Positions 1 through 64,000 of a stretch of DNA of 64,000 nt are shown here, piece by piece. A program made the translations under genes and the position numbers. Under the pieces are notes generated by a model, which did no database searches, was not told the origin of the DNA, and worked only from the letters and a program-made list of their open reading frames with translations. Numbering within the stretch: the stretch's first letter is position 1; the number at the start of each line of letters is the position of its first letter. The stretch comes from Amphiscolops sp. MND2022 (taxonomy: Eukaryota), in contig OZ076415.1 in assembly GCA_964187785.1 (NCBI GenBank), positions 46,376,001 to 46,440,000 on the forward strand, read 5' to 3'.

Positions 1-139
1 TTGAAACAGCATATGACAGGTGCCGTCAAACGTAAAATTAGCGTCTGGAAGATGTTTTTGCTGAGTGCTTGGCGAAAACGTGCGATGACTACTAAGGGTG
101 CAGCTGCAACCGGAGCTACTGTTGGCGGAGCTGCTTCCG
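1..139 (+). CDS. Host gene paralog A, penultimate coding exon (runs off the window start)
   Basis: Frame 1 reads LKQHMTGAVKRKISVWKMFLLSAWRKRAMTTKGAAATGATVGGAAS, nearly identical to the end of ORF 39049-40143. Phase-1 donor G|GTACAA at 139/140 is at the same position as in paralog B. Confidence 0.75.
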
Positions 140-749
140 GTACAATTTTACATCTAGTTTGAATCACTTTAAGATCAAGATATTCATATCGTTCATTGTA
201 GGCAGCAATTTTTCATATTCAACAAAACAATTAGAACAAAAAATGAATAGCAAAAGTAACAGTGTCATTACGATACATATGCCGCAAAAGTGGAGTTTAT
301 CATCAAGTGTAAAGTGTATCTTCTGTGAAACGAGAACGAACCGTATTCTAGTCAAACAGTGCAATGTGTTCATCGTGAATTGTGATGCACTGTGTAATCA
401 GAAATTGCGGATTGTGGTCATTGAGCGTAATTAGAGAAAAGTGGAAACTGTGCAGAAAAGTGTGAACAAAAGGTCTTTTTGAGCATCGATACAACTGCAA
501 GATTTGAGCGTAAGTGAGAGCCATTCAATCAAAAAACACTATATTCCTTCCGCATTAAATAAAAGCCATGCTTTTACAAGAATTAAAATGTAACAAGAAA
601 ACGTACAACAAAATTGAAACGTAAAGATCATCAAACCTAATATAGATAGGTGACGAGTTTGTAGACGGCGCTTTTCCTAGGAAAAAAGATCCGACTATTA
701 CTGTGGCTAGTTTCTTTCCTCATCAGACCACAGAGCTCACCTTGTATAT

Positions 750-1350
750 ACCACTTTTTGGTACTGAGGTTAACCGGTTTAAGCGGAACACAGCGGTCGC
801 GGTTTGAGTCCCTGGCTAAACTGGGAACTTTTTCGTGCATTTGCAAAACCGGAAGGGACTGGAAGCCCTTACCCCTTCGATTGTTTTTTGGCGTTTTAAG
901 ACACTTTTCTCGAAAATGTTTTATTGTTGCCAAAACGTCCCAGTGGCCAAGCACACTATATCCTAATCATGCTTTTGCATAGACATTTTGTACAGAAATT
1001 TTTCTATGCGACTTTTTTCTAATTTAATTTTATTGAAGCGCCATCTCTATTTTTATTAGGAGCGAACGTTTGTCGAGCATAGAGGATTCCTTAGGGTTTT
1101 CGGCACTATGGAATTGTTGCCGGAGAAAAAAAATCTGATTTCTTGTTCGGAAAACAAGAAGTTTTCGATGTTTCCAGATGAAAGAAAATGTTTTTCGATG
1201 TGTATCCCTTCGAGTATGTTTGGCACTGTAAAAGTGAAATTACGTACGTTTGCCGATAGTATCTTTTGTATGTGTAAAAAAACTGTAATGTCGCAGTCTG
1301 CCTCCTGCGATATTTGTCTTTCTTACGGGTGAAGTCCGAGTGGTTCCCCA
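750..1350 (+). repeat. Degenerate SINE-like interspersed repeat in the host intron
   Basis: B-box-like GGTTTGAGTCC near 805, then body motifs (tttcggcact..., gtgtatccc...tttggcactgtaaaa) shared with copies near 31.8, 42.6, 47.0 and 48.9 kb. Boundaries approximate. Confidence 0.4.
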
Positions 1351-2078
1351 ATGATTAAACGTCGGTCCATTTCACTACAACAAACTAATATTACATGTTT
1401 CGAACACCTATGATATGATGTAGACACCTTATTTGAATGAATAATTTGCTATGAAATAGATCTTAAACGACAGTGCTGCTTCTGAAAGTGAACTTAACGT
1501 CATTTCGACTACACCTTGTAGACATTTGATGTAAACATTTGATCAATTATAGACAACAGTGCAGAATTGAAGTGTGTTCAACTGGTAAATTGCTTTAGTC
1601 CATTGGACGTGTAGTCCAAATGGGTTACCAAAATGCTTTCACTGCTGTAGTCGGACGGACTACAGGTCTGTTGTATCATTAGCATGTGCTACCAAACGCA
1701 CCTCTCACAGCATAATTTTCATTTCAGATGATAAACCATTGAGTTAAAAGGCAAGCCGCGTTTCACCCTTTCATGTATTTCTTTTGAAGTGATGAAATCG
1801 TGCTTTAAATTTCTGAAGCAGAAAATGAATTTATCCTGACGTCATTTTCATGGATATATTTCTAGCCTAATGACTGCCGTATTTTTGCTTATGAAGTTAT
1901 TTTCCCATATATATAACCGGACACCAGGACCGGTGGGATTCGTTTAATTGATAACCTTTACCGAATACACTCGCTTTAGCATGAAACTTGAATACTGTGA
2001 ATTTCGATTGTATTTATCATTACACTTTGGTCTCCTGTGTTCATTTTTCACTCTTGAAGGAAAACTGATTTTCGCTAA

Positions 2079-2603
2079 ATGCCTTCAACTGCAGATCAGA
2101 AAGCACGTTCTAGACAATCAGACTTGAGGCCATACTTAGATGAATTGGACATAATACTTCGAAATTTTCCTCAAAGTAGTCATGAAATTAACTCAGAATT
2201 GAGAGAACTAGATGTGGATGTAACGTCCAATGGGCTACACGAAGACGTAAACCAAATGGAGATCGAATTATACCTTCATGAAATTCAAATAATAGAGAAA
2301 ATAACGAAAGATCCAGAAGCGGACTTATTGTCTTATTGGCCTCATAAATGCAGAAATTCTGAGACAGAAGGATTCAGTTCTAATATTAACTTTATTAGTA
2401 CGGATAAAAAACAGGAACGTTGGAAAACTTTAGATTTTCAGATTGTAAAGGCAATAGACCCAGCATTTGAAGAAAAAATGATTTCGCAGACTCAAATTAG
2501 ACTGGGAACATTCAAAGAGGAATTAAATGCAAAATTTGACCTCGGGACTACACTGGAACGCCGAAGTAGAATTGAACCCCCAAAAGCTCCAAAGCCGGCT
2601 TAA
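2079..2603 (+). pseudogene. Orphan gag-leader ORF of a related Gypsy family (probable solo-LTR remnant)
   Basis: MPSTADQKARSRQSDLRPYLDELDIILRNF resembles MPSTRKQKAREKRSRQSDVLSDIENLDVMLGNY, the LTR-encoded gag start of the 8133-31766 element. The 3' end runs into a repeat ending at 2703. Confidence 0.6.
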
Positions 2604-2703
2604 AGGTCTTTTTAATCATTGTACCTCTCCGCTCTCCAGAGCTACGACATGTACTCTTTTGAACCTTGAGCGGGGCACCGACTTGGGCCTTTCCCGGCTT
2701 GTT
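2600..2703 (+). repeat. 3' end of CTTGTT-terminated repeat
   Basis: gcggggcaccgacttgggcctttcccggcttgtt matches the reverse complement of the repeat end at 63960-63995 and resembles 42870-42909 and 54873-54915. Confidence 0.7.
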
Positions 2704-2961
2704 GATTTTAATTCGCACGTTTGACTACGTTGTCGTAAATTTCGTGTATTGGTTCGTGCACTTCATATGATTTGAAACGGAACATCATATGGTTTCAAGC
2801 GTTTCCATGCATTGATCCATAGGCTTTTAAGTATATTACCGATGAGATGAATTGTCAACTTTTATTAAATTATTTTTGTATTGCAATTTCAGACTGAGTT
2901 TCATAAGAAATCAGATTCCTGGTAACCTCACAATTGATGAAATGTAAAATTATCTTTCCAG

Positions 2962-3185
2962 GGGCAGCCTTGTTAGCGGCAGGCGGAAGTATAACCTCAG
3001 CTGCGGCGTCACTGGAACTTCTCTGTGTGTCCTACCCTCTTCTTGCTTCTGCAGTTGCCGCGGTTGGAGGTCCAGCTGCTTTTCTGGCGATTGGAGCCGC
3101 CGGTTTAATCCTGATCAGCATTGCAATTGGTGGAGTTGCTGGCTTTGCTCTGTACCACATTGTGTCAAAAATCCATGAGGATTGA
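2962..3185 (+). CDS. Host gene paralog A, terminal exon (Gly/Ala-rich hydrophobic segment)
   Basis: Acceptor TTTCCAG|GG at 2961/2962 is phase-compatible with the donor at 139. Reads GAALLAAGGSITSAAASLELLCVSYPLL...SKIHED*. Homologous to 40717-40943. Predicted intron 140-2961 is enlarged by repeats relative to the 596-bp intron of paralog B. Confidence 0.75.
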
Positions 3186-3685
3186 GTGAAGGAGCGAAAG
3201 GTTCTTTTGAATTCTACACATTTTGTAGACTTTGTGAAAATGGAAAGTGTTTTTACTTTCGTTTGCAATGCATTAACATTCATCTTTTTTGAACGCTTCT
3301 CAAATTAATTATGTGTACTTCTATCTGTATTTTCCATGGTTCATGCGCTAATTTCATATTTGGACTTTTTCGAAAAGGGTTGTCTTCTCTTGCGTATGTT
3401 TTGACCAAATCAGTAACATAAACTTTTTGGAAAGAAGTCTGCTGATGCCTGTTTGAGATGCTTGAGGAAACAGAGAACTACAAACAATCGCTAGTCAATA
3501 TACTATAACAATGTTTTTGAAATTTGTCTTTCACGAGAAGGTAATCGAAATTTTGAATTCATGGTCAAAGATCCATTTCAAATAAGTGCATGTTTCTTAT
3601 TCTACCTATAGATACCGAAAGATGTTAACTTAACTTACCCTAATTAGTTTACTAATTAAGTTGAATTAATTAAAGTTAAATAGCT

Positions 3686-4392
3686 GTGGCGTCACTGGAT
3701 CTTCTCTGTGTGTCCTACCCTCTTCTTGCTTCTGCAGTTGCCGCGGTTGGAGGTTCAGCTGCTTTTCTGGCGATTGGAGCTGTCGGTTTAATCCTGATCA
3801 GCATTGTTATTGGCGGAGTTGCTGGCTTTGCTCTGTACCACTTCGTGTCAAAAATTCATGTTGATTGAGTCCGGGAGCGAAAGGATCTTTTGATTTCTGT
3901 CATTTTGTAATTTTGCTAAGATGAAAAAAGGAAAGTGCTTCTAATTTCGTTTACAAGGCATTAAATTTCAACATTTTGAACGCCTCTGATATGAATTACA
4001 TGTGTGTATGAATTATGTGTAGGTTTAATCTGTATGTTCCATGCTTCATGACGCTAGTTTCATATTTTGAATCTTTTGACTAGGATTTTATTCTCTTGCG
4101 ATTGTTTTGACCAAATCAATAACAAAAACTTTTTGGAAGAAAGTCTGCTGATGCCCGTTTGGGATGCTGGGCACCCAAAAACTACAAACAATCGCTGTTG
4201 GTGATAATGCTAATACGATGTTTTTGAAATTTGTCTTTCACGAGAAGTTAATCGAAATTTTGATTTCATGGTCAAAGATCCATTTCAAATAAGTGCATGT
4301 TTCTTATTCTACCTATAGATACCGAAAGAAGTTAACTTAACTTACCCTAATTAGTTTACTAATTAAGTTGAATTAATTAAAGTTAAATAGCT
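3686..4392 (+). repeat. ~707-bp local duplication carrying a 5'-truncated copy of the terminal exon (3686-3868) and its 3' flank
   Basis: Parallels ~2998-3685. Both units end in ...taaagttaaatagct. The exon fragment VASLDLLCVSYP...SKIHVD* has no splice acceptor. Confidence 0.85.
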
Positions 4393-5760
4393 TTCCAGAG
4401 GCAACAATTCTGACGATATCTTTATGAAAATCAAATTATTGATAGTTGTTGTGAATACTTCTCTGTCCATTCATGAAATAACTGAGCGCTGCTTATATCA
4501 CTTATGAGCTTTTATATTAGACAGAATTTGACTAAGCATTTCCAAGTGCTACCAATTTCTAGAAGCTGACTTTCTTTGCATACCGAGAGCTGCTTTTGAC
4601 ACATGTTTTTTAATCCTAGTTTAATTTCTATTTCACTTTATAATTGTAAATGCAATTGTTTCTGTGCAATATTGGGAGGGGGTATCTCAATTTTGACCAC
4701 ATACTGGGGTTTTGGGATAATGGAAACTATTCTAGGAAATTTATACTCAAAGTTTATTCCTGTAAAGTATTGTTTGAAACTACATAAAGAACCTGTTGCT
4801 TCAAGTTGAATCGATGTACTACTCGGGTCTCACTTTTAATCTCCAAATTTGATAAATGAGCCGTGAAAAACCGCTTGAGTTAACTTGCATTATCAAGAGA
4901 GATCATCCGCCTTAGTTGATTTGTCAAGAAAGACTGGCAGACGAAAACATCTTTTTCGTTTACTCCGATAAACTATGTTGAATTATGTTCTCAACAGGAC
5001 GTGATTCTCTGTTTGAAAACATTTTCATCAACGTCACCATCAATGGTATTGTATTGGCTTCAAAATTTCCACGGAATGGAAGTCTCTGAGCATGAATTGG
5101 CTAAAACCTTGAATTTGTTCCAGAACTTGGTTCACCTTGGTTATACGAGTTCAGCGAAATCTATTTGAGCATCAAATTTCAATGTCATAATTACAGTGTA
5201 ACTTTGAAAAACGCTCGTGATAAGCAAAAACCCAGATTCTACTAAGTTTCGAACTACGCCCCGGGTTCCATTTGGGCATTTTTTGAACGTTTATTTTCTG
5301 ACGTTTCGATATTGTTTTCCTTACATGAGGTCTGATGGATGAGGTCTGCATTCTTTCCAACGCTTTCAACATTATTATGAAATGCCGTTTTTTATTTGCG
5401 ATTGAATCAAATTTGACAAAATCACTCTGTTTTGATTCACTTTCAAATTCAGCAGACCTTGTTCTGTTGCGATGACCCTTGATTAGTCTGAGACATGCAA
5501 ATTGAATGTTTGGACATTTCTTCAATCACTCTCGTTTTCTAGTTGAAAAAGTTTTCATTTGACCAGTAGTCCTTGGGATAATGCTTTCGAAAGTTCAACT
5601 TAGAAATATCAACCAATTTCAAATCAGAAGTAACGTTGCTTTTCTGATCAAAAAACCGATTCTGAAATTGGGACAGAGTAGCCGTTTTTGCAAATGGGAC
5701 GAATCAGTCGATTTTGAAACGAGGCAATATATAGCTGCCCATCTAGGTACCGCGAAGTTC
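4393..5760. repeat. Paralogous downstream flank of the host gene array
   Basis: 4393-4950 resembles 41421-42150. 4680-5260 resembles 43200-43680. 5400-5745 resembles 45170-45450. Confidence 0.7.
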
Positions 5761-5775
5761 CGAGAGGAGGATTAG

Positions 5776-7100
5776 ACACAGGTCTTTGAAAGACATGCAT
5801 CGGCATGCCTGCAGGCTAAGGGCCAAAATGAGTTCTTGTTTGAACATGCCACCCCACATGAGATGCAAGGCGTCAAAAAACAGGTAATTATGATGTGGCC
5901 AAATGACATTGAGTACAGTGACGTCTTTTTGTCCCATCACATTGTATTCTAGCCCCAAAGTGTCGAATGGTTAATTGTTCATGACGAGGTCTTCCACAAG
6001 CTCGTCAGGGACTGTTAGTATGAGGCCTTAGAGTTTTGCTGTGCGCCTCAGTGGACAACGTGAGAAGGTGTTCTATTTATACCGGCAACTATGTCAGTAC
6101 CTGCTGAAATTGGAGGTGCGTCAGTCCTGATTTTCATCCGTCTGAAACCAAGTTCACCAAAATACTTGTGATCCATGAAGCTACAGTGTGCCCGAATTCC
6201 TCTCAAAGCTCAAGCTGGGCTCCAAGTTCCAACAGGCGGACGAAGTCAAAGCAGCAAGAGAGAAAAATGAAAAGAAGCACGGCGTAGAAATGTTCAGTGG
6301 AAAAGCCAAAGAGGATTTTGGGCGTCTTGGATGGATGAAGTAATGTGGTGTTCTTATTCAGCGAGACACAAAGTCACTACGTCTTCACCACTCATATCCT
6401 GAAAAGTTTGGGAGCCTTCCATTTTAGTATTCTTCTCTTTGATCCAATTGAACACACTACACAAAGTTATGGCCAGTAATTTACGATCTTCCTCATTAGG
6501 GGCTATTTCAATGAATCAATGAAACTGTTCCATTTCCTTGATAAGCTTTTCTCCTTCAAAGACGAGCTTCAACAGCGTTATTCGGGTATGTCGCAACCCA
6601 ATTTGTTCAACTCCGACACTGTGGAATTCCCCATGAGCCAGTCTTTGTTATGGTCCCGATATTCTTTATTTAGACTGTTCAAACTAAGTTGCTTGTGTAT
6701 TGATGAACCATTCCCTCATTATTCTGCTGTGACGTTCAGCACTAATAATTCTGATGATCCAACCAGTGCAGTCGTACCTCTCTTGCGTTCTCAGAAGGTT
6801 GAGAATATTAATCAAAGATGAGTCAGTCACTAAGTTCCATTCTTTCTTTTTTCATTGGAACCATACTTCGGTTCAACCAACCTATTGTCCTTCGCTGAGC
6901 GTCGTTTTCTTCGGGATAGCAGGCATCTTTGAACGATTGGACACTGTGGCTCCTGCCGACGAAACTTACAGTCCAGTGCTTTCTCCGATTTTTCAAGTTC
7001 CATAGATTTTCCAAACACGCTACTTATTCCGAGCTCAAAGAAACGACCTAGTCGGGTGCTGTTTGACTGAGAGTTCTCCCAGTCCGCCGAGAGCATTCAC
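5776..7100 (+). pseudogene. Decayed copy of the hAT-like cargo gene (3' part) belonging to the older Gypsy relative
   Basis: EFLFEHATPHEMQGVKKQ|PQSVEWLIVHDE versus SYLNTHAPTHEMIGVKKQ|PQKLERAVLHDD, with an intron at the same position (5884-5952). LFRLFKLSCLCIDE versus LLRIFRLSCLCLDE. PVQSYL versus PVQSFF. Confidence 0.8.
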
Positions 7101-7287
7101 GCCTGTAACAGTAACAGTAAAGTTTAATTGTACAAGATACACATTGTCTTTCCACCTGCTATGGTTTTATTGTTTTCAATTGTAGGATTTGTGTATTCCA
7201 TTTTATTTGGACGCAATTGTTCCTTCTTTTTATACGGGTGATCATTACATGCTTGCATGTGTAGTATGATCATTCGAGTTGAAGTGT

Positions 7288-7995
7288 TTAGTATCTGAAG
7301 TGTTCTAAGTAGTTAGGGCTTGGGTTAGGGCGTAAGCTGTACTTTCCTCCACTGGTACTTTCTTTATGCACAACAATTTCATCATTTTTATTGTCTGATA
7401 CATCAGGCACGATAGTGTCGCTGCCCTTCAAGGTTTTCGGTCGTCAAGGCGGGAATCCGTAAAGTCTGAGTTGGTTTTTCTTCTGGATCAAAACCAAACT
7501 TTGCTCGAGCCTTATAGACCACATCAGTAAATATTTGATCCTGCTGCACAGCATCATCAGTACTAGGTCTAGTATAATCAGCATCATCCGCGCGCGACAA
7601 AGTCCCTTGATTGAAATGGACTTTCGGGAATTCACCAAAATCGATCTCCCAAATAATAACATACAGGTCATCTTGTGGGATAACAATTTGATCGTCAGGT
7701 TGTACATTACTATCAGGACGGTCGTCTTAAAGAGTGGTTCTCGTATTCGCGTGAACGAAATCGGTGAAGGATTTGTGTATTGTTTGTAATCAGTTTTCGC
7801 ATTATTTAATTTCCATTCGCAATTCGTTTTCCACGATCTAAGGCCCCCTATACTTGAATTCGCGAAACGAAATTTTCGATCCCTAGGTTGCATTATGAAT
7901 CGGTTATCATTTAGTTTCAAAGGCGCAGGCGCGTCTTGGCTTTTCGGTCATAGTAATCTTATAATTTTAAAAAGGACTGCTTTGTATTTTTAGTC
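7288..7995 (-). pseudogene. pol: 3' end of pol (integrase C-terminal region) of the older Gypsy relative
   Basis: Frameshifted remnants DYYDRKAK and IVIPQDDLYVIIWE, plus a terminal SGGKYSLRPNPSPNYLEHFRY* (stop 7288-7290), homologous to 19761-20600. Confidence 0.85.
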
Positions 7996-8132
7996 GTCGC
8001 ATTTTCCTTTAAAGGACTACTTTAAAACCAGAAACTACTAAACTACTCAGGCCAAGACCGGCCAATGCAAAATTAGTGCCAAAGATCCCGCTTTCTTTTT
8101 TATTTTTTTTGAACGTAACCTACCAAACCCGA
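7996..8132 (+). repeat. Left part of the interspersed repeat that served as the insertion target of the giant element
   Basis: ...gtaacctaccaaacccga joins cgagaccaagggg... at 31772, restoring the motif aaacc(c)ggacgagact seen intact near 42615. Left boundary approximate. Confidence 0.55.
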
Positions 8133-9625
8133 TGTCGTAACCATCATCATCACTTTGTTCGAAGTCTACTAAATTGTCTCTACGGTGATAACTCTGGTTA
8201 CTGGAAGTTGCAATTAATTTGGGAAAGTTCTCCCCTAAGTCCTGGACCTGTTGGCAAAATTTAGTTTAATGCCGTCCATGTGACTCAAGGTCCGAATTTT
8301 GAGTCATTTGGATATTTTTATCCGGATGCCGTCCATCTGACCGAAGCTCCCATTTTGTATTTTTGGCCTCCCTATTGCTTGTAATCACATTTTCAATGCT
8401 CGGCAATACCTTTTCCTCGATTGCTGAGTTAATAACCTCCAAAATATGAGAATTTAAGTCTGATTTCATTTCCTCTATTTTCCTTGACATTTGTGATGAA
8501 ATTTCCGAGTTCATCATTCTACTAGTTTCTACAGTAATTTCACTGTTTTCACTCAAATTAGTGTTTAAGAGTGATCTATAGTTTCCCTCATTTTGGTCTA
8601 AATCCTGTTGCCGTCTTCTTGACTCAGGTTCAATTTCTATCTGATCAACGGCTTCTTGCTCTCTAATTTCACTATTGGTGTAATTCCCTAACATAACGTC
8701 TAAGTTTTCTATATCAGACAACACGTCTGATTGCCTTGAGCGCTTCTCTCTAGCTTTTTGCTTTCTTGTCGAAGGCATTTCAATGAGAGATTTTGAGGTT
8801 TCAACAATGAATTGAATAATGTGGTATCGTGAACAATATGGTTGTATTCGTATTTTTGAATGAATCATCATTACTGGAAATTTGCATATATATAGTAGCT
8901 ACAGCATGACACTCGATATTTAGGGTGTCATGTACCAAAAATAACCGTGATGTCATTGCTTAGAATAGCGCCGTCTTGAGTGTTACTAAAAATAGCAAAC
9001 AGGGTCAAATGAACCTTACGTCACTTGCTTTAAGATCTATAAATAGAAGCAACAATGAACAAAATATAATATTTACATGACAACAATAACATTTCATGCA
9101 ATTAGGACGATATTGAGCTAAATGGACCGATGGTCCAAGTGGCGGCAGTAAAAAACTAGTAACTGCGATTTGATTGGTTAATGCTGATTTGGACAACGCG
9201 TCAACTTGACGGCAGCGCTGTACCAGTTGAACGCGTTTCCTACTTTTTTGACAGTTTACATTAGCACTTGCTTAGAAATATTTCTAATTCAATAACAACG
9301 ACAAACAATTAGCTACACGTTAGTTTACTAGTACACAACAGGTGGAATATAATATAAATAGTACCATGTACTGTTAAATAAAAATATATGCACAAGTAAA
9401 CACTTGCCGTCAAGTTGACCTTAGGTCAACAATTGTAGTTAAAATGCTCATAAAGATCAGATTATGCATCATATCATTAAAATATCAAAATATATAACTA
9501 AATGAAATTGTTTCTGAGTTTTTTAAGTCCCTTTTATATGGGTAGTACTCCGGGTAAGGGCACTGTCATATCACTTTCTGGAGTGATCTGGTATGTCAGG
9601 CCGTCGCAGGCGGCCGCCTGCGACA
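8133..9625 (-). repeat. 3' LTR (1493 bp), includes a copy of the gag leader ORF (8266-8871)
   Basis: Direct repeat of 30347-31766. The + strand begins TGTCGTAACC and ends GCCTGCGACA. Confidence 0.92.
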
Positions 9626-10470
9626 CTCCCCTAGGTACCAGAATGAAGGACACAGCCTTCATTCCCGCTTCGAAAGCGTTGCGCTTGGCAAGTCTTGACT
9701 CGTATGACCCGCCCGGGAAGTATGTCTTTTCTAAATAGCCAAGGGTGATCTCTTCCTTAATCGCCGGGTAATCTTTTCCGCAGACAACACAACCTGTGTA
9801 ACAAACTTCGTTCGACTGTCCGCAGTTCCCGCTGATGCTGATGCCTAAACCATTGATGTGTGGATTGTCGGACCAGCTTGCTTCAAGCGGTATCCCTGCC
9901 CCTTGCCGGCTGTTGTAAGTTGGCCTTTGGTCAAGCAGGGTGGAGACAGCGGAGATTCAGGGACAGTATCCAATCTGCTGCATTGGGCTATAGGGTAGTC
10001 ACTAACAGATTGGCCATAGTATGAGGGTGGAGGATTCCCCACAAACCAATCAATGAGGGAGTTGGAAGGTTCTGAAAATGTACTCACTGAGTCGATGGGC
10101 TCACTCGGTGGGATATTGAGGTCATTCAGACATTCGGTCAATTCCGTTGTCATCGCTCTCCCCGCTACTAGTTGTGGTGGGAACGTGTCATTGTAATTGT
10201 AACAAGCCAAGACCTGAATCTCGTCGTCGTCGCTCACTACGTCTTTTGTATCGTCTGTTGAAGTCATGGAGTCAATGTCCATATCTTCGTCGGAAGATTG
10301 GTAGCTAAGATCGACCAACGATCTAGGTCGAAGCTCACAGTTGAATTGCAGAGCCATTTCAAAGTAATAACGTTCAAGAAGCAGTTTTTTCGCAATTGTG
10401 TCAAGCAAGGTATTAAGCAACTGAATTTAGAAAATTTGGAAGACATGATTTTCTGCCGTCTTCCTGACAT
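9534..10470 (-). CDS. Unknown cargo ORF (frameshifted), acidic/Ser-Pro-rich with a Cys cluster, extending into the 3' LTR
   Basis: ORF 9845-10420 continues after a frameshift as LGISISGNCGQSNEVCYTGCVVCGKDY...VPRGVSQAAACDG...LPGVLPI* (stop 9534-9536). A possible start MSGRRQK near 10470 would need a further frameshift. Confidence 0.5.
9626..9632 (-). promoter_or_regulatory. Polypurine tract
   Basis: Minus-strand AGGGGAG immediately before the TGTCG start of the 3' LTR. Confidence 0.75.
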
Positions 10471-10986
10471 CGGGTCTAACCCCAATTTTGGCGGGGGTTG
10501 GTCGCGGGGTTTTCTCCCGAATCATAGTTTCAACTTTTCCTTTTTAGGTTTCGATTAAGAGCAGAGTCTCAAATAATTTTCGAGCAATTATTCTGCGAAG
10601 CTTGGTAATAGCCCCCTCAAGTTGTTTTACTTCATTCTTCAAAGGCGCCACTTGACAGTTTAAGTGTTGTCTCTCTTAATTCTCCGTCAACAAATAACTT
10701 GAAAGACCGTTGGTCCTTCAGACGGCAGTAATGATGATAACCAATCAGATGACGCTGGATTGGTCGGTAAAATATGGCAAGTAATTTTATGAATGTGAAA
10801 TGAAATAAGTAATTTGATGTGTTTTTTAGGGGAAGGAAACGAAATGAAACAAAAAATAGGAAAGTCCATAAATATTTCACTGGCAAATTCCATACCATGT
10901 ACTTGGAATAAGGGAGCTTGAATAAAGCAAAAGGAGGAGATGGTAATATGAAAGAAAGTCTTACATGTAGCCACGACATCCAAATG

Positions 10987-11009
10987 ATAATAATAATAAT
11001 AATAATAAT
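10987..11009 (+). repeat. (AAT)n microsatellite
   Basis: About seven AAT units read directly. Confidence 0.9.
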
Positions 11010-11206
11010 GATAACGGGAGGCCCTTTGTAAGATTCTTGAAAACAATGAAACTGCCTTTGTCTAGGAATGAAACAATTTAGAGGCTGCATGTAGAAATCG
11101 ATATCCAAGAAGCCTAGAAAGTCATTATATTGTCTTCATTCAAGTCGCGATGCATAGCTATGAAGCGTAGCAACAACTTTGCTTTACCTCAAATGTTTCT
11201 ATTTCA

Positions 11207-11222
11207 GATTGGTATGACGTCA
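11207..11222. promoter_or_regulatory. Candidate internal promoter motifs (CCAAT box next to a CRE-like TGACGTCA)
   Basis: GATTGG at 11207-11212 and TGACGTCA at 11215-11222. A second CCAAT/TGACG/ATTGG cluster lies near 10741-10765, upstream of the minus-strand 3' ORF. Confidence 0.3.
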
Positions 11223-11645
11223 CACGCAGTGGCGTTTAATTACCTCAATTTGAGACAATAAGAGGCTGTATGTACAAAATTTATTATTACCAGAGAGCAC
11301 TGGTACCACGTGAAGAATTCAATGCTGTGGTATTTACTATTGGCTGAGCTTTTAGACGAGCTCAAGTTGAACTCTCGTGAACTTTTGTGAATGGATACGA
11401 GTTCACAAAGACTCAATAAAAGTACATATGATTGGACAACGAATTGAAACAACAAGAGCGTCTTTGCTTTGCAATATTAATAATAGGAGTGTTTATGTAA
11501 ATTGCATTATTATTAGAGGGTCTTTGTTGGCTTTTACTACTGTCAAAATTTAGACTTCAGTGACTGAAAAACGTACAGGGACGACATTGTATTACTTAAA
11601 CGTCCACGAACTAGCAAGCTAGTACAAAATCAAAACTAAATGAAA

Positions 11646-12011
11646 CTATTTAGTAGCCAATTGAAGGGCAGAGCGGAACTTTTGGTACACTTTATCCACC
11701 ACAGTCTCAGTATCTCGATTATTCAAGTTTTCTTTCTTCGCCATTTCTCGCACTGTATGCTTTCCAACCATTATTCGTTGTTCAACAATCATGCGGCAGA
11801 CTCTTTCAATGTGTTTTTGGAGCGTTTTATGCGGCTTCGAAAAATTCAGCATGCTTTTTTCGATCTTTTTCCACATTTCTTCTTTATTTCGGCGCAGTGA
11901 ACGCGAACTTTGCGGCAGATTTTCAACCAGTTTTTTATTGGAAGGGCGGTATTCGTCTGTTTCCTGGGAAGGCTGTGGATTCTCGCTGTCGACTATAACA
12001 AATTGAACCAT
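11646..12011 (-). CDS. 121-aa ORF directly after the recombinase; possible C-terminal part or separate small helical protein
   Basis: Plausible charged helical sequence. The ATG lies 4 nt after a strong acceptor (TTTGCCTGTAG at 12016). Confidence 0.4.
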   Translation of the reverse strand: MVQFVIVDSENPQPSQETDEYRPSNKKLVENLPQSSRSLRRNKEEMWKKIEKSMLNFSKPHKTLQKHIERVCRMIVEQRIMVGKHTVREMAKKENLNNRDTETVVDKVYQKFRSALQLATK

Positions 12012-13913
12012 TTAGCTACAGGCAAACGATATGTTGAAATTAAAAAAACAAAAAAGCATGGGAAAGCACAATATTATTTCAAATTTACCTTCAGTTTGAG
12101 ATTCACTAATAGCGGCATCTGGAGCTTCTATGGCTTCCCCAGGAACTACAGGCTCGTCTTCAGACGGTGAGAGCTCATTTGATGGCCAATGAGAACAACC
12201 CTGGGCATCTTGTGGCTCTTTCAACTGCTTTAGATATGCAGGATCTTCCAAAATTTTTTCTTGCAGAGACAAAATTCGCTCAATTTCATCATCGGTGGGG
12301 GGCTTGGAGTAAAATTTCTTCCTTGTAGCTTCTGAATGGCCACTGTTAGCCTCATAGGCGGCTCGTAAGTCCTCTGTAACGAACTTGTCCTTCTCCAGCA
12401 TTGTGTCCCAGTGCTTTCTAATTGAATTTGGACCGAAAGTATATGGCTTCAAGTCAAAATTCCGTCCTATAATCGTGTTGATTGTAGTCGCCTGAGCTGT
12501 CAATTTACCATCGTCTGCGTTGGGAAACGCCAGAATAGCAACCCGACCATGCATTTGCTCATAAATTTCGTGGAAAGTTGTCAACCACTCCAAATTTTCC
12601 TCCGACAGTTTGCAGAAATTGGTCATAATATGGCCGGTTTTATGTTTGTGGGTGCGGCGGATGTCTGTATTGACGGTATCCAACTCCTCCTTTGTCATGT
12701 TTAGCAAACCACCAGCTCTACAATTAGTGCGCGCATGAATGAGGAAGAAAATTGATGAAATTATTTCACTCATTGTCAAAGTACGGGGGCCTTCTCCTTG
12801 TTTTCGTCGCTTACAGGGAAGCTCTCGTGATTCTCGAAATTGACAAAGGGCCTCTTGCAATAACTCGCGAACACCTTTTACTGCCTTTGAAAGCACCTCA
12901 ACGGGAGGGATTTGATTGTAGCGCTCTTCCCGCTTCTCAAACGCTTCCTGTGTTGCTGGTTTACGAATGGAACGCATGTATGTTTCAATCTGAGTCTCCC
13001 AGCTGTTGAAAGGAATTTTTTGCGACTTGTCACCAGTGCTTTTGAGGAAAAACAAAAAGTTTTTCAAATCGAATAATAACTTCTTCATGGACACCAAAGA
13101 GTACTGTTTTTGGGCCTGATACATTGTCAAAATCCTTGGCAAGTCAGAACAGTTTCGCATGTTGCCACAATTCGAATAGACGTGCGTTAGAAAGGCTTCA
13201 ACGTACCCAGGCACAGGTGCATCTTGCAGGTCGATTTTGAACTGGGCGAAATCTTTCATAATTCCAAAGATTTTTGAAGAGACCCGACCCTCTCCTTTGA
13301 TGAATGCACTCACCTCTGGTGGAAAAGTATCATATCCGGCTTTGTCATTGACTTTTATGATGTTGTGGCCAGGATTTTGTTGCAAATGTCGTGTTTTGTT
13401 GGCAGTTCTTAGCATGCAATCGACGCACTCCCAAACTCGCCCAGCAGCAATTCGGGTGTGGTGGTAGCTCAGAATGAACCTTTTGACGCGGTCTTCGCAA
13501 TGATGGACCTTGTTCAGATGTTGATACATCTTTTTGACTTCTTTTCGGCAGATTACACATTTTACCAGGTCGGCTTTTGGGCGTTTTCCGTACGATTTTG
13601 GGCTACAAATCCTTCGTTTACGAAGCAATCCTGGGTCGACTTCTTTTGGAGGCGGGGACTCAGTTTCGCATTGGCCCTGCGACAAGCCCAGAGGCTGTGA
13701 GTGCTGAACTAAACTGAAATTCGCCATTTCTAAAGACGGATCTTGGAGCAGTTCATCGACAATGCCTGATGTACGGGGCGTTAAAGTCAGATTTTGGCTG
13801 AAAATGGGCTCAGCGCTGTTATCAATGGCATCTGAGGGAGCCTTGGAAGTCGTCGGAGTAGCAAGATTAATGTTTGAGACTTCTTCAGTAACTTTTTGAC
13901 TTCTCGTCTTCAT
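12012..13913 (-). CDS. Tyrosine recombinase (phage-integrase fold, Crypton-like) with two N-terminal C2H2-type zinc motifs
   Basis: Catalytic signature in the correct order: TNC-R-AGGLLNM, H-K-TG, NSI-R-K (HxxR position), SG-H-SEAT, RKKF-Y. Also CVIC-x7-HLNKVH and CVDC-x8-HLQQNPGH. 633 aa uninterrupted. Confidence 0.85.
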   Translation of the reverse strand: MKTRSQKVTEEVSNINLATPTTSKAPSDAIDNSAEPIFSQNLTLTPRTSGIVDELLQDPSLEMANFSLVQHSQPLGLSQGQCETESPPPKEVDPGLLRKRRICSPKSYGKRPKADLVKCVICRKEVKKMYQHLNKVHHCEDRVKRFILSYHHTRIAAGRVWECVDCMLRTANKTRHLQQNPGHNIIKVNDKAGYDTFPPEVSAFIKGEGRVSSKIFGIMKDFAQFKIDLQDAPVPGYVEAFLTHVYSNCGNMRNCSDLPRILTMYQAQKQYSLVSMKKLLFDLKNFLFFLKSTGDKSQKIPFNSWETQIETYMRSIRKPATQEAFEKREERYNQIPPVEVLSKAVKGVRELLQEALCQFRESRELPCKRRKQGEGPRTLTMSEIISSIFFLIHARTNCRAGGLLNMTKEELDTVNTDIRRTHKHKTGHIMTNFCKLSEENLEWLTTFHEIYEQMHGRVAILAFPNADDGKLTAQATTINTIIGRNFDLKPYTFGPNSIRKHWDTMLEKDKFVTEDLRAAYEANSGHSEATRKKFYSKPPTDDEIERILSLQEKILEDPAYLKQLKEPQDAQGCSHWPSNELSPSEDEPVVPGEAIEAPDAAISESQTEGKFEIILCFPMLFCFFNFNISFACS

Positions 13914-14362
13914 TTTAATTGAAATTGAACAAAGACGCTCTTGTTGTAAATTATCAAATTTTCTGAAATTCTTGATTTCGAATGTAGTTTTTTAAAATTT
14001 AGATTAAGAAAACAAGCAACTATTCAACAGATTAGGAAAACCAAATGTGTCTAGTTTACATAACTGTTATTTATATTACCAATTACTAGATGAAATGTTA
14101 CGTAACAGCTGCCGAACGAGTGCAGAAAGCTTCCGGTGGAAGCGACAGCCACGCTCGCTGTGGTAATTTTCCGAGACGAAAATTTCTCGGAATTACGTCA
14201 TAAGGCAGCTTGCGTTCAACTCGGTTTTGGAATGGTTTTCCGAGATGGTACCACATCTATATGGTCTCACTTACCTTTGAAAGTTGGGCGGAGGAGCGGT
14301 GTTGTAACCCGTGTTTTGAGAGGCGAGAGCGCCAATGTCTCGCAGGAGCGCTTATGTAGTCT

Positions 14363-14497
14363 NNNNNNNNNNNNNNNNNNNNNNNNNNNNNNNNNNNNNN
14401 NNNNNNNNNNNNNNNNNNNNNNNNNNNNNNNNNNNNNNNNNNNNNNNNNNNNNNNNNNNNNNNNNNNNNNNNNNNNNNNNNNNNNNNNNNNNNNNNN
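14363..14497. other. Assembly gap
   Basis: Run of 135 N. Confidence 1.
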
Positions 14498-15165
14498 TTG
14501 ATGGTGAAAATGAGTAACTAGTGAATAGCGTAGTATTTGAGTGGAGAAAACGAAGTGGAGGTTTATTTGATAGTAACACACTTCATGCCGTCGAGATGAC
14601 TCATAGTCCGATGTATTGGTAGTAATTTAATTATACTTGATTGTGTACCAGTAGAGCTTTGCTGTCTGAGTGACTTTATGTTCATCTCACGCGCACAACT
14701 GTTATTAGTACTGATCAGAGTATACTATTTGTTTCTTCAAGCAGTATCACTTGGGCTATTTGTTGTACTTTGTATCCCAAATAGTCTCTCTGACCATGAG
14801 TTTCAAATTTATCCGTGATCTTCAACGGTAATTTCCTGGTTTTCCCTTTCATTGTCAATTTGATTGACTGAAAACTCAGCAACAAATTACCCGTATCCAA
14901 TTTCAACTGCACAGACAACCTTTAAGCAATTTGCGAGAAATTGTGCGAAACAACCTCAATTATTTCTGGACTATTGGGCCGCTAAAACAACCTCCTGTTC
15001 GAGACTTCAACTGAAATTGTATCGTCTTCTCTTTGTACAACAACTGAGCCACATCAATTTTGCTGCGCAACTATGGCAACAGCATCAGGTTGGATCTTTT
15101 GAATGTGCTAAAATTAGGCTTGATCAGGGCTCTAACTTTAACTAAGTTACTTCCTCCATCGTGAA

Positions 15166-18100
15166 ATGTTCGCTGTGAGCGTGAACATTATGTCAAAAGT
15201 ACTTCCGGAAGAAAATTTCAAATGCGGTAAAATGGATTCGTATTCAGGAAGTGAGCCGCGTTTATTCATCTCATTTCGCTTAGGTAATGAGCATACTGAC
15301 CAACCGTCTCAACCTAGTACAGAAGAGGAGCGAATGGAGACGAATGAATCATTCGTTACGGCGCCGTCCATAGATGAGGTCTCCCCTGAGAGAGAAAAAG
15401 TAGCTGGAACTCAAGAGGATAGAGGGCTGCCGTCTGACAGACCCGAAGGCTCAGCAGAAATCTCACCTGGCCCACAAGCCATTGTCGCTGGTGACGCGTT
15501 GTCCACCAGGCAAAATGATGATTCTGATGAGATACTGTTACAGACTCGCTCTGGACTTGCGAACAAAGGACATCAAGTTGGCTCGAGCGGATCAGCTGAC
15601 ACTCCCCCTTTCGCTCCTAACACGCTGAATGCAGATAGCAGTAGTACGGATGAAAGTTGTAGTGCCTACCTTGCCCCTAAATGGGAGCAGTTAGGCGATG
15701 TGCCCGAATCCAAACTCCTTAGTCAGGGTACCACAGAAATGGAGAAATCAAGCCTGAGCGTTGCCCTCGATCTTACCCCTGGTCAAGGCGGATTAGACGA
15801 TGAACAGGAAGATTCTGATTCAGTTCCGGCAGTTACCTTTCTCGATTCCCGCAAATACCCTGCCAAAGGTATCATCAAATCTTCTTATGGCCCTCCGGAA
15901 CCGAAAATCCAAAAGCTCTGTGTGAAGATTGGCAGTGAGAATAAAGTCCACTCGATTCCCGTCCTTTTGACTGAGGGTAATTCTGACAACGAAGGCGGCA
16001 CCACTTCAAATGAAAAGTTTGGGACCTCAGAGCCCGAAGAGCCCACCGTAATGGGAGCAAGTAAGAAGACTGACAGAGAAACTGATCGGGAATCTGCTGG
16101 GCTTACTGGATCAACTGTAGCCGACGCTTTGTTCGCACCAGAAAGATCGACACATTTCAGAGTTAGTGACACTGCCAGCGTTACTTCCGTTGATTTTCCC
16201 GAAATTCCGTCGCGGACCGCTGAGCTATCCAGTGGCAGCAGGGCTCTAATAAGTATTTTGAAGCTGCGACTCCCATCAGATTATCCCCAGGACATCCAAC
16301 TCTCGCTCTGAACGAGGAACAAGTTTGCCACATGTTGAAAGTTGTGGCTGATGAAGCTGTTAGATCGTTTTTGAAAGCCATGGAGCATCTAGTCCAACAG
16401 ACTAGTCGCCTGAATCTTGGGTCATTGCGAGCACCTCCAGCTGTTGTTTCCAAAAGAATTCGTTCTCCTTGCCGCATAAGCGACGCCGGGTCCCAATCCG
16501 GATTCACGTCAGGCAACGCAAGTGACACAAGTGGAGCTTTGAGGAGTGATGAGGAATGCGCTAGCCTTGGATACGTATATGAGCATTCCGATCTTGAAAG
16601 TCAATCTTTCGTCCCTCCTCCTATAGGTCCTGCGGGATGCAGTTGCGCTGACGTCAGGTCCACTGGGGATCAATTCCAAGTAGACAGCCCCGGTGCACAG
16701 ACATTGGCAACACTGAAGAATGAGGCTATTGCAGAAAAGTTGAAACCCAGATCCCAAAAGAAGCTTCGGAAAGGTTCCTCGCTAGACACAGGGAAAAGCG
16801 GTCACAGAGTTCCACGTGGGTGCAAGATAATGAAGGAAGCATACTTTAAGGGTATGGAATGGACCAAAACTTTTGTTTCCGGACCTGTTGACCCCCAATG
16901 GAACCGATACAAGTTCTATTGCCAAATTTGCATGGGCAATATTTCTATTTACGGCAGAGGGGCCCGCGAGATTCTGCGTCATCGTGCCACCGAACGTCAC
17001 CTTAGGAAGGACCAGAGATGGCGGTATGAACACCTAAGTGTCGAAGATCCAATAACCAAGGCGGTGAAACACTTTTCGGGGAAGAGATGGACGGTTATTG
17101 ACCCCTTACGAACTTGAACTGGATTACCGAAGTTTGTGGATGCTGAGCTTGTTGAAATCGGGAAGAAGCTGCCTTTTTATGAGAACTACATGCAGGGCAC
17201 TGAGTACATGGCTTCGTCATCTGAGAACAAGGTGAAAATACAGACGTCCGTTCTTGGTCAATACCTCCGCAGCTATGGAGACATTGGGACTCTGAGGACT
17301 TTCTGGCGTGACATCGGTGTGGTCGTGAACCACCAGTCCCTATTTACTGACTTCGACTGGAGCAAGGAGCGTTTGTCAGTAAGTATTGTTTCTCGTCAAA
17401 ATGACCTTAGGTCCACCTAGGCTATTTAAATTTCTCCTAATCTGATAGTAAGCATCTTGGTGTTGTTGTAGGTGCTATTCCACCACTTGTTCTTACGTAC
17501 TATCCACGACATTGGGACTCATGTGGTTGCATCGGGAAATACTCGCTGGAATTTGTGAAGCAAGGGGTCTTCCTCTTCATCTTTATACGATTCTGGAGGA
17601 AAGACGAATTGTGCAGGGTCTTTTTGAAGCGAACTGGGAGAGTCTGGGACAGTCTGCCGCTGAGCTGTGCCTCATTAGCTTTGTCATGGCTGCCTTCTCC
17701 ACTCGTCCAAACATTGTGAGCTGTTCTGGGAGTACTTTGGAGACCATCAATCTAATTGACAATTCTCCTTATAGCAAACATGGCCTGCAGCGACCACTGA
17801 GGTTCGACGACTTCTCGATCGCCAAACTGATGCATAAACAGTGTCTTTGGGCGAATAAACTTCCATTGAGTCTTGAAGTACCTCATCATCTTCTTGGGTG
17901 GAAGTTTAGATTGTGATTGGACCTTGCTCACTCCAGTACTAGCTAAGGTTCGTATCTATTAATGTTTACCATTGCATGCTCCCAGGGTCAGTCATTTATA
18001 GTTCCGGTTTCTGTAGGCAGTTCGTAAATATCAGATTGAGCTGGACACCCTAACCACCTTGTGCCAGGAGCTATTGGCACATTGTCCTAGTGTGACAAGC

Positions 18101-19597
18101 TACTTGAACACCCATGCACCCACGCATGAGATGATTGGAGTGAAAAAACAAGTAAGTTTCTGCCGTCACTGTGACGTTAGGTCCATTTGGGTTTGGTACT
18201 TCAATCTAGTCTTGTATTCCAGCCTCAAAAGTTGGAGCGAGCAGTGCTTCATGACGACTTGTTCTTATGCCGCCTTGAGCTTTTCTACAGATTAGTTCGT
18301 GACTGTTAGTTTGTCTCTTTGAATGCTTCTGCATAAACGATTGTTCCATCCATTTGGATTTTCTTCTTTGCAATGTGTTTTGTTTCTAGACACCACCAGC
18401 TTTGTCCCTAATTTGGTTGAAAGACGGGATCACGGATTTCACATTTACAGACAACTCTGTTTGTATCTATTCAAGCTAGGGAGGCGATGCATCAAGCCTA
18501 AGAGCCTTCCACAAGAATCCGATTTGTCTGGTATACTCAGCGTTTCCTCGTCCGATGCCAGAGCTCTCGTGATTCCCGATTTCCTTGCGCGGTCAAAACT
18601 GGACCAGAGACTCAACGTCGCCCGCAAGCTTAAAGCTGAAAAGGACCGTAGTGGAAAACCTGGTAGCAGAGCTAATCTTCCCAAGGTTATAAAAGAAAAC
18701 AAAGATGAGTTTGGACGTCTTGGGCGCAGTTATGTGGCTTATCTATTTCATGCAGCTCAGAGTAATCTCCAGTTGACTTCAGACATCGTAAAAGGCTTGG
18801 GTTCCTTTGATCTTGACATTATGTTCTGTGCTCCTCTAGGTCAAGCCTTATATTGTTTCAAGCAACTCTTCAGATGTTTCCATTTACGTAACTATTTCCA
18901 GCCCGATGATGAGTCTCTTTGTACAGAAGAATACTTATCTTTCCTTCATGATTTGAGAAAGGAGATGCCCGAGCTCAGACAACCAAGAGTCATAATCACC
19001 GATGCCGTCTCGTTCATTTCAAGACATGATGCTTTACAGTCTCGCTCTCATCTGCTGCGCATTTTTCGCCTCAGTTGCCTGTGTTTGGATGAAAGCTACA
19101 CAAGAATGCCCATTGTCAAATTTGGCCCTGTTAGTACAGACGACCCCAAGAGCAAATTAATTGACACTATTCTTCCTGTACAGTCGTTTTTTATCAACGT
19201 TGGGCGGGGCATCGATGCGCTTACCACTTCCTCTTCAGCTTCCGACTTCTTGGCCCTTGAGTCCACATTTGGAGATACTGCCTTTTCCGACACGTATAAC
19301 CCATGGGAGGGCTTGGACCATTTCAGCCGAGCCGACATTCTTTGTGCCTTGAAGCCTGGACCTTCGAAACGACGGGCGGATACTCGGGATGTGAGACTGA
19401 AGAACCCAAAATCTGGTGGTGTTTCAAAGGGTCTCCCCCGACGAGTTCCAAGGGTTCGCCTGTTAAGCGCCAATCAGATATCGAACTGCCACTGGGATCG
19501 AGTGTTTCCTTTTCCGATAACAAACGATTTTAATTGTAGTATATGTACATTTGTATTTATTTGCATTTGTATATTATATTTGCTTGATTGTCCATGA
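15166..19597 (+). pseudogene. Multi-exon zinc-finger gene resembling a hAT transposase without catalytic motifs, antisense to gag-pol
   Basis: Low-complexity N-terminus (15166-16311), then a BED-like finger FYCQICMGNISIYGRGAREILRHRATERH (16332-17117). GT-AG introns at 17379-17471, 17948-18016, 18152-18222 and probably 18299-18389. C-terminal ORF to 19597. Several frameshifts and stops. Confidence 0.7.
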
Positions 19598-19760
19598 GGT
19601 TTCTTGATGTTGAGTTTGGTGTTTTGTTTAATTTCTGTTTAGTTGTCATGTTGTATCGTTAGTCATTAGTTTTGTTGTGGATTACACAGTCAGACTGGAC
19701 CCTAATAATGGTTTGATTGACACAATCGAAACAATGGGCCAGGTAATTTACTTATTCTGA

Positions 19761-21554
19761 CTAGTATCTGTATTCATCAGAAAAGTTGGGGGTAGGATTG
19801 GGGCGTAGGGTATATTTCCCTCCCCTAGGACCTTCGTTTTCTACAACGTAATCATCAGTTTCTTCAATTAATACATCGGGCACGGGTGTATCGTTCCCCC
19901 CGGAAGTTGAAATTTTCTGATTTTTTATCCCTGGGAGAGTCTTGATTGGTCAAATCATCGTTTTCCAATTCGGTACTTTGGTGCCGTGGACCGAACTGAC
20001 GGTCCTCATTAGGTAGGTCGCACGCGTACTGTTCGGAATTATCAGACTCAGTATTTGTTTGCCGTCGAGCGGACCGAAGGTCCGCTTCAGCTACTTCGCG
20101 TGAGAGTGAGTCATTACAAGCAGCGTCAGCATTAGTGGCGTCAGTATTTTCTTGCCGCCGCGTGGACCGAAGGCCCACATCCGTGATTATATCGTCTTGT
20201 TCATCAGAATGAGTAGGATAATCGCTAGGAATGATCCGCTGCTCAGTACTAGGAGGGAAATCATCAAAATTGGTTTCCCATGAAATAATGTACAGGTCAT
20301 CTTGTGGAATGATAATTTCATCATCAGCTTGTAAATTGCCTTCAGGGCGAATGTCTTGTAAGGGAATGTTAGGAGTGTATTTTTCTAAGGCGTATCCGGT
20401 GTAAAATATGCGTTTTGTTTGAATTAAGCTTGAGTACAATATAATTTCCATTAGGGAGGTACTTTTCGATGACATAAGGTCCAACCCATCGGAATTCTCG
20501 AAAAGGGATTTTGGAACCCTGATGGTCAGCTAATGGCTGCAAAATGAAGCAGAAATCTCCTTGTTCTAAGGGAGCTGCTTTAGCTATCCTGTCGTAATAT
20601 TCTTTGTACTTTAAGTATGATTGCATAATATTTTTCTTGGATTTATCGATAAGAATCTGAGTGCGTCGTTGTAGTTCTTCGGCAAAATCAGTTGTTGGTA
20701 TGATTTTCGGGTTGAGGTTCAGGCCTGACCGATGGTCCAGGATGTTATGAGGCACTCGACCGTGAACAATTCTAGATGGCTCACAACCTAGGCTAGAGTG
20801 GTAGGTTGTATTGTAGTTAAGGACTGCCAACGGAAGGTATTCATGCCATTGGCGTCTGTATTCTCCTGATGCCATTTTAAGGTTTCCTTTAAGGCTGGCA
20901 TGAGTTCTCTCTAGTTTACCTATGGTCTGAGGGTGCTTTGTAGTCGCGCATTTTAGTGTAATGCCCAAAATTTTTGTTACTTCCTCGACGATGCGAGACG
21001 TAAAGGCTGTTCCTTTGTCTGTAATAAGCGTCGTTGGCAGATACGTGTGTCGAGTCATGATGTCAATGAGAACTTTTGCTGTACTAATGGCCGAAGCGTC
21101 CGTTACAGGATACGCAAAGAGGTATCGGGAGAAAACGTCTAAAGCTGTTATGATGTTTTCGTACCCTCCACTTGGTGGTAGATTTGGTAATAGGTCAATT
21201 TGTAAGGCATCTTCCGGGCCTAGGTCCCATTCAGGCAAGTTTAGTAATTCGGGTGTTATTGATGCGTTTGCGATCCGTTTGTCTTTGATGCAGATTTCAC
21301 ACCCTTGGACCCATTTTTTGACAATTTTTGCAACGCCAGGATAGTAGTTTTTTTGACGTATCTCATGAAGCATTTTAAAATTTCCGGATGTTTATTCGCA
21401 GTGCCATGTAAGGATTGGAGTAATTCAGTGACAAGTTTTGGTAGTAGCTCCTGGCGAAATTGGACACTGCCGGTTTCGTCATAATAGTCTCTGTAGATGA
21501 TATCTTCATGAACGGACAGACGGTCAAGTTGACGGCAGTAGTGTCGGTGACGTG
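19761..21554 (-). pseudogene. pol: pol of the giant element: integrase and C-terminal tail (frameshifted)
   Basis: Zinc-binding H..H/CEIC, LQIDLLPN, ITDKGTAF, IGKLERTH. Ends PRGGKYTLRPNPTPNFSDEYRY* (stop 19761-19763). Confidence 0.92.
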
Positions 21555-21860
21555 TCAATCTTCGTGTCTAACGTGTCAATGAAGTAAGAAAAAAAAGGCT
21601 CCTAGAAGACAACAACGATCGCCGTTGGCTTTACAGAGGCATTTCTCGAAGCATCTACAGGGTCGAAAAACACACTACCCGAGACGAGCCTAGGGCCATT
21701 AGTGGAATTCGCTCCATCTTGAAGAACCGAGTACTTCGGAAAGCCTTCTGCCCCCAGATCGACAAACAAGGTCACCCCCGAACATACGAGTGCCCTCCAG
21801 GTGCCCGCGCTAAGTCACGTAAGCTGAACTTGTCTTCAGGTAAGCGACTTTCCTGTTTAA

Positions 21861-21986
21861 GCTACTACGGTACTTCTTCAAGTTCCTCGTAGCTATCGAC
21901 CATTCCGCTACTACGGTACTTCCTTAAGTTCCTCGTAGCTATCGCCTGATTCTGCTACAACGGTACTTTCTTAAGTTCCTCGTAGC
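21861..21986 (+). repeat. Three 46-47-bp tandem units in the leader of the nested element
   Basis: Units gctactacggtactt...aagttcctcgtagc start at 21861, 21907 and 21954. Confidence 0.9.
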
Positions 21987-22022
21987 AATTGTCTATGCGC
22001 TGTATTCCCTCTTCTTACGCCC

Positions 22023-25000
22023 ATGAAGATCAAACCACCCGACTTGCCATCAAATCCTTCTCCCGAGAAACGGAAATGGCGGAAGAAATGTTTCGAGGAC
22101 GGCTTACGCATCAATGGCACAACCGAAGATGCTGACAAATTAGTTTTTCTTCGTTCATTTGTCGGCTCCGACTATTTCACTCTCCTCGAAAGCTCTGCAA
22201 CGTTTGCAGACGCCCTGAGAACATTGGACAGACAGTTTCTGAAGCCCACAAGAGTGCTCTTTGCCCGTCATCAAATGCTCAGTGCCAGTCAAAAGGACGA
22301 CGAATCTATCGTACAATTTCCAGGAAGGCTGAAAAGTCTTGCTGAAGACTGCGAATGCACCAGCTTGACCGTCCAAGCACATAAAGACTATCTAGTACGA
22401 GACGCTTTAATATCAGGGCTCAGGTCTGACGACATTCGGGCAAGACTATTGGAACTGGAAGTCTCCAAGGCCGACATTGATAGCTGCATATCGCTTGCTT
22501 GTGCTATCGAACTATCCAGTGACTTTTCCAAATCTTTCAGAAGTGCCGAATCTTCAACTGTAGCAGCAACCAAGCCGTTCTCCCAGACAACTCGACGGCA
22601 ACCTGATCGGCCCGGCAACTCCGCTACCCAACAGGTTTCGAACAAGCCTCGTCCACGCTGTCAGTTCTGCGGTCTAAAACAGCATCCACGCTCAAAGTGC
22701 CCAGCCAAAAAGGACACTTGTCACAAATGCTCGAAAGCAGGACACTGGGCTTCGGTATGTAGGTCGACCGCTGCTGTCTTACAACAGTCATCTGATGATG
22801 AACCCGAGACTGCCGCCGTTTTGTGCAGTACTGGCATATCCCCTGCCACTCTGAATGTCAGCCTCAAATTTGCCGGAAGCAATGAACAAGTTCAAGCAAT
22901 GATTGATACCGGGTCCCCGGGCTCCTTTATCAGCGCCTCAACAGCTGCCAAATATGGCCTGAATATCCGCGCTAAGCGCAAGGTCACTGCCTTGGCAAAT
23001 AGCGACTCTCTGATTACGTCAGGCACCGCTAAAGCTAAAATTGAGGTAAACCAAAAGACCTACCAAGTTCTCTTCACTGTCGCAAAACACCTCGTTGCGG
23101 ATGTTATTCTCGGGCTTGACGTTCTCCGACAACATCACTCTGTGAGACTGGAATTAGGCGGTGATCGACCAGAGACGGTTATATCTGCCGGGCTCAAGGA
23201 ATTGGAGTTCCCGGCGATGAAAATTGCCCCTCCGACCATACTTTCCAAAACAGTTTATAGTGCCAAACCGATTGCTACAAAATCGCGTCGTCACAAACCG
23301 CAAGACGTCGCCTTCATGGAGTCAGAAGTTAACCGAATGCTCGCTGAAGGCATAATCCAAGTTTCCACGTCTCCCTGGCGGGCTCAAGCCTTTGTCGTTA
23401 GGGACGGACCCAAGCCACGGATGGTGATCGACTATTCTCAGACAATTAATTGTCATACGTCCAAAGACGCCTTCCCCTTTCCAAATATGCAAGACCTGCT
23501 TGACAAAGCAGCCGCGAACACTACTTTTTCGAAAATCGATTTGAAGTCTGCGTGTCATCAAATCCCCCTCCATCGCAAGGACATGTCATTCACCGCGTTT
23601 GAAGTGAACGGACGACTTTTTGAGTTCACAAGACTTTCCTTTGGCGTCACGAACGCTGTAGCCGCATTTCAACGAGAAATGACAGCCTTTGTACGCCGGC
23701 ACAACCTGAAGCGAACGCACCCATATCTTGACGATGTGATCATCGGAGGCAGATCCGAGGAGGAACACCAAGAAAATCTGAAGAACTTCCTGAAAGCGGC
23801 CGAGATTAAGGGTCTGACACTGAACAAAGCTAAATGCGTTTTTGGCTGTAAGACAGTACCAATGCTCGGTCACATTGTGGGAGCTGGATCCAAACGCCCC
23901 GATCCGAGCCGAATCAAGACACTGATGGATTTCCCTATCACCGAAAACTCGTCACAGTTGAAACGCCTTCTTGGGTTCTTTGCGTACAACGCAAAGTGGA
24001 TTGCAGACTACTCAAATAAGGTTGCTCCCCTGCTCGCAGCACAGAAACAACTGGCCTTTCCGCTCAACCAAGCTTCTCGGCTAGCTATCGCAACTCTCAA
24101 GAAAGAAGTTGCCTCTGCCGTACTCTGGCTGCCCCGGGCAAACGAGCCTCTCGTTCTCCAAACCGATGCATCCGGGACCGGTATCGGAGCGACACTCACT
24201 CAAAACGACAAACTTGTCCGTTTCTTCTCGAGAACTCTTAAACATAGCGAAATGGCGTACTCGGTGGTTGAACGGGAAGTTATGGCTATCTTGGAAGGCT
24301 TCCGCCGTTTCTCAGACCTGTTACGGACGTCACGGGTTCTAGTTCGCACCGATCAAAAGGCCCTCTCCTTCATATTTGGACCCAACTCTTCCAGAGTGAA
24401 GAATGACAAACTGATTCGCTGGCGCCTGGAACTTTCGGAATACAACTTCGAGATAAGCTACCAGAGAGGTTGTCAGAACGTGTTAGCTGACGCCTTGTCT
24501 CGATTAGCGTTCCTACAGCCCAGCTGTAAAACCCTACACGAGACACTTGCGCATCCAGGAGTGACCCGACTGTACGAATACATTCAAAGACACAAAGTCC
24601 CAATATCTTTAGATGAGGCGAAAAAGGTTACCGAAAACTGCAAAACGTGCGCTCTATGGAAACCGTGCTTTTTGCGACCCCCCGGAAGCGATCTTATTCG
24701 ATCCTCCAAACCTTGGGAGCGACTATCAATCGACATTGTTGGCCCCAAACCAATAACTAGAAACAAAAACCAATACCTTCTCACAGTGGTGGATGAGTTT
24801 AGTAGGTTTCCCTTCGCCTTCCCTCTCCGGAACATCACGTCTAGTAGCGTCATCAAGTGTCTTTCAACGCTTTTCGCCATCTTCGGAACACCTGGGTTCA
24901 TTCACTCTGACCGGGGCACACAGTTCGTCTCATCGGAATTCCAAAACTTCTGCCGCCAAAATGGAGTTTCGACCTCCAAAACTACGCCCTACCACCCCCA

Positions 25001-25637
25001 GGGCAATGGCCAAAACGAGCGCTACAACGGAATTGTGTGGAAAGCAGTTCAGTGCCTGCTACACTCCACAAACCGCCCACTAACTGACTGGGAAAGTGTC
25101 CTACCATCAGCGCTCTCGTCGATTCGGACACTTATCAATACCGTCACCAAGGAGAGCCCTCATGATCGCTTCTTCTGTTTCAAACGCGGCGAGCCGCTGA
25201 TCCGTCCCTCCAGTAGCGCACCTTGGCTCAGAGCAGACGCTCCCGCGTACCTCCGGAAATTTGTAAGGGCGAAAGACCAAGCTCCCGTTGTGCCTGTACA
25301 GATATCCGAAGTCATCTCCCCTCACCTTGCACGAGTCTCCTTTGGCGATGGGCGAGCTGACACTGTTTCTACAAGTGACCTCTCTCGACGACCGCCGGAT
25401 ATTGACAATGAAGGAACGACCTCACAACCAGGAGGTCAATACGAAGACAAGGAGACCGATGTAGACATCAGAACATCGGGTCACGACATCAGAACCGAAG
25501 GTGAACCACGTGAATCTGTGGAACCAATAAAGGAATCTCAATTCAGTCCGGACTCTCCCGCTCCCACCTTGCGACGCTCGGCTAGGAACAGGAAACCTCC
25601 TACATACCTAAGGGACTTTGTGTCGGCTATGAACTAG
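22023..25637 (+). CDS. gag-pol: Single-ORF Gag-Pol polyprotein (1204 aa)
   Basis: CHKCSKAGHWASVC zinc knuckle, MIDTGS protease, YLDD RT, TDAS RNase H, HETLAH/CKTC, DIVGP, SDRGTQF and NGQNER integrase motifs. No stops. Confidence 0.95.
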   Translation: MKIKPPDLPSNPSPEKRKWRKKCFEDGLRINGTTEDADKLVFLRSFVGSDYFTLLESSATFADALRTLDRQFLKPTRVLFARHQMLSASQKDDESIVQFPGRLKSLAEDCECTSLTVQAHKDYLVRDALISGLRSDDIRARLLELEVSKADIDSCISLACAIELSSDFSKSFRSAESSTVAATKPFSQTTRRQPDRPGNSATQQVSNKPRPRCQFCGLKQHPRSKCPAKKDTCHKCSKAGHWASVCRSTAAVLQQSSDDEPETAAVLCSTGISPATLNVSLKFAGSNEQVQAMIDTGSPGSFISASTAAKYGLNIRAKRKVTALANSDSLITSGTAKAKIEVNQKTYQVLFTVAKHLVADVILGLDVLRQHHSVRLELGGDRPETVISAGLKELEFPAMKIAPPTILSKTVYSAKPIATKSRRHKPQDVAFMESEVNRMLAEGIIQVSTSPWRAQAFVVRDGPKPRMVIDYSQTINCHTSKDAFPFPNMQDLLDKAAANTTFSKIDLKSACHQIPLHRKDMSFTAFEVNGRLFEFTRLSFGVTNAVAAFQREMTAFVRRHNLKRTHPYLDDVIIGGRSEEEHQENLKNFLKAAEIKGLTLNKAKCVFGCKTVPMLGHIVGAGSKRPDPSRIKTLMDFPITENSSQLKRLLGFFAYNAKWIADYSNKVAPLLAAQKQLAFPLNQASRLAIATLKKEVASAVLWLPRANEPLVLQTDASGTGIGATLTQNDKLVRFFSRTLKHSEMAYSVVEREVMAILEGFRRFSDLLRTSRVLVRTDQKALSFIFGPNSSRVKNDKLIRWRLELSEYNFEISYQRGCQNVLADALSRLAFLQPSCKTLHETLAHPGVTRLYEYIQRHKVPISLDEAKKVTENCKTCALWKPCFLRPPGSDLIRSSKPWERLSIDIVGPKPITRNKNQYLLTVVDEFSRFPFAFPLRNITSSSVIKCLSTLFAIFGTPGFIHSDRGTQFVSSEFQNFCRQNGVSTSKTTPYHPQGNGQNERYNGIVWKAVQCLLHSTNRPLTDWESVLPSALSSIRTLINTVTKESPHDRFFCFKRGEPLIRPSSSAPWLRADAPAYLRKFVRAKDQAPVVPVQISEVISPHLARVSFGDGRADTVSTSDLSRRPPDIDNEGTTSQPGGQYEDKETDVDIRTSGHDIRTEGEPRESVEPIKESQFSPDSPAPTLRRSARNRKPPTYLRDFVSAMN

Positions 25638-25659
25638 AGACTTTCGAAGCGGGAAGGAG

Positions 25660-25785
25660 TGTTATGAATGTAATATATATATGTAGTTATTAATACTGTT
25701 ATATAATGTCGTTGTGTTATTTATGTTAACCTAATTGTTGTATGTATACTTCATATGAATGCTTATCGAATAGAAACTTCCTGCA
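25660..25785 (+). repeat. Short 3' LTR (~126 bp) of the nested Gypsy
   Basis: Begins TG directly after the PPT. AT-rich, with AATAGA near the end, ending in CA at the host junction. Confidence 0.65.
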
Positions 25786-25841
25786 AGTGGATCTTGCTGT
25801 AAGATAGTTTCAGAGTGGATCTTGCTGTAAGATAGTTTCAG
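25786..25841 (+). repeat. 28-bp tandem duplication of host pol at the insertion junction
   Basis: agtggatcttgctgtaagatagtttcag occurs at 25786-25813 and 25814-25841. Confidence 0.95.
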
Positions 25842-28800
25842 AGTATTCTTCCTTTTGTAATTTGAGGCGTAGTTGTTGTAATGTGATGTCATTGTTTTGT
25901 TCAATAGCCATGGTGATTGGTTTCGCTAGTTTTTGCAAGGTTGGAGTTTGGGTTTGGGTACTTTTATGTATACTGAGTTTGTCCAATGAAATGTCAGGTA
26001 GTTGATTTGTAGGATTTGACCTGGCCTCCTTTTTTTGTTGCCATAATTGTTCCTCGGTTTCTTCGTCGTCGTCTGGATAGAATATCTGGTCCTCTTCGGT
26101 TACTCCCGCTGATTGGACATTGAGTTCGATGGGTGTGGTTGGAATGTCCTCTCGTATGCGGAGGACGAGTTTTTCTTTAGGACAGCTTTCAAGACGAGAC
26201 AGATAATCTGCAGCGGTGTTGTTTTTCCCTGGTATATGGGCAATCGTGAAGCTGAACTGAATAACGTAGTCACACGCGTTCCATAGCGTTGGTGGAATGA
26301 TATTTGTCTGAAAAAAGCGAGTGACTGATTTGTTGTCTGTTAGAATGATCACCGGTGCCGGACCCCCAAAAGTTGTGTCCAAATTCCTTGAAGGGAAAAA
26401 ATATCGCTAAGAATTCTTTCGCATATATGGACATTTTCAGTTGGGCGGGACTAAAGGTCTTGGATCCATATGCTACTGGTGCAAAGGCTTTTCGCGTTGA
26501 ACTATATTTTTCCATTGGATCATCCTCGATGATAACTGCATAACCTGCTGCCGAAAAACTAGCATCAGTCATCAGGGCTCTCTGTACGTTGGGCAGAGGT
26601 TGTTTGAGTGCGAGTTCACAACATCGGTCAAGAGCTTTGTTGATTTCGGTGAATTGTTCTAACAGTTCGGGAGTCACCATGACTTTGGCATCATTTTTCA
26701 ACAGTTTAAAGAATGGTGCAAGTTTTTCAGAGAGCCTTGGGATGTAATTGCGGTAGTAGTTTAGAAAACCCAAATATCGTTGAAGTGCTTTTTTGGATTT
26801 TGGAAATTTCGTTTTATCCAGAAAGTTTTGGACCCTGGGTCGTTGTGGCCGCACTTCCTCAGGAGTGATGGTACGTCCCAGGAAGTCAATTTCTTTGGCT
26901 CCGAAGTGACATTTATGCATCGTTAATTTGAGACTCGCGGTCCTGATGCACTCGAAGGTTGCTCGCAAGTTGTTGATGAATTGAGTGACACTGTTGGCGG
27001 CAATACCAATGTCATCGACATACTGAGCACATTGGTCCGCTTTAATCACTTTATCCAGGTATTCACGCATAAAACTTGGGAAAGCTGATAGGGCTCGACT
27101 TGAACCTTGCGCAAGTCGGCGATGGGCAAAGGTTCTGCTGGCGAAATTGAACGCCAACATCTCTATGGACCTTTGGTCAGCCATCTGCAGACAGTGGTAT
27201 GCCTGAGAACAGTCGAGCTTGCAAAATAATCGCTTGCCTGCCATGTGTTGCGCTGCATCCGTTAATGTACTGACAGGATGGTTGTTGTTGATATAATCGT
27301 CGGAAATCAAATTGTTGATTTTCCGGAGTTCGACCAAAAAACGTAATTTGCCATTATGTTTTTTCTGAGCAAAAATGGGACTTGCATATTTGGAAAACGG
27401 AAGCGTTGTTATGATCCCATAGCGGTGGAGTAGCGCTAATTCTACAAGAATGTCCTCATTGAGGTTGATAGGGGTAGGTAAGCTTTGACTATAGGCAGGA
27501 GAGTCGTCTTTAGGGGTCAATGTGACCTTGAAGTCCTCGTTCATACCTATATCAAAGCGGTGCCTTGCAAAAATGTCGTGAAATTCGACAAGTAATTCTT
27601 CGATTTGGGCAATTTCAGCTGAATTTTGCGTCGAGTCAGTCCAGTCAAAGTTAGCAAGAAACTGTTTCCTAGACTCAAGGTTATCCTGAGGGTTCAGTTT
27701 TTCTAAGTCCTGGAGGTTTCGTAATTCCCTTAGGATTCTTTGTTGTATGGGTGTATGGGTTTGAGGGTCCCCTGGTTCCTCTGGAGTCGGGAACCAATAG
27801 TTCTCACTGTCTTCGCTAGTTTTCGGGGATTTATTGAGGCTACTGGCATAGTATGCAGCATTTTCCGGATTATCTTTCAAAAAGTGCCAGGTGGTCACCG
27901 GGTCGATGGGTTTGACATATTTCAATTGTTCTGGTGTGAGAACAGAGAAATTGGCAATGTGCGAACCTCTTTTGATGGTATAAGGCTGGTCAGTGAAATT
28001 GTTGACATGGATCGATACCTGACCTTGGGTCAGTGTGACGAGACCAGCGCAGAAGGTTATGTCACCATCTTCTGCAAGGTCATTGCTCGGTTGAAGAATT
28101 CCAATGACTTTTGTGTCGTCATACAGTTGTGAGGACATGGAGACCATATGTCTGTCGTTGGGGGGAATAGTTATATCCTCCCGTGCACAGATAGGTTCCA
28201 TGACATTGGTATACTTGTGATCAGCTGTTTTTAATTGCATGGAAAAGAATGGGAAGTTTAGGACTCCCTGTCGCATATCCAATATGGTATTGTTCCGTTG
28301 CAGGAACGAGAGACCAATTAGCGGACTTGTAAGTTTTTCCATAACAATGAAGATCTCGTAGAAATCGATGTCCCCGGCCTCGAATTTGAGATCAACGGTG
28401 CTCTTTGGATTCTCCAGCTGTCCGTTAGCTACCATAATTTGGAAGTTGGGTGGTGGGCTCTCTTTAATTATCGACTTGTGGGCTAGTAATCGGATTTTAC
28501 GTAGATCAGCTTCTGGGATCGCGCTAGATAGGACTCCCGTGTCTACAAGGCCATCTAATGTTAGTTCGCCAAGATCCATTGGGAAGTAGAGCATGCGTCG
28601 TTTATATTTGAGCCCCAAGATAATTGTCAACGGTACATAGTCAGGTTCACCATTTCGTGAGATCAGCGTGTTCACATAGCGCTCTTCCACTGTTGTCGTC
28701 AATGTGACCAAAGGTCCATTGTGTGGAAGTTCTTCTGTGATTTCCCCCTGGATTGCTGAATGGGTAATAATCCGCACATTTTGCCAGGGGTCAACAGAGG

Positions 28801-29197
28801 CCAAGGATAATTTTGTGCTCAGCAGCTGATCAATTTGGGGTTGATCAGGTTCGATATCTGCAGTGTTTTTGGTGAAGTCCTTGTAGAAGTGTAGATGATG
28901 TTGGTTGTAGATTTGAACGTCCCAATAGGGGTCGAAACTGAAGTCTGGATCGGGATAATAGGGGTTATAGTTATCTATGAGGGGAAGAGTGCGAAAAGTC
29001 GTAGTGTTAGAGTGCTGTCTGTTGGACTGAAGGTCCAAATTGTGTAAATTGGTAGGAATTTGTTTCACCTGCTGCTGCCAGTCAGCTGATGAATTTTCTT
29101 TAATGGAGGAGTAAAATTCTGTATAATAGATAGTAGGAGGGTCAGATATTGTATATTGTCTGACGCGTAGTTTTTCATTAATCTGGAGTCGTGGCAA
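25786..29197 (-). pseudogene. pol: pol of the giant element: protease, RT, RNase H (frameshifted)
   Basis: LVDTG protease, KLDCSQAY and QYVDD RT, TDASFSAAG and KEFLAI RNase H, HIPGKNNTAADYLSR. Confidence 0.95.
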
Positions 29198-29258
29198 ATC
29201 TAGTTTTTTGAAATTTTTAGAATGGAAGTAGTGGGTTTGTTATTGGAGTCATCTTGAC

Positions 29259-30992
29259 TCATGGGAGTTTCCGCGGTTTTGGAATTATCCAATTTGAGGT
29301 TTTTGGGCTTGAGGTGGGCTCCAGCGCCTTTCCAACACCGTTCCGCCGGGTGATTCGTTTTGTCGCAAGTTGGACATTTGGGATATTCTTTCCTCGTATC
29401 CTGCCCACCATTGCGCTTTTGTTCCTCCTTTCTCTTGAGTTTTCGACAGTCATCTTTGACATGCCCCGGTTTTTTGCAATAGTTACAAGTGATCTTCGGG
29501 TCAATGCCAGATGAAAGGAGGCCAGTTGCCGGTCGTGTTGCTGTGGGGCAGTGGACATTGTGGGGACATGAATGTCGTCACCTTCCTCAAGTCCATTCAA
29601 TTCTAATTCTCGTTCGAGATGTGTGACAATCTCTTCATACGTTGCGTCTTCGAGTCGCGCCATATTGACGTAACGTTTCAGTTTGGGTGGTAGTTTAGCA
29701 TAAAGCAAACTGTCGATCATTGCTTGGGCATGTTCCCCGAAAGCTTTTTCAGGACCTTGGTTGAGTTCTTCAAGGAAATCAGGCAATTTCATAGTATTCG
29801 GATCAATTACCAGTTTGTGCCATTTGTGTTTGGCGGTTGTCTGAGACTCGGGTTTGACATATTTCCTACGGAAGACTGCTAGTATGTCCTCTAGGGTTTG
29901 TCTGTTGGCTGAATTGATGTTGCGAAAGGTCTGTAGCGAGCTTTTGCGCAACAGTGAGTGAAAATGAGTGATTTTCATCGTTTCCGTCATGTCCGGTTGC
30001 ATCTTTATCATCGTGTGAAAAAGATCTTCGAACAGTTCGAACTTTTCAGATTTACCGTCAAACGTCAGTGTGGCCCTACTGACTGGGCGTAACATCAGAG
30101 TTTGTGATGGCTGTTTGTTGTTCATCCCCATAATGACATCTGCAAGACAGTTAATGGGGTCAACTGGAGGTTCGTGGGGCGTCTCCTGATTGTTAATTTG
30201 ATTTGGATTTTGCTGGGCTGGGAGGGTTGTTTCCAGCGTATCGTCATTGCTAGGATTTTGAAGAGGAATGGTGTTTCGGGATTGCATGGGCCATCCGGTC
30301 AGGAATTCTGGGACCAAATGTGGGGTAAGGTTGGCTCCTGTCACCATGTCGTAACCATCATCATCACTTTGTTCGAAAGCTACTAAATTCTCCCTACGGT
30401 GATTACTCTGGTTACTGGAAGTTGCAATTAATTTGGGAAAGTTCTCACCTAAGTCCTGGACCTGTTGGCAAAATTTAGTTTTATGCCGTCCATGTGACTC
30501 AAGGTCCGAATTTTGAGTCATTTGGATATTTCTATCCGGATGCCGTCCATCTGACCGAAGGTCCCATTTTGTATTTTTGGCCTCCCTATTGCTTGTAATC
30601 ACATTTTCAATGTTCGGCAATATCTTTTCCTCGATTGCTGAGTTAATAACCTCCAAAATATGAGAATTTAGGTCTGATTTCATTTCTTCTATTTTCCTTG
30701 ACATTTGTGATGAAATTTCCGAGTTTATCATTCTACTAGTTTCTACAGTAATTTCACTGTTTTCACTCAAATTAGTGTTTAAGAGTGATCTATAGTTTCC
30801 CTCATTTTGGTCTAAATCCTGTTGCCGTCTCCTTGACTCAGGGTCAATTTCTATCTGATCAACGGCTTCTTGCTCTCTAATTTCACTATTGGTGTAATTC
30901 CCTAACATAACGTCTAAGTTTTCTATATCAGACAACACGCCTGATTGCCTTGAGCGCTTCTCTCTAGCTTTTTGCTTTCTTGTCGAAGGCAT
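29259..30992 (-). CDS. gag: gag of the giant element; likely ATG at 30992 inside the 5' LTR (ORF open from 31085)
   Basis: Capsid-like TFDGKSEKFELFEDLF...FHSLLR...RKYVKPES. Upstream of pol. C-terminal zinc-knuckle region appears frameshifted. Confidence 0.85.
   Translation of the reverse strand: MPSTRKQKAREKRSRQSGVLSDIENLDVMLGNYTNSEIREQEAVDQIEIDPESRRRQQDLDQNEGNYRSLLNTNLSENSEITVETSRMINSEISSQMSRKIEEMKSDLNSHILEVINSAIEEKILPNIENVITSNREAKNTKWDLRSDGRHPDRNIQMTQNSDLESHGRHKTKFCQQVQDLGENFPKLIATSSNQSNHRRENLVAFEQSDDDGYDMVTGANLTPHLVPEFLTGWPMQSRNTIPLQNPSNDDTLETTLPAQQNPNQINNQETPHEPPVDPINCLADVIMGMNNKQPSQTLMLRPVSRATLTFDGKSEKFELFEDLFHTMIKMQPDMTETMKITHFHSLLRKSSLQTFRNINSANRQTLEDILAVFRRKYVKPESQTTAKHKWHKLVIDPNTMKLPDFLEELNQGPEKAFGEHAQAMIDSLLYAKLPPKLKRYVNMARLEDATYEEIVTHLERELELNGLEEGDDIHVPTMSTAPQQHDRQLASFHLALTRRSLVTIAKNRGMSKMTVENSRERRNKSAMVGRIRGKNIPNVQLATKRITRRNGVGKALEPTSSPKTSNWIIPKPRKLP
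30333..30346 (-). promoter_or_regulatory. Primer-binding site
   Basis: TGGTGACAGGAGCC immediately follows the LTR end ...GGTTACGACA. TGG complements a tRNA CCA end. The priming tRNA was not identified. Confidence 0.8.
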
Positions 30993-31766
30993 TTCAATGA
31001 GAGATTTTGAGGTTTCAACAATGATTTGAATAATGTGGTATCGTGAACAATATGGTTGTATTCGTATTTTTGAATGAATCATCATTACTGGAAATTCGCA
31101 TTTATATAGTAGCTACAGCATGACACTCGATATTTAGGGTGTTATGTACCAAAAATTCCCGTGGTGTCATTGCTTAGAATAGCGCCGTCTTGAGTGTTAC
31201 TAAAAATAGCAAAAAGGGTCAAATGAACCGTACGTCACTTGCTTTATGATCTATAAATAGAAGCAACAATGAACAATATATAATATTTACATGACAACAA
31301 TAACATTTCATGCAATTAGAACGATATTGAGCTAAATGGACCGATGGTCCAAGTGGCGGCAGTAAAATACTAGTAACTGCGATTGGATTGGCTAATGTTG
31401 ATTTGGACAACGCGTCAACTTGACGGCAGCGCTGTACCAGTTGAACGCGTTTCCTACTTTATTGACAGTTTACATTAGCTCAGAATTATTTCTAATTCAA
31501 TAACAACGACAAACAATTAGCTACACGTTAGTTTACTAGTACACAACAGGTGGAATATAATATAAATAGTACCATGTATTGTTAAATAACAATGTATGCA
31601 CAAGTAAACACTTGCCGTCAAGTTGACCTTAGGTCAACAATTGTAATTAAATTGCTCATAATGATCAGATTATGCATCATATCAGTAAAATATCAAAATA
31701 TATATTTGAATGAAATTGTTTCTGAGTGTTTTAAGTCCCTTTTATATGGGTAGTACGCCTGCGACA
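30347..31766 (-). repeat. 5' LTR (1420 bp) with a ~67-bp deletion near its outer end
   Basis: Direct repeat of 8133-9625. The sequence equivalent to 9549-9615 is absent. Confidence 0.92.
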
Positions 31767-32148
31767 CCCGACGAGACCAAGGGGTCCCCCTTTTCAAAGT
31801 TTTTTCGGTACTGTGCGACTTTTTTGAAAATATTTTAAGATCTCAAAAGGTCCCCTTCGAGTTTTTCGATAGTTTGCAACAGAAAGTATGTTATTAAATC
31901 CCAAAATGTCCCCCTTTTTTCCGGCGCTATGCAACATTTTCTGAAGTTTTTTTCACAAAAAGCTTCTTTTGTTCCCAGTTGGGGAAAAATTGGTTTCCGA
32001 GTCTTATCGAGCTTGAAAGGCACCCTTTGCGTGTCTTGAAACTGTTTTTTGAGGTTTTCATAAATGCGTCCTGGGCATGTTTTAAAAACGTTTTTTGAGC
32101 GCCGTTACTTAGATTTAGCGCCGACATTAGAAATTCTCGTCTTGATCT
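31767..32148 (+). repeat. Right part of the interrupted interspersed repeat
   Basis: Body motif ttttcggtactgtgcgact and terminal tagcgccgac...ctcgtcttg, as at 42610-42909. Confidence 0.7.
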
Positions 32149-32149
32149 T

Positions 32150-35100
32150 GGTTGAATCAATCAATACCTTCTCTCATTGTGGCAATTCGTTTGCAATGAC
32201 CGTTGTTGGTAGGATTTTCGAGTTAAGGTTGAATCCTAGGTTGTAGTCTAGGTGGTATGATGAGTCGTGTTATACTTGAGTACTGTCAATGGTGGATGTT
32301 TATGCAATTTGCGCCTGTACTCCCACAAGACTTTTGCGAAATCGGTCTCAAGACTGGCATGCGTTCTGCCAAATGGCGTTTATCCATTTGCGGATGTTCA
32401 GTTGTCTCACACTTAGATTGAATGCACAGAATTTTGTCCTACTTTGGAAACTAACTCTGACGTAAAAGCTGTTCCTCTTTCGATATTCAAAGTTGTAGGC
32501 GGCAAAATGTGATTCTTCATTTTGTCGATAAGTTCTTTAGCAGTGTTTGAATATGCGAAAATGTATCGAGAGAAAGTATCGGGGAACAATAACATCGCTG
32601 TCATAATATTGTCATGACATCCACTTGGTGGCACGTTAGACAATTGGTCGTTCAGTATTGCGTCTTCTGGACATTTATCACAATCTGGTATGTTAAGCGT
32701 TTCGGGGGTTGTATACGCGTTTGTTCTTTGCTTATCTTTGATGCCGTTTTTGCACTCTTGTACCCACTTGCTGACAATGTTTGTTATGCCCGCATATTAT
32801 TTTTTGACGTGTTTATCGCAATATTCTAGATTTTCCCGGAGGTCCATTTACTCTTCCGTGGTAAGTTCCGTCACGCAGATTTTAGTTTTAAAAACTTGTT
32901 TGTACTTTACGTTGCCCGTTTCATCGTATTACTGCTTGGTATGAATTTCGTCTTGAATTAGGACTCGGTTCAAATTGCAACAGTAATGTTGATAATGATT
33001 ATCCTTCTGTTGAATCGGCTTTGAATATTCTTCTTGCAGTATTCCGAGGTACAGTTGTTGTTATATGACCTCGTAATTCTGTTCAATGGCGATTGTGTTG
33101 ATATTCGAAAGTTGTAGAAAAGTTCGTGATAATTGCTATGATGAACACTGATCTTCGCAACTGGAGTGTTTGTTTTTTGATTGATTTTTGTTCTCGGTTG
33201 TTTTTTGCGTAGCCACAATTGCTCTGTTGTCTCGTCGTCAGCAGTTTTCTTTAAGGATTTTGGGTTCGTTTTTTTACAAGCCGCTGGCATAAACGGTAGC
33301 GTTTTAACGTTGTCCTGATGTAGGTGCCATTTGTTCATCTGATCTACAGGTTTGACATATTTCATCTTCTAAGGTGTCAGGACAAAGAAATTGGGCATGT
33401 ACGAGCCCTTAATGGTTTTATGAGGATAATCTGTGAAATTGTGCACATGAATGGTATTCCGAACTTAAGTCAGTCTCACTACAACAGCACAGATTTTGAC
33501 GTCACCATCTTCATTGAAAGCATTGCTCGATTGAAGTGTTCCAGTGACAAAGTTGTGAGCATTCGTTTTGGAAAGCATTGTGACGAGTTGGTTATCATTT
33601 TGAGGTAGTCCTACGGACTACAGTAAGTCTCCATGATGTTGGTGTCTTTGTGATCCGCTGTTTCAGTTACATCGTGAAAAAAAGGAAATTTAAGACTCCT
33701 TGTTTTTTGTCTAAAATGGTATCATTCCATTGTATGGATGAGAGACCATTTAGCAGACTGGAAAATTTCTCCCATACTATAAAGATTTCATGAAAATCGA
33801 CGTCGCTGGTTTCAAATTTCAATTCTATTGTTCTTTTGGAAGTTTGCAGCAGTCCATTTGCAAACGCGAACTCGAAGTTTGGTGCTGGTCTTTGTTTATT
33901 GTTTGACTGAAGGTCTAATAAACGGATCTTGAGTAGATCAGCTGCTGGGTTTGCTCTTGATAATGCCGTGCCCGCAAGGCATCTAGTTCGCCAATTTCAC
34001 TTGAAAAGTAAAGCATTCGTCGTTTGCGTTTGAGTCCAAGGCTTGTCAGCGGGACAAAGTTGGGTTCCCCGAATCTCAAGAATATGTTGTTCATAAAAAG
34101 AATCTCAACTGCTGTAGTCGGAGTGACCTGTGGTGCGTCTCTGTTGATCATTTCCTCTGGCTCACCGTTAGCCAGTGGTTTTACAGGGTCACTGTTACAC
34201 TGCCAAGGATCACATAAAGTTGATGAAAAGGTCATTGATAGCGTAAACGATCTCTAGGAGTCGTGCTCTATTTCATTTTCAGTTCGTTTTTCACTTTTGC
34301 AATTATGTGGAATCGTGGCAAATTTAATTTTTTTTTTTGGGTTTTGTAAAATGAAAGTGATTGATGCGTGCCATTAGGACTTTCAGCTCCCTAATTGAGT
34401 TTCTCTAGGAAATGGGGCAGTTTCGTGGCGTTCAAACGGAACACCAATCTGTTCCATTTATGTTTGGCAGTTGCCTTGAATCTGGTTTGTCGTCTTTCGC
34501 GTAGAAAATGGCAAGATTGTCCTCCAGGATTGTTTTGTTGCCTGAATGTATGTTGCGAAATATTCACAAAAAGTTTTTGCGCAACAACGAATGAAAATAG
34601 TTTATACTCATTGTTTCAGTCATACCTTGTTGCATAAGAATCATAGAATGGAACAAATTCCCAAAATGCTCGATTCTACTAATCTGCCATCGAATGTCAG
34701 CGTGGTGGTACTTACCTGGCGTACCATCAGTGTTTGAGCTGATGATCAGTTGTTCATGCCAACTGCTATATCTGCGAGACAGTTGATGGGGTTAGAAGAA
34801 GGGGTATTTTGAGTTGTTATCTCTGAGACTGGAAGAGTTGTGTCCCGAGACACATAATGGGCTGAGTCTTGGCGTTGAAAGTTTTCCCGGGATTGCATGG
34901 GCCGTCAGGTCACGAACTCAGGTACCTTCCGTGCATTTTGGGAGACTACTTAACACTGCATTCTGTAGTGATTAGGGTGTCGTTGATTGGAATCCTTTTT
35001 GGAACGAATTGCCAGCAATGTGCTGCTTGTTTCAGTTTCGGGGTTCCTGTGTAGTCCGTAGGATTGAAGTTTCACTCTTCTGCTAAAACTGTTTTCTGGT

Positions 35101-35300
35101 GTACTTAGACTACTTTTCAAAGTTGGAAGGACTTTTTTTGTTTCATCTCAGAATACTTCCGTTCAAAAATGAAACTTAGTTTGCCCCAAGAAATCGATTC
35201 ATACCGATTTGAAGAATTATATCGCTGACGTAAATCCATGACGTATATTTAAAATGCTGAGAAATCTGAGTCTACAAAATAAAAACCTTTTGTTTTTACT
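32150..35300 (-). pseudogene. Heavily deleted gag-pol of the older Gypsy relative
   Basis: Remnants VPEFVT..PMQSR (gag), LTSLGLKRKRRMLYF (before protease), MKYVKPVD, PPSGCHDNIMTA..FSRYIFAY and LGFNLNSKILPTT (integrase), all colinear with the giant element. Confidence 0.8.
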
Positions 35301-36489
35301 TTCGGCTTCGCTCAAGTTAACGGGATTTTTGTAAAGATGCCAAAAATCGAAAACTCCTTCACCGCGTAAAACAGAATTGGTTTCTTAGATCCCTTGCTGG
35401 AACGATTTCGCCTCCACTTGTTTGGAAACAACAAAGCCTTTTCAATTACACTGCAAATTTTTAGAAGCTTTGAGTGGCCAATATCTTTTTCCAAAGATTA
35501 GTGGCGAAATCATTTCAACAATGAATCTAAGAAACCAATTTGTCTTACCTGGTGTAGGAGTTTTAGATTTTTATTGTGGAAAATCTATTACTACATTCCC
35601 TGCGTCTATATAACAAGGAACGCCAGCAAGCAAAATGATTCAACTCGATCTAAAACAAAGCGTCGCGTACGCAAAATGAGCCTCAAATCTTTTGGATGTT
35701 CAAGCCATTTGCGCCTTGTCAATTAAAAAGTTGCGTCCATAAATAAGTATATTGTGAGGTAGGTGTAAATATGACATTAAAAAACTGTACGCAGACTAGG
35801 AGAAATTGATTGTTATATTTTTTAAATAGAACATATTTTTAGCATGAGCGCTTTTCAGAAAGTGCATGCAAATTACAGCGTTGCCTGAAATATCTACCCA
35901 TTTCAGGCCCAAAGTTCATGTGTTTTCTGAAAGCATTGAAGTCAAAGGCTTCAACAAACAAAGCAGTTGTACTTCATTTATAACGTAATCATACTGCAAA
36001 GTCAAACTTCTGAGAAATGTTGAAACAATGTCTGCACGAAGAGCGATTGTAAACTATGATTTTACACTGCAGACTGTAAGTGTGTACAAGTACAGTAAGT
36101 AAATGTGACGAAGACGTTCTACCAAGACATAAATTACAATCTTAGTTTTTGTTAAAATCGTTCTCTGCACAGACTTCTTATCTTAGTGTTACTGTTTTGA
36201 AACCTGAGATTTTCGATTGAGCCAAGAACACATATTTTGTGACGTTCCCATATAGAATATTGGTGGTTAGTTATCTTGTGAATTTCGATCTAGTCTATTA
36301 TCAACCCAAATCGCATCGTAACCATCACTGTGAACTTGATTCCAATCCTAAACTCAAGGGTAAGTCAACAGACACTGCTGACCACAAAGTAGGACATATG
36401 ATAAAAGGTACTTCTAATCACACAAAAAAATAGTTGAGACTGCTTAAATTTTTGACACGTTTTCAAAATTTTTCCTTCAGAAAGAAATC

Positions 36490-36975
36490 TGGTAATGACA
36501 GATTTCGTCCCAAACCGATTTCGTCCCACACATATTTCGTCCCATTTTTTACAACCAAAACAGATTTCGTCCCATTTTTGACAGATATCGTTCCACATCC
36601 ATTAAAATGACTTTGGCTGTTAATTATTGATTATGTTTACGATAACATAGTCAGCTATGTTCACATACACCTAGTGCCCCAAATGCAGGAGCGAAGCGAA
36701 GCGGAGCGACGTGCCATATGGCCATGCCTCAGTGTTGCTAGGGAGCGAAGCGACCGAGCCATGCAACAAATATGCTAACCTCTTCAAATAATAACCTGAA
36801 AATAACCATTCATTTTGAGGTCACATTTTGAAATGAATAAATTATACCGATTAGTGCCTAATTTTGGGTATAGCATAGAATAATTTCCCATAATCCGGGA
36901 CAAAATCTGTCAAAAATGGGACCAAATCTGTTTAAAATGGGACGAAATCTGCCACATTCGAAATCTGTCTTTGAC
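36490..36975. mobile_element. MITE-like element with imperfect TIRs built from GATTTCGTCCC units
   Basis: Four (ca)gatttcgtccc-type units at 36497-36590 and inverted gggac(g)aaatctg units at 36895-36969. Internal gagcgaagcga motifs. Confidence 0.65.
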
Positions 36976-37218
36976 AATTTCCGTAATATACCTGGTGTAT
37001 CAAAACAAGATGTCATACAAAAAAAAACATTTCATGGTCGTGCTATGACTGAAGGGTTTTCATATACTGTCATTGTATGAACTAAATGTTTTCATAATGG
37101 GTCATCTATTCTGAACTGAATGTTTTGTATAGGGTCATTGTACGACTTCCATGTTTTCCATAGGAGATGATTGCAAAACTGATTTTTTCCTGTAAAACCA
37201 TTCAAATTGTTAGGGCCT

Positions 37219-37900
37219 TCAGCTGTAAAATTTGAAGGTGAAACGGGAGATCACTCCATCTTCACCTCCAGTATCGAAAGCGAACAAAGTGAAATTTTCT
37301 GCATACTCAAACTGTAAACAAAGTACAAAACTCGTTGATTTCTTTCCATATTTACATTGAGTACATCCAGCATGAATTGTGCTTCGAACTAGATCAATCA
37401 TGAGAAAATCAGCGTCAGATACCGAAATTCGAGAGATTGGTTGAGGAGTATCCGACAATATCTACCAGAATGTTAATTGCCTACTTTATGTTAATTTGCA
37501 ATATATGGAAAAAATGTAGTCCACAAAATGACCATGCTATGGCCATGGCACGATTTGAATGTTTTTGTTGTGTGGTTATCGTATGATTTAGCTGATTTCA
37601 TACATTGTTCAAATGATTTTCAATAAAATCTTTTTTGTTTTTTTTTGTGGAGGTCACCCCGGGGACTTGAAAAACTGGATAATAATTGCCAGATACTGTC
37701 ATCATGATTTTACGAGTATCTCACGAGAATTGTCAAGCACTGATTTTACCTGATATACTCGATTGCTGTCATGCCGGATACATGAGAGCAACGAATTAAT
37801 AATGCAAAAAAGGAAAGCTGAAATTGAAGCAGAAACACTCAAAACAATGCTTTCAGGATATTACATACCCTGGTCCATTTGAATTCACGAATACCATTTT
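37219..37900 (-). pseudogene. Possible remnant of a small spliced gene
   Basis: Several well-formed minus-strand GT/AG sites and a protein-like ORF at 37219-37458. I could not join them into one stop-free frame. Confidence 0.2.
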
Positions 37901-38348
37901 CACTAGTTTAGTATAGTGCTGATGTAAACAACCCTCATTCAAGCCAACGCTTCATTTCAACGAAAGTATTTATTAGAACAAAGAAAATTAAAATTTAATA
38001 AACTTTTAGTTTTACAGTTTTCAAAAAAACGTTTCTGATTTTGGTCTCCTTTAGTCGAGTCCAAATCAATTTTTACAATCAGAGTTCCAATTCATTTATT
38101 ACAGTAAAAGATATTGTAAAAGATAGAATAGTTATCGAGAAAGCCCTCTTGTAAGATAGTGGTGTCTTCACAACATTACAATACAACAAAATGTCTCCTC
38201 CTGTCTTGACCTAAAAATTAAACTTTCTTTTTCGTGTAGATTAATTGTGATGAAAATGTTAGAACATCTATCATTTGGGAATACATTTAGAACAGGACAA
38301 AGTTGGAGTGTGTTTTTTCTACTGTGAGTTTTCTTCTACACAGGAAGA

Positions 38349-38720
38349 ATGAGTTCTAGCGAAGAAAGAGTCAACAGAGCTAATGGAAATTGTTCGAAAT
38401 GCCATCTACCAGTGGAAGATCAATGGGCTGGTCGAGTGAATGGGAGTGCTGTGTTCATGGAAAACTGCAGACGCTGTTATCCTAACAGCATTAGTGTATT
38501 CTACAAGCCAGATGAAACTATCGACAAAACTTCTTCTTCTGAGGGTGTTTTTGGCAACACCAGACGAATGCGCTCAGGCGATATTGTTGAGACTTCCTTG
38601 GGATGTCAAAGGGCTAATGACAGGGTTGGCAGTTTTAAACATGATTTCAATCAATGTATTGTTATAACGACAGCGATGAAAAACGTTTCAAAAATTAAAG
38701 GATTCCAAAAAACACTGTGA
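38349..38720 (+). CDS. 123-aa ORF with two CxxC pairs; possible first coding exon of paralog B
   Basis: ATG lies 5 nt after an acceptor-like TTCTACACAG (38343). Contains CSKC-x21-CRRC. No convincing donor found. Confidence 0.35.
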   Translation: MSSSEERVNRANGNCSKCHLPVEDQWAGRVNGSAVFMENCRRCYPNSISVFYKPDETIDKTSSSEGVFGNTRRMRSGDIVETSLGCQRANDRVGSFKHDFNQCIVITTAMKNVSKIKGFQKTL

Positions 38721-39162
38721 TCACTTTCGAAAACTTGACAAGAGTTTAGACCGAGAATTAGTTATCAGCGGGAAGCAGTAAAACTTCCGGCCAAAATCAT
38801 TTCCAGCGAAACTAACTTTAAAGCTTTCAAGGCGAGAGAGAGCTTATGCTTACGAAACGTTTGAAACTTGAGCAAAAACTTCATAGTTTTGAAATGTTGT
38901 GTTTTTGACAGATTCTGGCACCTTTTTTTTGATGAGAAAAATTGCTGAGGAGCTAATTTTTTGATCTTTCAATTCTCTGGATTGTTATGATGAAATTGAA
39001 CCATTTCAGACATACACATCAAACTAAAATTATTCTTACATCATTCTGATGATTTTTGGCACCATTTTTTATGTTCAAATTTTTAACTTTCAGCATTTTT
39101 ATGCAACTTTTAAAAACGGTTTGTTAACAAGGATGAAAATTAAAATATTTGTTTTTGTTAAG

Positions 39163-40120
39163 GACGTGGCGAGGCTGACCTTGTCGAACATTTCAAAAGT
39201 TCAAACAGGTGATAAAATTCAGCTGGAAAACAACAACGGCGTTTCTTGCATAATGGAAGTTACCAGCAACACGACGATTCGAAACCAAATTGAAGGATTC
39301 GTAAACACAGATGGAATGAAAGAAAAACAAGTCTTGTCGTATGTGAAGATATTTGAAATGGACGGAAAAGTGATTAGCAATGCGAGGGAAGGCGCTTTCG
39401 TAAATCTTCCTTCTGGAGTTGACCGAGAAGCTTTTGCCGAAACTTGTCTTGAGAACACGAATGACCACAACCAATGTCCTGTTCTCATAAAATTAACAGC
39501 AGAGAATATACGAAAAGTTTCGCCAGGGGACAAACTTCGACTCAAGACAACGGATGGGTCCTTCTCCAAATTCAAAGTAACCGATAACAAACAAGAAGCA
39601 TCCAAAATCGAAGGGAAATTCAAGGTTAATGGGAAAAAGTTCAATAGAATATTTCCATACGAAGATGTATTTAAACAAGACGGCCATGTGAAACTGGAGG
39701 ATTCCGATGATGTCGATAAATGGAATGAAAGGCTTTGTATTCCCGTTGATTTGCCACTGTCTGAAACCTCAGATGAACGAACCGTTCTGATTGGTCAAGA
39801 ACAAACTGATCAACGAAACGACGGGAACTTTTCCGAGAATTCTTCTTTGATTCAAGAATTTTTAGAAATGATAAAGCGGGGTTACATTGACGCTGTGAAC
39901 TTCATTAAAGTAACCCAGAATGATTTTAACGTTTTGCTGGAGCAAAACATTCCGATCTTTTCGAAGATTTTGAAACAGCATATGACAGGTGCCGTCAAAC
40001 GTAAAATTAGCGTCTGGAAGATGTTTTTGCTGAGTGCTTGGCGAAAACGTGCGATGACTGTTAAGGGTGCAGTTGCAACCGGAGCTACTGTTGGTTCAGT
40101 TGTTGGCGGAGCTGCTTCAG
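39163..40120 (+). CDS. Host gene paralog B, large exon with two 66-aa repeats
   Basis: Acceptor TTTTTGTTAAG|GAC at 39162/39163 and donor TCAG|GTACAT at 40120/40121, inside ORF 39049-40143. Confidence 0.7.
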
Positions 40121-40716
40121 GTACATTTCTACTTCTACTTTGAATCAGTTTAAGATCAAGATATTCATCTCGTTCATTGTAGGCAGCTATTTTTCATATT
40201 CAACAAAACAATTACAACAAAAAAATCAATAAGTGTGATTCAATGAAACCATTCAAAAAATGCTCTGATCCAATATGTGAACGAATTATTGAAGCACAGG
40301 CCAGTTGTTCATAGAGATGATTTATCCCAATGTTATTACAAGACGTCTAAAAGGTATCATCAAAGAGACATTTTTCAAAAGAAAAAACAAAGGACGATCA
40401 ATAACTTGCACCCCCATTGAAACGATATTCACTTGATGTTTTCTGACTATATCGAGGTCTATCAATGTCGTTGATAAATTTAAAATTAAAAAACGTTTTC
40501 AACCTTACATGTGCGTTTTTATACGTCTGAGCTATCATAAATATCATGTATGCATCTGATGGCTTAACATGATTTGAAACGGAATATCATGTGGTTTCAA
40601 ACGTTTCAGGGCATTGTTACATAGACTTCTAATTATTGTTATTCCAGACTGGGTTTGATAAGAAATCAGATTCCTGATAACCTCACCTTTGATGAAGAGT
40701 AAAGTTATCTTTCCAG

Positions 40717-40943
40717 GAGCAACCTTGTTAGTGTTAGGCGAAGGAAGTATAACCTTAGCTGTGGCGTCACTGGATCTTCTCTGTGTGTCCTACCCTCTTC
40801 TTGCTTCTGCAGTTGCCGCGGTTGGAGGTTCAGCTGCTTTTCTGGCGATTGGAACTGTCGGTTTAATCCTGATCAGCATTGTTATTGGCGGAGTTGCTGG
40901 CTTTGCTCTGTACCACTTCGTGTCAAAAATCCATGTTGATTGA
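40717..40943 (+). CDS. Host gene paralog B, terminal hydrophobic exon
   Basis: Acceptor TTTCCAG|GA is in phase with the donor at 40120. Reads GATLLVLGEGSITLAVASLDLLCVSYP...SKIHVD*. Confidence 0.75.
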
Positions 40944-42609
40944 GTCCGGGAGCGAAAGGATCTTTTGATTTCTGTCATTTTGTAATTTTGCTAAGATGAA
41001 AAAAGGAAAGTGCTTCTAATTTCGTTTACAATGCATTAAATTTCAACATTTTGAACGCCTCTTATATGAATTACATGTGTGTATGAATTATGTGTAGGTT
41101 TTATCTGTATGTTCCATGGTTCATGACGCTAGTTTCATATTCTGAATTTTTTGACTAGGATTGTATTCTCTTGCGATTGTTTTGACCAAATCAATAACAA
41201 AAACTTTTTGGAAGCAAGTCTGCTGATGCCCGTTTGGGATGCTGGGCACCCAAAAACTACAAACAATCGCTGTTGGTGATAATGCTAATACGATGTTTTT
41301 GAAATTTATCTTTCACGAGAAGTTAATCGAAATTTTGAATTGGTCTAAGATCCATTTCTAATTAGTTGTTGTTTGTTATTCTACCTATAGATACCAAAAG
41401 AAGTCAAAGTAACTTACCCAGCTTTCCAGAGGCTACATTTGTGACGAAATCTTTGTGAAAATAAAAGTATTGATAGTAGTCTATGAATACTTCTATGCTC
41501 ATTCTTGGAATAACTACATGCTGCTTACATCACTTATGACCTTTTATATTAGACAGAATTTGACTAAACATTTCCAAGCGCTACCCATTTTTTAGAAACT
41601 GATTTTCTCTGTATACCGAGAGCCGCTTTTGATACATCTTATTAATCCTATCCACTCCGATAGTCTCGAATGGGGAAATGGAACTTTCATGAACAACATG
41701 AGGGTTTTTTTTCAAGGGGTTTTCTTCCCATGCCAGACCCCCTTCCACCAATTTTCCCTCACATATTAGCATATCCAGCCACTCGAATTACAGGAAAAAG
41801 TTCATTCTCTGTTTTCCACGTTAATAAGATTTAAACATTATGAATAAAATTCTAGTTTCATTTCTATTTCAATTTATAATTGGAAAAGCAATTGTTTCTG
41901 TGCAAGATTCGGAGGGGTATGTCAATTTTGACCACATACTGGGGTTTTGGGATAATGGAAACTATTCTAGGAAATTTATACTCAAATTTTATTCATGTAA
42001 AGTATATTGTTTGAAACTACATGAAGAACCTGTTGCTTCAACTTGAATCGATGTACTACTCGGGTCTCACTTTTAATCTACAAATTTGATAAATGAGCCG
42101 TGAAATATTGTTTGAGTTAACTTGCATTTATCTAGGGAGATCATCCTCCTGAGTTGATGCGTCTAGAAAGACTTGCTGTTTTATTTAGACATCATATGTG
42201 CTACATGTTCCTTGAAAACTCTTTCGAATTCATAGCTCAATTAAAGTTGCCTTGGAGATCAATTTATTCAACACTTTGTTTGAAGTACTGTGGGCGATCA
42301 CTTCATTTACTCAACTACCAATTGACAATTTTTGCACGATTTTAGCAACTTTTTCCTATAGAAAGCTTTAGAAGTGCAGAGGTAGAGTCCATTCTTGCGA
42401 TTGTTTGTTCCGTTGGAAATGTTAACGTTTTTTTATTCAACCAAAGATTCCTTTCAAGTTCTGCCGTTCGACATAAGTCTTGCAAGCAGAGTTGGAACCG
42501 GGCCTGAATATCCAGGTCCTGCCCGGTTTGGCCCGGTGAATGGTTAATGGTTTTGAAACTACTCTCAACAGACAGAAATCAAATTTAATTTGGACACTTT
42601 TTCGTAACA

Positions 42610-42909
42610 TACGAAACCGGACGAGACTAAAGGGCTCCCTTTCAATTTTTTTCGGCACTGTGCGACTTCTCAAAATTTTTGTCTCCAAAGGGTCCCCCTT
42701 CACTTTTATTGAAGTCTGCCTCGTAATATCCGGAGTAAAGCGCTATATCTGATCTTTTGACGTTCTATCCCAACTAGATTGCGTTTTATTACGGAAGAGG
42801 CGAAGGTTCGAAAACAGGAGTTGTTCACGAAAATGACCTACACATATTTTGAAAACTTCGCTTTTTGAGCCTTAGACATAGCGCCGACTTGAGTCGTTCC
42901 CGTCTTGTT
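42610..42909 (+). repeat. CTTGTT-terminated interspersed repeat
   Basis: aaaccggacgagactaaaggg...ttttcggcactgtgcgact...tagcgccgacttgagtcgttcccgtcttgtt. Confidence 0.75.
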
Positions 42910-43749
42910 ATTCTACACTTATCGAATCACAGGCCCAGCCCAGCGCGGTTCCAACTCTGCTTGCAGGCAACTTTACTGATGATGAAAATCGTCCAAGAAT
43001 CTTGCAAGATTTGTATTCTTGCAGATAAATTTTGAACAGGTATGTAGTATTGATAAAAGCTTGCTTTTCCTCAAAGTTGCTTTTCATTTTTTGCATTTGA
43101 TGTTTCTGTCCCTATGAACTTGGGTATTTTGAGGGGCTATTATTCAAGTTTCATTTCTTTTTCAGGACTTTATAATTGTAGATGCGAATGATTTTGTGCG
43201 AAATCGGGGGGAATAGGTATGTCAGTTTTAACCACATTCTAGGAGTTTGGGAGAATAGAAACTATTGGAGGAATTTTACACTCAAAGCTTCTTCCCGTAA
43301 AATATATTGTTTGAAACTACACGAAAAACCTGTTACTTTAATTTGAATCGATCCAAATTTAATCAATGAGCCGTGAAAAATCGTTTGAAATAACTTAAAT
43401 TTATCAAGTAAGATCTTCCTGATGAGTTGAGTTGTCATAAAAAACTTGCAAATCTATGAATCCCACATTCAGCTCTTCTTTGATGATGTCATGAGATTAT
43501 GACTTTCTTACATGAGAACTCTTTGGGGCAAAAATTGGCTAAACCCTGGAACATTGCTTGGTTCAACTTGATTATAAGAATGCAGCGAATACTGTTTGAG
43601 CATCAATGTTCAATGCCATACAGTATATATTTGAAACGCGCTCGTGATAACAAACAAAAACATAGGTTCTTCACTTGAAAGGGTAACGTTTGTGCTAATT
43701 CTGAAGATTTATGTTTTCACAATTAGATATTCTTTTCCTGATCTGGGGC

Positions 43750-44120
43750 TTTGATGAAACCTACATTCCAATGCTTTGAACATTACAAATGGCCGTTGTA
43801 ATGAGTGAAGTCCATGTTTTCCCTTAGATCACTTGCAAACGGATGAAATCTCAATAGACTCTGTTAGTCTATCACAACATATTAGGTCATTTCCAGCGTT
43901 AAAATCCGTGATTTCGTTCTTTTGGGAAGATCATTCTCTACTTGGTACGGACTCAGGGTCTTGTTGAACTTTCAGGTCTATTTAAAACGGTGCCTAACTC
44001 TCTTTCTAACGAGTTTGAATTTCCTTCTCCTAACATGACATCCATGTTACCGTAATCGGACAATATGTCCATTTCTCAAGATTTTATAGCTTTCGCTTTT
44101 TGTTTTCTAATTGACGGCAT
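43750..44120 (-). pseudogene. Decayed gag-leader relic (probable solo-LTR remnant)
   Basis: From 44120: MPSIRKQKAKAIKS*EMDILSDYGNMDVMLGEG, homologous to MPSTRKQKAREKRSRQSDVLSDIENLDVMLG. CCAAT-rich LTR-like DNA lies upstream to ~44850. Confidence 0.65.
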
Positions 44121-45599
44121 GAATGTTTGTACAGGAGGAAACATTTAAATTGTTCCTGGGATGTAAGTTATCAACTCAGGTTTAACAGTGAAACTTTAAT
44201 AAAGTTACTTGTAATAACGTAGATTAAAAAATTAAGTCTTAAAAGCCCGACTCGGGTATATATACTCAAGTCGGCATGATACTCAGAGTCTTATCATCAT
44301 GTTGCTAGAAATAGAATAAATCTAAAACTAGCTACATCTCGTAGTTCTCAAAAGAGAACATATCTTCAGTTTTTTTGGGGGGGGGGGAGGGCAGCACGAT
44401 CAAAGCCTGTCGCGGTTCGCACAAAGGGGGGAAGGGAGTGACGCATGGCCTAATAAGGCCAATATTGTGGAACCAATAAGCAGCAACGATTTTATATGTT
44501 ATTATTCCATGCACTGTAGGACCCATTCTGCCATTGGCCTTGTTGGGCTTTTCAAGGTGTACTAACTGGTGGGTCTAATATGAGTGTACCAGTTGTATTT
44601 CATGATAAGGTCAGTCAAAGCACTAGTACGTGAAGGGCTTTATTTACATGTAAGTAATATAGCTTCAATAATTCCCGCTTTCATTCAATGTTAAAGCATC
44701 AATAACTAATTGGGTATTTTGACCGGTACGGCTACATAGTCATGCCTGTCCATTCTGGTTGATTATTATTACTGCTATAAATCAATGCAACGGTGATTGA
44801 ATGCAAGGCCGTGATTGGCCAATTCACCGAAGACGGCTATGCTAGCTATACTGAGTAGGCAGACATTTGAGACATTTGAACTCGTTTCTTTTTGCCTGTC
44901 AGTTTAGCTTTCTGGCAAGTAATAAAATACAAAACTACATTAACCGCATTTATATGTTTTGAACGTGATAAAAGTATTAAAAATTTATATAAAGTTTCAA
45001 GGAAAATATAGTTCAAAGTTTGAAAGTTTTCGTTGTAAAGGCAGCGTTCCTGGTAGGGCGATCCGTCGGTTCGGGTCGATGGTATATAAGTTACCGTCAC
45101 AGGCGGTAGCTTGGGACGGCCATTTCTGAAGGAGGTTTTTTTTCAAATTCAAACTTATTCGAACAACTTCATTTTATTTAGGGTTACTCTGAGATTCAGC
45201 AGTAATTGATCTGTTGCGATGACTATTGACCAACAGGGCTGCGACATCCGAGTTGAATATTCGGCAACTGATTTCAAAATTGCTTGAAACTCCATGTGAT
45301 ATAAACCTAAAAAGTTTCATTCGATTCCAAAAGAGATGTAACGTTGTTTTTCTGATTTGAAAATCCGAATTCGAAATTAGGGCAAGGTGGCTTTTTTTGG
45401 AATGGTACGAATCAGTCGATTTGATACAAGACAAAATAGCTGCCACATCACCACCATCAAAAGGTCATCAACTCACATGATAAAGATAGAGATAAAGAGC
45501 TGTCAATTTATTCAGACACCTTCAGTGTTGCCATTAATGTCATTACAGTTTAGATTGTTAGCTATGTTATGCGAATACATCATGGCGCAGCAAGCAAGG

Positions 45600-46335
45600 A
45601 CACGACGTTCTCATTCTTAACCAACACAACCATTTTAACTCGCAACTACAACCAACTACTCATTAAAAACAACATTGCATCTGAGGTTTTTAACTCCCAT
45701 TCCTGAAAAAGACCTGATTCGACGGCAAAAACTAAACATCGGAAGAGTGGACAGAAGCGATTCGACATTATGTAACATACTAAGACGTTGCATTGACATA
45801 ATTAACAATTATTACCAAAAAAACACTCCCAACGACAAGATGGACCGGAAATGGACCGTCAATGCAGCAAGAGATTAGCTGCCCAGTGTGATGAAAGACA
45901 TTACAGCAGGACATTTTAAAACTACCCAGGCACCATGGAATTCATACATATATTCTAGGAGCACTAGATGTCAAAGAGAAATTTCTACCATACCGCGGGA
46001 AAACAGGGAAAACACTGGAGAGTTTGATTGAACTAGAAAAAAATTGCGAATTCAAAACATTAAAAAGAGTATCTACCAATCTCAAAGCAGATTAACAGCA
46101 TCATGGACAAAAATCTTCGTAAATATTTCATCTGGGAGAACACTTAAATTTCAAACAGTCCATGGATTTGATTACAAAATTACATTCAAAAACTGTGAAA
46201 TTAAAAGTCAACCAGTATACCCGCATTCGCTCAAGCCAAAGCGACGACAGGAAAACTGGTACAAAAAATACAAGTTGACAAGACAGAATACAAAACACAA
46301 ACAACCGAAACTACAACTCTCGTGGATTCTGTGAA
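45600..46335 (+). pseudogene. Possible very old retroelement pol-tail fragment
   Basis: A-rich broken frames containing KMDRKWT, reminiscent of the integrase C-terminal K(L/M)xxKW motif. Weak evidence. Confidence 0.2.
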
Positions 46336-46436
46336 CAATTCAATTAGACAACGATCAGCAAAAGACGTGACATGTAACAACTGTTAGTAAACTTTGCCAA
46401 GAAAATCAGATTTATTGACTGAAAAAGATTAAAACC

Positions 46437-46556
46437 AACAAGACGCCTGCTAAGCACCGGAATATTCTCCGCTAAAAATGTAGCGCATCAGCACGGGTTT
46501 GAACCCACGACCTCGTGTCTGCCAGGCAGACAAACTACCAACTGTGCCATGGAGAA
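46437..46556 (-). mobile_element. tRNA-derived SINE
   Basis: A box TGGCACAGTTGG (46549-46538), B box GGTTCAAACC (46505-46496), non-tRNA tail ending GCGTCTTGTT. Confidence 0.7.
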
Positions 46557-46897
46557 TAGAATTTACTAAACGGAGTAATAAAGTGGAGATTTGTCAGAAT
46601 TTGGAGAATTTAGGAAAAACGCAACACAGATTATGATTTTCTCCCCCATTATATGTGGGCGGAAAATAACAATATTATGGACGAAGAAGATGACTACACC
46701 AAAGACATACAACATACATCAGACTACAACAGAATTACACTGTACGAGAACGACAGCACGTGAAATTTTTTGAAATTAACAACCACAAACAAGGTTTTAA
46801 AATCAATACGAGATCGCCGGCAACAATAATGCAATGGAATCAAAAAAGAAACCGTTTGAAACGCAAAAACGCCAGTGAAGTAAAGATCCAAAACGTG

Positions 46898-47270
46898 ACC
46901 AAGCCGGGACCGGCCCAAGTCGGCGCTCCTCTCAAATTTCTCAAATTTTCTCGAATGCAATGGACACAATTTTTAAACTTTTATTTCTCAGTGCCAAAAA
47001 TACACCAAAGGATACGTATAAGACTCGGGAAAATATTTGCTCTAATATAAAACCTCGAAAAACGTTTTTTTTTCTGCTAAAAATTGGGACGTAGTTTATG
47101 TTTGAAAAAAAATCTAGTGTCGAAAAATTTCTGAAGGGAGATCTTTTGTTCTTCCCTTCTTTTTTCAAACATAAAAGTATTTTTGGTTTAGTGCGAGACT
47201 CGAACACAAGTACCCGTCTACTTCAGACCTAGCCATCAGGACCAAGTGGCAGTGCGAACATACTTGAAAA
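46898..47270 (-). mobile_element. tRNA-headed long SINE-like repeat
   Basis: Degenerate A box TGGTCCTGATGG and B box GTTCGAGTC near 47200-47250, shared body motif tttcccgagtcttat...tttggcact, and the family 3' end at 46898-46930. Confidence 0.5.
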
Positions 47271-47454
47271 GTTGAAGAACTTTTTGTAGAACCACTTCCG
47301 ATAGAAAAGGTGTATCGAAGAAAAGTGACGAAAAGCTATGACTTTTTTTCTGGAAAAAGGCGCCAACTGATACTTTGGTATGTTAGATACTGGTATCTAC
47401 ATAGTTCAACGACAAAGCAACTACGTGTTTTTAAAGAAACATAGCGTGTTTATA

Positions 47455-47530
47455 AACAAGATGAGAACGACATAAGTCGGCGCCATATCTTAGGCTCAAA
47501 AAGGACTTCAAAGTGAGAATTATTCTCTTT
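47455..47530 (-). repeat. 3' end of CTTGTT-terminated repeat
   Basis: aacaagatgagaacgacataagtcggcgccatatct...ggacttcaaagtg, parallel to 52744-52820. Confidence 0.65.
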
Positions 47531-48409
47531 TACAGTACCAAAAAAAGTTGGACAGAATAGCTTGAAAAGCCATACAAACCTGTTAATTCATTACATAGCG
47601 CACCAATAATTACTGTACCAGTTTACACAGCCTTTAATTTTTCTCGAATTACAGAAAGTATAACTACAAAGCGCAAACAAATTTTTGCATTAGCATTTGA
47701 ATGCCGGCAAACCTGGTTTATTTTCATTCGCCTAATATTGTGAACTCAGTGCACGAATAATTAGCACTCGTTCGCTTCATCTCAATAATGACTCGGCGTA
47801 CGAATCCATAGATACGAACACTCGCTCGCTTCATCGCGCGAGAACTGAATTGTCTTCGGAACTGCGGAACCAAAATCTGAATTAACAGAGGTCCTCGGAT
47901 CACGAACGGATGTCGGTAAAAAGTTGCATCTTTCAGCTTTTCTATATTTTCCTGTAATCGCAGAAACAATAAATTGGTTTTTGCCTTTGAAAATGGGTTA
48001 CGATGAATCAAAGTTTTTTTCTTCGAACTTTTTTACATTTTCATTTTGCATGGGCTTTTCTTGATTCTCGAATTTATGTCGTTGTAGAACAGTTTGCGGC
48101 GTAAAACATCTCACTGCTGAGCGGGCCTCTTGTATCGATTTCTATCAAACAATTTGTTCATTTTGTTCAACCTGCAGACAACTTTCTTAGAACATACATA
48201 ACATCTAAAACGTACATAAATTCGGATGTAACGTTTTCATAGTTCGGATAACGGTATCGACTTTTCCCCAAACTTTCACAGAATTTGCGTCCAATGTAAA
48301 GCTTTAAGGTCGGGTTTTCAGTACTATAGAAATTTTTGGATTTAAAAAAAATCTTTATCCAACAAGTGATACTAAAACCACGCCCCCCGCGTACACTTTT
48401 GTTCCTTGT

Positions 48410-48960
48410 TTTGGCTTTGTAAGACTTTTTCGGAAATATTTCAATGTCTGCAAAGTGTCCCACTTCATTTTTTGATATTTTGCAAAAGAATGGATGTTAT
48501 AAAATCTCAAAAGGTCCCCCTTTTACATTTTTTGCGCTATGAGACTATTCAAAATTCTCATATTTCGTCTGATATTCTCAATACATATCCAATATTTTTT
48601 ATCAATATAATTAGATTTTTTTTTCCAGAACGGCGTTTTTTCGGTACTTTTTTCTAATCTGTTTTTTATCGAAGCCCCTTTCAATTTTTACCAGAAACCA
48701 ATTTCGCGAGCATAGAGGACTCTTTAGGGTTTTCGACACTATGCGACATACCGGAAACCTTTTTTGAAAGAAATTTCGAAACTTTTTTCTCAATTTTTTG
48801 GTTTCTTTGAGGTTTTCGGCTAAGCGAGATGGGTTTTTTTGCTGTTTACAGTCGAGGAAAAAGTAGTTTCCGAGTCTTATGCATTGGGTATTATTCCTTT
48901 GGGTATTTTTGGCACTGTAAAATTGATCAAATATTGTAAAGACTTCAACTGCTACAATTA
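48410..48960 (+). repeat. Body of the same AT-rich repeat family
   Basis: aaaggtccccctttt, ttttcgacactatgcgac, tttccgagtcttatgc and tttttggcactgtaaaa motifs. Boundaries approximate. Confidence 0.55.
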
Positions 48961-51900
48961 GAGCGGTAAACCCGTCCACATCAACCGGAGGACGAACTGA
49001 AATTCTTACGCCAAATGAAAGTCAACCCACGAATCAGTTACTGAAGGAAAGACTGATTTAACTATGCAAATTTGGAACGGATTACGTTATGCCAAACATT
49101 AACCTTGGCAGAATCCATAAGGAACCGGTAACAAAATAACGTAATATTTAGAAATCTCTGTTACCGGAAATACCAAGCCGATGAACACCATCTAACCTGT
49201 GCAAAATACGGTAAAGAAGAAACGCAGAAACAACTTCGCAATTTACGGCCACTATCAAACTCTTAACTGCGAACTCATTCAGGGACTCGGGGATGTCACA
49301 TCGCTACCATTTAGAGGTCATAGACTCACATGAGAGAGAATTGTTGTCAAACAAACGTTCACAGTGCCAACTAATCTTGGCTATTTACGTCAAGAAACAA
49401 TACATTGTTAGCTGTTATCGTTTTGCGACAAATTGGCCGTTTTTCAGAGTGATCTCGAGACAAAAAAGACTCATTTTCAAACAGGAACGAAATAGTTGAT
49501 TTTTGACACGGTAATCGGCTGTTTTGATCTGGTCTCAAAGTCAGCTATTTTGTACCGTTTGAAAATTGGCTATTATGTCTGGTTCTGGAAATTGGCAGTT
49601 TTGTGTCGCATTCGAGTTGAATATGCAATTTTGAAAAATGGAGAAATAAAACTGGGTACTTTTGTGTACCTTGCTCCTAATTTTGCACTGGGATGAACTT
49701 ATGTTAGCAATTATAGCGTCAGTTTTTGTGCCGCTCAATTGCTTTCGTTTCTCCATCTGCAGCATTCTCATTAAGACTCTCCCAAGTAATTGTTCCCGAG
49801 GTGCAGTGGGAAAATTCCCTTTTTCGAGCTCTTAGGTTGTTCTTAACGAAATGGCTGATCAGTAGATTCGTTCATTTCGAGGTAATATCACCTGTATATC
49901 CTCTGAGTATACATTTGAAGGCGAGGGGCGGGGAGGTTCTAGAAGCATGTCAAGGGATTTTCAGGAGAGCTTATATGAAGGGCATGGGTGATCGTTGATT
50001 GATGATAAGCCACACAGAGAGTACATATTAAATGGTTGGGTAGTAAAAGCTAATTATCTTTTCCCCCACAGAGTTCTTTTTAATAACTTCATTTCTAAAT
50101 TTCTAACTATTCTAATTTCGTAGCCAACTTTTTCTACAAAAAGAAATTTCAGACAACTGGGAGTATTATCAGCCGAGTAGATTGCTTTAATTCAAACTAC
50201 GGAACGTGCATTCACATTGACAATAGCCTTCCCAGTTGCATAGAACTCAGCAAATAAAAGATTTTTCCAGATTTTTGTGGCCAAATGGAAGCGTGAACAA
50301 AAAGGATTGAAGTCAGTTGGCTTAGAAAGTACACGAAGATGGGCAAAAGCCGGGCGAATTAACAAAGAGGAAATTGAAGGTAACGAAAACAGAGGAGGTA
50401 AGTTGAAAGAAAAATTGGGAAATATTGATGCCTTGATCAGCTGAGTTGTTGACGGATAGGCGCACGTGACTTGGCGTCTTGTCATACCTGGTGACGTCTA
50501 TCTGACGATTAGAGGGTGTTGTTTTGTCCCCAGCAGAGATATACAACAAAATTATGACGTCATTTTTTGTCTACTGCTCCTACTCAACTCAAGCTCTGCT
50601 CTGCTCTGCTTTGCTTTGCTCTTTGGAGACTGGTAGCGAGCACAAGCGGCGGTGGCGACGGCTTGTGTTAACCAACAAGGATAAGCAGCGTTTGCAGCAG
50701 AACTGAGCTAATTCCTGAAAAAGAGGGAATTTTGATTGCCTACATCACCTCAATTTTCCGGTATTGTCCCTACGTGGCCGTTTTGCCATCTCCCCCTTCT
50801 TATTCTATCCTCTCTGTACCGTTCAACATCCTTCAGGGATTGGGCTCTTAACACTGACACGTCACTTGCTTCAGTTGGTGTGTCCCGGGGGAAGGAAAGA
50901 AAAAGAAAAAGATTTCAATTCCGCTTCTCTCACTTAACACTGCTGTCTTTTTCAATTCAATCAACTCTTGTTGTTGTCGCAACTATTATTCCGCCGTTGC
51001 GACATATGAAGACTTATTCCGAAAAAAAAAACACGTGTGTCTACTGCACTCTGAAGAAGTCATTTGGCGTTAGCACAAACCTATTGCGCTGTCCCGGGAA
51101 GCAAAACTGGGCAAACTTATTGCGGCAATAGATTTCAGCCACAAAAACAGCCGGGTTACAAAAGCTCAAAGGTATGACTACGTTTTAAATAGTCGGGTTT
51201 GGTTTTGAACTGCTATTAAAATCATAAGTTGCGCTATACAGTACAATATAACCAAAATATCGCAATTCGACCATTCCAGTTGCTGTTATAAAACATATTT
51301 TCCCTGAAGACAAACGGTTTTTGCCATAATTCACGCTTATTGAAAAGCCGACTATAAAATTGGGTCATTTTGAGCGTTTTCAGCAAATCTGTTCAATTTG
51401 TATTCATACTTTTATGTCTCTTATTCACGCTTTCCACAATTCCCAGCTCTTATCATCCTTCTTGTTTTCTGACAATTCCCTTCCCTATTCCAAGCACCCG
51501 TTCCTACCAGTTATGTAACAAGTACCTGTTACCCACTGCTGTTGTTACCCACTACTTTTACCCCTGTATCCCTTCACCCTAGCAACTCTTGTGTTGATAC
51601 CGATGGTGCTACACTGCGCCACACCAACCAACAACAACAAAGGCAACTTATAGTAAAAATAATATATTATAATAACAACAGCAACTACACAAATCATATA
51701 TCATACTTCAATTCGCGCTAACACACGCGTAACTCTCAAATATACTCTGCTGTCTTTCATTCTGTTTCGGCCTTTGGATACATAACACAACAATCAGCCC
51801 CAACAACACCCCCGGGCCGCGGCCTAGAGCAAAACACTCATTCTACCATCCAATTTCATCACGGGCAGCCATTTTCCAATAACTCCTAACTCCCATCTGT

Positions 51901-52463
51901 CTGTCCTTGGGCCCTTTTCACCCTTCCACTTTTCCCGCCGATTCTCTCCTTTGTTTACCATTCTTCGCACCTTTGCATCCGTTAGTACTTTTATCTTTTT
52001 CCTCTTTCACACCCCCAATAAATCTGAGATCGAAAAATTCGCGAGAATGTTCCATTGTTTAAATGATTTACGGAAGAAGTAGAACAACCTTTGCTTTGTT
52101 TCATTTGAGGTAAAGGGGTTCGAAAATTCCCTAACTGTCACCGGGCATTTTTAAACGCGGTCCATAAAACAGAAATGAAGGGGTTAAAAATTTCCTTCTA
52201 GAGGCGTAAAAAATTGGACCATTCAAGAAGAACGGGCACTGTCGCCAATTTCAAAACATGTTGCTTGTCTCCAGAGTAATTATGAAACCCAGCAAATAAA
52301 AGTTTTCCATATCCTCCATATAATGTGATCAAAATCAGTCTTAGTATATTGTGCGAAATCCGAAATATAGTCGGAACATCCGCACAGCTAATTTTCTTGC
52401 AATAGTGTTGATCATGGACTGAATAGCTTTATGAAACTCAAATTTGATGATTCCTTAGACTGG

Positions 52464-54085
52464 AACTTTTACATGCTGCAGGCCTGCAAGCGGGGTAATG
52501 TTTCAAGACGTAGGAACTTCATCAAGCTTCTGGTGGTAAATGCTTTAAGACTACTCTGTAGGTTCCACTAAGTCAAACAAAATCGAAAACTTCTCATTTC
52601 GTTGCCGGCACGGCTCGATCACGATGTTATCACACTCAATCTTTTGATTTCTCAACTACTCATCTGATATTATCACCGCTGCCCACATAGGAGACTTGAG
52701 ATGACGCTAGTTTGCCGTTTGTAGTAACTGGAGTTACTTAGAAAACAAGCCGGGAACGGCAAAAGTCGGCGCCATATGTAATGCTCAAAAATAGCAAAAG
52801 GACTTCAAAGTGTCAAATATTCTCCTTTAAAATGTACCCTTTGGGATTTTTCAACATCCATTCCGTCGCAAAGCATCAGCAAAATTGAAGGGGACTCTTT
52901 GGAGAAACAAATACTTCAAAAAAATTGATTGAAAAATTGCAGAATTATTATGTTTTTTTTTAAAATTCTCAAGGAAACCTATATGTGAAAATATCTCCCT
53001 GTTGTACTGGGTTGTTCTCAAGTTGCTTTAAAAAATTGCCCTAAGTTTGGCGTATTCCTGGTTGATGGCGAAGTTCTGCTAAGTAGTGGTGGTCGAAAAG
53101 AAAGGTTAAAGGAAATCGTTTATTTAGCAGTATCGATCACTTTACAGAGTGATACAAATGAATTACAAGAAGTTTCGCTGACAATGTTAGATTATCGGCA
53201 ATGAATATAGTGTAATTACAGACTTTTGAGGCATTTTGATATATTTGAATGTAGAAAATGACTATATTTTTATGTGATAAGCATGTCTTTACTTGAGCCC
53301 CTTTTTCGCGTTTATGCCCCCTAGACAGAAGATCTTCCTCCTGTTCGAAAGTACCAGTCAGCGAAACCTAATATGTCCCGAACTTTCCTGGTTTTCCGGG
53401 AAAACGTTCCCTCTGTACTAGACGGTAAGCTTTTGTGCATAACATTCAGACATAGACTTTTGAGAAGTTGAAATGAAAAATTCGAATTGAACGGTCAAAG
53501 TTTGAAAGTTAATGGCATTCGCAAAAAGGACAAGTTCGAGCATTCAGTTCATTATTCTTAGCTGACGGCATTGCGCTCATTTGCCAAGCCTTTGTTGCTT
53601 CAAACGTGTTAGCAACATCTTTCGATTGTTTTTTTTGATGTTACGTAATCGAAACAGCTTTACAACGATGTCAGAACAACGTTACAACAATGGCAGAACT
53701 CTTACGACAACAATGTTAGTCAAATTAGAATAACTTATTCCGAACATGGCGGCAATGTCAAACCTTGTAGTTTTGCACGCTGCATATAAAACATTTCTAT
53801 TTTTAAATGCTACTGAAATGTTATCAATTTCACTGCCATTCTCATGCAAAATAATAATACTCACCTATGGAACTGCAAATTAGCATCATATTTAGTGTGC
53901 CTTTAGAGACGCGGATACTACATTAGACGGGTTGTCGGGAAATCAAAGAGCGAATACAACGTGATCGTGTCGGTAATGAATGGGATATACTTCCGGTTTT
54001 AAGTGCAATAGCGGACACCGCAAGGTAACTTTATGTGATTTTCAAAATTTTACCCTGCATGCAGGCCTGCAGCATGTAAAAAGTT
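52464..54085. mobile_element. Possible non-autonomous TIR element (~1.6 kb)
   Basis: ~35-bp imperfect inverted repeats at 52464-52498 and 54050-54085, each containing the palindrome tgcaggcctgca. Confidence 0.35.
52744..52900 (-). repeat. 3' end of CTTGTT-terminated repeat
   Basis: aacaagccgggaacggcaaaagtcggcgccatat. Confidence 0.7.
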
Positions 54086-54565
54086 TCAGCGGCCTAAACT
54101 AGCGATCTTTCAAAAACTTTCAAGCAGTTTTTGTAAAAACCTTCATGCAAAACCTTCAAGCAGTTTGAACAAGGATTTTCATTCAATTTCAATTGAAAAC
54201 TTCATTTCCCAACATACAGTAACTTCTGGTATTACCGACAACCTATTATAAGCAGAGAACCTAGAGGTACATTTTTGAGTTTCTTGAAATTGATTTTTTA
54301 TGACCTCATTATGCACAAACGAAAATGCTATGCTGAAGAACCTGATGTACAGTTTCAATGAGTAAATGGATGTTTACAGTTGATATGATGTCAAAATTTT
54401 TACGGATGAACGAAGAACTGCAAGTGATTCCATCAAATTTCTTTACGTAGGTGTTGCGTGCTGCATTCAAATATCATCCGTATACAGATTATGCTCTTGA
54501 CCACTCAAACATTTTTCTGTTTCCAATTTGCTCCTTGTTCAAAAAGGCCAACAAGGTCACAAATG

Positions 54566-54635
54566 AACAAGACGCCCGCTAAGCACCCGGATATTTTCCG
54601 CCCTTTTCGCCTTCACCAACTGAGCCATAGCTATT
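54566..54635 (-). mobile_element. Internally deleted copy of the 46437-46556 SINE
   Basis: A box TGGCTCAGTTGG joined almost directly to the tail gcggaaaatatccgggtgcttagcgggcgtcttgtt. The B box is missing. Confidence 0.65.
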
Positions 54636-54641
54636 TTGGGA

Positions 54642-54777
54642 AGGGGGAATAGGATCGAAAGAATAAGATCTAAAACTTTAGGATTTTAGATCTTATTCCT
54701 TTTAGATCTTATTCCCGTCCTGAAATTTTAGATCTTATTCCCTTTTTTGACTCAAGATATTATTCCCTATTCCCCCT
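54642..54777. mobile_element. 136-bp mini-MITE
   Basis: Perfect 12-bp TIR AGGGGGAATAGG/CCTATTCCCCCT, with internal agatcttattcc units in both orientations. Confidence 0.65.
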
Positions 54778-54782
54778 CTAAA

Positions 54783-54852
54783 CTAGTCAGAGTCAAGTGG
54801 ATAGATAGTCAAGTGGTAGAGATAGTCAAGTGGATGGAGATAACCAAGTGGA
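54783..54852 (+). repeat. Degenerate ~16-bp minisatellite
   Basis: About four agtcaagtgg..agat units. Confidence 0.75.
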
Positions 54853-54872
54853 GTTTTGGCAGAATTTGAAAA

Positions 54873-55110
54873 AACAAGCCGGGAACGGCCCAAGTCGGCG
54901 CCATATCTAAGTCTCAAAAAACCTCGAAAACCACTTTTTCTACAACTGGAGACAACAAAAGCTCTCAAAAAAACTAAAAATTGAGGAAAAAAATTTTCCA
55001 ATTCGAAATTTTTTTGAAGTTTCCGGTAAGTCGCATAGTGACGAAAAATGTAAAAGGGGGACCCTATGGGATTTTTTGAACATCCATTCTGTTGCAAAAT
55101 ATCAAAAAAG
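54873..55110 (-). repeat. CTTGTT-terminated interspersed repeat
   Basis: aacaagccgggaacggcccaagtcggcgccatatct...agtcgcatagtgacgaaaa, the reverse of the 42610-42909 type. Confidence 0.75.
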
Positions 55111-55776
55111 ATGGGGGGAACAATAAAAAAAAGATACGGGAAAAAATGAGAAATGTGAACAGTCTAACAGTTCCGAAAAAAGGGGAAAAAGAGTTTTTTT
55201 TATCTCATCTTAGAGGCTTTGGATGCGTTGAAAATGAAGTACTAAGTACATATGGTAAAAGTTGGTAAAAGTGCATTAATGCACAAAAAGTGGACAAATC
55301 GCGTTGAACTGACGAAAAAAAACTAGCCACTGTGAGAGTCGTGCCTCTTCTTCGAAAATACCGACTAAAAAACGCATCACATATCATGATTTTCCTCCCC
55401 CATTTGTAAAAAGTGGCGTCGGAAAATAACAATTCCAAGAAACCTTTCATTTAGAACGAGTTATTGCATGGAAGTCATTGTGATGAAAGTCAAGACCAAC
55501 ATGTAGTATATACAGTAAAAGAAATGTTCATGTCAGTTCATATCTATAACGCATTCTCCTTTACGTTTTACGAAGATTCGTTAAAAACCAACACTTTCGG
55601 TTTCAGTTGCTCCTAGGTCAGTGTCGGCATGGACCCATGCCATTGCACAGATTCCTGTCCTAGAAAACTTGAGCAAAATGTTGCCAGAAAAACAAATACA
55701 TTATGGTATCGAAAAACTAAAGACCGCTAATATACCAGAAGAAAACTTTTAAAGGACATTTTTCTTGAGACAAGCA

Positions 55777-58700
55777 TGTCAATGATGATTCACAACATTG
55801 ACTCAACTTGAACACTAAACTATTTTAAACTTTACTTCCTGACTTTTCACGTTTGTTTTCATACTTTTGTTCAAACTGTTGATCAGACTGGTGATTCAAT
55901 GAATGAAATATAAGACGTTTCTTATATGATTTGGCGCAGTTTCAACTTGACTTTTAAAGCCAACCTTTTCGATGAAATTCTGATGCAATCTCAGCAGAAT
56001 TTATTTTTTGGCTTTCTTTTCCGAGCTCTCTCTGGAAAACTTGGTTAGTCCATTCCAATTTTTCGTGGTTCTCAGCGCCCACATTTCTTTTCCACTACAA
56101 AGATTTCGCTTCCCACTCCAAAAATCAGCCTTTTTTGGAACTTTTTCTGGCTTCCCTCCAGCAGCAAAAATGGTTCTCGCATCAATCAAAGGACAAAAGT
56201 GGTTCTTGAACAAACTGAAAAGCAAATTTTTCGAACGACAACAGAAGTGACAGTCCCTACAGCAACTCTCCAGTGTGTACTACAATCTAGCTAGCCTTTT
56301 TAAAGTCTCCATACACGAAAACTTTTTCAGCTTTTACCTAGCTGCATTGAGCGGAGAGTAGGGATTGTCTTTTGAATAGTTTTTTCTTTAACTTAATAGG
56401 CTGATACAAGTGTAAAACGTCTCTTATTAACCTTCTCTGATTAGATAAAGAAAAGTAGCAATAAAACAATTTCTCGGAACGCACACCTCTGATTAGAGGT
56501 CTCGAAACGCCTTTGTCGTTTTTGTCAGATTTTTTCTCCACATTCCATTTTAAGACTTTTTTCAAAGTAGCGTCCAGTCCCGTCCAGTTTCTTCAACTAC
56601 CGTCCAGCAAAAGTACGTAACAGATTGTTCGTTTCGTACGGTGCCCGTGCAGACCCAAACCGTCGCTCGTTCAAAATTTCAACGCAGAAAAGGAAAAAAC
56701 TTTCTTGATGCTATCCTTAAAGTTCTTTTCTTACCGGTTCGCAGCGGTTTTCTTTCCCAAAGATGTCTTACTTCTACTACGATGAACGCTTGTGAACCCG
56801 AAAATCGACACCCCCAACAATTACTTTCGACTGCACGATTGCAAGTTTAAGAACACTTCGAACAGCCTTGCATCGAAGTTGACCTCTGACAACAACATCC
56901 AGCGCCTGCGTGAAATTTTTGCGCAGTTGCAAACTATCGCCGCCAAACTTGAAGAAATCTTCGAACAGGTATCTGCCTTCATGACGCTCGATGATTTGGA
57001 GCTCTTTCTGCAGAAGTCAGCCGAGCTCTCTTTATTTCTTCTACACTATGCTGACAAACTCGCCTTTATGATTGGATCAACATTTTCAAAGCATCTGTTC
57101 ACGATAACAGATCAATCTCACAAACTCACCGAATCACCTACCTGCAAAACTCAATTTCCGGAAAGGCGAAAGACCTCATCCGAGGTTACGCTTGTAGCGC
57201 TGCTTTCTACAACGTCGCGCTAGCGGAACTTGAATCTCGCTTCGGTTCACCGCAACACGTTTTAACAGCCTACATTCGCCGTCTCGAATCATGGCAAAAA
57301 TTGTCATCGCTAAACCACACTATTGTATCGTTTCGAATATTTCTGAAACAGCTGATTCAAATCTTTCTAAATCTCCATTTCACAGCTGATCTGCATTCCT
57401 CAACTGTACTAACCCTTGCCAAGGAAAAACTATCGCACCATTTGTTGCTCAAATGGACTGAACATATAGTTAGAAACCACATGTCAACACCTACTCTGCT
57501 CGATTTCCAACAATGGTTGGATTTTTAAGCGAAAATAGAAACACTCGAACCAACTTGTCAAAGATCCAACGACAACGAACGTTTATCCAAGACCACCGCA
57601 CCAAAGTCATTCAAATTCAAATAATCTGCTTGCCTACCTGTGCTGAGCCGCACTTTGTCTACAAATGCCCCCAGTACGCATCCGCTTCCATGAACGTAAA
57701 ACTTCAAAAGGTCAAGGATCTCATGCTACAATTGTTTGGGCAACTCCCACTTGAAAACCGACTGACCTTGAAAAATCTGATGTCAAGAAGACAACTGTGG
57801 AGCTTCCCTCCACACATCTCTCCACACGCAACTCCGAAAAGGCCTCACTGTCACCGAAAAGAATCCCTCGGCTGACAAAAAGTCTATTTCTAGCAAATCC
57901 AGTTTACAAACTAACGATCAAGATACCGGAGCGTCAACACAGTTTCAACGTTCCCAGAACCAAAACAAATCCTCGCGACAACGACAGTTTGTTGCTGCCG
58001 TCATCGACAAATTTCCCAAAGATTTTTTCCCGTTCTTCTAAATGTTCCCGTTTCCTTCATCAATGGAGACAAAATGTTTGATACATGTGCCTTGATTGAT
58101 CCCGGTAGCACTGGAAAGTAGATCGTAGACCATACCTCGAGATTCTTCAGCTTGAAAACTGGCAAAGAATATAAACAAGATGTACAAAATTTGAGTCTTT
58201 CTTGTTCTTTGTCAGTCTCCGCCACATCATTTGACATTGCACCATACGCCGACAATGACAACAAATTTCGCGTACAAAACGCTTTCTCTAACCGTAATAT
58301 CAACCTTCCCCCTGCCGATACCACCGAACTGAATGATTTTTGTCAACAATTCCCCCAACTCCGTCACAAAAGTTCCAAGACATGAATCAGGGAAAAATTG
58401 GTGTCCTTCTCGGCACCGCTTGTGTCCCGTTCACCCATTCGTTACAGAGGATTCGAGGAGCTCACAGCCATCCTTCCATTATTCGAACGGAACTCGTCTG
58501 GACAAATGCCGGCGAGTTCCTTCTTTCCTCCAGAAAGAAATCTCCCGCCGCGAAGCACCTGCTTTTCTTCGTCTCTCATGAAACATCACATCAGTCAGCT
58601 TCGACCGACATTCTAGAACACTACTGGAATGTTGAAAAATAGAGACTAAACCAACACAAAAAGATGTTTTGTCTACCGACGACAAAGAAGCCCTCCAGAT

Positions 58701-61700
58701 TCTTCAAGACACCTGTCGCCACAATGGCGAAAGGTACAAGAAAGAACTGCCTTGGAAACGCGATACGCTACTCCCGAGCAATTATTTCGCCGCATTAAGT
58801 CAACTCCGCATCCTCGAAAAACGCTTTGTAGAACACCCACAGAAAAACGTCAAATTCGATGAAACCTTGCAGAAGGATCTCGAAAAAAGTTTTGTTAAAA
58901 AAGTCAAAATGCAACACCCGCCGCCCCAGCGATATTGGTACCTCCCCACGCATCCCGTCGAGAATCCCAATAAACCAGGAATAATCCGCCGAGTAGCCAA
59001 CGTAGCCTCGATGTTCAAGGGTGTTTCGCTCAATATTGCTCTCCTAACCGGTCTAGTCCTGCTAGCTAGTTTGCTCGAAATCAATATCCGTTCCCGCAAA
59101 CATCCCGTCGGTGTCTTAGCCGACATCGAAGGTATGTTTATGCAAGTTGCCATCCGCAAAGAAGACCAGTCTGCGCTACGCTTCCTCTGCTGAGAAGATG
59201 CTATCGTTCGCCAAAATCAATACATTCGCTTAATCTATGGCGCCACGTGCTCGCCCTGCTGCGCCATTTTCGCTCTCAACCGTTGCGCAGCCGACCTATT
59301 CGACCGCTGTCCCGTCGTTTATGAAGCAGTTTTATGCAAATTTTACATGGATGACTTCATCACGCGTTTGCCAACGGTGAAGACGCTGGCCGCCTCGCCT
59401 CGAATCTACGCACTGTTCTCCAACATGGAGGGTTCCGCCTTACCAAGTTCGTTTCGAATAATCCCGCCGCTCTTACTGCTCTTCCCGAAGAAGACAAAGA
59501 AATCATTCAGAACACAACGAAAGTCCTTGGTCAAACTTGGTGTCTTTCAAATGAAACGTTCACAGCTCCAACGCCGAAAACAATCGACGTGCCACAAACG
59601 CTTCGACAACTGTTCAGCACGGTTTCCTCCAATTTCGATCCTATTGGACTGCTCGCTCGTGATACAACTCAATGTCATTCTTCAGAACCTCTGGAGAGCG
59701 AGGACAAACATGGGACCAGCCCGTTCCTGACGATCTCCAACGTCGCATCAACAAGTTTGCCACACAATTTGCCACCATGCCTAACATCGCCGTTTTGCGT
59801 CAAATAGCGCCCCTGCTCCACTCTGCAGAACTTCACGTTTTCACCGACGCTTCCATCTACGCATTCTAATTTACGCATTTTTCGTAATTTACGCACCTCG
59901 ACCGCCGTGTGACACCGCTCCCTCTCGTCTCGTTTTCGTTCTTGGCACGAGCCGTGTCGCTCCCATCGAGAAACGCCGTGTTCCAAAACTTGAACTCGAA
60001 GCCGCCGTTTTAGGAGTCCGTTTACTCCGCACCTTTCTAAGCACCTCCGAATGTATCTTTTGCCGAGTTCTCTTTTGGATCGACAGTTCCGTCGTGTTGG
60101 ATTGGATCCGAAACCAAAAGAAACTTGAAACATTCGTTTCTCACCGAGTGAACGAAACCGATCAACACACAAATCCGAAACAAAGGAACTATGTTCCAAC
60201 CGAACTGAACCCCGCTGATCACGGAACTCGCGGTTTGAAACCGTCAGACATGTCCTCCAAATGGACAAAAGGACCTGATTTCTTTTTGTAGTTTGTAAAA
60301 GATTGGCCCTCAAGATTGCTCGCAAACCCGGAGAGGTCAATCTGTACCGCAACCGTCGTCAAGTCGCAAGCCGACATCGTTGATATTTTAAGATTTTCTT
60401 CTTGGAATTGTTTACACAAAACAACCGCGATAGTCGGCTCCTTCATCGGCAGTCGCCGAGATCCTTAGTCCACGCCAAACTTTACCGCTAATGATTTTCA
60501 ACTAGCAACAGAAACACTTCTCCGTCAATCGCAGCTAGCGTCTTTTCCAGCCGTTCTCGGAAAACTTTTTCGAAAGGAATCATTGTCGTCCAAAGACAAA
60601 CTCCTACCCCTGAACCATTTCATTGACGAACGCCAAATAATTTGCTCTTCCGGACGCCTACAATACGCACCGTTACCCGCAGCTACCCGCAAGCCCGTCG
60701 TTCTAGTTGCCCAGAACGCAAAAACCTGCCTCCTCATGGTACACTTTCACGAAAACTGCAACCACGTCAGGTCATTTCTGCAAAAACGTTTTTTCATTTT
60801 TGGCGTCCTTGCCGCCCTGCGCACCATCAGTTATCGTTGCTTCCAATGCCGCTGCTTTCGTGCCAAAAACGTCGAGTCAATGATGGCGCTCTTACCCCGA
60901 TGCCGATTTCCACCCACAGATACGCCATATCAGCTCACCAACTATGGAGTTGATGCGTTTGGACCATTCTTCATTGTCAACGGAATACAAACTGAGAAAC
61001 ACTACAGTCTGATCTTAACCTGCCTCGCCACCCGTGCCTGTCATTTGGAATTTTGTCCCGCCTCGACCACGGACTCTTTCATCAACTCCTTTCGACGCTT
61101 CATTGCCAGGAGAAGACAGCCGCAGTACATCTGTTCGGACAATGGACAAACTTTCGTTGGTGCCCGTCGTGAACTTCAGGAAGCCTTGAACGCTGGTATC
61201 CGCACAGCTCTGCAAACTCCTCCCCTAGCATTCGAGATGGAATGGGACCTCAACCCACCGTTTGCGCCGCACGTTGGTGAAGAAAACTCTACACCTTATC
61301 TTGGGTTCCAGAAAACTTACTCTAGAAATGTTTCACACAATCATTGCCGGAACAGAACTCATGCTAAACTCACGACCTCTGACCCATGTTGCCGACTACC
61401 CTGACAACGAAGAACCTCTGACTCACAAACATTTTTTTCCACAGACCCTATGCAAACCTGCCACCTGGAGTTTTCCAGGATTCCAGTTATCAGCTCACGC
61501 AGAAGTCTTGGAAAGAAACTCAAAAACTTGTCAACCTTATTTGGAAGAGACTGCTAATTGAATACATTCCCACTCTGCACCACCGGTCCAAGTGGAACTT
61601 TCAACTACCACCAATCACTGTTGGAGAACTAGTGTGGGTGCTTCGAGACATCACTCCTCGTGGAATTTGGCGTATTGGGCGAGTGGAAGTTTTTTCGCTG

Positions 61701-62030
61701 GGCGACCCGAGTGTGTTCTGTAAAGACAGCTTACGGAACTTTCGAGCGCCCCGCCGTCTCCCTTTTCCGCGTTTTGGCTTCGTGACGGTTCATTCGTCAC
61801 GACTTATTTTCGGAGAGATTTTTCCCGGACCGCCTTTGTCTCCCCTCTCTTCTCCCTGCAGCTTGGCAGGGCTGGAGCATATCAATGATGATTCACAGCA
61901 TTGACTCAACATAAACTCTAAACTATTTTTATCTTTACTTCCTGACTTTTCACGTTTGTTTTCATACTTTTGTTCAAACTGTTGATCAGACTGGTGATTC
62001 AATGAATGAAATATAAGACCTTTCTTGAGT
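55777..62030 (+). mobile_element. Decayed BEL/Pao LTR retrotransposon (~6.25 kb)
   Basis: ~150-bp direct repeats at 55777-~55925 and 61880-~62030. PBS-like TGGCGCAGT at 55932. Purine-rich tract before 61880. Candidate TSD CAAGCA/CAAGCT with one mismatch. Confidence 0.88.
56780..61780 (+). pseudogene. BEL/Pao gag-pol, many frameshifts and stops
   Basis: ELESRFGSPQHV (gag), ALIDPGSTG (protease), ADIEGMFMQV and YMDD (RT), ELHVFTDAS, PKLELEAA and NPADHGTRG (Pao RNase H), GVDAFGPF and SDNGQTF (integrase). Confidence 0.9.
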
Positions 62031-63959
62031 CAAGCTTTAGACAAAAAGCTCCCAAGAGCAAATGCTCCTCAGATACAGATCGGAATTAAAACAAGTTTTT
62101 TTGTTTTGAAATCAAAGCAAAACTTCAAAAGCTATACAGGGTTACCGAAAATACAATTTTGATATAAATAATTGCAAAACATTTGTTTCAAGAACAAATT
62201 ATTGCAAGAATTCCACAATATATTTTTACATTTATCTGAGTTTTGAAACAGTTTCTGCCTTCCAGATTTCCCTGTTATAATGGAGAAATTGAATGCAGTG
62301 GTAACAAATACCAAACTTGATTTAGTTACACGTGAAATTAGCTACCAGTACCAGCGAACCAGCACTTGAAACAATACCGTATGTAATGCGACACATTTCT
62401 ATTTATTCACGACGCAATTCGTAATTGCAGAATAATTTGGGCAATTAAATGAATAATTTGTATTTCGAGATTCAAAAATAAATTATTTTTTTCTTCATTT
62501 TTATCCCAAAATTAAAATATTATTGATAGATTGCAGTTATTTTTGTTGAAATATTTTTTTGGTATTTCTGAAGCTATACCATATAAGGTTATCCTGATAT
62601 AAGGATTTTTGGAAATTTTCGAACTTAAAGACGTAATATCTCAGGCACTACTTGTGATATAGCCTAATAGTGAACGTTATCAAGAATTTTTCAACCGTTA
62701 ACTGGTGCTGTACATTAACCGGCGATGTGAGCTACATGAAACTGATCAGCATGCTCTAGATCTAACTAACGATTGTGATATTTGATTTGAAGTCTTTCTT
62801 CTACCAATTTATCCGAGTAGATCTAGAATACCACACTACTTCTGAGACGAAACACTTCCATCGATCGCCTTCAAAATGGAACTGTTTCTTTATGAAAACC
62901 TGCAAAACGTCGAAGCTTGAAAATGTTGCCAAATGTAGGATGCGTCTTCCAAGCCTGATAAAAGTCGAACATAACAGGGAAATGAAATCTTTTCGGATAC
63001 TATTTTCCGTGAGAGTTTGGAAAATCATAATGAAAATTGGTGGCAGCTTGAAGAAAAAACATGCAAAACGTTCAAGTAAATTCATCAAGGGTCCTCAGAA
63101 ATGACAGTTAAATAGTCTGATACAATCAAAACTTGATAGTTTCAAGTTTTGAAGGATGTGCAATCTTTTCTCGAATATTATGGGTAAGAACTAAAGACGA
63201 AAACATCCATGATGAATGACCACAAAAAATGTGGTCATTGAAGAACAAGGATTTGAGTGATAAATTGATAGAAAGTGATAAAGTGATTTTTTGAGAATAA
63301 TTGGATCCGTTTCTGACAAGCATGTTTCAAAACAATTGTTGACCGAATTTGACCGACTTACCAGTTTTCCAGATCGATATTTAAAATGTCAAAATTCGTC
63401 TTTTATTTCAAATAAAAAAAAACAGTTTATTCTTGGAGAAATCATTATGTCAAAGAAAATCGATTTGTATACCCAAAAATTCGATCGACTACAAAAATGA
63501 AAAACTGCAGTTGTGTCTCAACTTCAAAACACAGATGTTTTTTAATCAGGTTAAATGACTGACTGTGATTATATGAAGTGCCAGAGGATGCCTTTTTCAT
63601 CAACACTGGCGTTTTTTTTCCTGGTTGTTTCACTTGAAAGGTATAAATGTTTGTTTACTGAGTGACTCGACCTTTGAACAATTCACATGTGTTTGGCATA
63701 AATAAACATAAATTGCGCTATCTGCAGGAAAAATATTTCGCTATCATTTCTGTCTGCTTTTGATGCAGTGACAATCTTATATTGACAAATAATACGTTGC
63801 GAGTGAACCCACATGTGCCCAGAAAAAAAACCGATCTCAAATCGTTGTTGTGAAAGTCTCTTCATATGTCGAATTTTTAGTTTGTTTCTTGTTCAATGCA
63901 TTTTAGGACTGAAGCAAGATTGTCTTAAGAAAGAGCCTTCAGATGGATTAGAGCAATTA

Positions 63960-64000
63960 AACAAGCCGGGAACGGCCAACGTCGGTGCCTCGCTTGAGGT
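63960..64000 (-). repeat. 3' end of CTTGTT-terminated repeat (runs off the window)
   Basis: aacaagccgggaacggccaacgtcggtgcctcgc. Confidence 0.7.

Follow-up and report, generated by a model that had tools for sequence, protein, structure and literature searches.

An antisense five-exon gene in a Gypsy-type retrotransposon family of Amphiscolops sp. MND2022, seen in a copy with two nested insertions

Boundaries and gag-pol genes of the retrotransposon

The window analysed here is a stretch of 64,000 nt from Amphiscolops sp. MND2022 (assembly GCA_964187785.1, contig OZ076415.1, positions 46,376,001-46,440,000, forward strand). A retrotransposon insertion on the minus strand occupies positions 8133-31766 of the window, with the following boundary and gag-pol features:

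8128-8132, no strand: left TSD, CCCGA (read directly)
8133-9625, minus: 3' LTR, 1493 bp, TG...CA (self-alignment; end read)
9626-9640, minus: PPT-like stretch abutting the 3' LTR (read directly)
19764-29197, minus: pol (Pfam; piecewise comparison with the L008 and L009 pol proteins)
~20930-21214, minus: pol integrase core (Pfam)
21552-25786, plus: nested small Gypsy, 4.2 kb, 5'-truncated (Pfam; bounds from the uninterrupted sister L009)
25787-25814, no strand: 28-bp tandem duplication of host sequence, adjoining the nested Gypsy
~26354-26671, minus: pol RNase H (Pfam)
~26867-27364, minus: pol RT (Pfam)
~27947-28192, minus: pol dUTPase (Pfam)
~28295-28558, minus: pol PR (Pfam)
29259-30332, minus: gag (608-aa ORF, weak Pfam match to DUF1759)
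30333-30346, minus: PBS-like 14-mer with a TGG start, directly inside the 5' LTR (read directly)
30347-31766, minus: 5' LTR, 1420 bp (self-alignment; ends read)
31767-31771, no strand: right TSD, CCCGA (read directly)

The LTRs, which end in TG...CA, are 96.3 % identical over 1417 bp (left LTR against 30346-31756), with 67 extra bp (9549-9615) in the 3' LTR towards its inner end. The PPT call is weak, the PPT-like stretch being short (AGGGGAG next to the 3' LTR), and the PBS-like 14-mer was called from its position and TGG start. An earlier note on this DNA had deduced a single insertion from the LTRs, the CCCGA duplication, PBS and PPT, and this is borne out, as is the distance of ~10.1 kb that it gave between the end of pol (~19764) and the 3' LTR. 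Its length of ~19.4 kb correctly excluded a 4.2-kb nested Gypsy but still included a second nested element; once both are subtracted, the base element measures ~15.9 kb.

The open frame of gag continues upstream into the LTR, and the gag is 83 % identical to that of L009, a relative picked through pol alone (pol 90 % identical to that of the window) which has an LTR pair 99.1 % identical, a length of ~15.9 kb and no nested element. Pol of the window copy is interrupted by a single 4.2-kb insertion, and its frame is disrupted in at least three places. The inserted small Gypsy sits in the integrase gene and carries an open 1204-aa ORF (PR-RT-RH-IN) and the 3' LTR only (~130-148 bp). Its parent family measures 4.7 kb with 148-bp LTRs (full copy L010), its cluster has 99 members, and no target duplication was found around it at 21552-25786.

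The region between pol and the 3' LTR and its recombinase transposon

Three cargo genes had been assigned to this region, which holds instead a foreign transposon, a single antisense gene with five exons and a small ORF in sense orientation (ORF3) missed earlier:

9845-10420, minus: sense ORF3 (same-position ORF in L008, 55 % identical)
10983-11014, no strand: (AAT)n microsatellite (TRF)
10987-14497, minus: Crypton-like transposon, type A (sister copies L001, L002 and L003)
11646-12011, minus: small ORF of the Crypton-like transposon, 121 aa (called in every sister copy)
12012-13913, minus: tyrosine-recombinase gene, 633 aa, open (AF2 model, Foldseek, conserved residues)
15166-19597, plus: antisense gene, five exons (ORF families, splice sites, sister copies)
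15166-17378, plus: antisense exon 1
17472-17947, plus: antisense exon 2
18017-18151, plus: antisense exon 3
18223-18304, plus: antisense exon 4
18390-19597, plus: antisense exon 5

The ORF3 product is small, acidic and Ser/Pro-rich, without a Pfam match, and ORF3 is also found in L005, L007 and L009 (pN/pS 0.14-0.61). The microsatellite is an uninterrupted (AAT)25 in the allele L005 and an unoccupied (ATT)22 in L009. Both ORF3 and the tract are standard components of the retrotransposon family, the layout of which, in the sense direction, is 5' LTR, gag, PR-dUTPase-RT-RNase H-IN, a 6.7-kb pol-to-LTR region and 3' LTR. The 6.7-kb region contains the opposite-strand five-exon gene, tail-to-tail with pol, followed by (AAT)n and the sense ORF3.

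The tyrosine recombinase, taken earlier for cargo, is a genuine recombinase, but its gene belongs to a separate transposon and not to the load of the retrotransposon. The unit shared by the sister copies spans 3459 bp (3.46 kb) and has its own (ATT)n-bounded ends, and the window copy is 97.7-99.7 % identical to L001, L002 and L003, which lie in unrelated contexts without Gypsy. The element has 54 close copies, and is absent from the allele L005, from L008 and from L009, while L006 carries a paralogous recombinase (31 % identical) in the same microsatellite tract in the opposite orientation. The (AAT)n tract is the target of this transposon, and the insertion in the window element is recent and heterozygous.

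The recombinase combines an N-terminal Cys/His region with a two-domain recombinase fold (AF2 model, pLDDT 76). The top 11 Foldseek matches in the PDB are XerA, XerH, Cre and TelA, the simultaneous matching of two domains keeping the TM-scores low (0.38-0.44 on the target). Among 34 aligned recombinases, conservation of R399, K425, R499 and Y535 is complete or reaches at least 90 %, and H526 is conserved only between the window recombinase, a close copy of it and the paralogue. Aligned to Cre, the window recombinase presumably has Asn in place of the first His of the usual HxxR box. Pfam Phage_integrase matches 3/34 of the recombinase relatives below threshold and gives no match to the window recombinase itself. 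The 121-aa ORF, likewise without a Pfam match, lies directly 3' of the recombinase gene in every sister copy.

The 5' end of the Crypton-like element falls under an N gap (14363-14497). The two sides of the gap are consistent with adjacency, because sequence at the left edge remains colinear with sister recombinase elements until 76 bp before their end, and sequence at the right edge with L005 immediately past its microsatellite. No ORF spans the gap, so that the reading frame is not at issue there. The match to the sister elements ends exactly at the gap edge, as would be expected of an assembly artefact in which the gap joins unrelated pieces and the recombinase and antisense sides are not one element. 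Such an artefact has next to no probability, given that L005, the allelic contig, is free of gaps all the way from the left flank to pol, by way of 3' LTR, ORF3, (AAT)25 and antisense gene, and matches the window to the left and to the right at 98.4-99.3 % (4894-11014 and 14498-29570), and that the missing 76 bp of transposon with some repeat would account for the estimated 135 bp.

The antisense five-exon gene

A single antisense gene accounts for both the zinc-finger ORFs and the 424-aa ORF called "unknown" in the earlier note. The five copies compared all have its four GT-AG introns (63-95 nt) at homologous positions; all eight splice sites are kept across these copies, which differ by 20-30 %, and the intron interiors are poorly conserved. 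In L008, which has the same family layout as the window, the reading frame is open across all four junctions, and its exon 1 shares 53 % identity with exon 1 of L007, which served as query in the exon-family search. The exon-1 and last-exon families comprise 45 and 70 clusters, respectively, and together ~470-490 gene calls in the same assembly. No conserved poly(A) hexamer was found 3' of the last exon. The gene has the same place and orientation in all relatives sampled (L005-L009 and L011), L006 and L007 having a matching 3' half of the element. It is retained opposite pol even in lineages with as little as 32-36 % protein identity, and in the most distant homologue found (L011, 34 % identity) pol is again on the other strand.

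The encoded protein has a largely low-complexity N-terminus, followed by conserved blocks, a Lys/Arg-rich stretch, one C2H2-type finger, detected below threshold in 18/20 members (Pfam), and an all-helical C-terminal part. Beyond the finger, no recognisable domain was found in Pfam, PDB sequence and fold searches. Exon 1 of the window copy carries one frameshift and one in-frame stop and exon 2 at least two frameshifts, with exons 3-5 open. This copy of the gene is thus a pseudogene and, pol being broken as well, the window element is a dead Gypsy-type retrotransposon copy.

At least one break occurs in each of the five copies examined closely, and, between the copies compared, the antisense region has diverged much further (70-83 % identity) than gag-pol (90 %). 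Together with the scarcity of recognisable domains, this could suggest a functionless passenger, whether a piece of another element or a host gene, that entered an ancestor a single time and has since only hitch-hiked and decayed. This is improbable in view of the 57-78 % of residues kept despite saturated synonymous sites (pS 0.75-0.96), the retention of every splice site and the persistence of the gene opposite pol in distant lineages. The pN/pS values (0.14-0.36) fall within the ORF3 range and not far from pol, and the gene is under purifying selection. Its higher divergence is explained either by faster evolution of the antisense module or by recombinant-mosaic copies.

The earlier note had proposed a Gypsy vehicle that took up a zinc-finger gene of hAT origin along with a Crypton-type recombinase, from two DNA-transposon classes, and spreads both as a fixed module. 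All the genes do lie within one LTR pair with one TSD, the fold match shows the recombinase to be genuine, and the finger layout CxxC...H...H, read from the alignment, resembles a BED finger. However, the recombinase part is already refuted by the note's own test, the gene lying in a repeat with ends of its own, as well as by its absence from L005, L008 and L009, by the near-identical copies in Gypsy-free contexts and by the different, oppositely oriented recombinase element of L006. Furthermore, neither a hAT, BED or DDE signal in the antisense protein (Pfam to E 10, PDB sequence and fold searches) nor terminal inverted repeats flanking the gene were found, leaving the gene without a DNA-transposon link and the joint capture as a whole very unlikely. 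Propagation as a fixed module holds for the antisense gene, present in every relative sampled, and fails for the recombinase.

The stretch at 8133-31766 is, very likely, one old inactive copy of a ~15.9-kb Ty3/Gypsy-type family with an antisense five-exon gene, (AAT)n and ORF3, a copy that took two further insertions once integrated. The antisense orientation of the gene would keep its four short introns from ever being spliced out of the genomic RNA, so that they would be copied faithfully at each retrotransposition. Transcription would have to start from a promoter of its own within the pol-to-LTR region, both promoter and splicing being predicted. The product is most likely nuclear and acts on nucleic acid, and would be an element-encoded regulator either of element expression or of host control, like the antisense genes of plant Grande and Retand. 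The later insertions are the 5'-truncated small Gypsy in the integrase gene and the 3.46-kb Crypton-like transposon in the (AAT)n tract. The latter probably integrated by a recombinase crossover between its own ATT tract and the genomic (ATT)n, which would leave an element bounded by the repeat and without a target duplication.

Comparison with known systems

Plant Ogre and planarian Burro are giant Gypsy elements with an oversized internal region. The window element is similar in its oversized internal region, but its base element measures ~15.9 kb rather than 19-24 kb, and the extra length comes from two nested insertions. Closer parallels exist in the plant Tat clade (Retand, Grande gene23 and RIRE2), where conserved ORFs antisense to gag-pol occur in most copies (PMC7264820, PMC11963269). 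The shared features include a long pol-to-3'-LTR region (2.9-6.6 kb in Retand, PMC7264820; ~6.7 kb in the window family), antisense ORFs in the same position, tandem repeats in that region and a predicted nucleic-acid-binding or nuclear product (PMC7264820, PMC11963269). By contrast, the window antisense protein is unrelated, with one C2H2-type finger only and no Transposase_28, and its gene is ~4x longer with four conserved spliceosomal introns, the word "intron" being absent from the Retand and Grande accounts (PMC7264820, PMC11963269). The window element further differs in its pol dUTPase and DUF1759-like gag.

In the excerpted account of the bdelloid elements Juno, Vesta and TelKA, dUTPase is listed among the pol domains between PR and RT, and family-specific extra ORFs lie 3' of pol, with ORF3 types including GDSL lipase, DEDDy exonuclease, env-like and TM proteins (PMC5408684). 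On the basis of these descriptions, the window family is similar in its PR-dUTPase-RT order and in having extra ORFs past pol, but differs in that its large extra gene is antisense and multi-exon.

The nested transposon resembles Cryptons in its single recombinase gene and its lack of RT, terminal inverted repeats and target duplication. Its ends have a short sequence in common with the target, which fits the Crypton model of crossover between the donor sequence of the element and a near-identical target (PMC9977147). Unlike in Cryptons, an entire (ATT)n microsatellite is shared rather than a 5-bp motif, and the recombinase has an N-terminal Cys/His region. Similarly, the endogenous nimaviruses of crustaceans encode a tyrosine recombinase that includes a C2H2 zinc-binding region and is linked to simple-repeat insertion (PMC10871703). 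The association of such a recombinase with simple-repeat insertion is common to both, as judged from descriptions, whereas the nimaviruses are giant viral genomes targeting the telomere motif (TAACC)n and the element in the window is a 3.5-kb carrier targeting (ATT)n. Only part of the supposed cargo is thus real, the antisense gene belonging to the retrotransposon and the recombinase being a later arrival, and a microsatellite-homing Crypton-like family emerges as a by-product of the analysis.

Anatomy of the retrotransposon and its surroundings

Comparison of the window against itself revealed one long direct repeat pair (8132-9548 versus 30346-31756; 96.3 % identity over 1417 bp), corresponding to the LTRs of a retrotransposon coded on the minus strand. 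The direct LTRs with TG...CA ends and a 5-bp TSD agree with a Ty3/Gypsy LTR retrotransposon, and with the CCCGA sequence of the TSD they bear out the earlier note in its reading of 8133-31766 as a single insertion.

Features of the element (window coordinates)
8128-8132 and 31767-31771: target duplication CCCGA, by direct reading
8133-9625 (left-hand) and 30347-31766 (right-hand), minus strand: LTRs of 1.42-1.49 kb, TG...CA termini read at the ends
9845-10420, minus strand: sense ORF3, 55 % identical to its counterpart in the relative L008
12012-13913, minus strand: ORF of the predicted tyrosine recombinase, 633 aa
15166-17378, plus strand: antisense gene, exon 1
17472-17947, plus strand: antisense gene, exon 2
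18017-18151, plus strand: antisense gene, exon 3
18223-18304, plus strand: antisense gene, exon 4
18390-19597, plus strand: antisense gene, exon 5 (all exon bounds as in the window)

A TGG-initiated 14-mer on the minus strand, just inside the right-hand LTR, represents a putative PBS, and a short purine run of 7 nt adjoining the left-hand LTR represents a putative PPT. Pfam analysis placed gag (a weak DUF1759 match, from 29259 upward), then pol and integrase on the minus strand, with protease, dUTPase, RT and RNase H sharing one 975-aa frame. The RVT_1, RT_RNaseH_2, RT_RNaseH, Integrase_H2C2 and rve domains succeed one another as in a Gypsy-type pol, and an identical pol domain order is found in two relatives (L008 and L009). 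DUF1759-type gag is commoner in Bel/Pao elements. By its domain order the element would be of the Ty3/Gypsy type, with the weak DUF1759-like gag match leaving the clade assignment loose. An Rfam scan of the window returned no matches. The gag and ORF3 frames are open in the window copy. The 3' LTR incorporates 67 extra bp (9549-9615) which are missing from the 5' LTR and end in a palindrome built on the terminal sequence of the LTR. The probable allelic copy, L005, aligns unbroken through this stretch, so that the extra 67 bp are probably common to the allele.

A smaller Gypsy element is nested between the pol parts, its bounds (21552-25786) being fixed by the uninterrupted sister copy L009. 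It encodes an open 1204-aa protease-RT-RNase H-integrase frame on the plus strand and belongs to a family with 99 close gene calls. LTRs or a TSD were searched for around this insert and none were found, because it is truncated at its 5' end: the full family copy in L010 is 4.7 kb in length with 148-bp LTRs, while the window copy has lost its 5' LTR along with some 350 bp of leader. Three tandem repeats of 46-47 bp (21852-21996) are located in this leader, just upstream of the long ORF. Directly adjoining the 3' end of the nested element, 28 bp of host integrase sequence are perfectly duplicated in tandem (25787-25842), and the lack of a target duplication hints at an irregular insertion or repair event.

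When 4,263 bp (nested Gypsy and duplication) and about 3,426 bp (the recombinase element discussed below) are subtracted from the element span of 23,634 bp, ~15.9 kb remains. The ~19-kb size given previously is thus reduced to a base size of ~15.9 kb once both nested insertions are removed. The LTRs of the window copy have diverged by 3.7 %, its pol is interrupted by the 4.2-kb insertion and further disrupted in frame at three or more points, and its antisense gene has at least four breaks. These include one frameshift and one in-frame stop in exon 1 and at least two frameshifts in exon 2, with exons 3-5 open in both the window and the allele. The window copy of the retrotransposon is dead; the recombinase element that it harbours is young, with an open gene and 99.7 % identity to the copy in L002. 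For annotation, the lesson is that a seemingly giant, cargo-laden element can be an ordinary family member with nested insertions.

The whole element has an older relative as its host, about 43-46 % identical at the protein level, whose integrase gene it splits (7291-7882 and 32147-34925, minus strand): residues 404-649 of the older integrase are found on the left, and residues 16-364, followed by RT and gag, on the right. The locus is therefore nested three deep. Elsewhere in the window, direct repeats of 151 bp (55773-55923 and 61876-62026; 94.7 % identity) are located 6.1 kb apart, with no ORF larger than 273 aa between them. GC skew is strongly negative in the stretch that they bound, which resembles none of the pol proteins compared with it and may be another decayed LTR element. 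Furthermore, several dispersed and tandem repeat matches link positions 1-4935, at the left end of the window, with 39970-43450, some 36-40 kb distant (79-96 % identity), among them an internal tandem duplication at 2999-4392.

A Crypton-like recombinase element in the microsatellite

The sole N run in the window (14363-14497) falls in the non-coding end of the nested recombinase element, and no reading frame spans it. Left of the run, three sister copies of this element match the window colinearly until 76 bp before their end, and right of it L005 does so from 14498 onward; both sides of the gap are thus consistent with adjacency. L005 shares 98.4-99.3 % identity with the window, along with the left flank, LTR, nested Gypsy and broken frames, on a contig of similar coverage and size, and most likely represents the other haplotype. 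Its interpretation as a second insertion was dropped, given the same flank and nested Gypsy and the similar contig offset, size and coverage. L005 is gap-free and includes 57 bp in place of window positions 11015-14497, inside an uninterrupted (AAT)25 tract; this is an empty site, from which the recombinase element is missing.

The three loci with full-length copies of the recombinase element (L001, L002 and L003) match the window solely over 10983/10987-14362, at 97.7-99.7 % identity, and outside these bounds resemble neither the window nor each other. The common unit is 3459 bp in length with (ATT)n at its start and end, and (ATT)n is found at both ends in all three loci. The microsatellite is unoccupied in the retrotransposon relatives L008 and L009, both of which are without the recombinase element, while that of the relative L006 houses a different unit of 3.49 kb in the opposite orientation, flanked by (ATA)n, with a 748-aa ORF showing 31 % identity to the window protein. 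Two non-coding (ATT)n-bounded units occur in the corresponding tract of a further relative, L007. As the recombinase unit is absent from L005, L008 and L009 and has its own (ATT)n ends in unrelated contexts, it is a later, independent and still polymorphic insertion. The earlier proposal that the recombinase is cargo of a Gypsy vehicle is not sustained, considering its own termini, the empty allelic site and the unrelated contexts; cargo with termini of its own was among the outcomes that the earlier note had listed as a refutation.

Units bounded by (ATT)n are also stacked upon one another. In L001 (12904-16379 and 17654-19223) the recombinase element is followed by units of the paralogous type seen in L006, in (ATT)n tracts. 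The two L007 units are located at 4369-6644 and 6689-9313, and one of them matches, at 99 % identity, sequence adjoining the L002 recombinase element (6809-9534). Such stacking suggests that there are non-autonomous partners and that individual tracts have been invaded more than once.

The 633-aa ORF had no Pfam or PDB sequence match, and the hits of a word-indexed protein search were confined to its own cluster, whose 54 sequences come from a single ENA assembly. An exhaustive HMMER search identified eighty-four distant relatives (21-37 % identity). In an alignment of thirty-four of these proteins, R399, H424-K425-T426-G427, R499-K500-x-W502, T530 and Y535 are near-invariant. H526, which is not near-invariant in this alignment, is kept only in the window protein, its close copy and the paralogue with 31 % identity. 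In order and spacing, R, K, R, H526 and Y would come close to the catalytic set of Cre. The Pfam Phage_integrase domain (PF00589) was matched below threshold in 3/34 relatives (e.g. P0212, residues 47-197, E 4.3e-5). An AlphaFold model built on the 34-protein alignment gave a mean pLDDT of 76, with values above 90 over most of residues 110-570, and the best eleven Foldseek matches against the PDB were the tyrosine recombinases or protelomerase XerA, XerH, Cre and TelA (probability 0.89-1.00), with noise below. On the modelled fold, the nested element is thus predicted to encode a tyrosine recombinase.

Apart from the 633-aa ORF, the recombinase unit contains only a 121-aa ORF. Pfam detected no RT in the unit and neither long terminal repeats nor inverted repeats were found, the combination that separates Cryptons from DIRS and Ngaro elements. 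Comparison of the filled and empty sites showed no target duplication, a tiny duplication within the repeat being possible, in agreement with Crypton insertion. As the unit is without RT, LTRs and inverted repeats and is bounded by its target repeat, its behaviour is Crypton-like. The (ATT)n-homing recombinase elements would, on these sequence features, add a new member or variant to the Cryptons; they are not a part of the retrotransposon. Cryptons have been proposed to insert by crossover of a short sequence of their own with a near-identical target, which fits the observed insertions (PMC9977147), and repeat-homing tyrosine recombinases with a C2H2 region are known from endogenous nimaviruses (PMC10871703). 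A clear pair of filled and empty sites, together with two divergent enzymes on one simple repeat, bears on target choice by Crypton-type elements.

An intron-bearing antisense gene in the pol-to-LTR region

Pfam matched nothing in the plus-strand ORFs of 15166-19597 save a weak C2H2 finger. In L007 a single open 645-aa frame corresponds to the first two of these ORFs, with forty-five homologous clusters (32-88 % identity; about 470 gene calls). Homologs of the 424-aa ORF form seventy clusters with about 490 gene calls, from the same source as the first-exon family. The first-exon proteins end a few residues past a conserved motif overlying a GT donor. DNA alignments of the window with L006, L007, L008 and L009 revealed four short introns at homologous positions, with GT-AG ends, pyrimidine-rich acceptors and poorly conserved interiors. 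When the sites were mapped onto the five copies by script, none lacked its GT or AG and the introns measured 63-95 nt, and in L008 the frame is open across all four exon junctions into the last exon. Between copies, nonsynonymous differences amount to 0.13-0.29 per site versus 0.75-0.96 at synonymous sites (pN/pS 0.14-0.36). The zinc-finger ORFs and the "unknown" ORF, formerly listed as separate cargo genes, are thus one antisense gene with shared GT-AG introns. Accordingly, the 424-aa ORF was dropped as a separate gene, being the last exon. The dismissal of a 191-aa ORF as noise was also dropped, this ORF being conserved. No conserved poly(A) signal was found downstream of the antisense gene.

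A hAT origin had also been suggested for this gene. An RNase-H-like DDE/hAT dimerisation domain was not matched by Pfam in any exon piece (E up to 10), and forty-eight aligned family members gave no signal for BED, DDE, DUF4371-type or hAT dimerisation domains (E up to 1). PDB sequence profile searches with the antisense pieces were empty. The AF2 model, which covers the last exon only, is all-helical (pLDDT 53) and had no significant Foldseek match in PDB or BFVD, yielding noise only. A generic C2H2 match (PF25420) was observed below threshold in eighteen of twenty members (best E 1.4e-4), with CxxC...H...H spacing that is BED-compatible by eye. For all cargo ORFs, and for exon pieces from the relatives, Pfam and PDB sequence searches yielded no more than this weak finger. 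A short motif from the end of exon 1 to the start of exon 2 may be reminiscent of the first strands of hAT transposases. No terminal inverted repeats occur around the gene (9500-20000). With no Pfam or PDB sequence match, no fold match for the last exon and no inverted repeats, the "hAT-like" label is not supported.

The antisense gene is standard in the family. L009 was retrieved by its pol protein, which has 90 % or more identity to that of the window, and was thus sampled blind to cargo. One strand of L009 encodes gag, PR-dUTPase-RT, RNase H and IN, and the other the last, second and first antisense exons. These are followed by an unoccupied (ATT)22 tract and a sense ORF3 of 275 aa, all within an LTR pair showing 99.1 % identity. 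The two LTR starts of L009 are 14.45 kb apart, and inclusion of one LTR gives about 15.9 kb, in agreement with the figure for the window element. This layout recurs in L008, whose first antisense exon is 53 % identical to that of L007, which served as search query, and the most distant homologue found (34 % identity), in L011, again lies opposite an RT-RNase H-IN gene. A conserved antisense ORF between pol and the 3' LTR, the arrangement of the aORF-3R class as defined for LTR retrotransposons (PMC7264820), is present in L005-L009 and L011. The idea of an extra gene carried as a fixed module holds for the antisense gene, which takes the same position in the relatives sampled, and does not extend to the recombinase. 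ORF3 of the window had been overlooked by the earlier note.

Between L009 and the window, gag-pol is 90 % identical, whereas the antisense region, along with the LTR, is 70-83 % identical in patches; synonymous sites are unsaturated in gag-pol and saturated in the antisense gene. This gap in identity may reflect either mosaic copies or faster evolution of the module, and the divergence between gag-pol and the antisense/LTR portion suggests recombination between family lineages. Tentatively, and with the doubts outweighing our confidence, a Gypsy lineage, probably of animals, may be envisaged in which a large spliced gene is standard, its antisense placement lets four introns survive each round of reverse transcription, a zinc-finger accessory factor is needed and the (AAT)n tract acts as a landing pad. 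If so, the antisense zinc-finger protein would represent a new kind of retrotransposon accessory factor with no detectable relatives elsewhere, and the built-in (AAT)n tract would serve a guild of microsatellite-homing recombinase transposons.

Comparison with known antisense-gene retrotransposons

Among LTR retrotransposons, extra genes in antisense orientation have been described chiefly in plants. Most copies of the plant elements Grande, RIRE2, Retand and PvRetro13 have ORFs of this orientation in the region from pol to the 3' LTR; their role is unknown, and some encode nuclear proteins or predicted DNA binders (PMC7264820; PMC11963269). Retand resembles the present element in its long pol-to-LTR region with tandem repeats, but its antisense ORFs include Transposase_28 (PMC11963269), a domain (PF04195) for which no Pfam hit was obtained in any antisense family member here. 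For bdelloid rotifer elements, dUTPase is listed after PR and before RT, as in the window element, and extra ORFs that vary are described as well (PMC5408684). New in comparison are the size of the antisense gene and the four conserved introns in it, the unrelated protein that it encodes, and its occurrence together with dUTPase and ORF3. The same layout is thus found with an unrelated, far larger and intron-bearing gene, under selection in hundreds of copies, which offers a natural case for two questions, namely the role of such genes and how intron-bearing genes ride elements that are copied through RNA.
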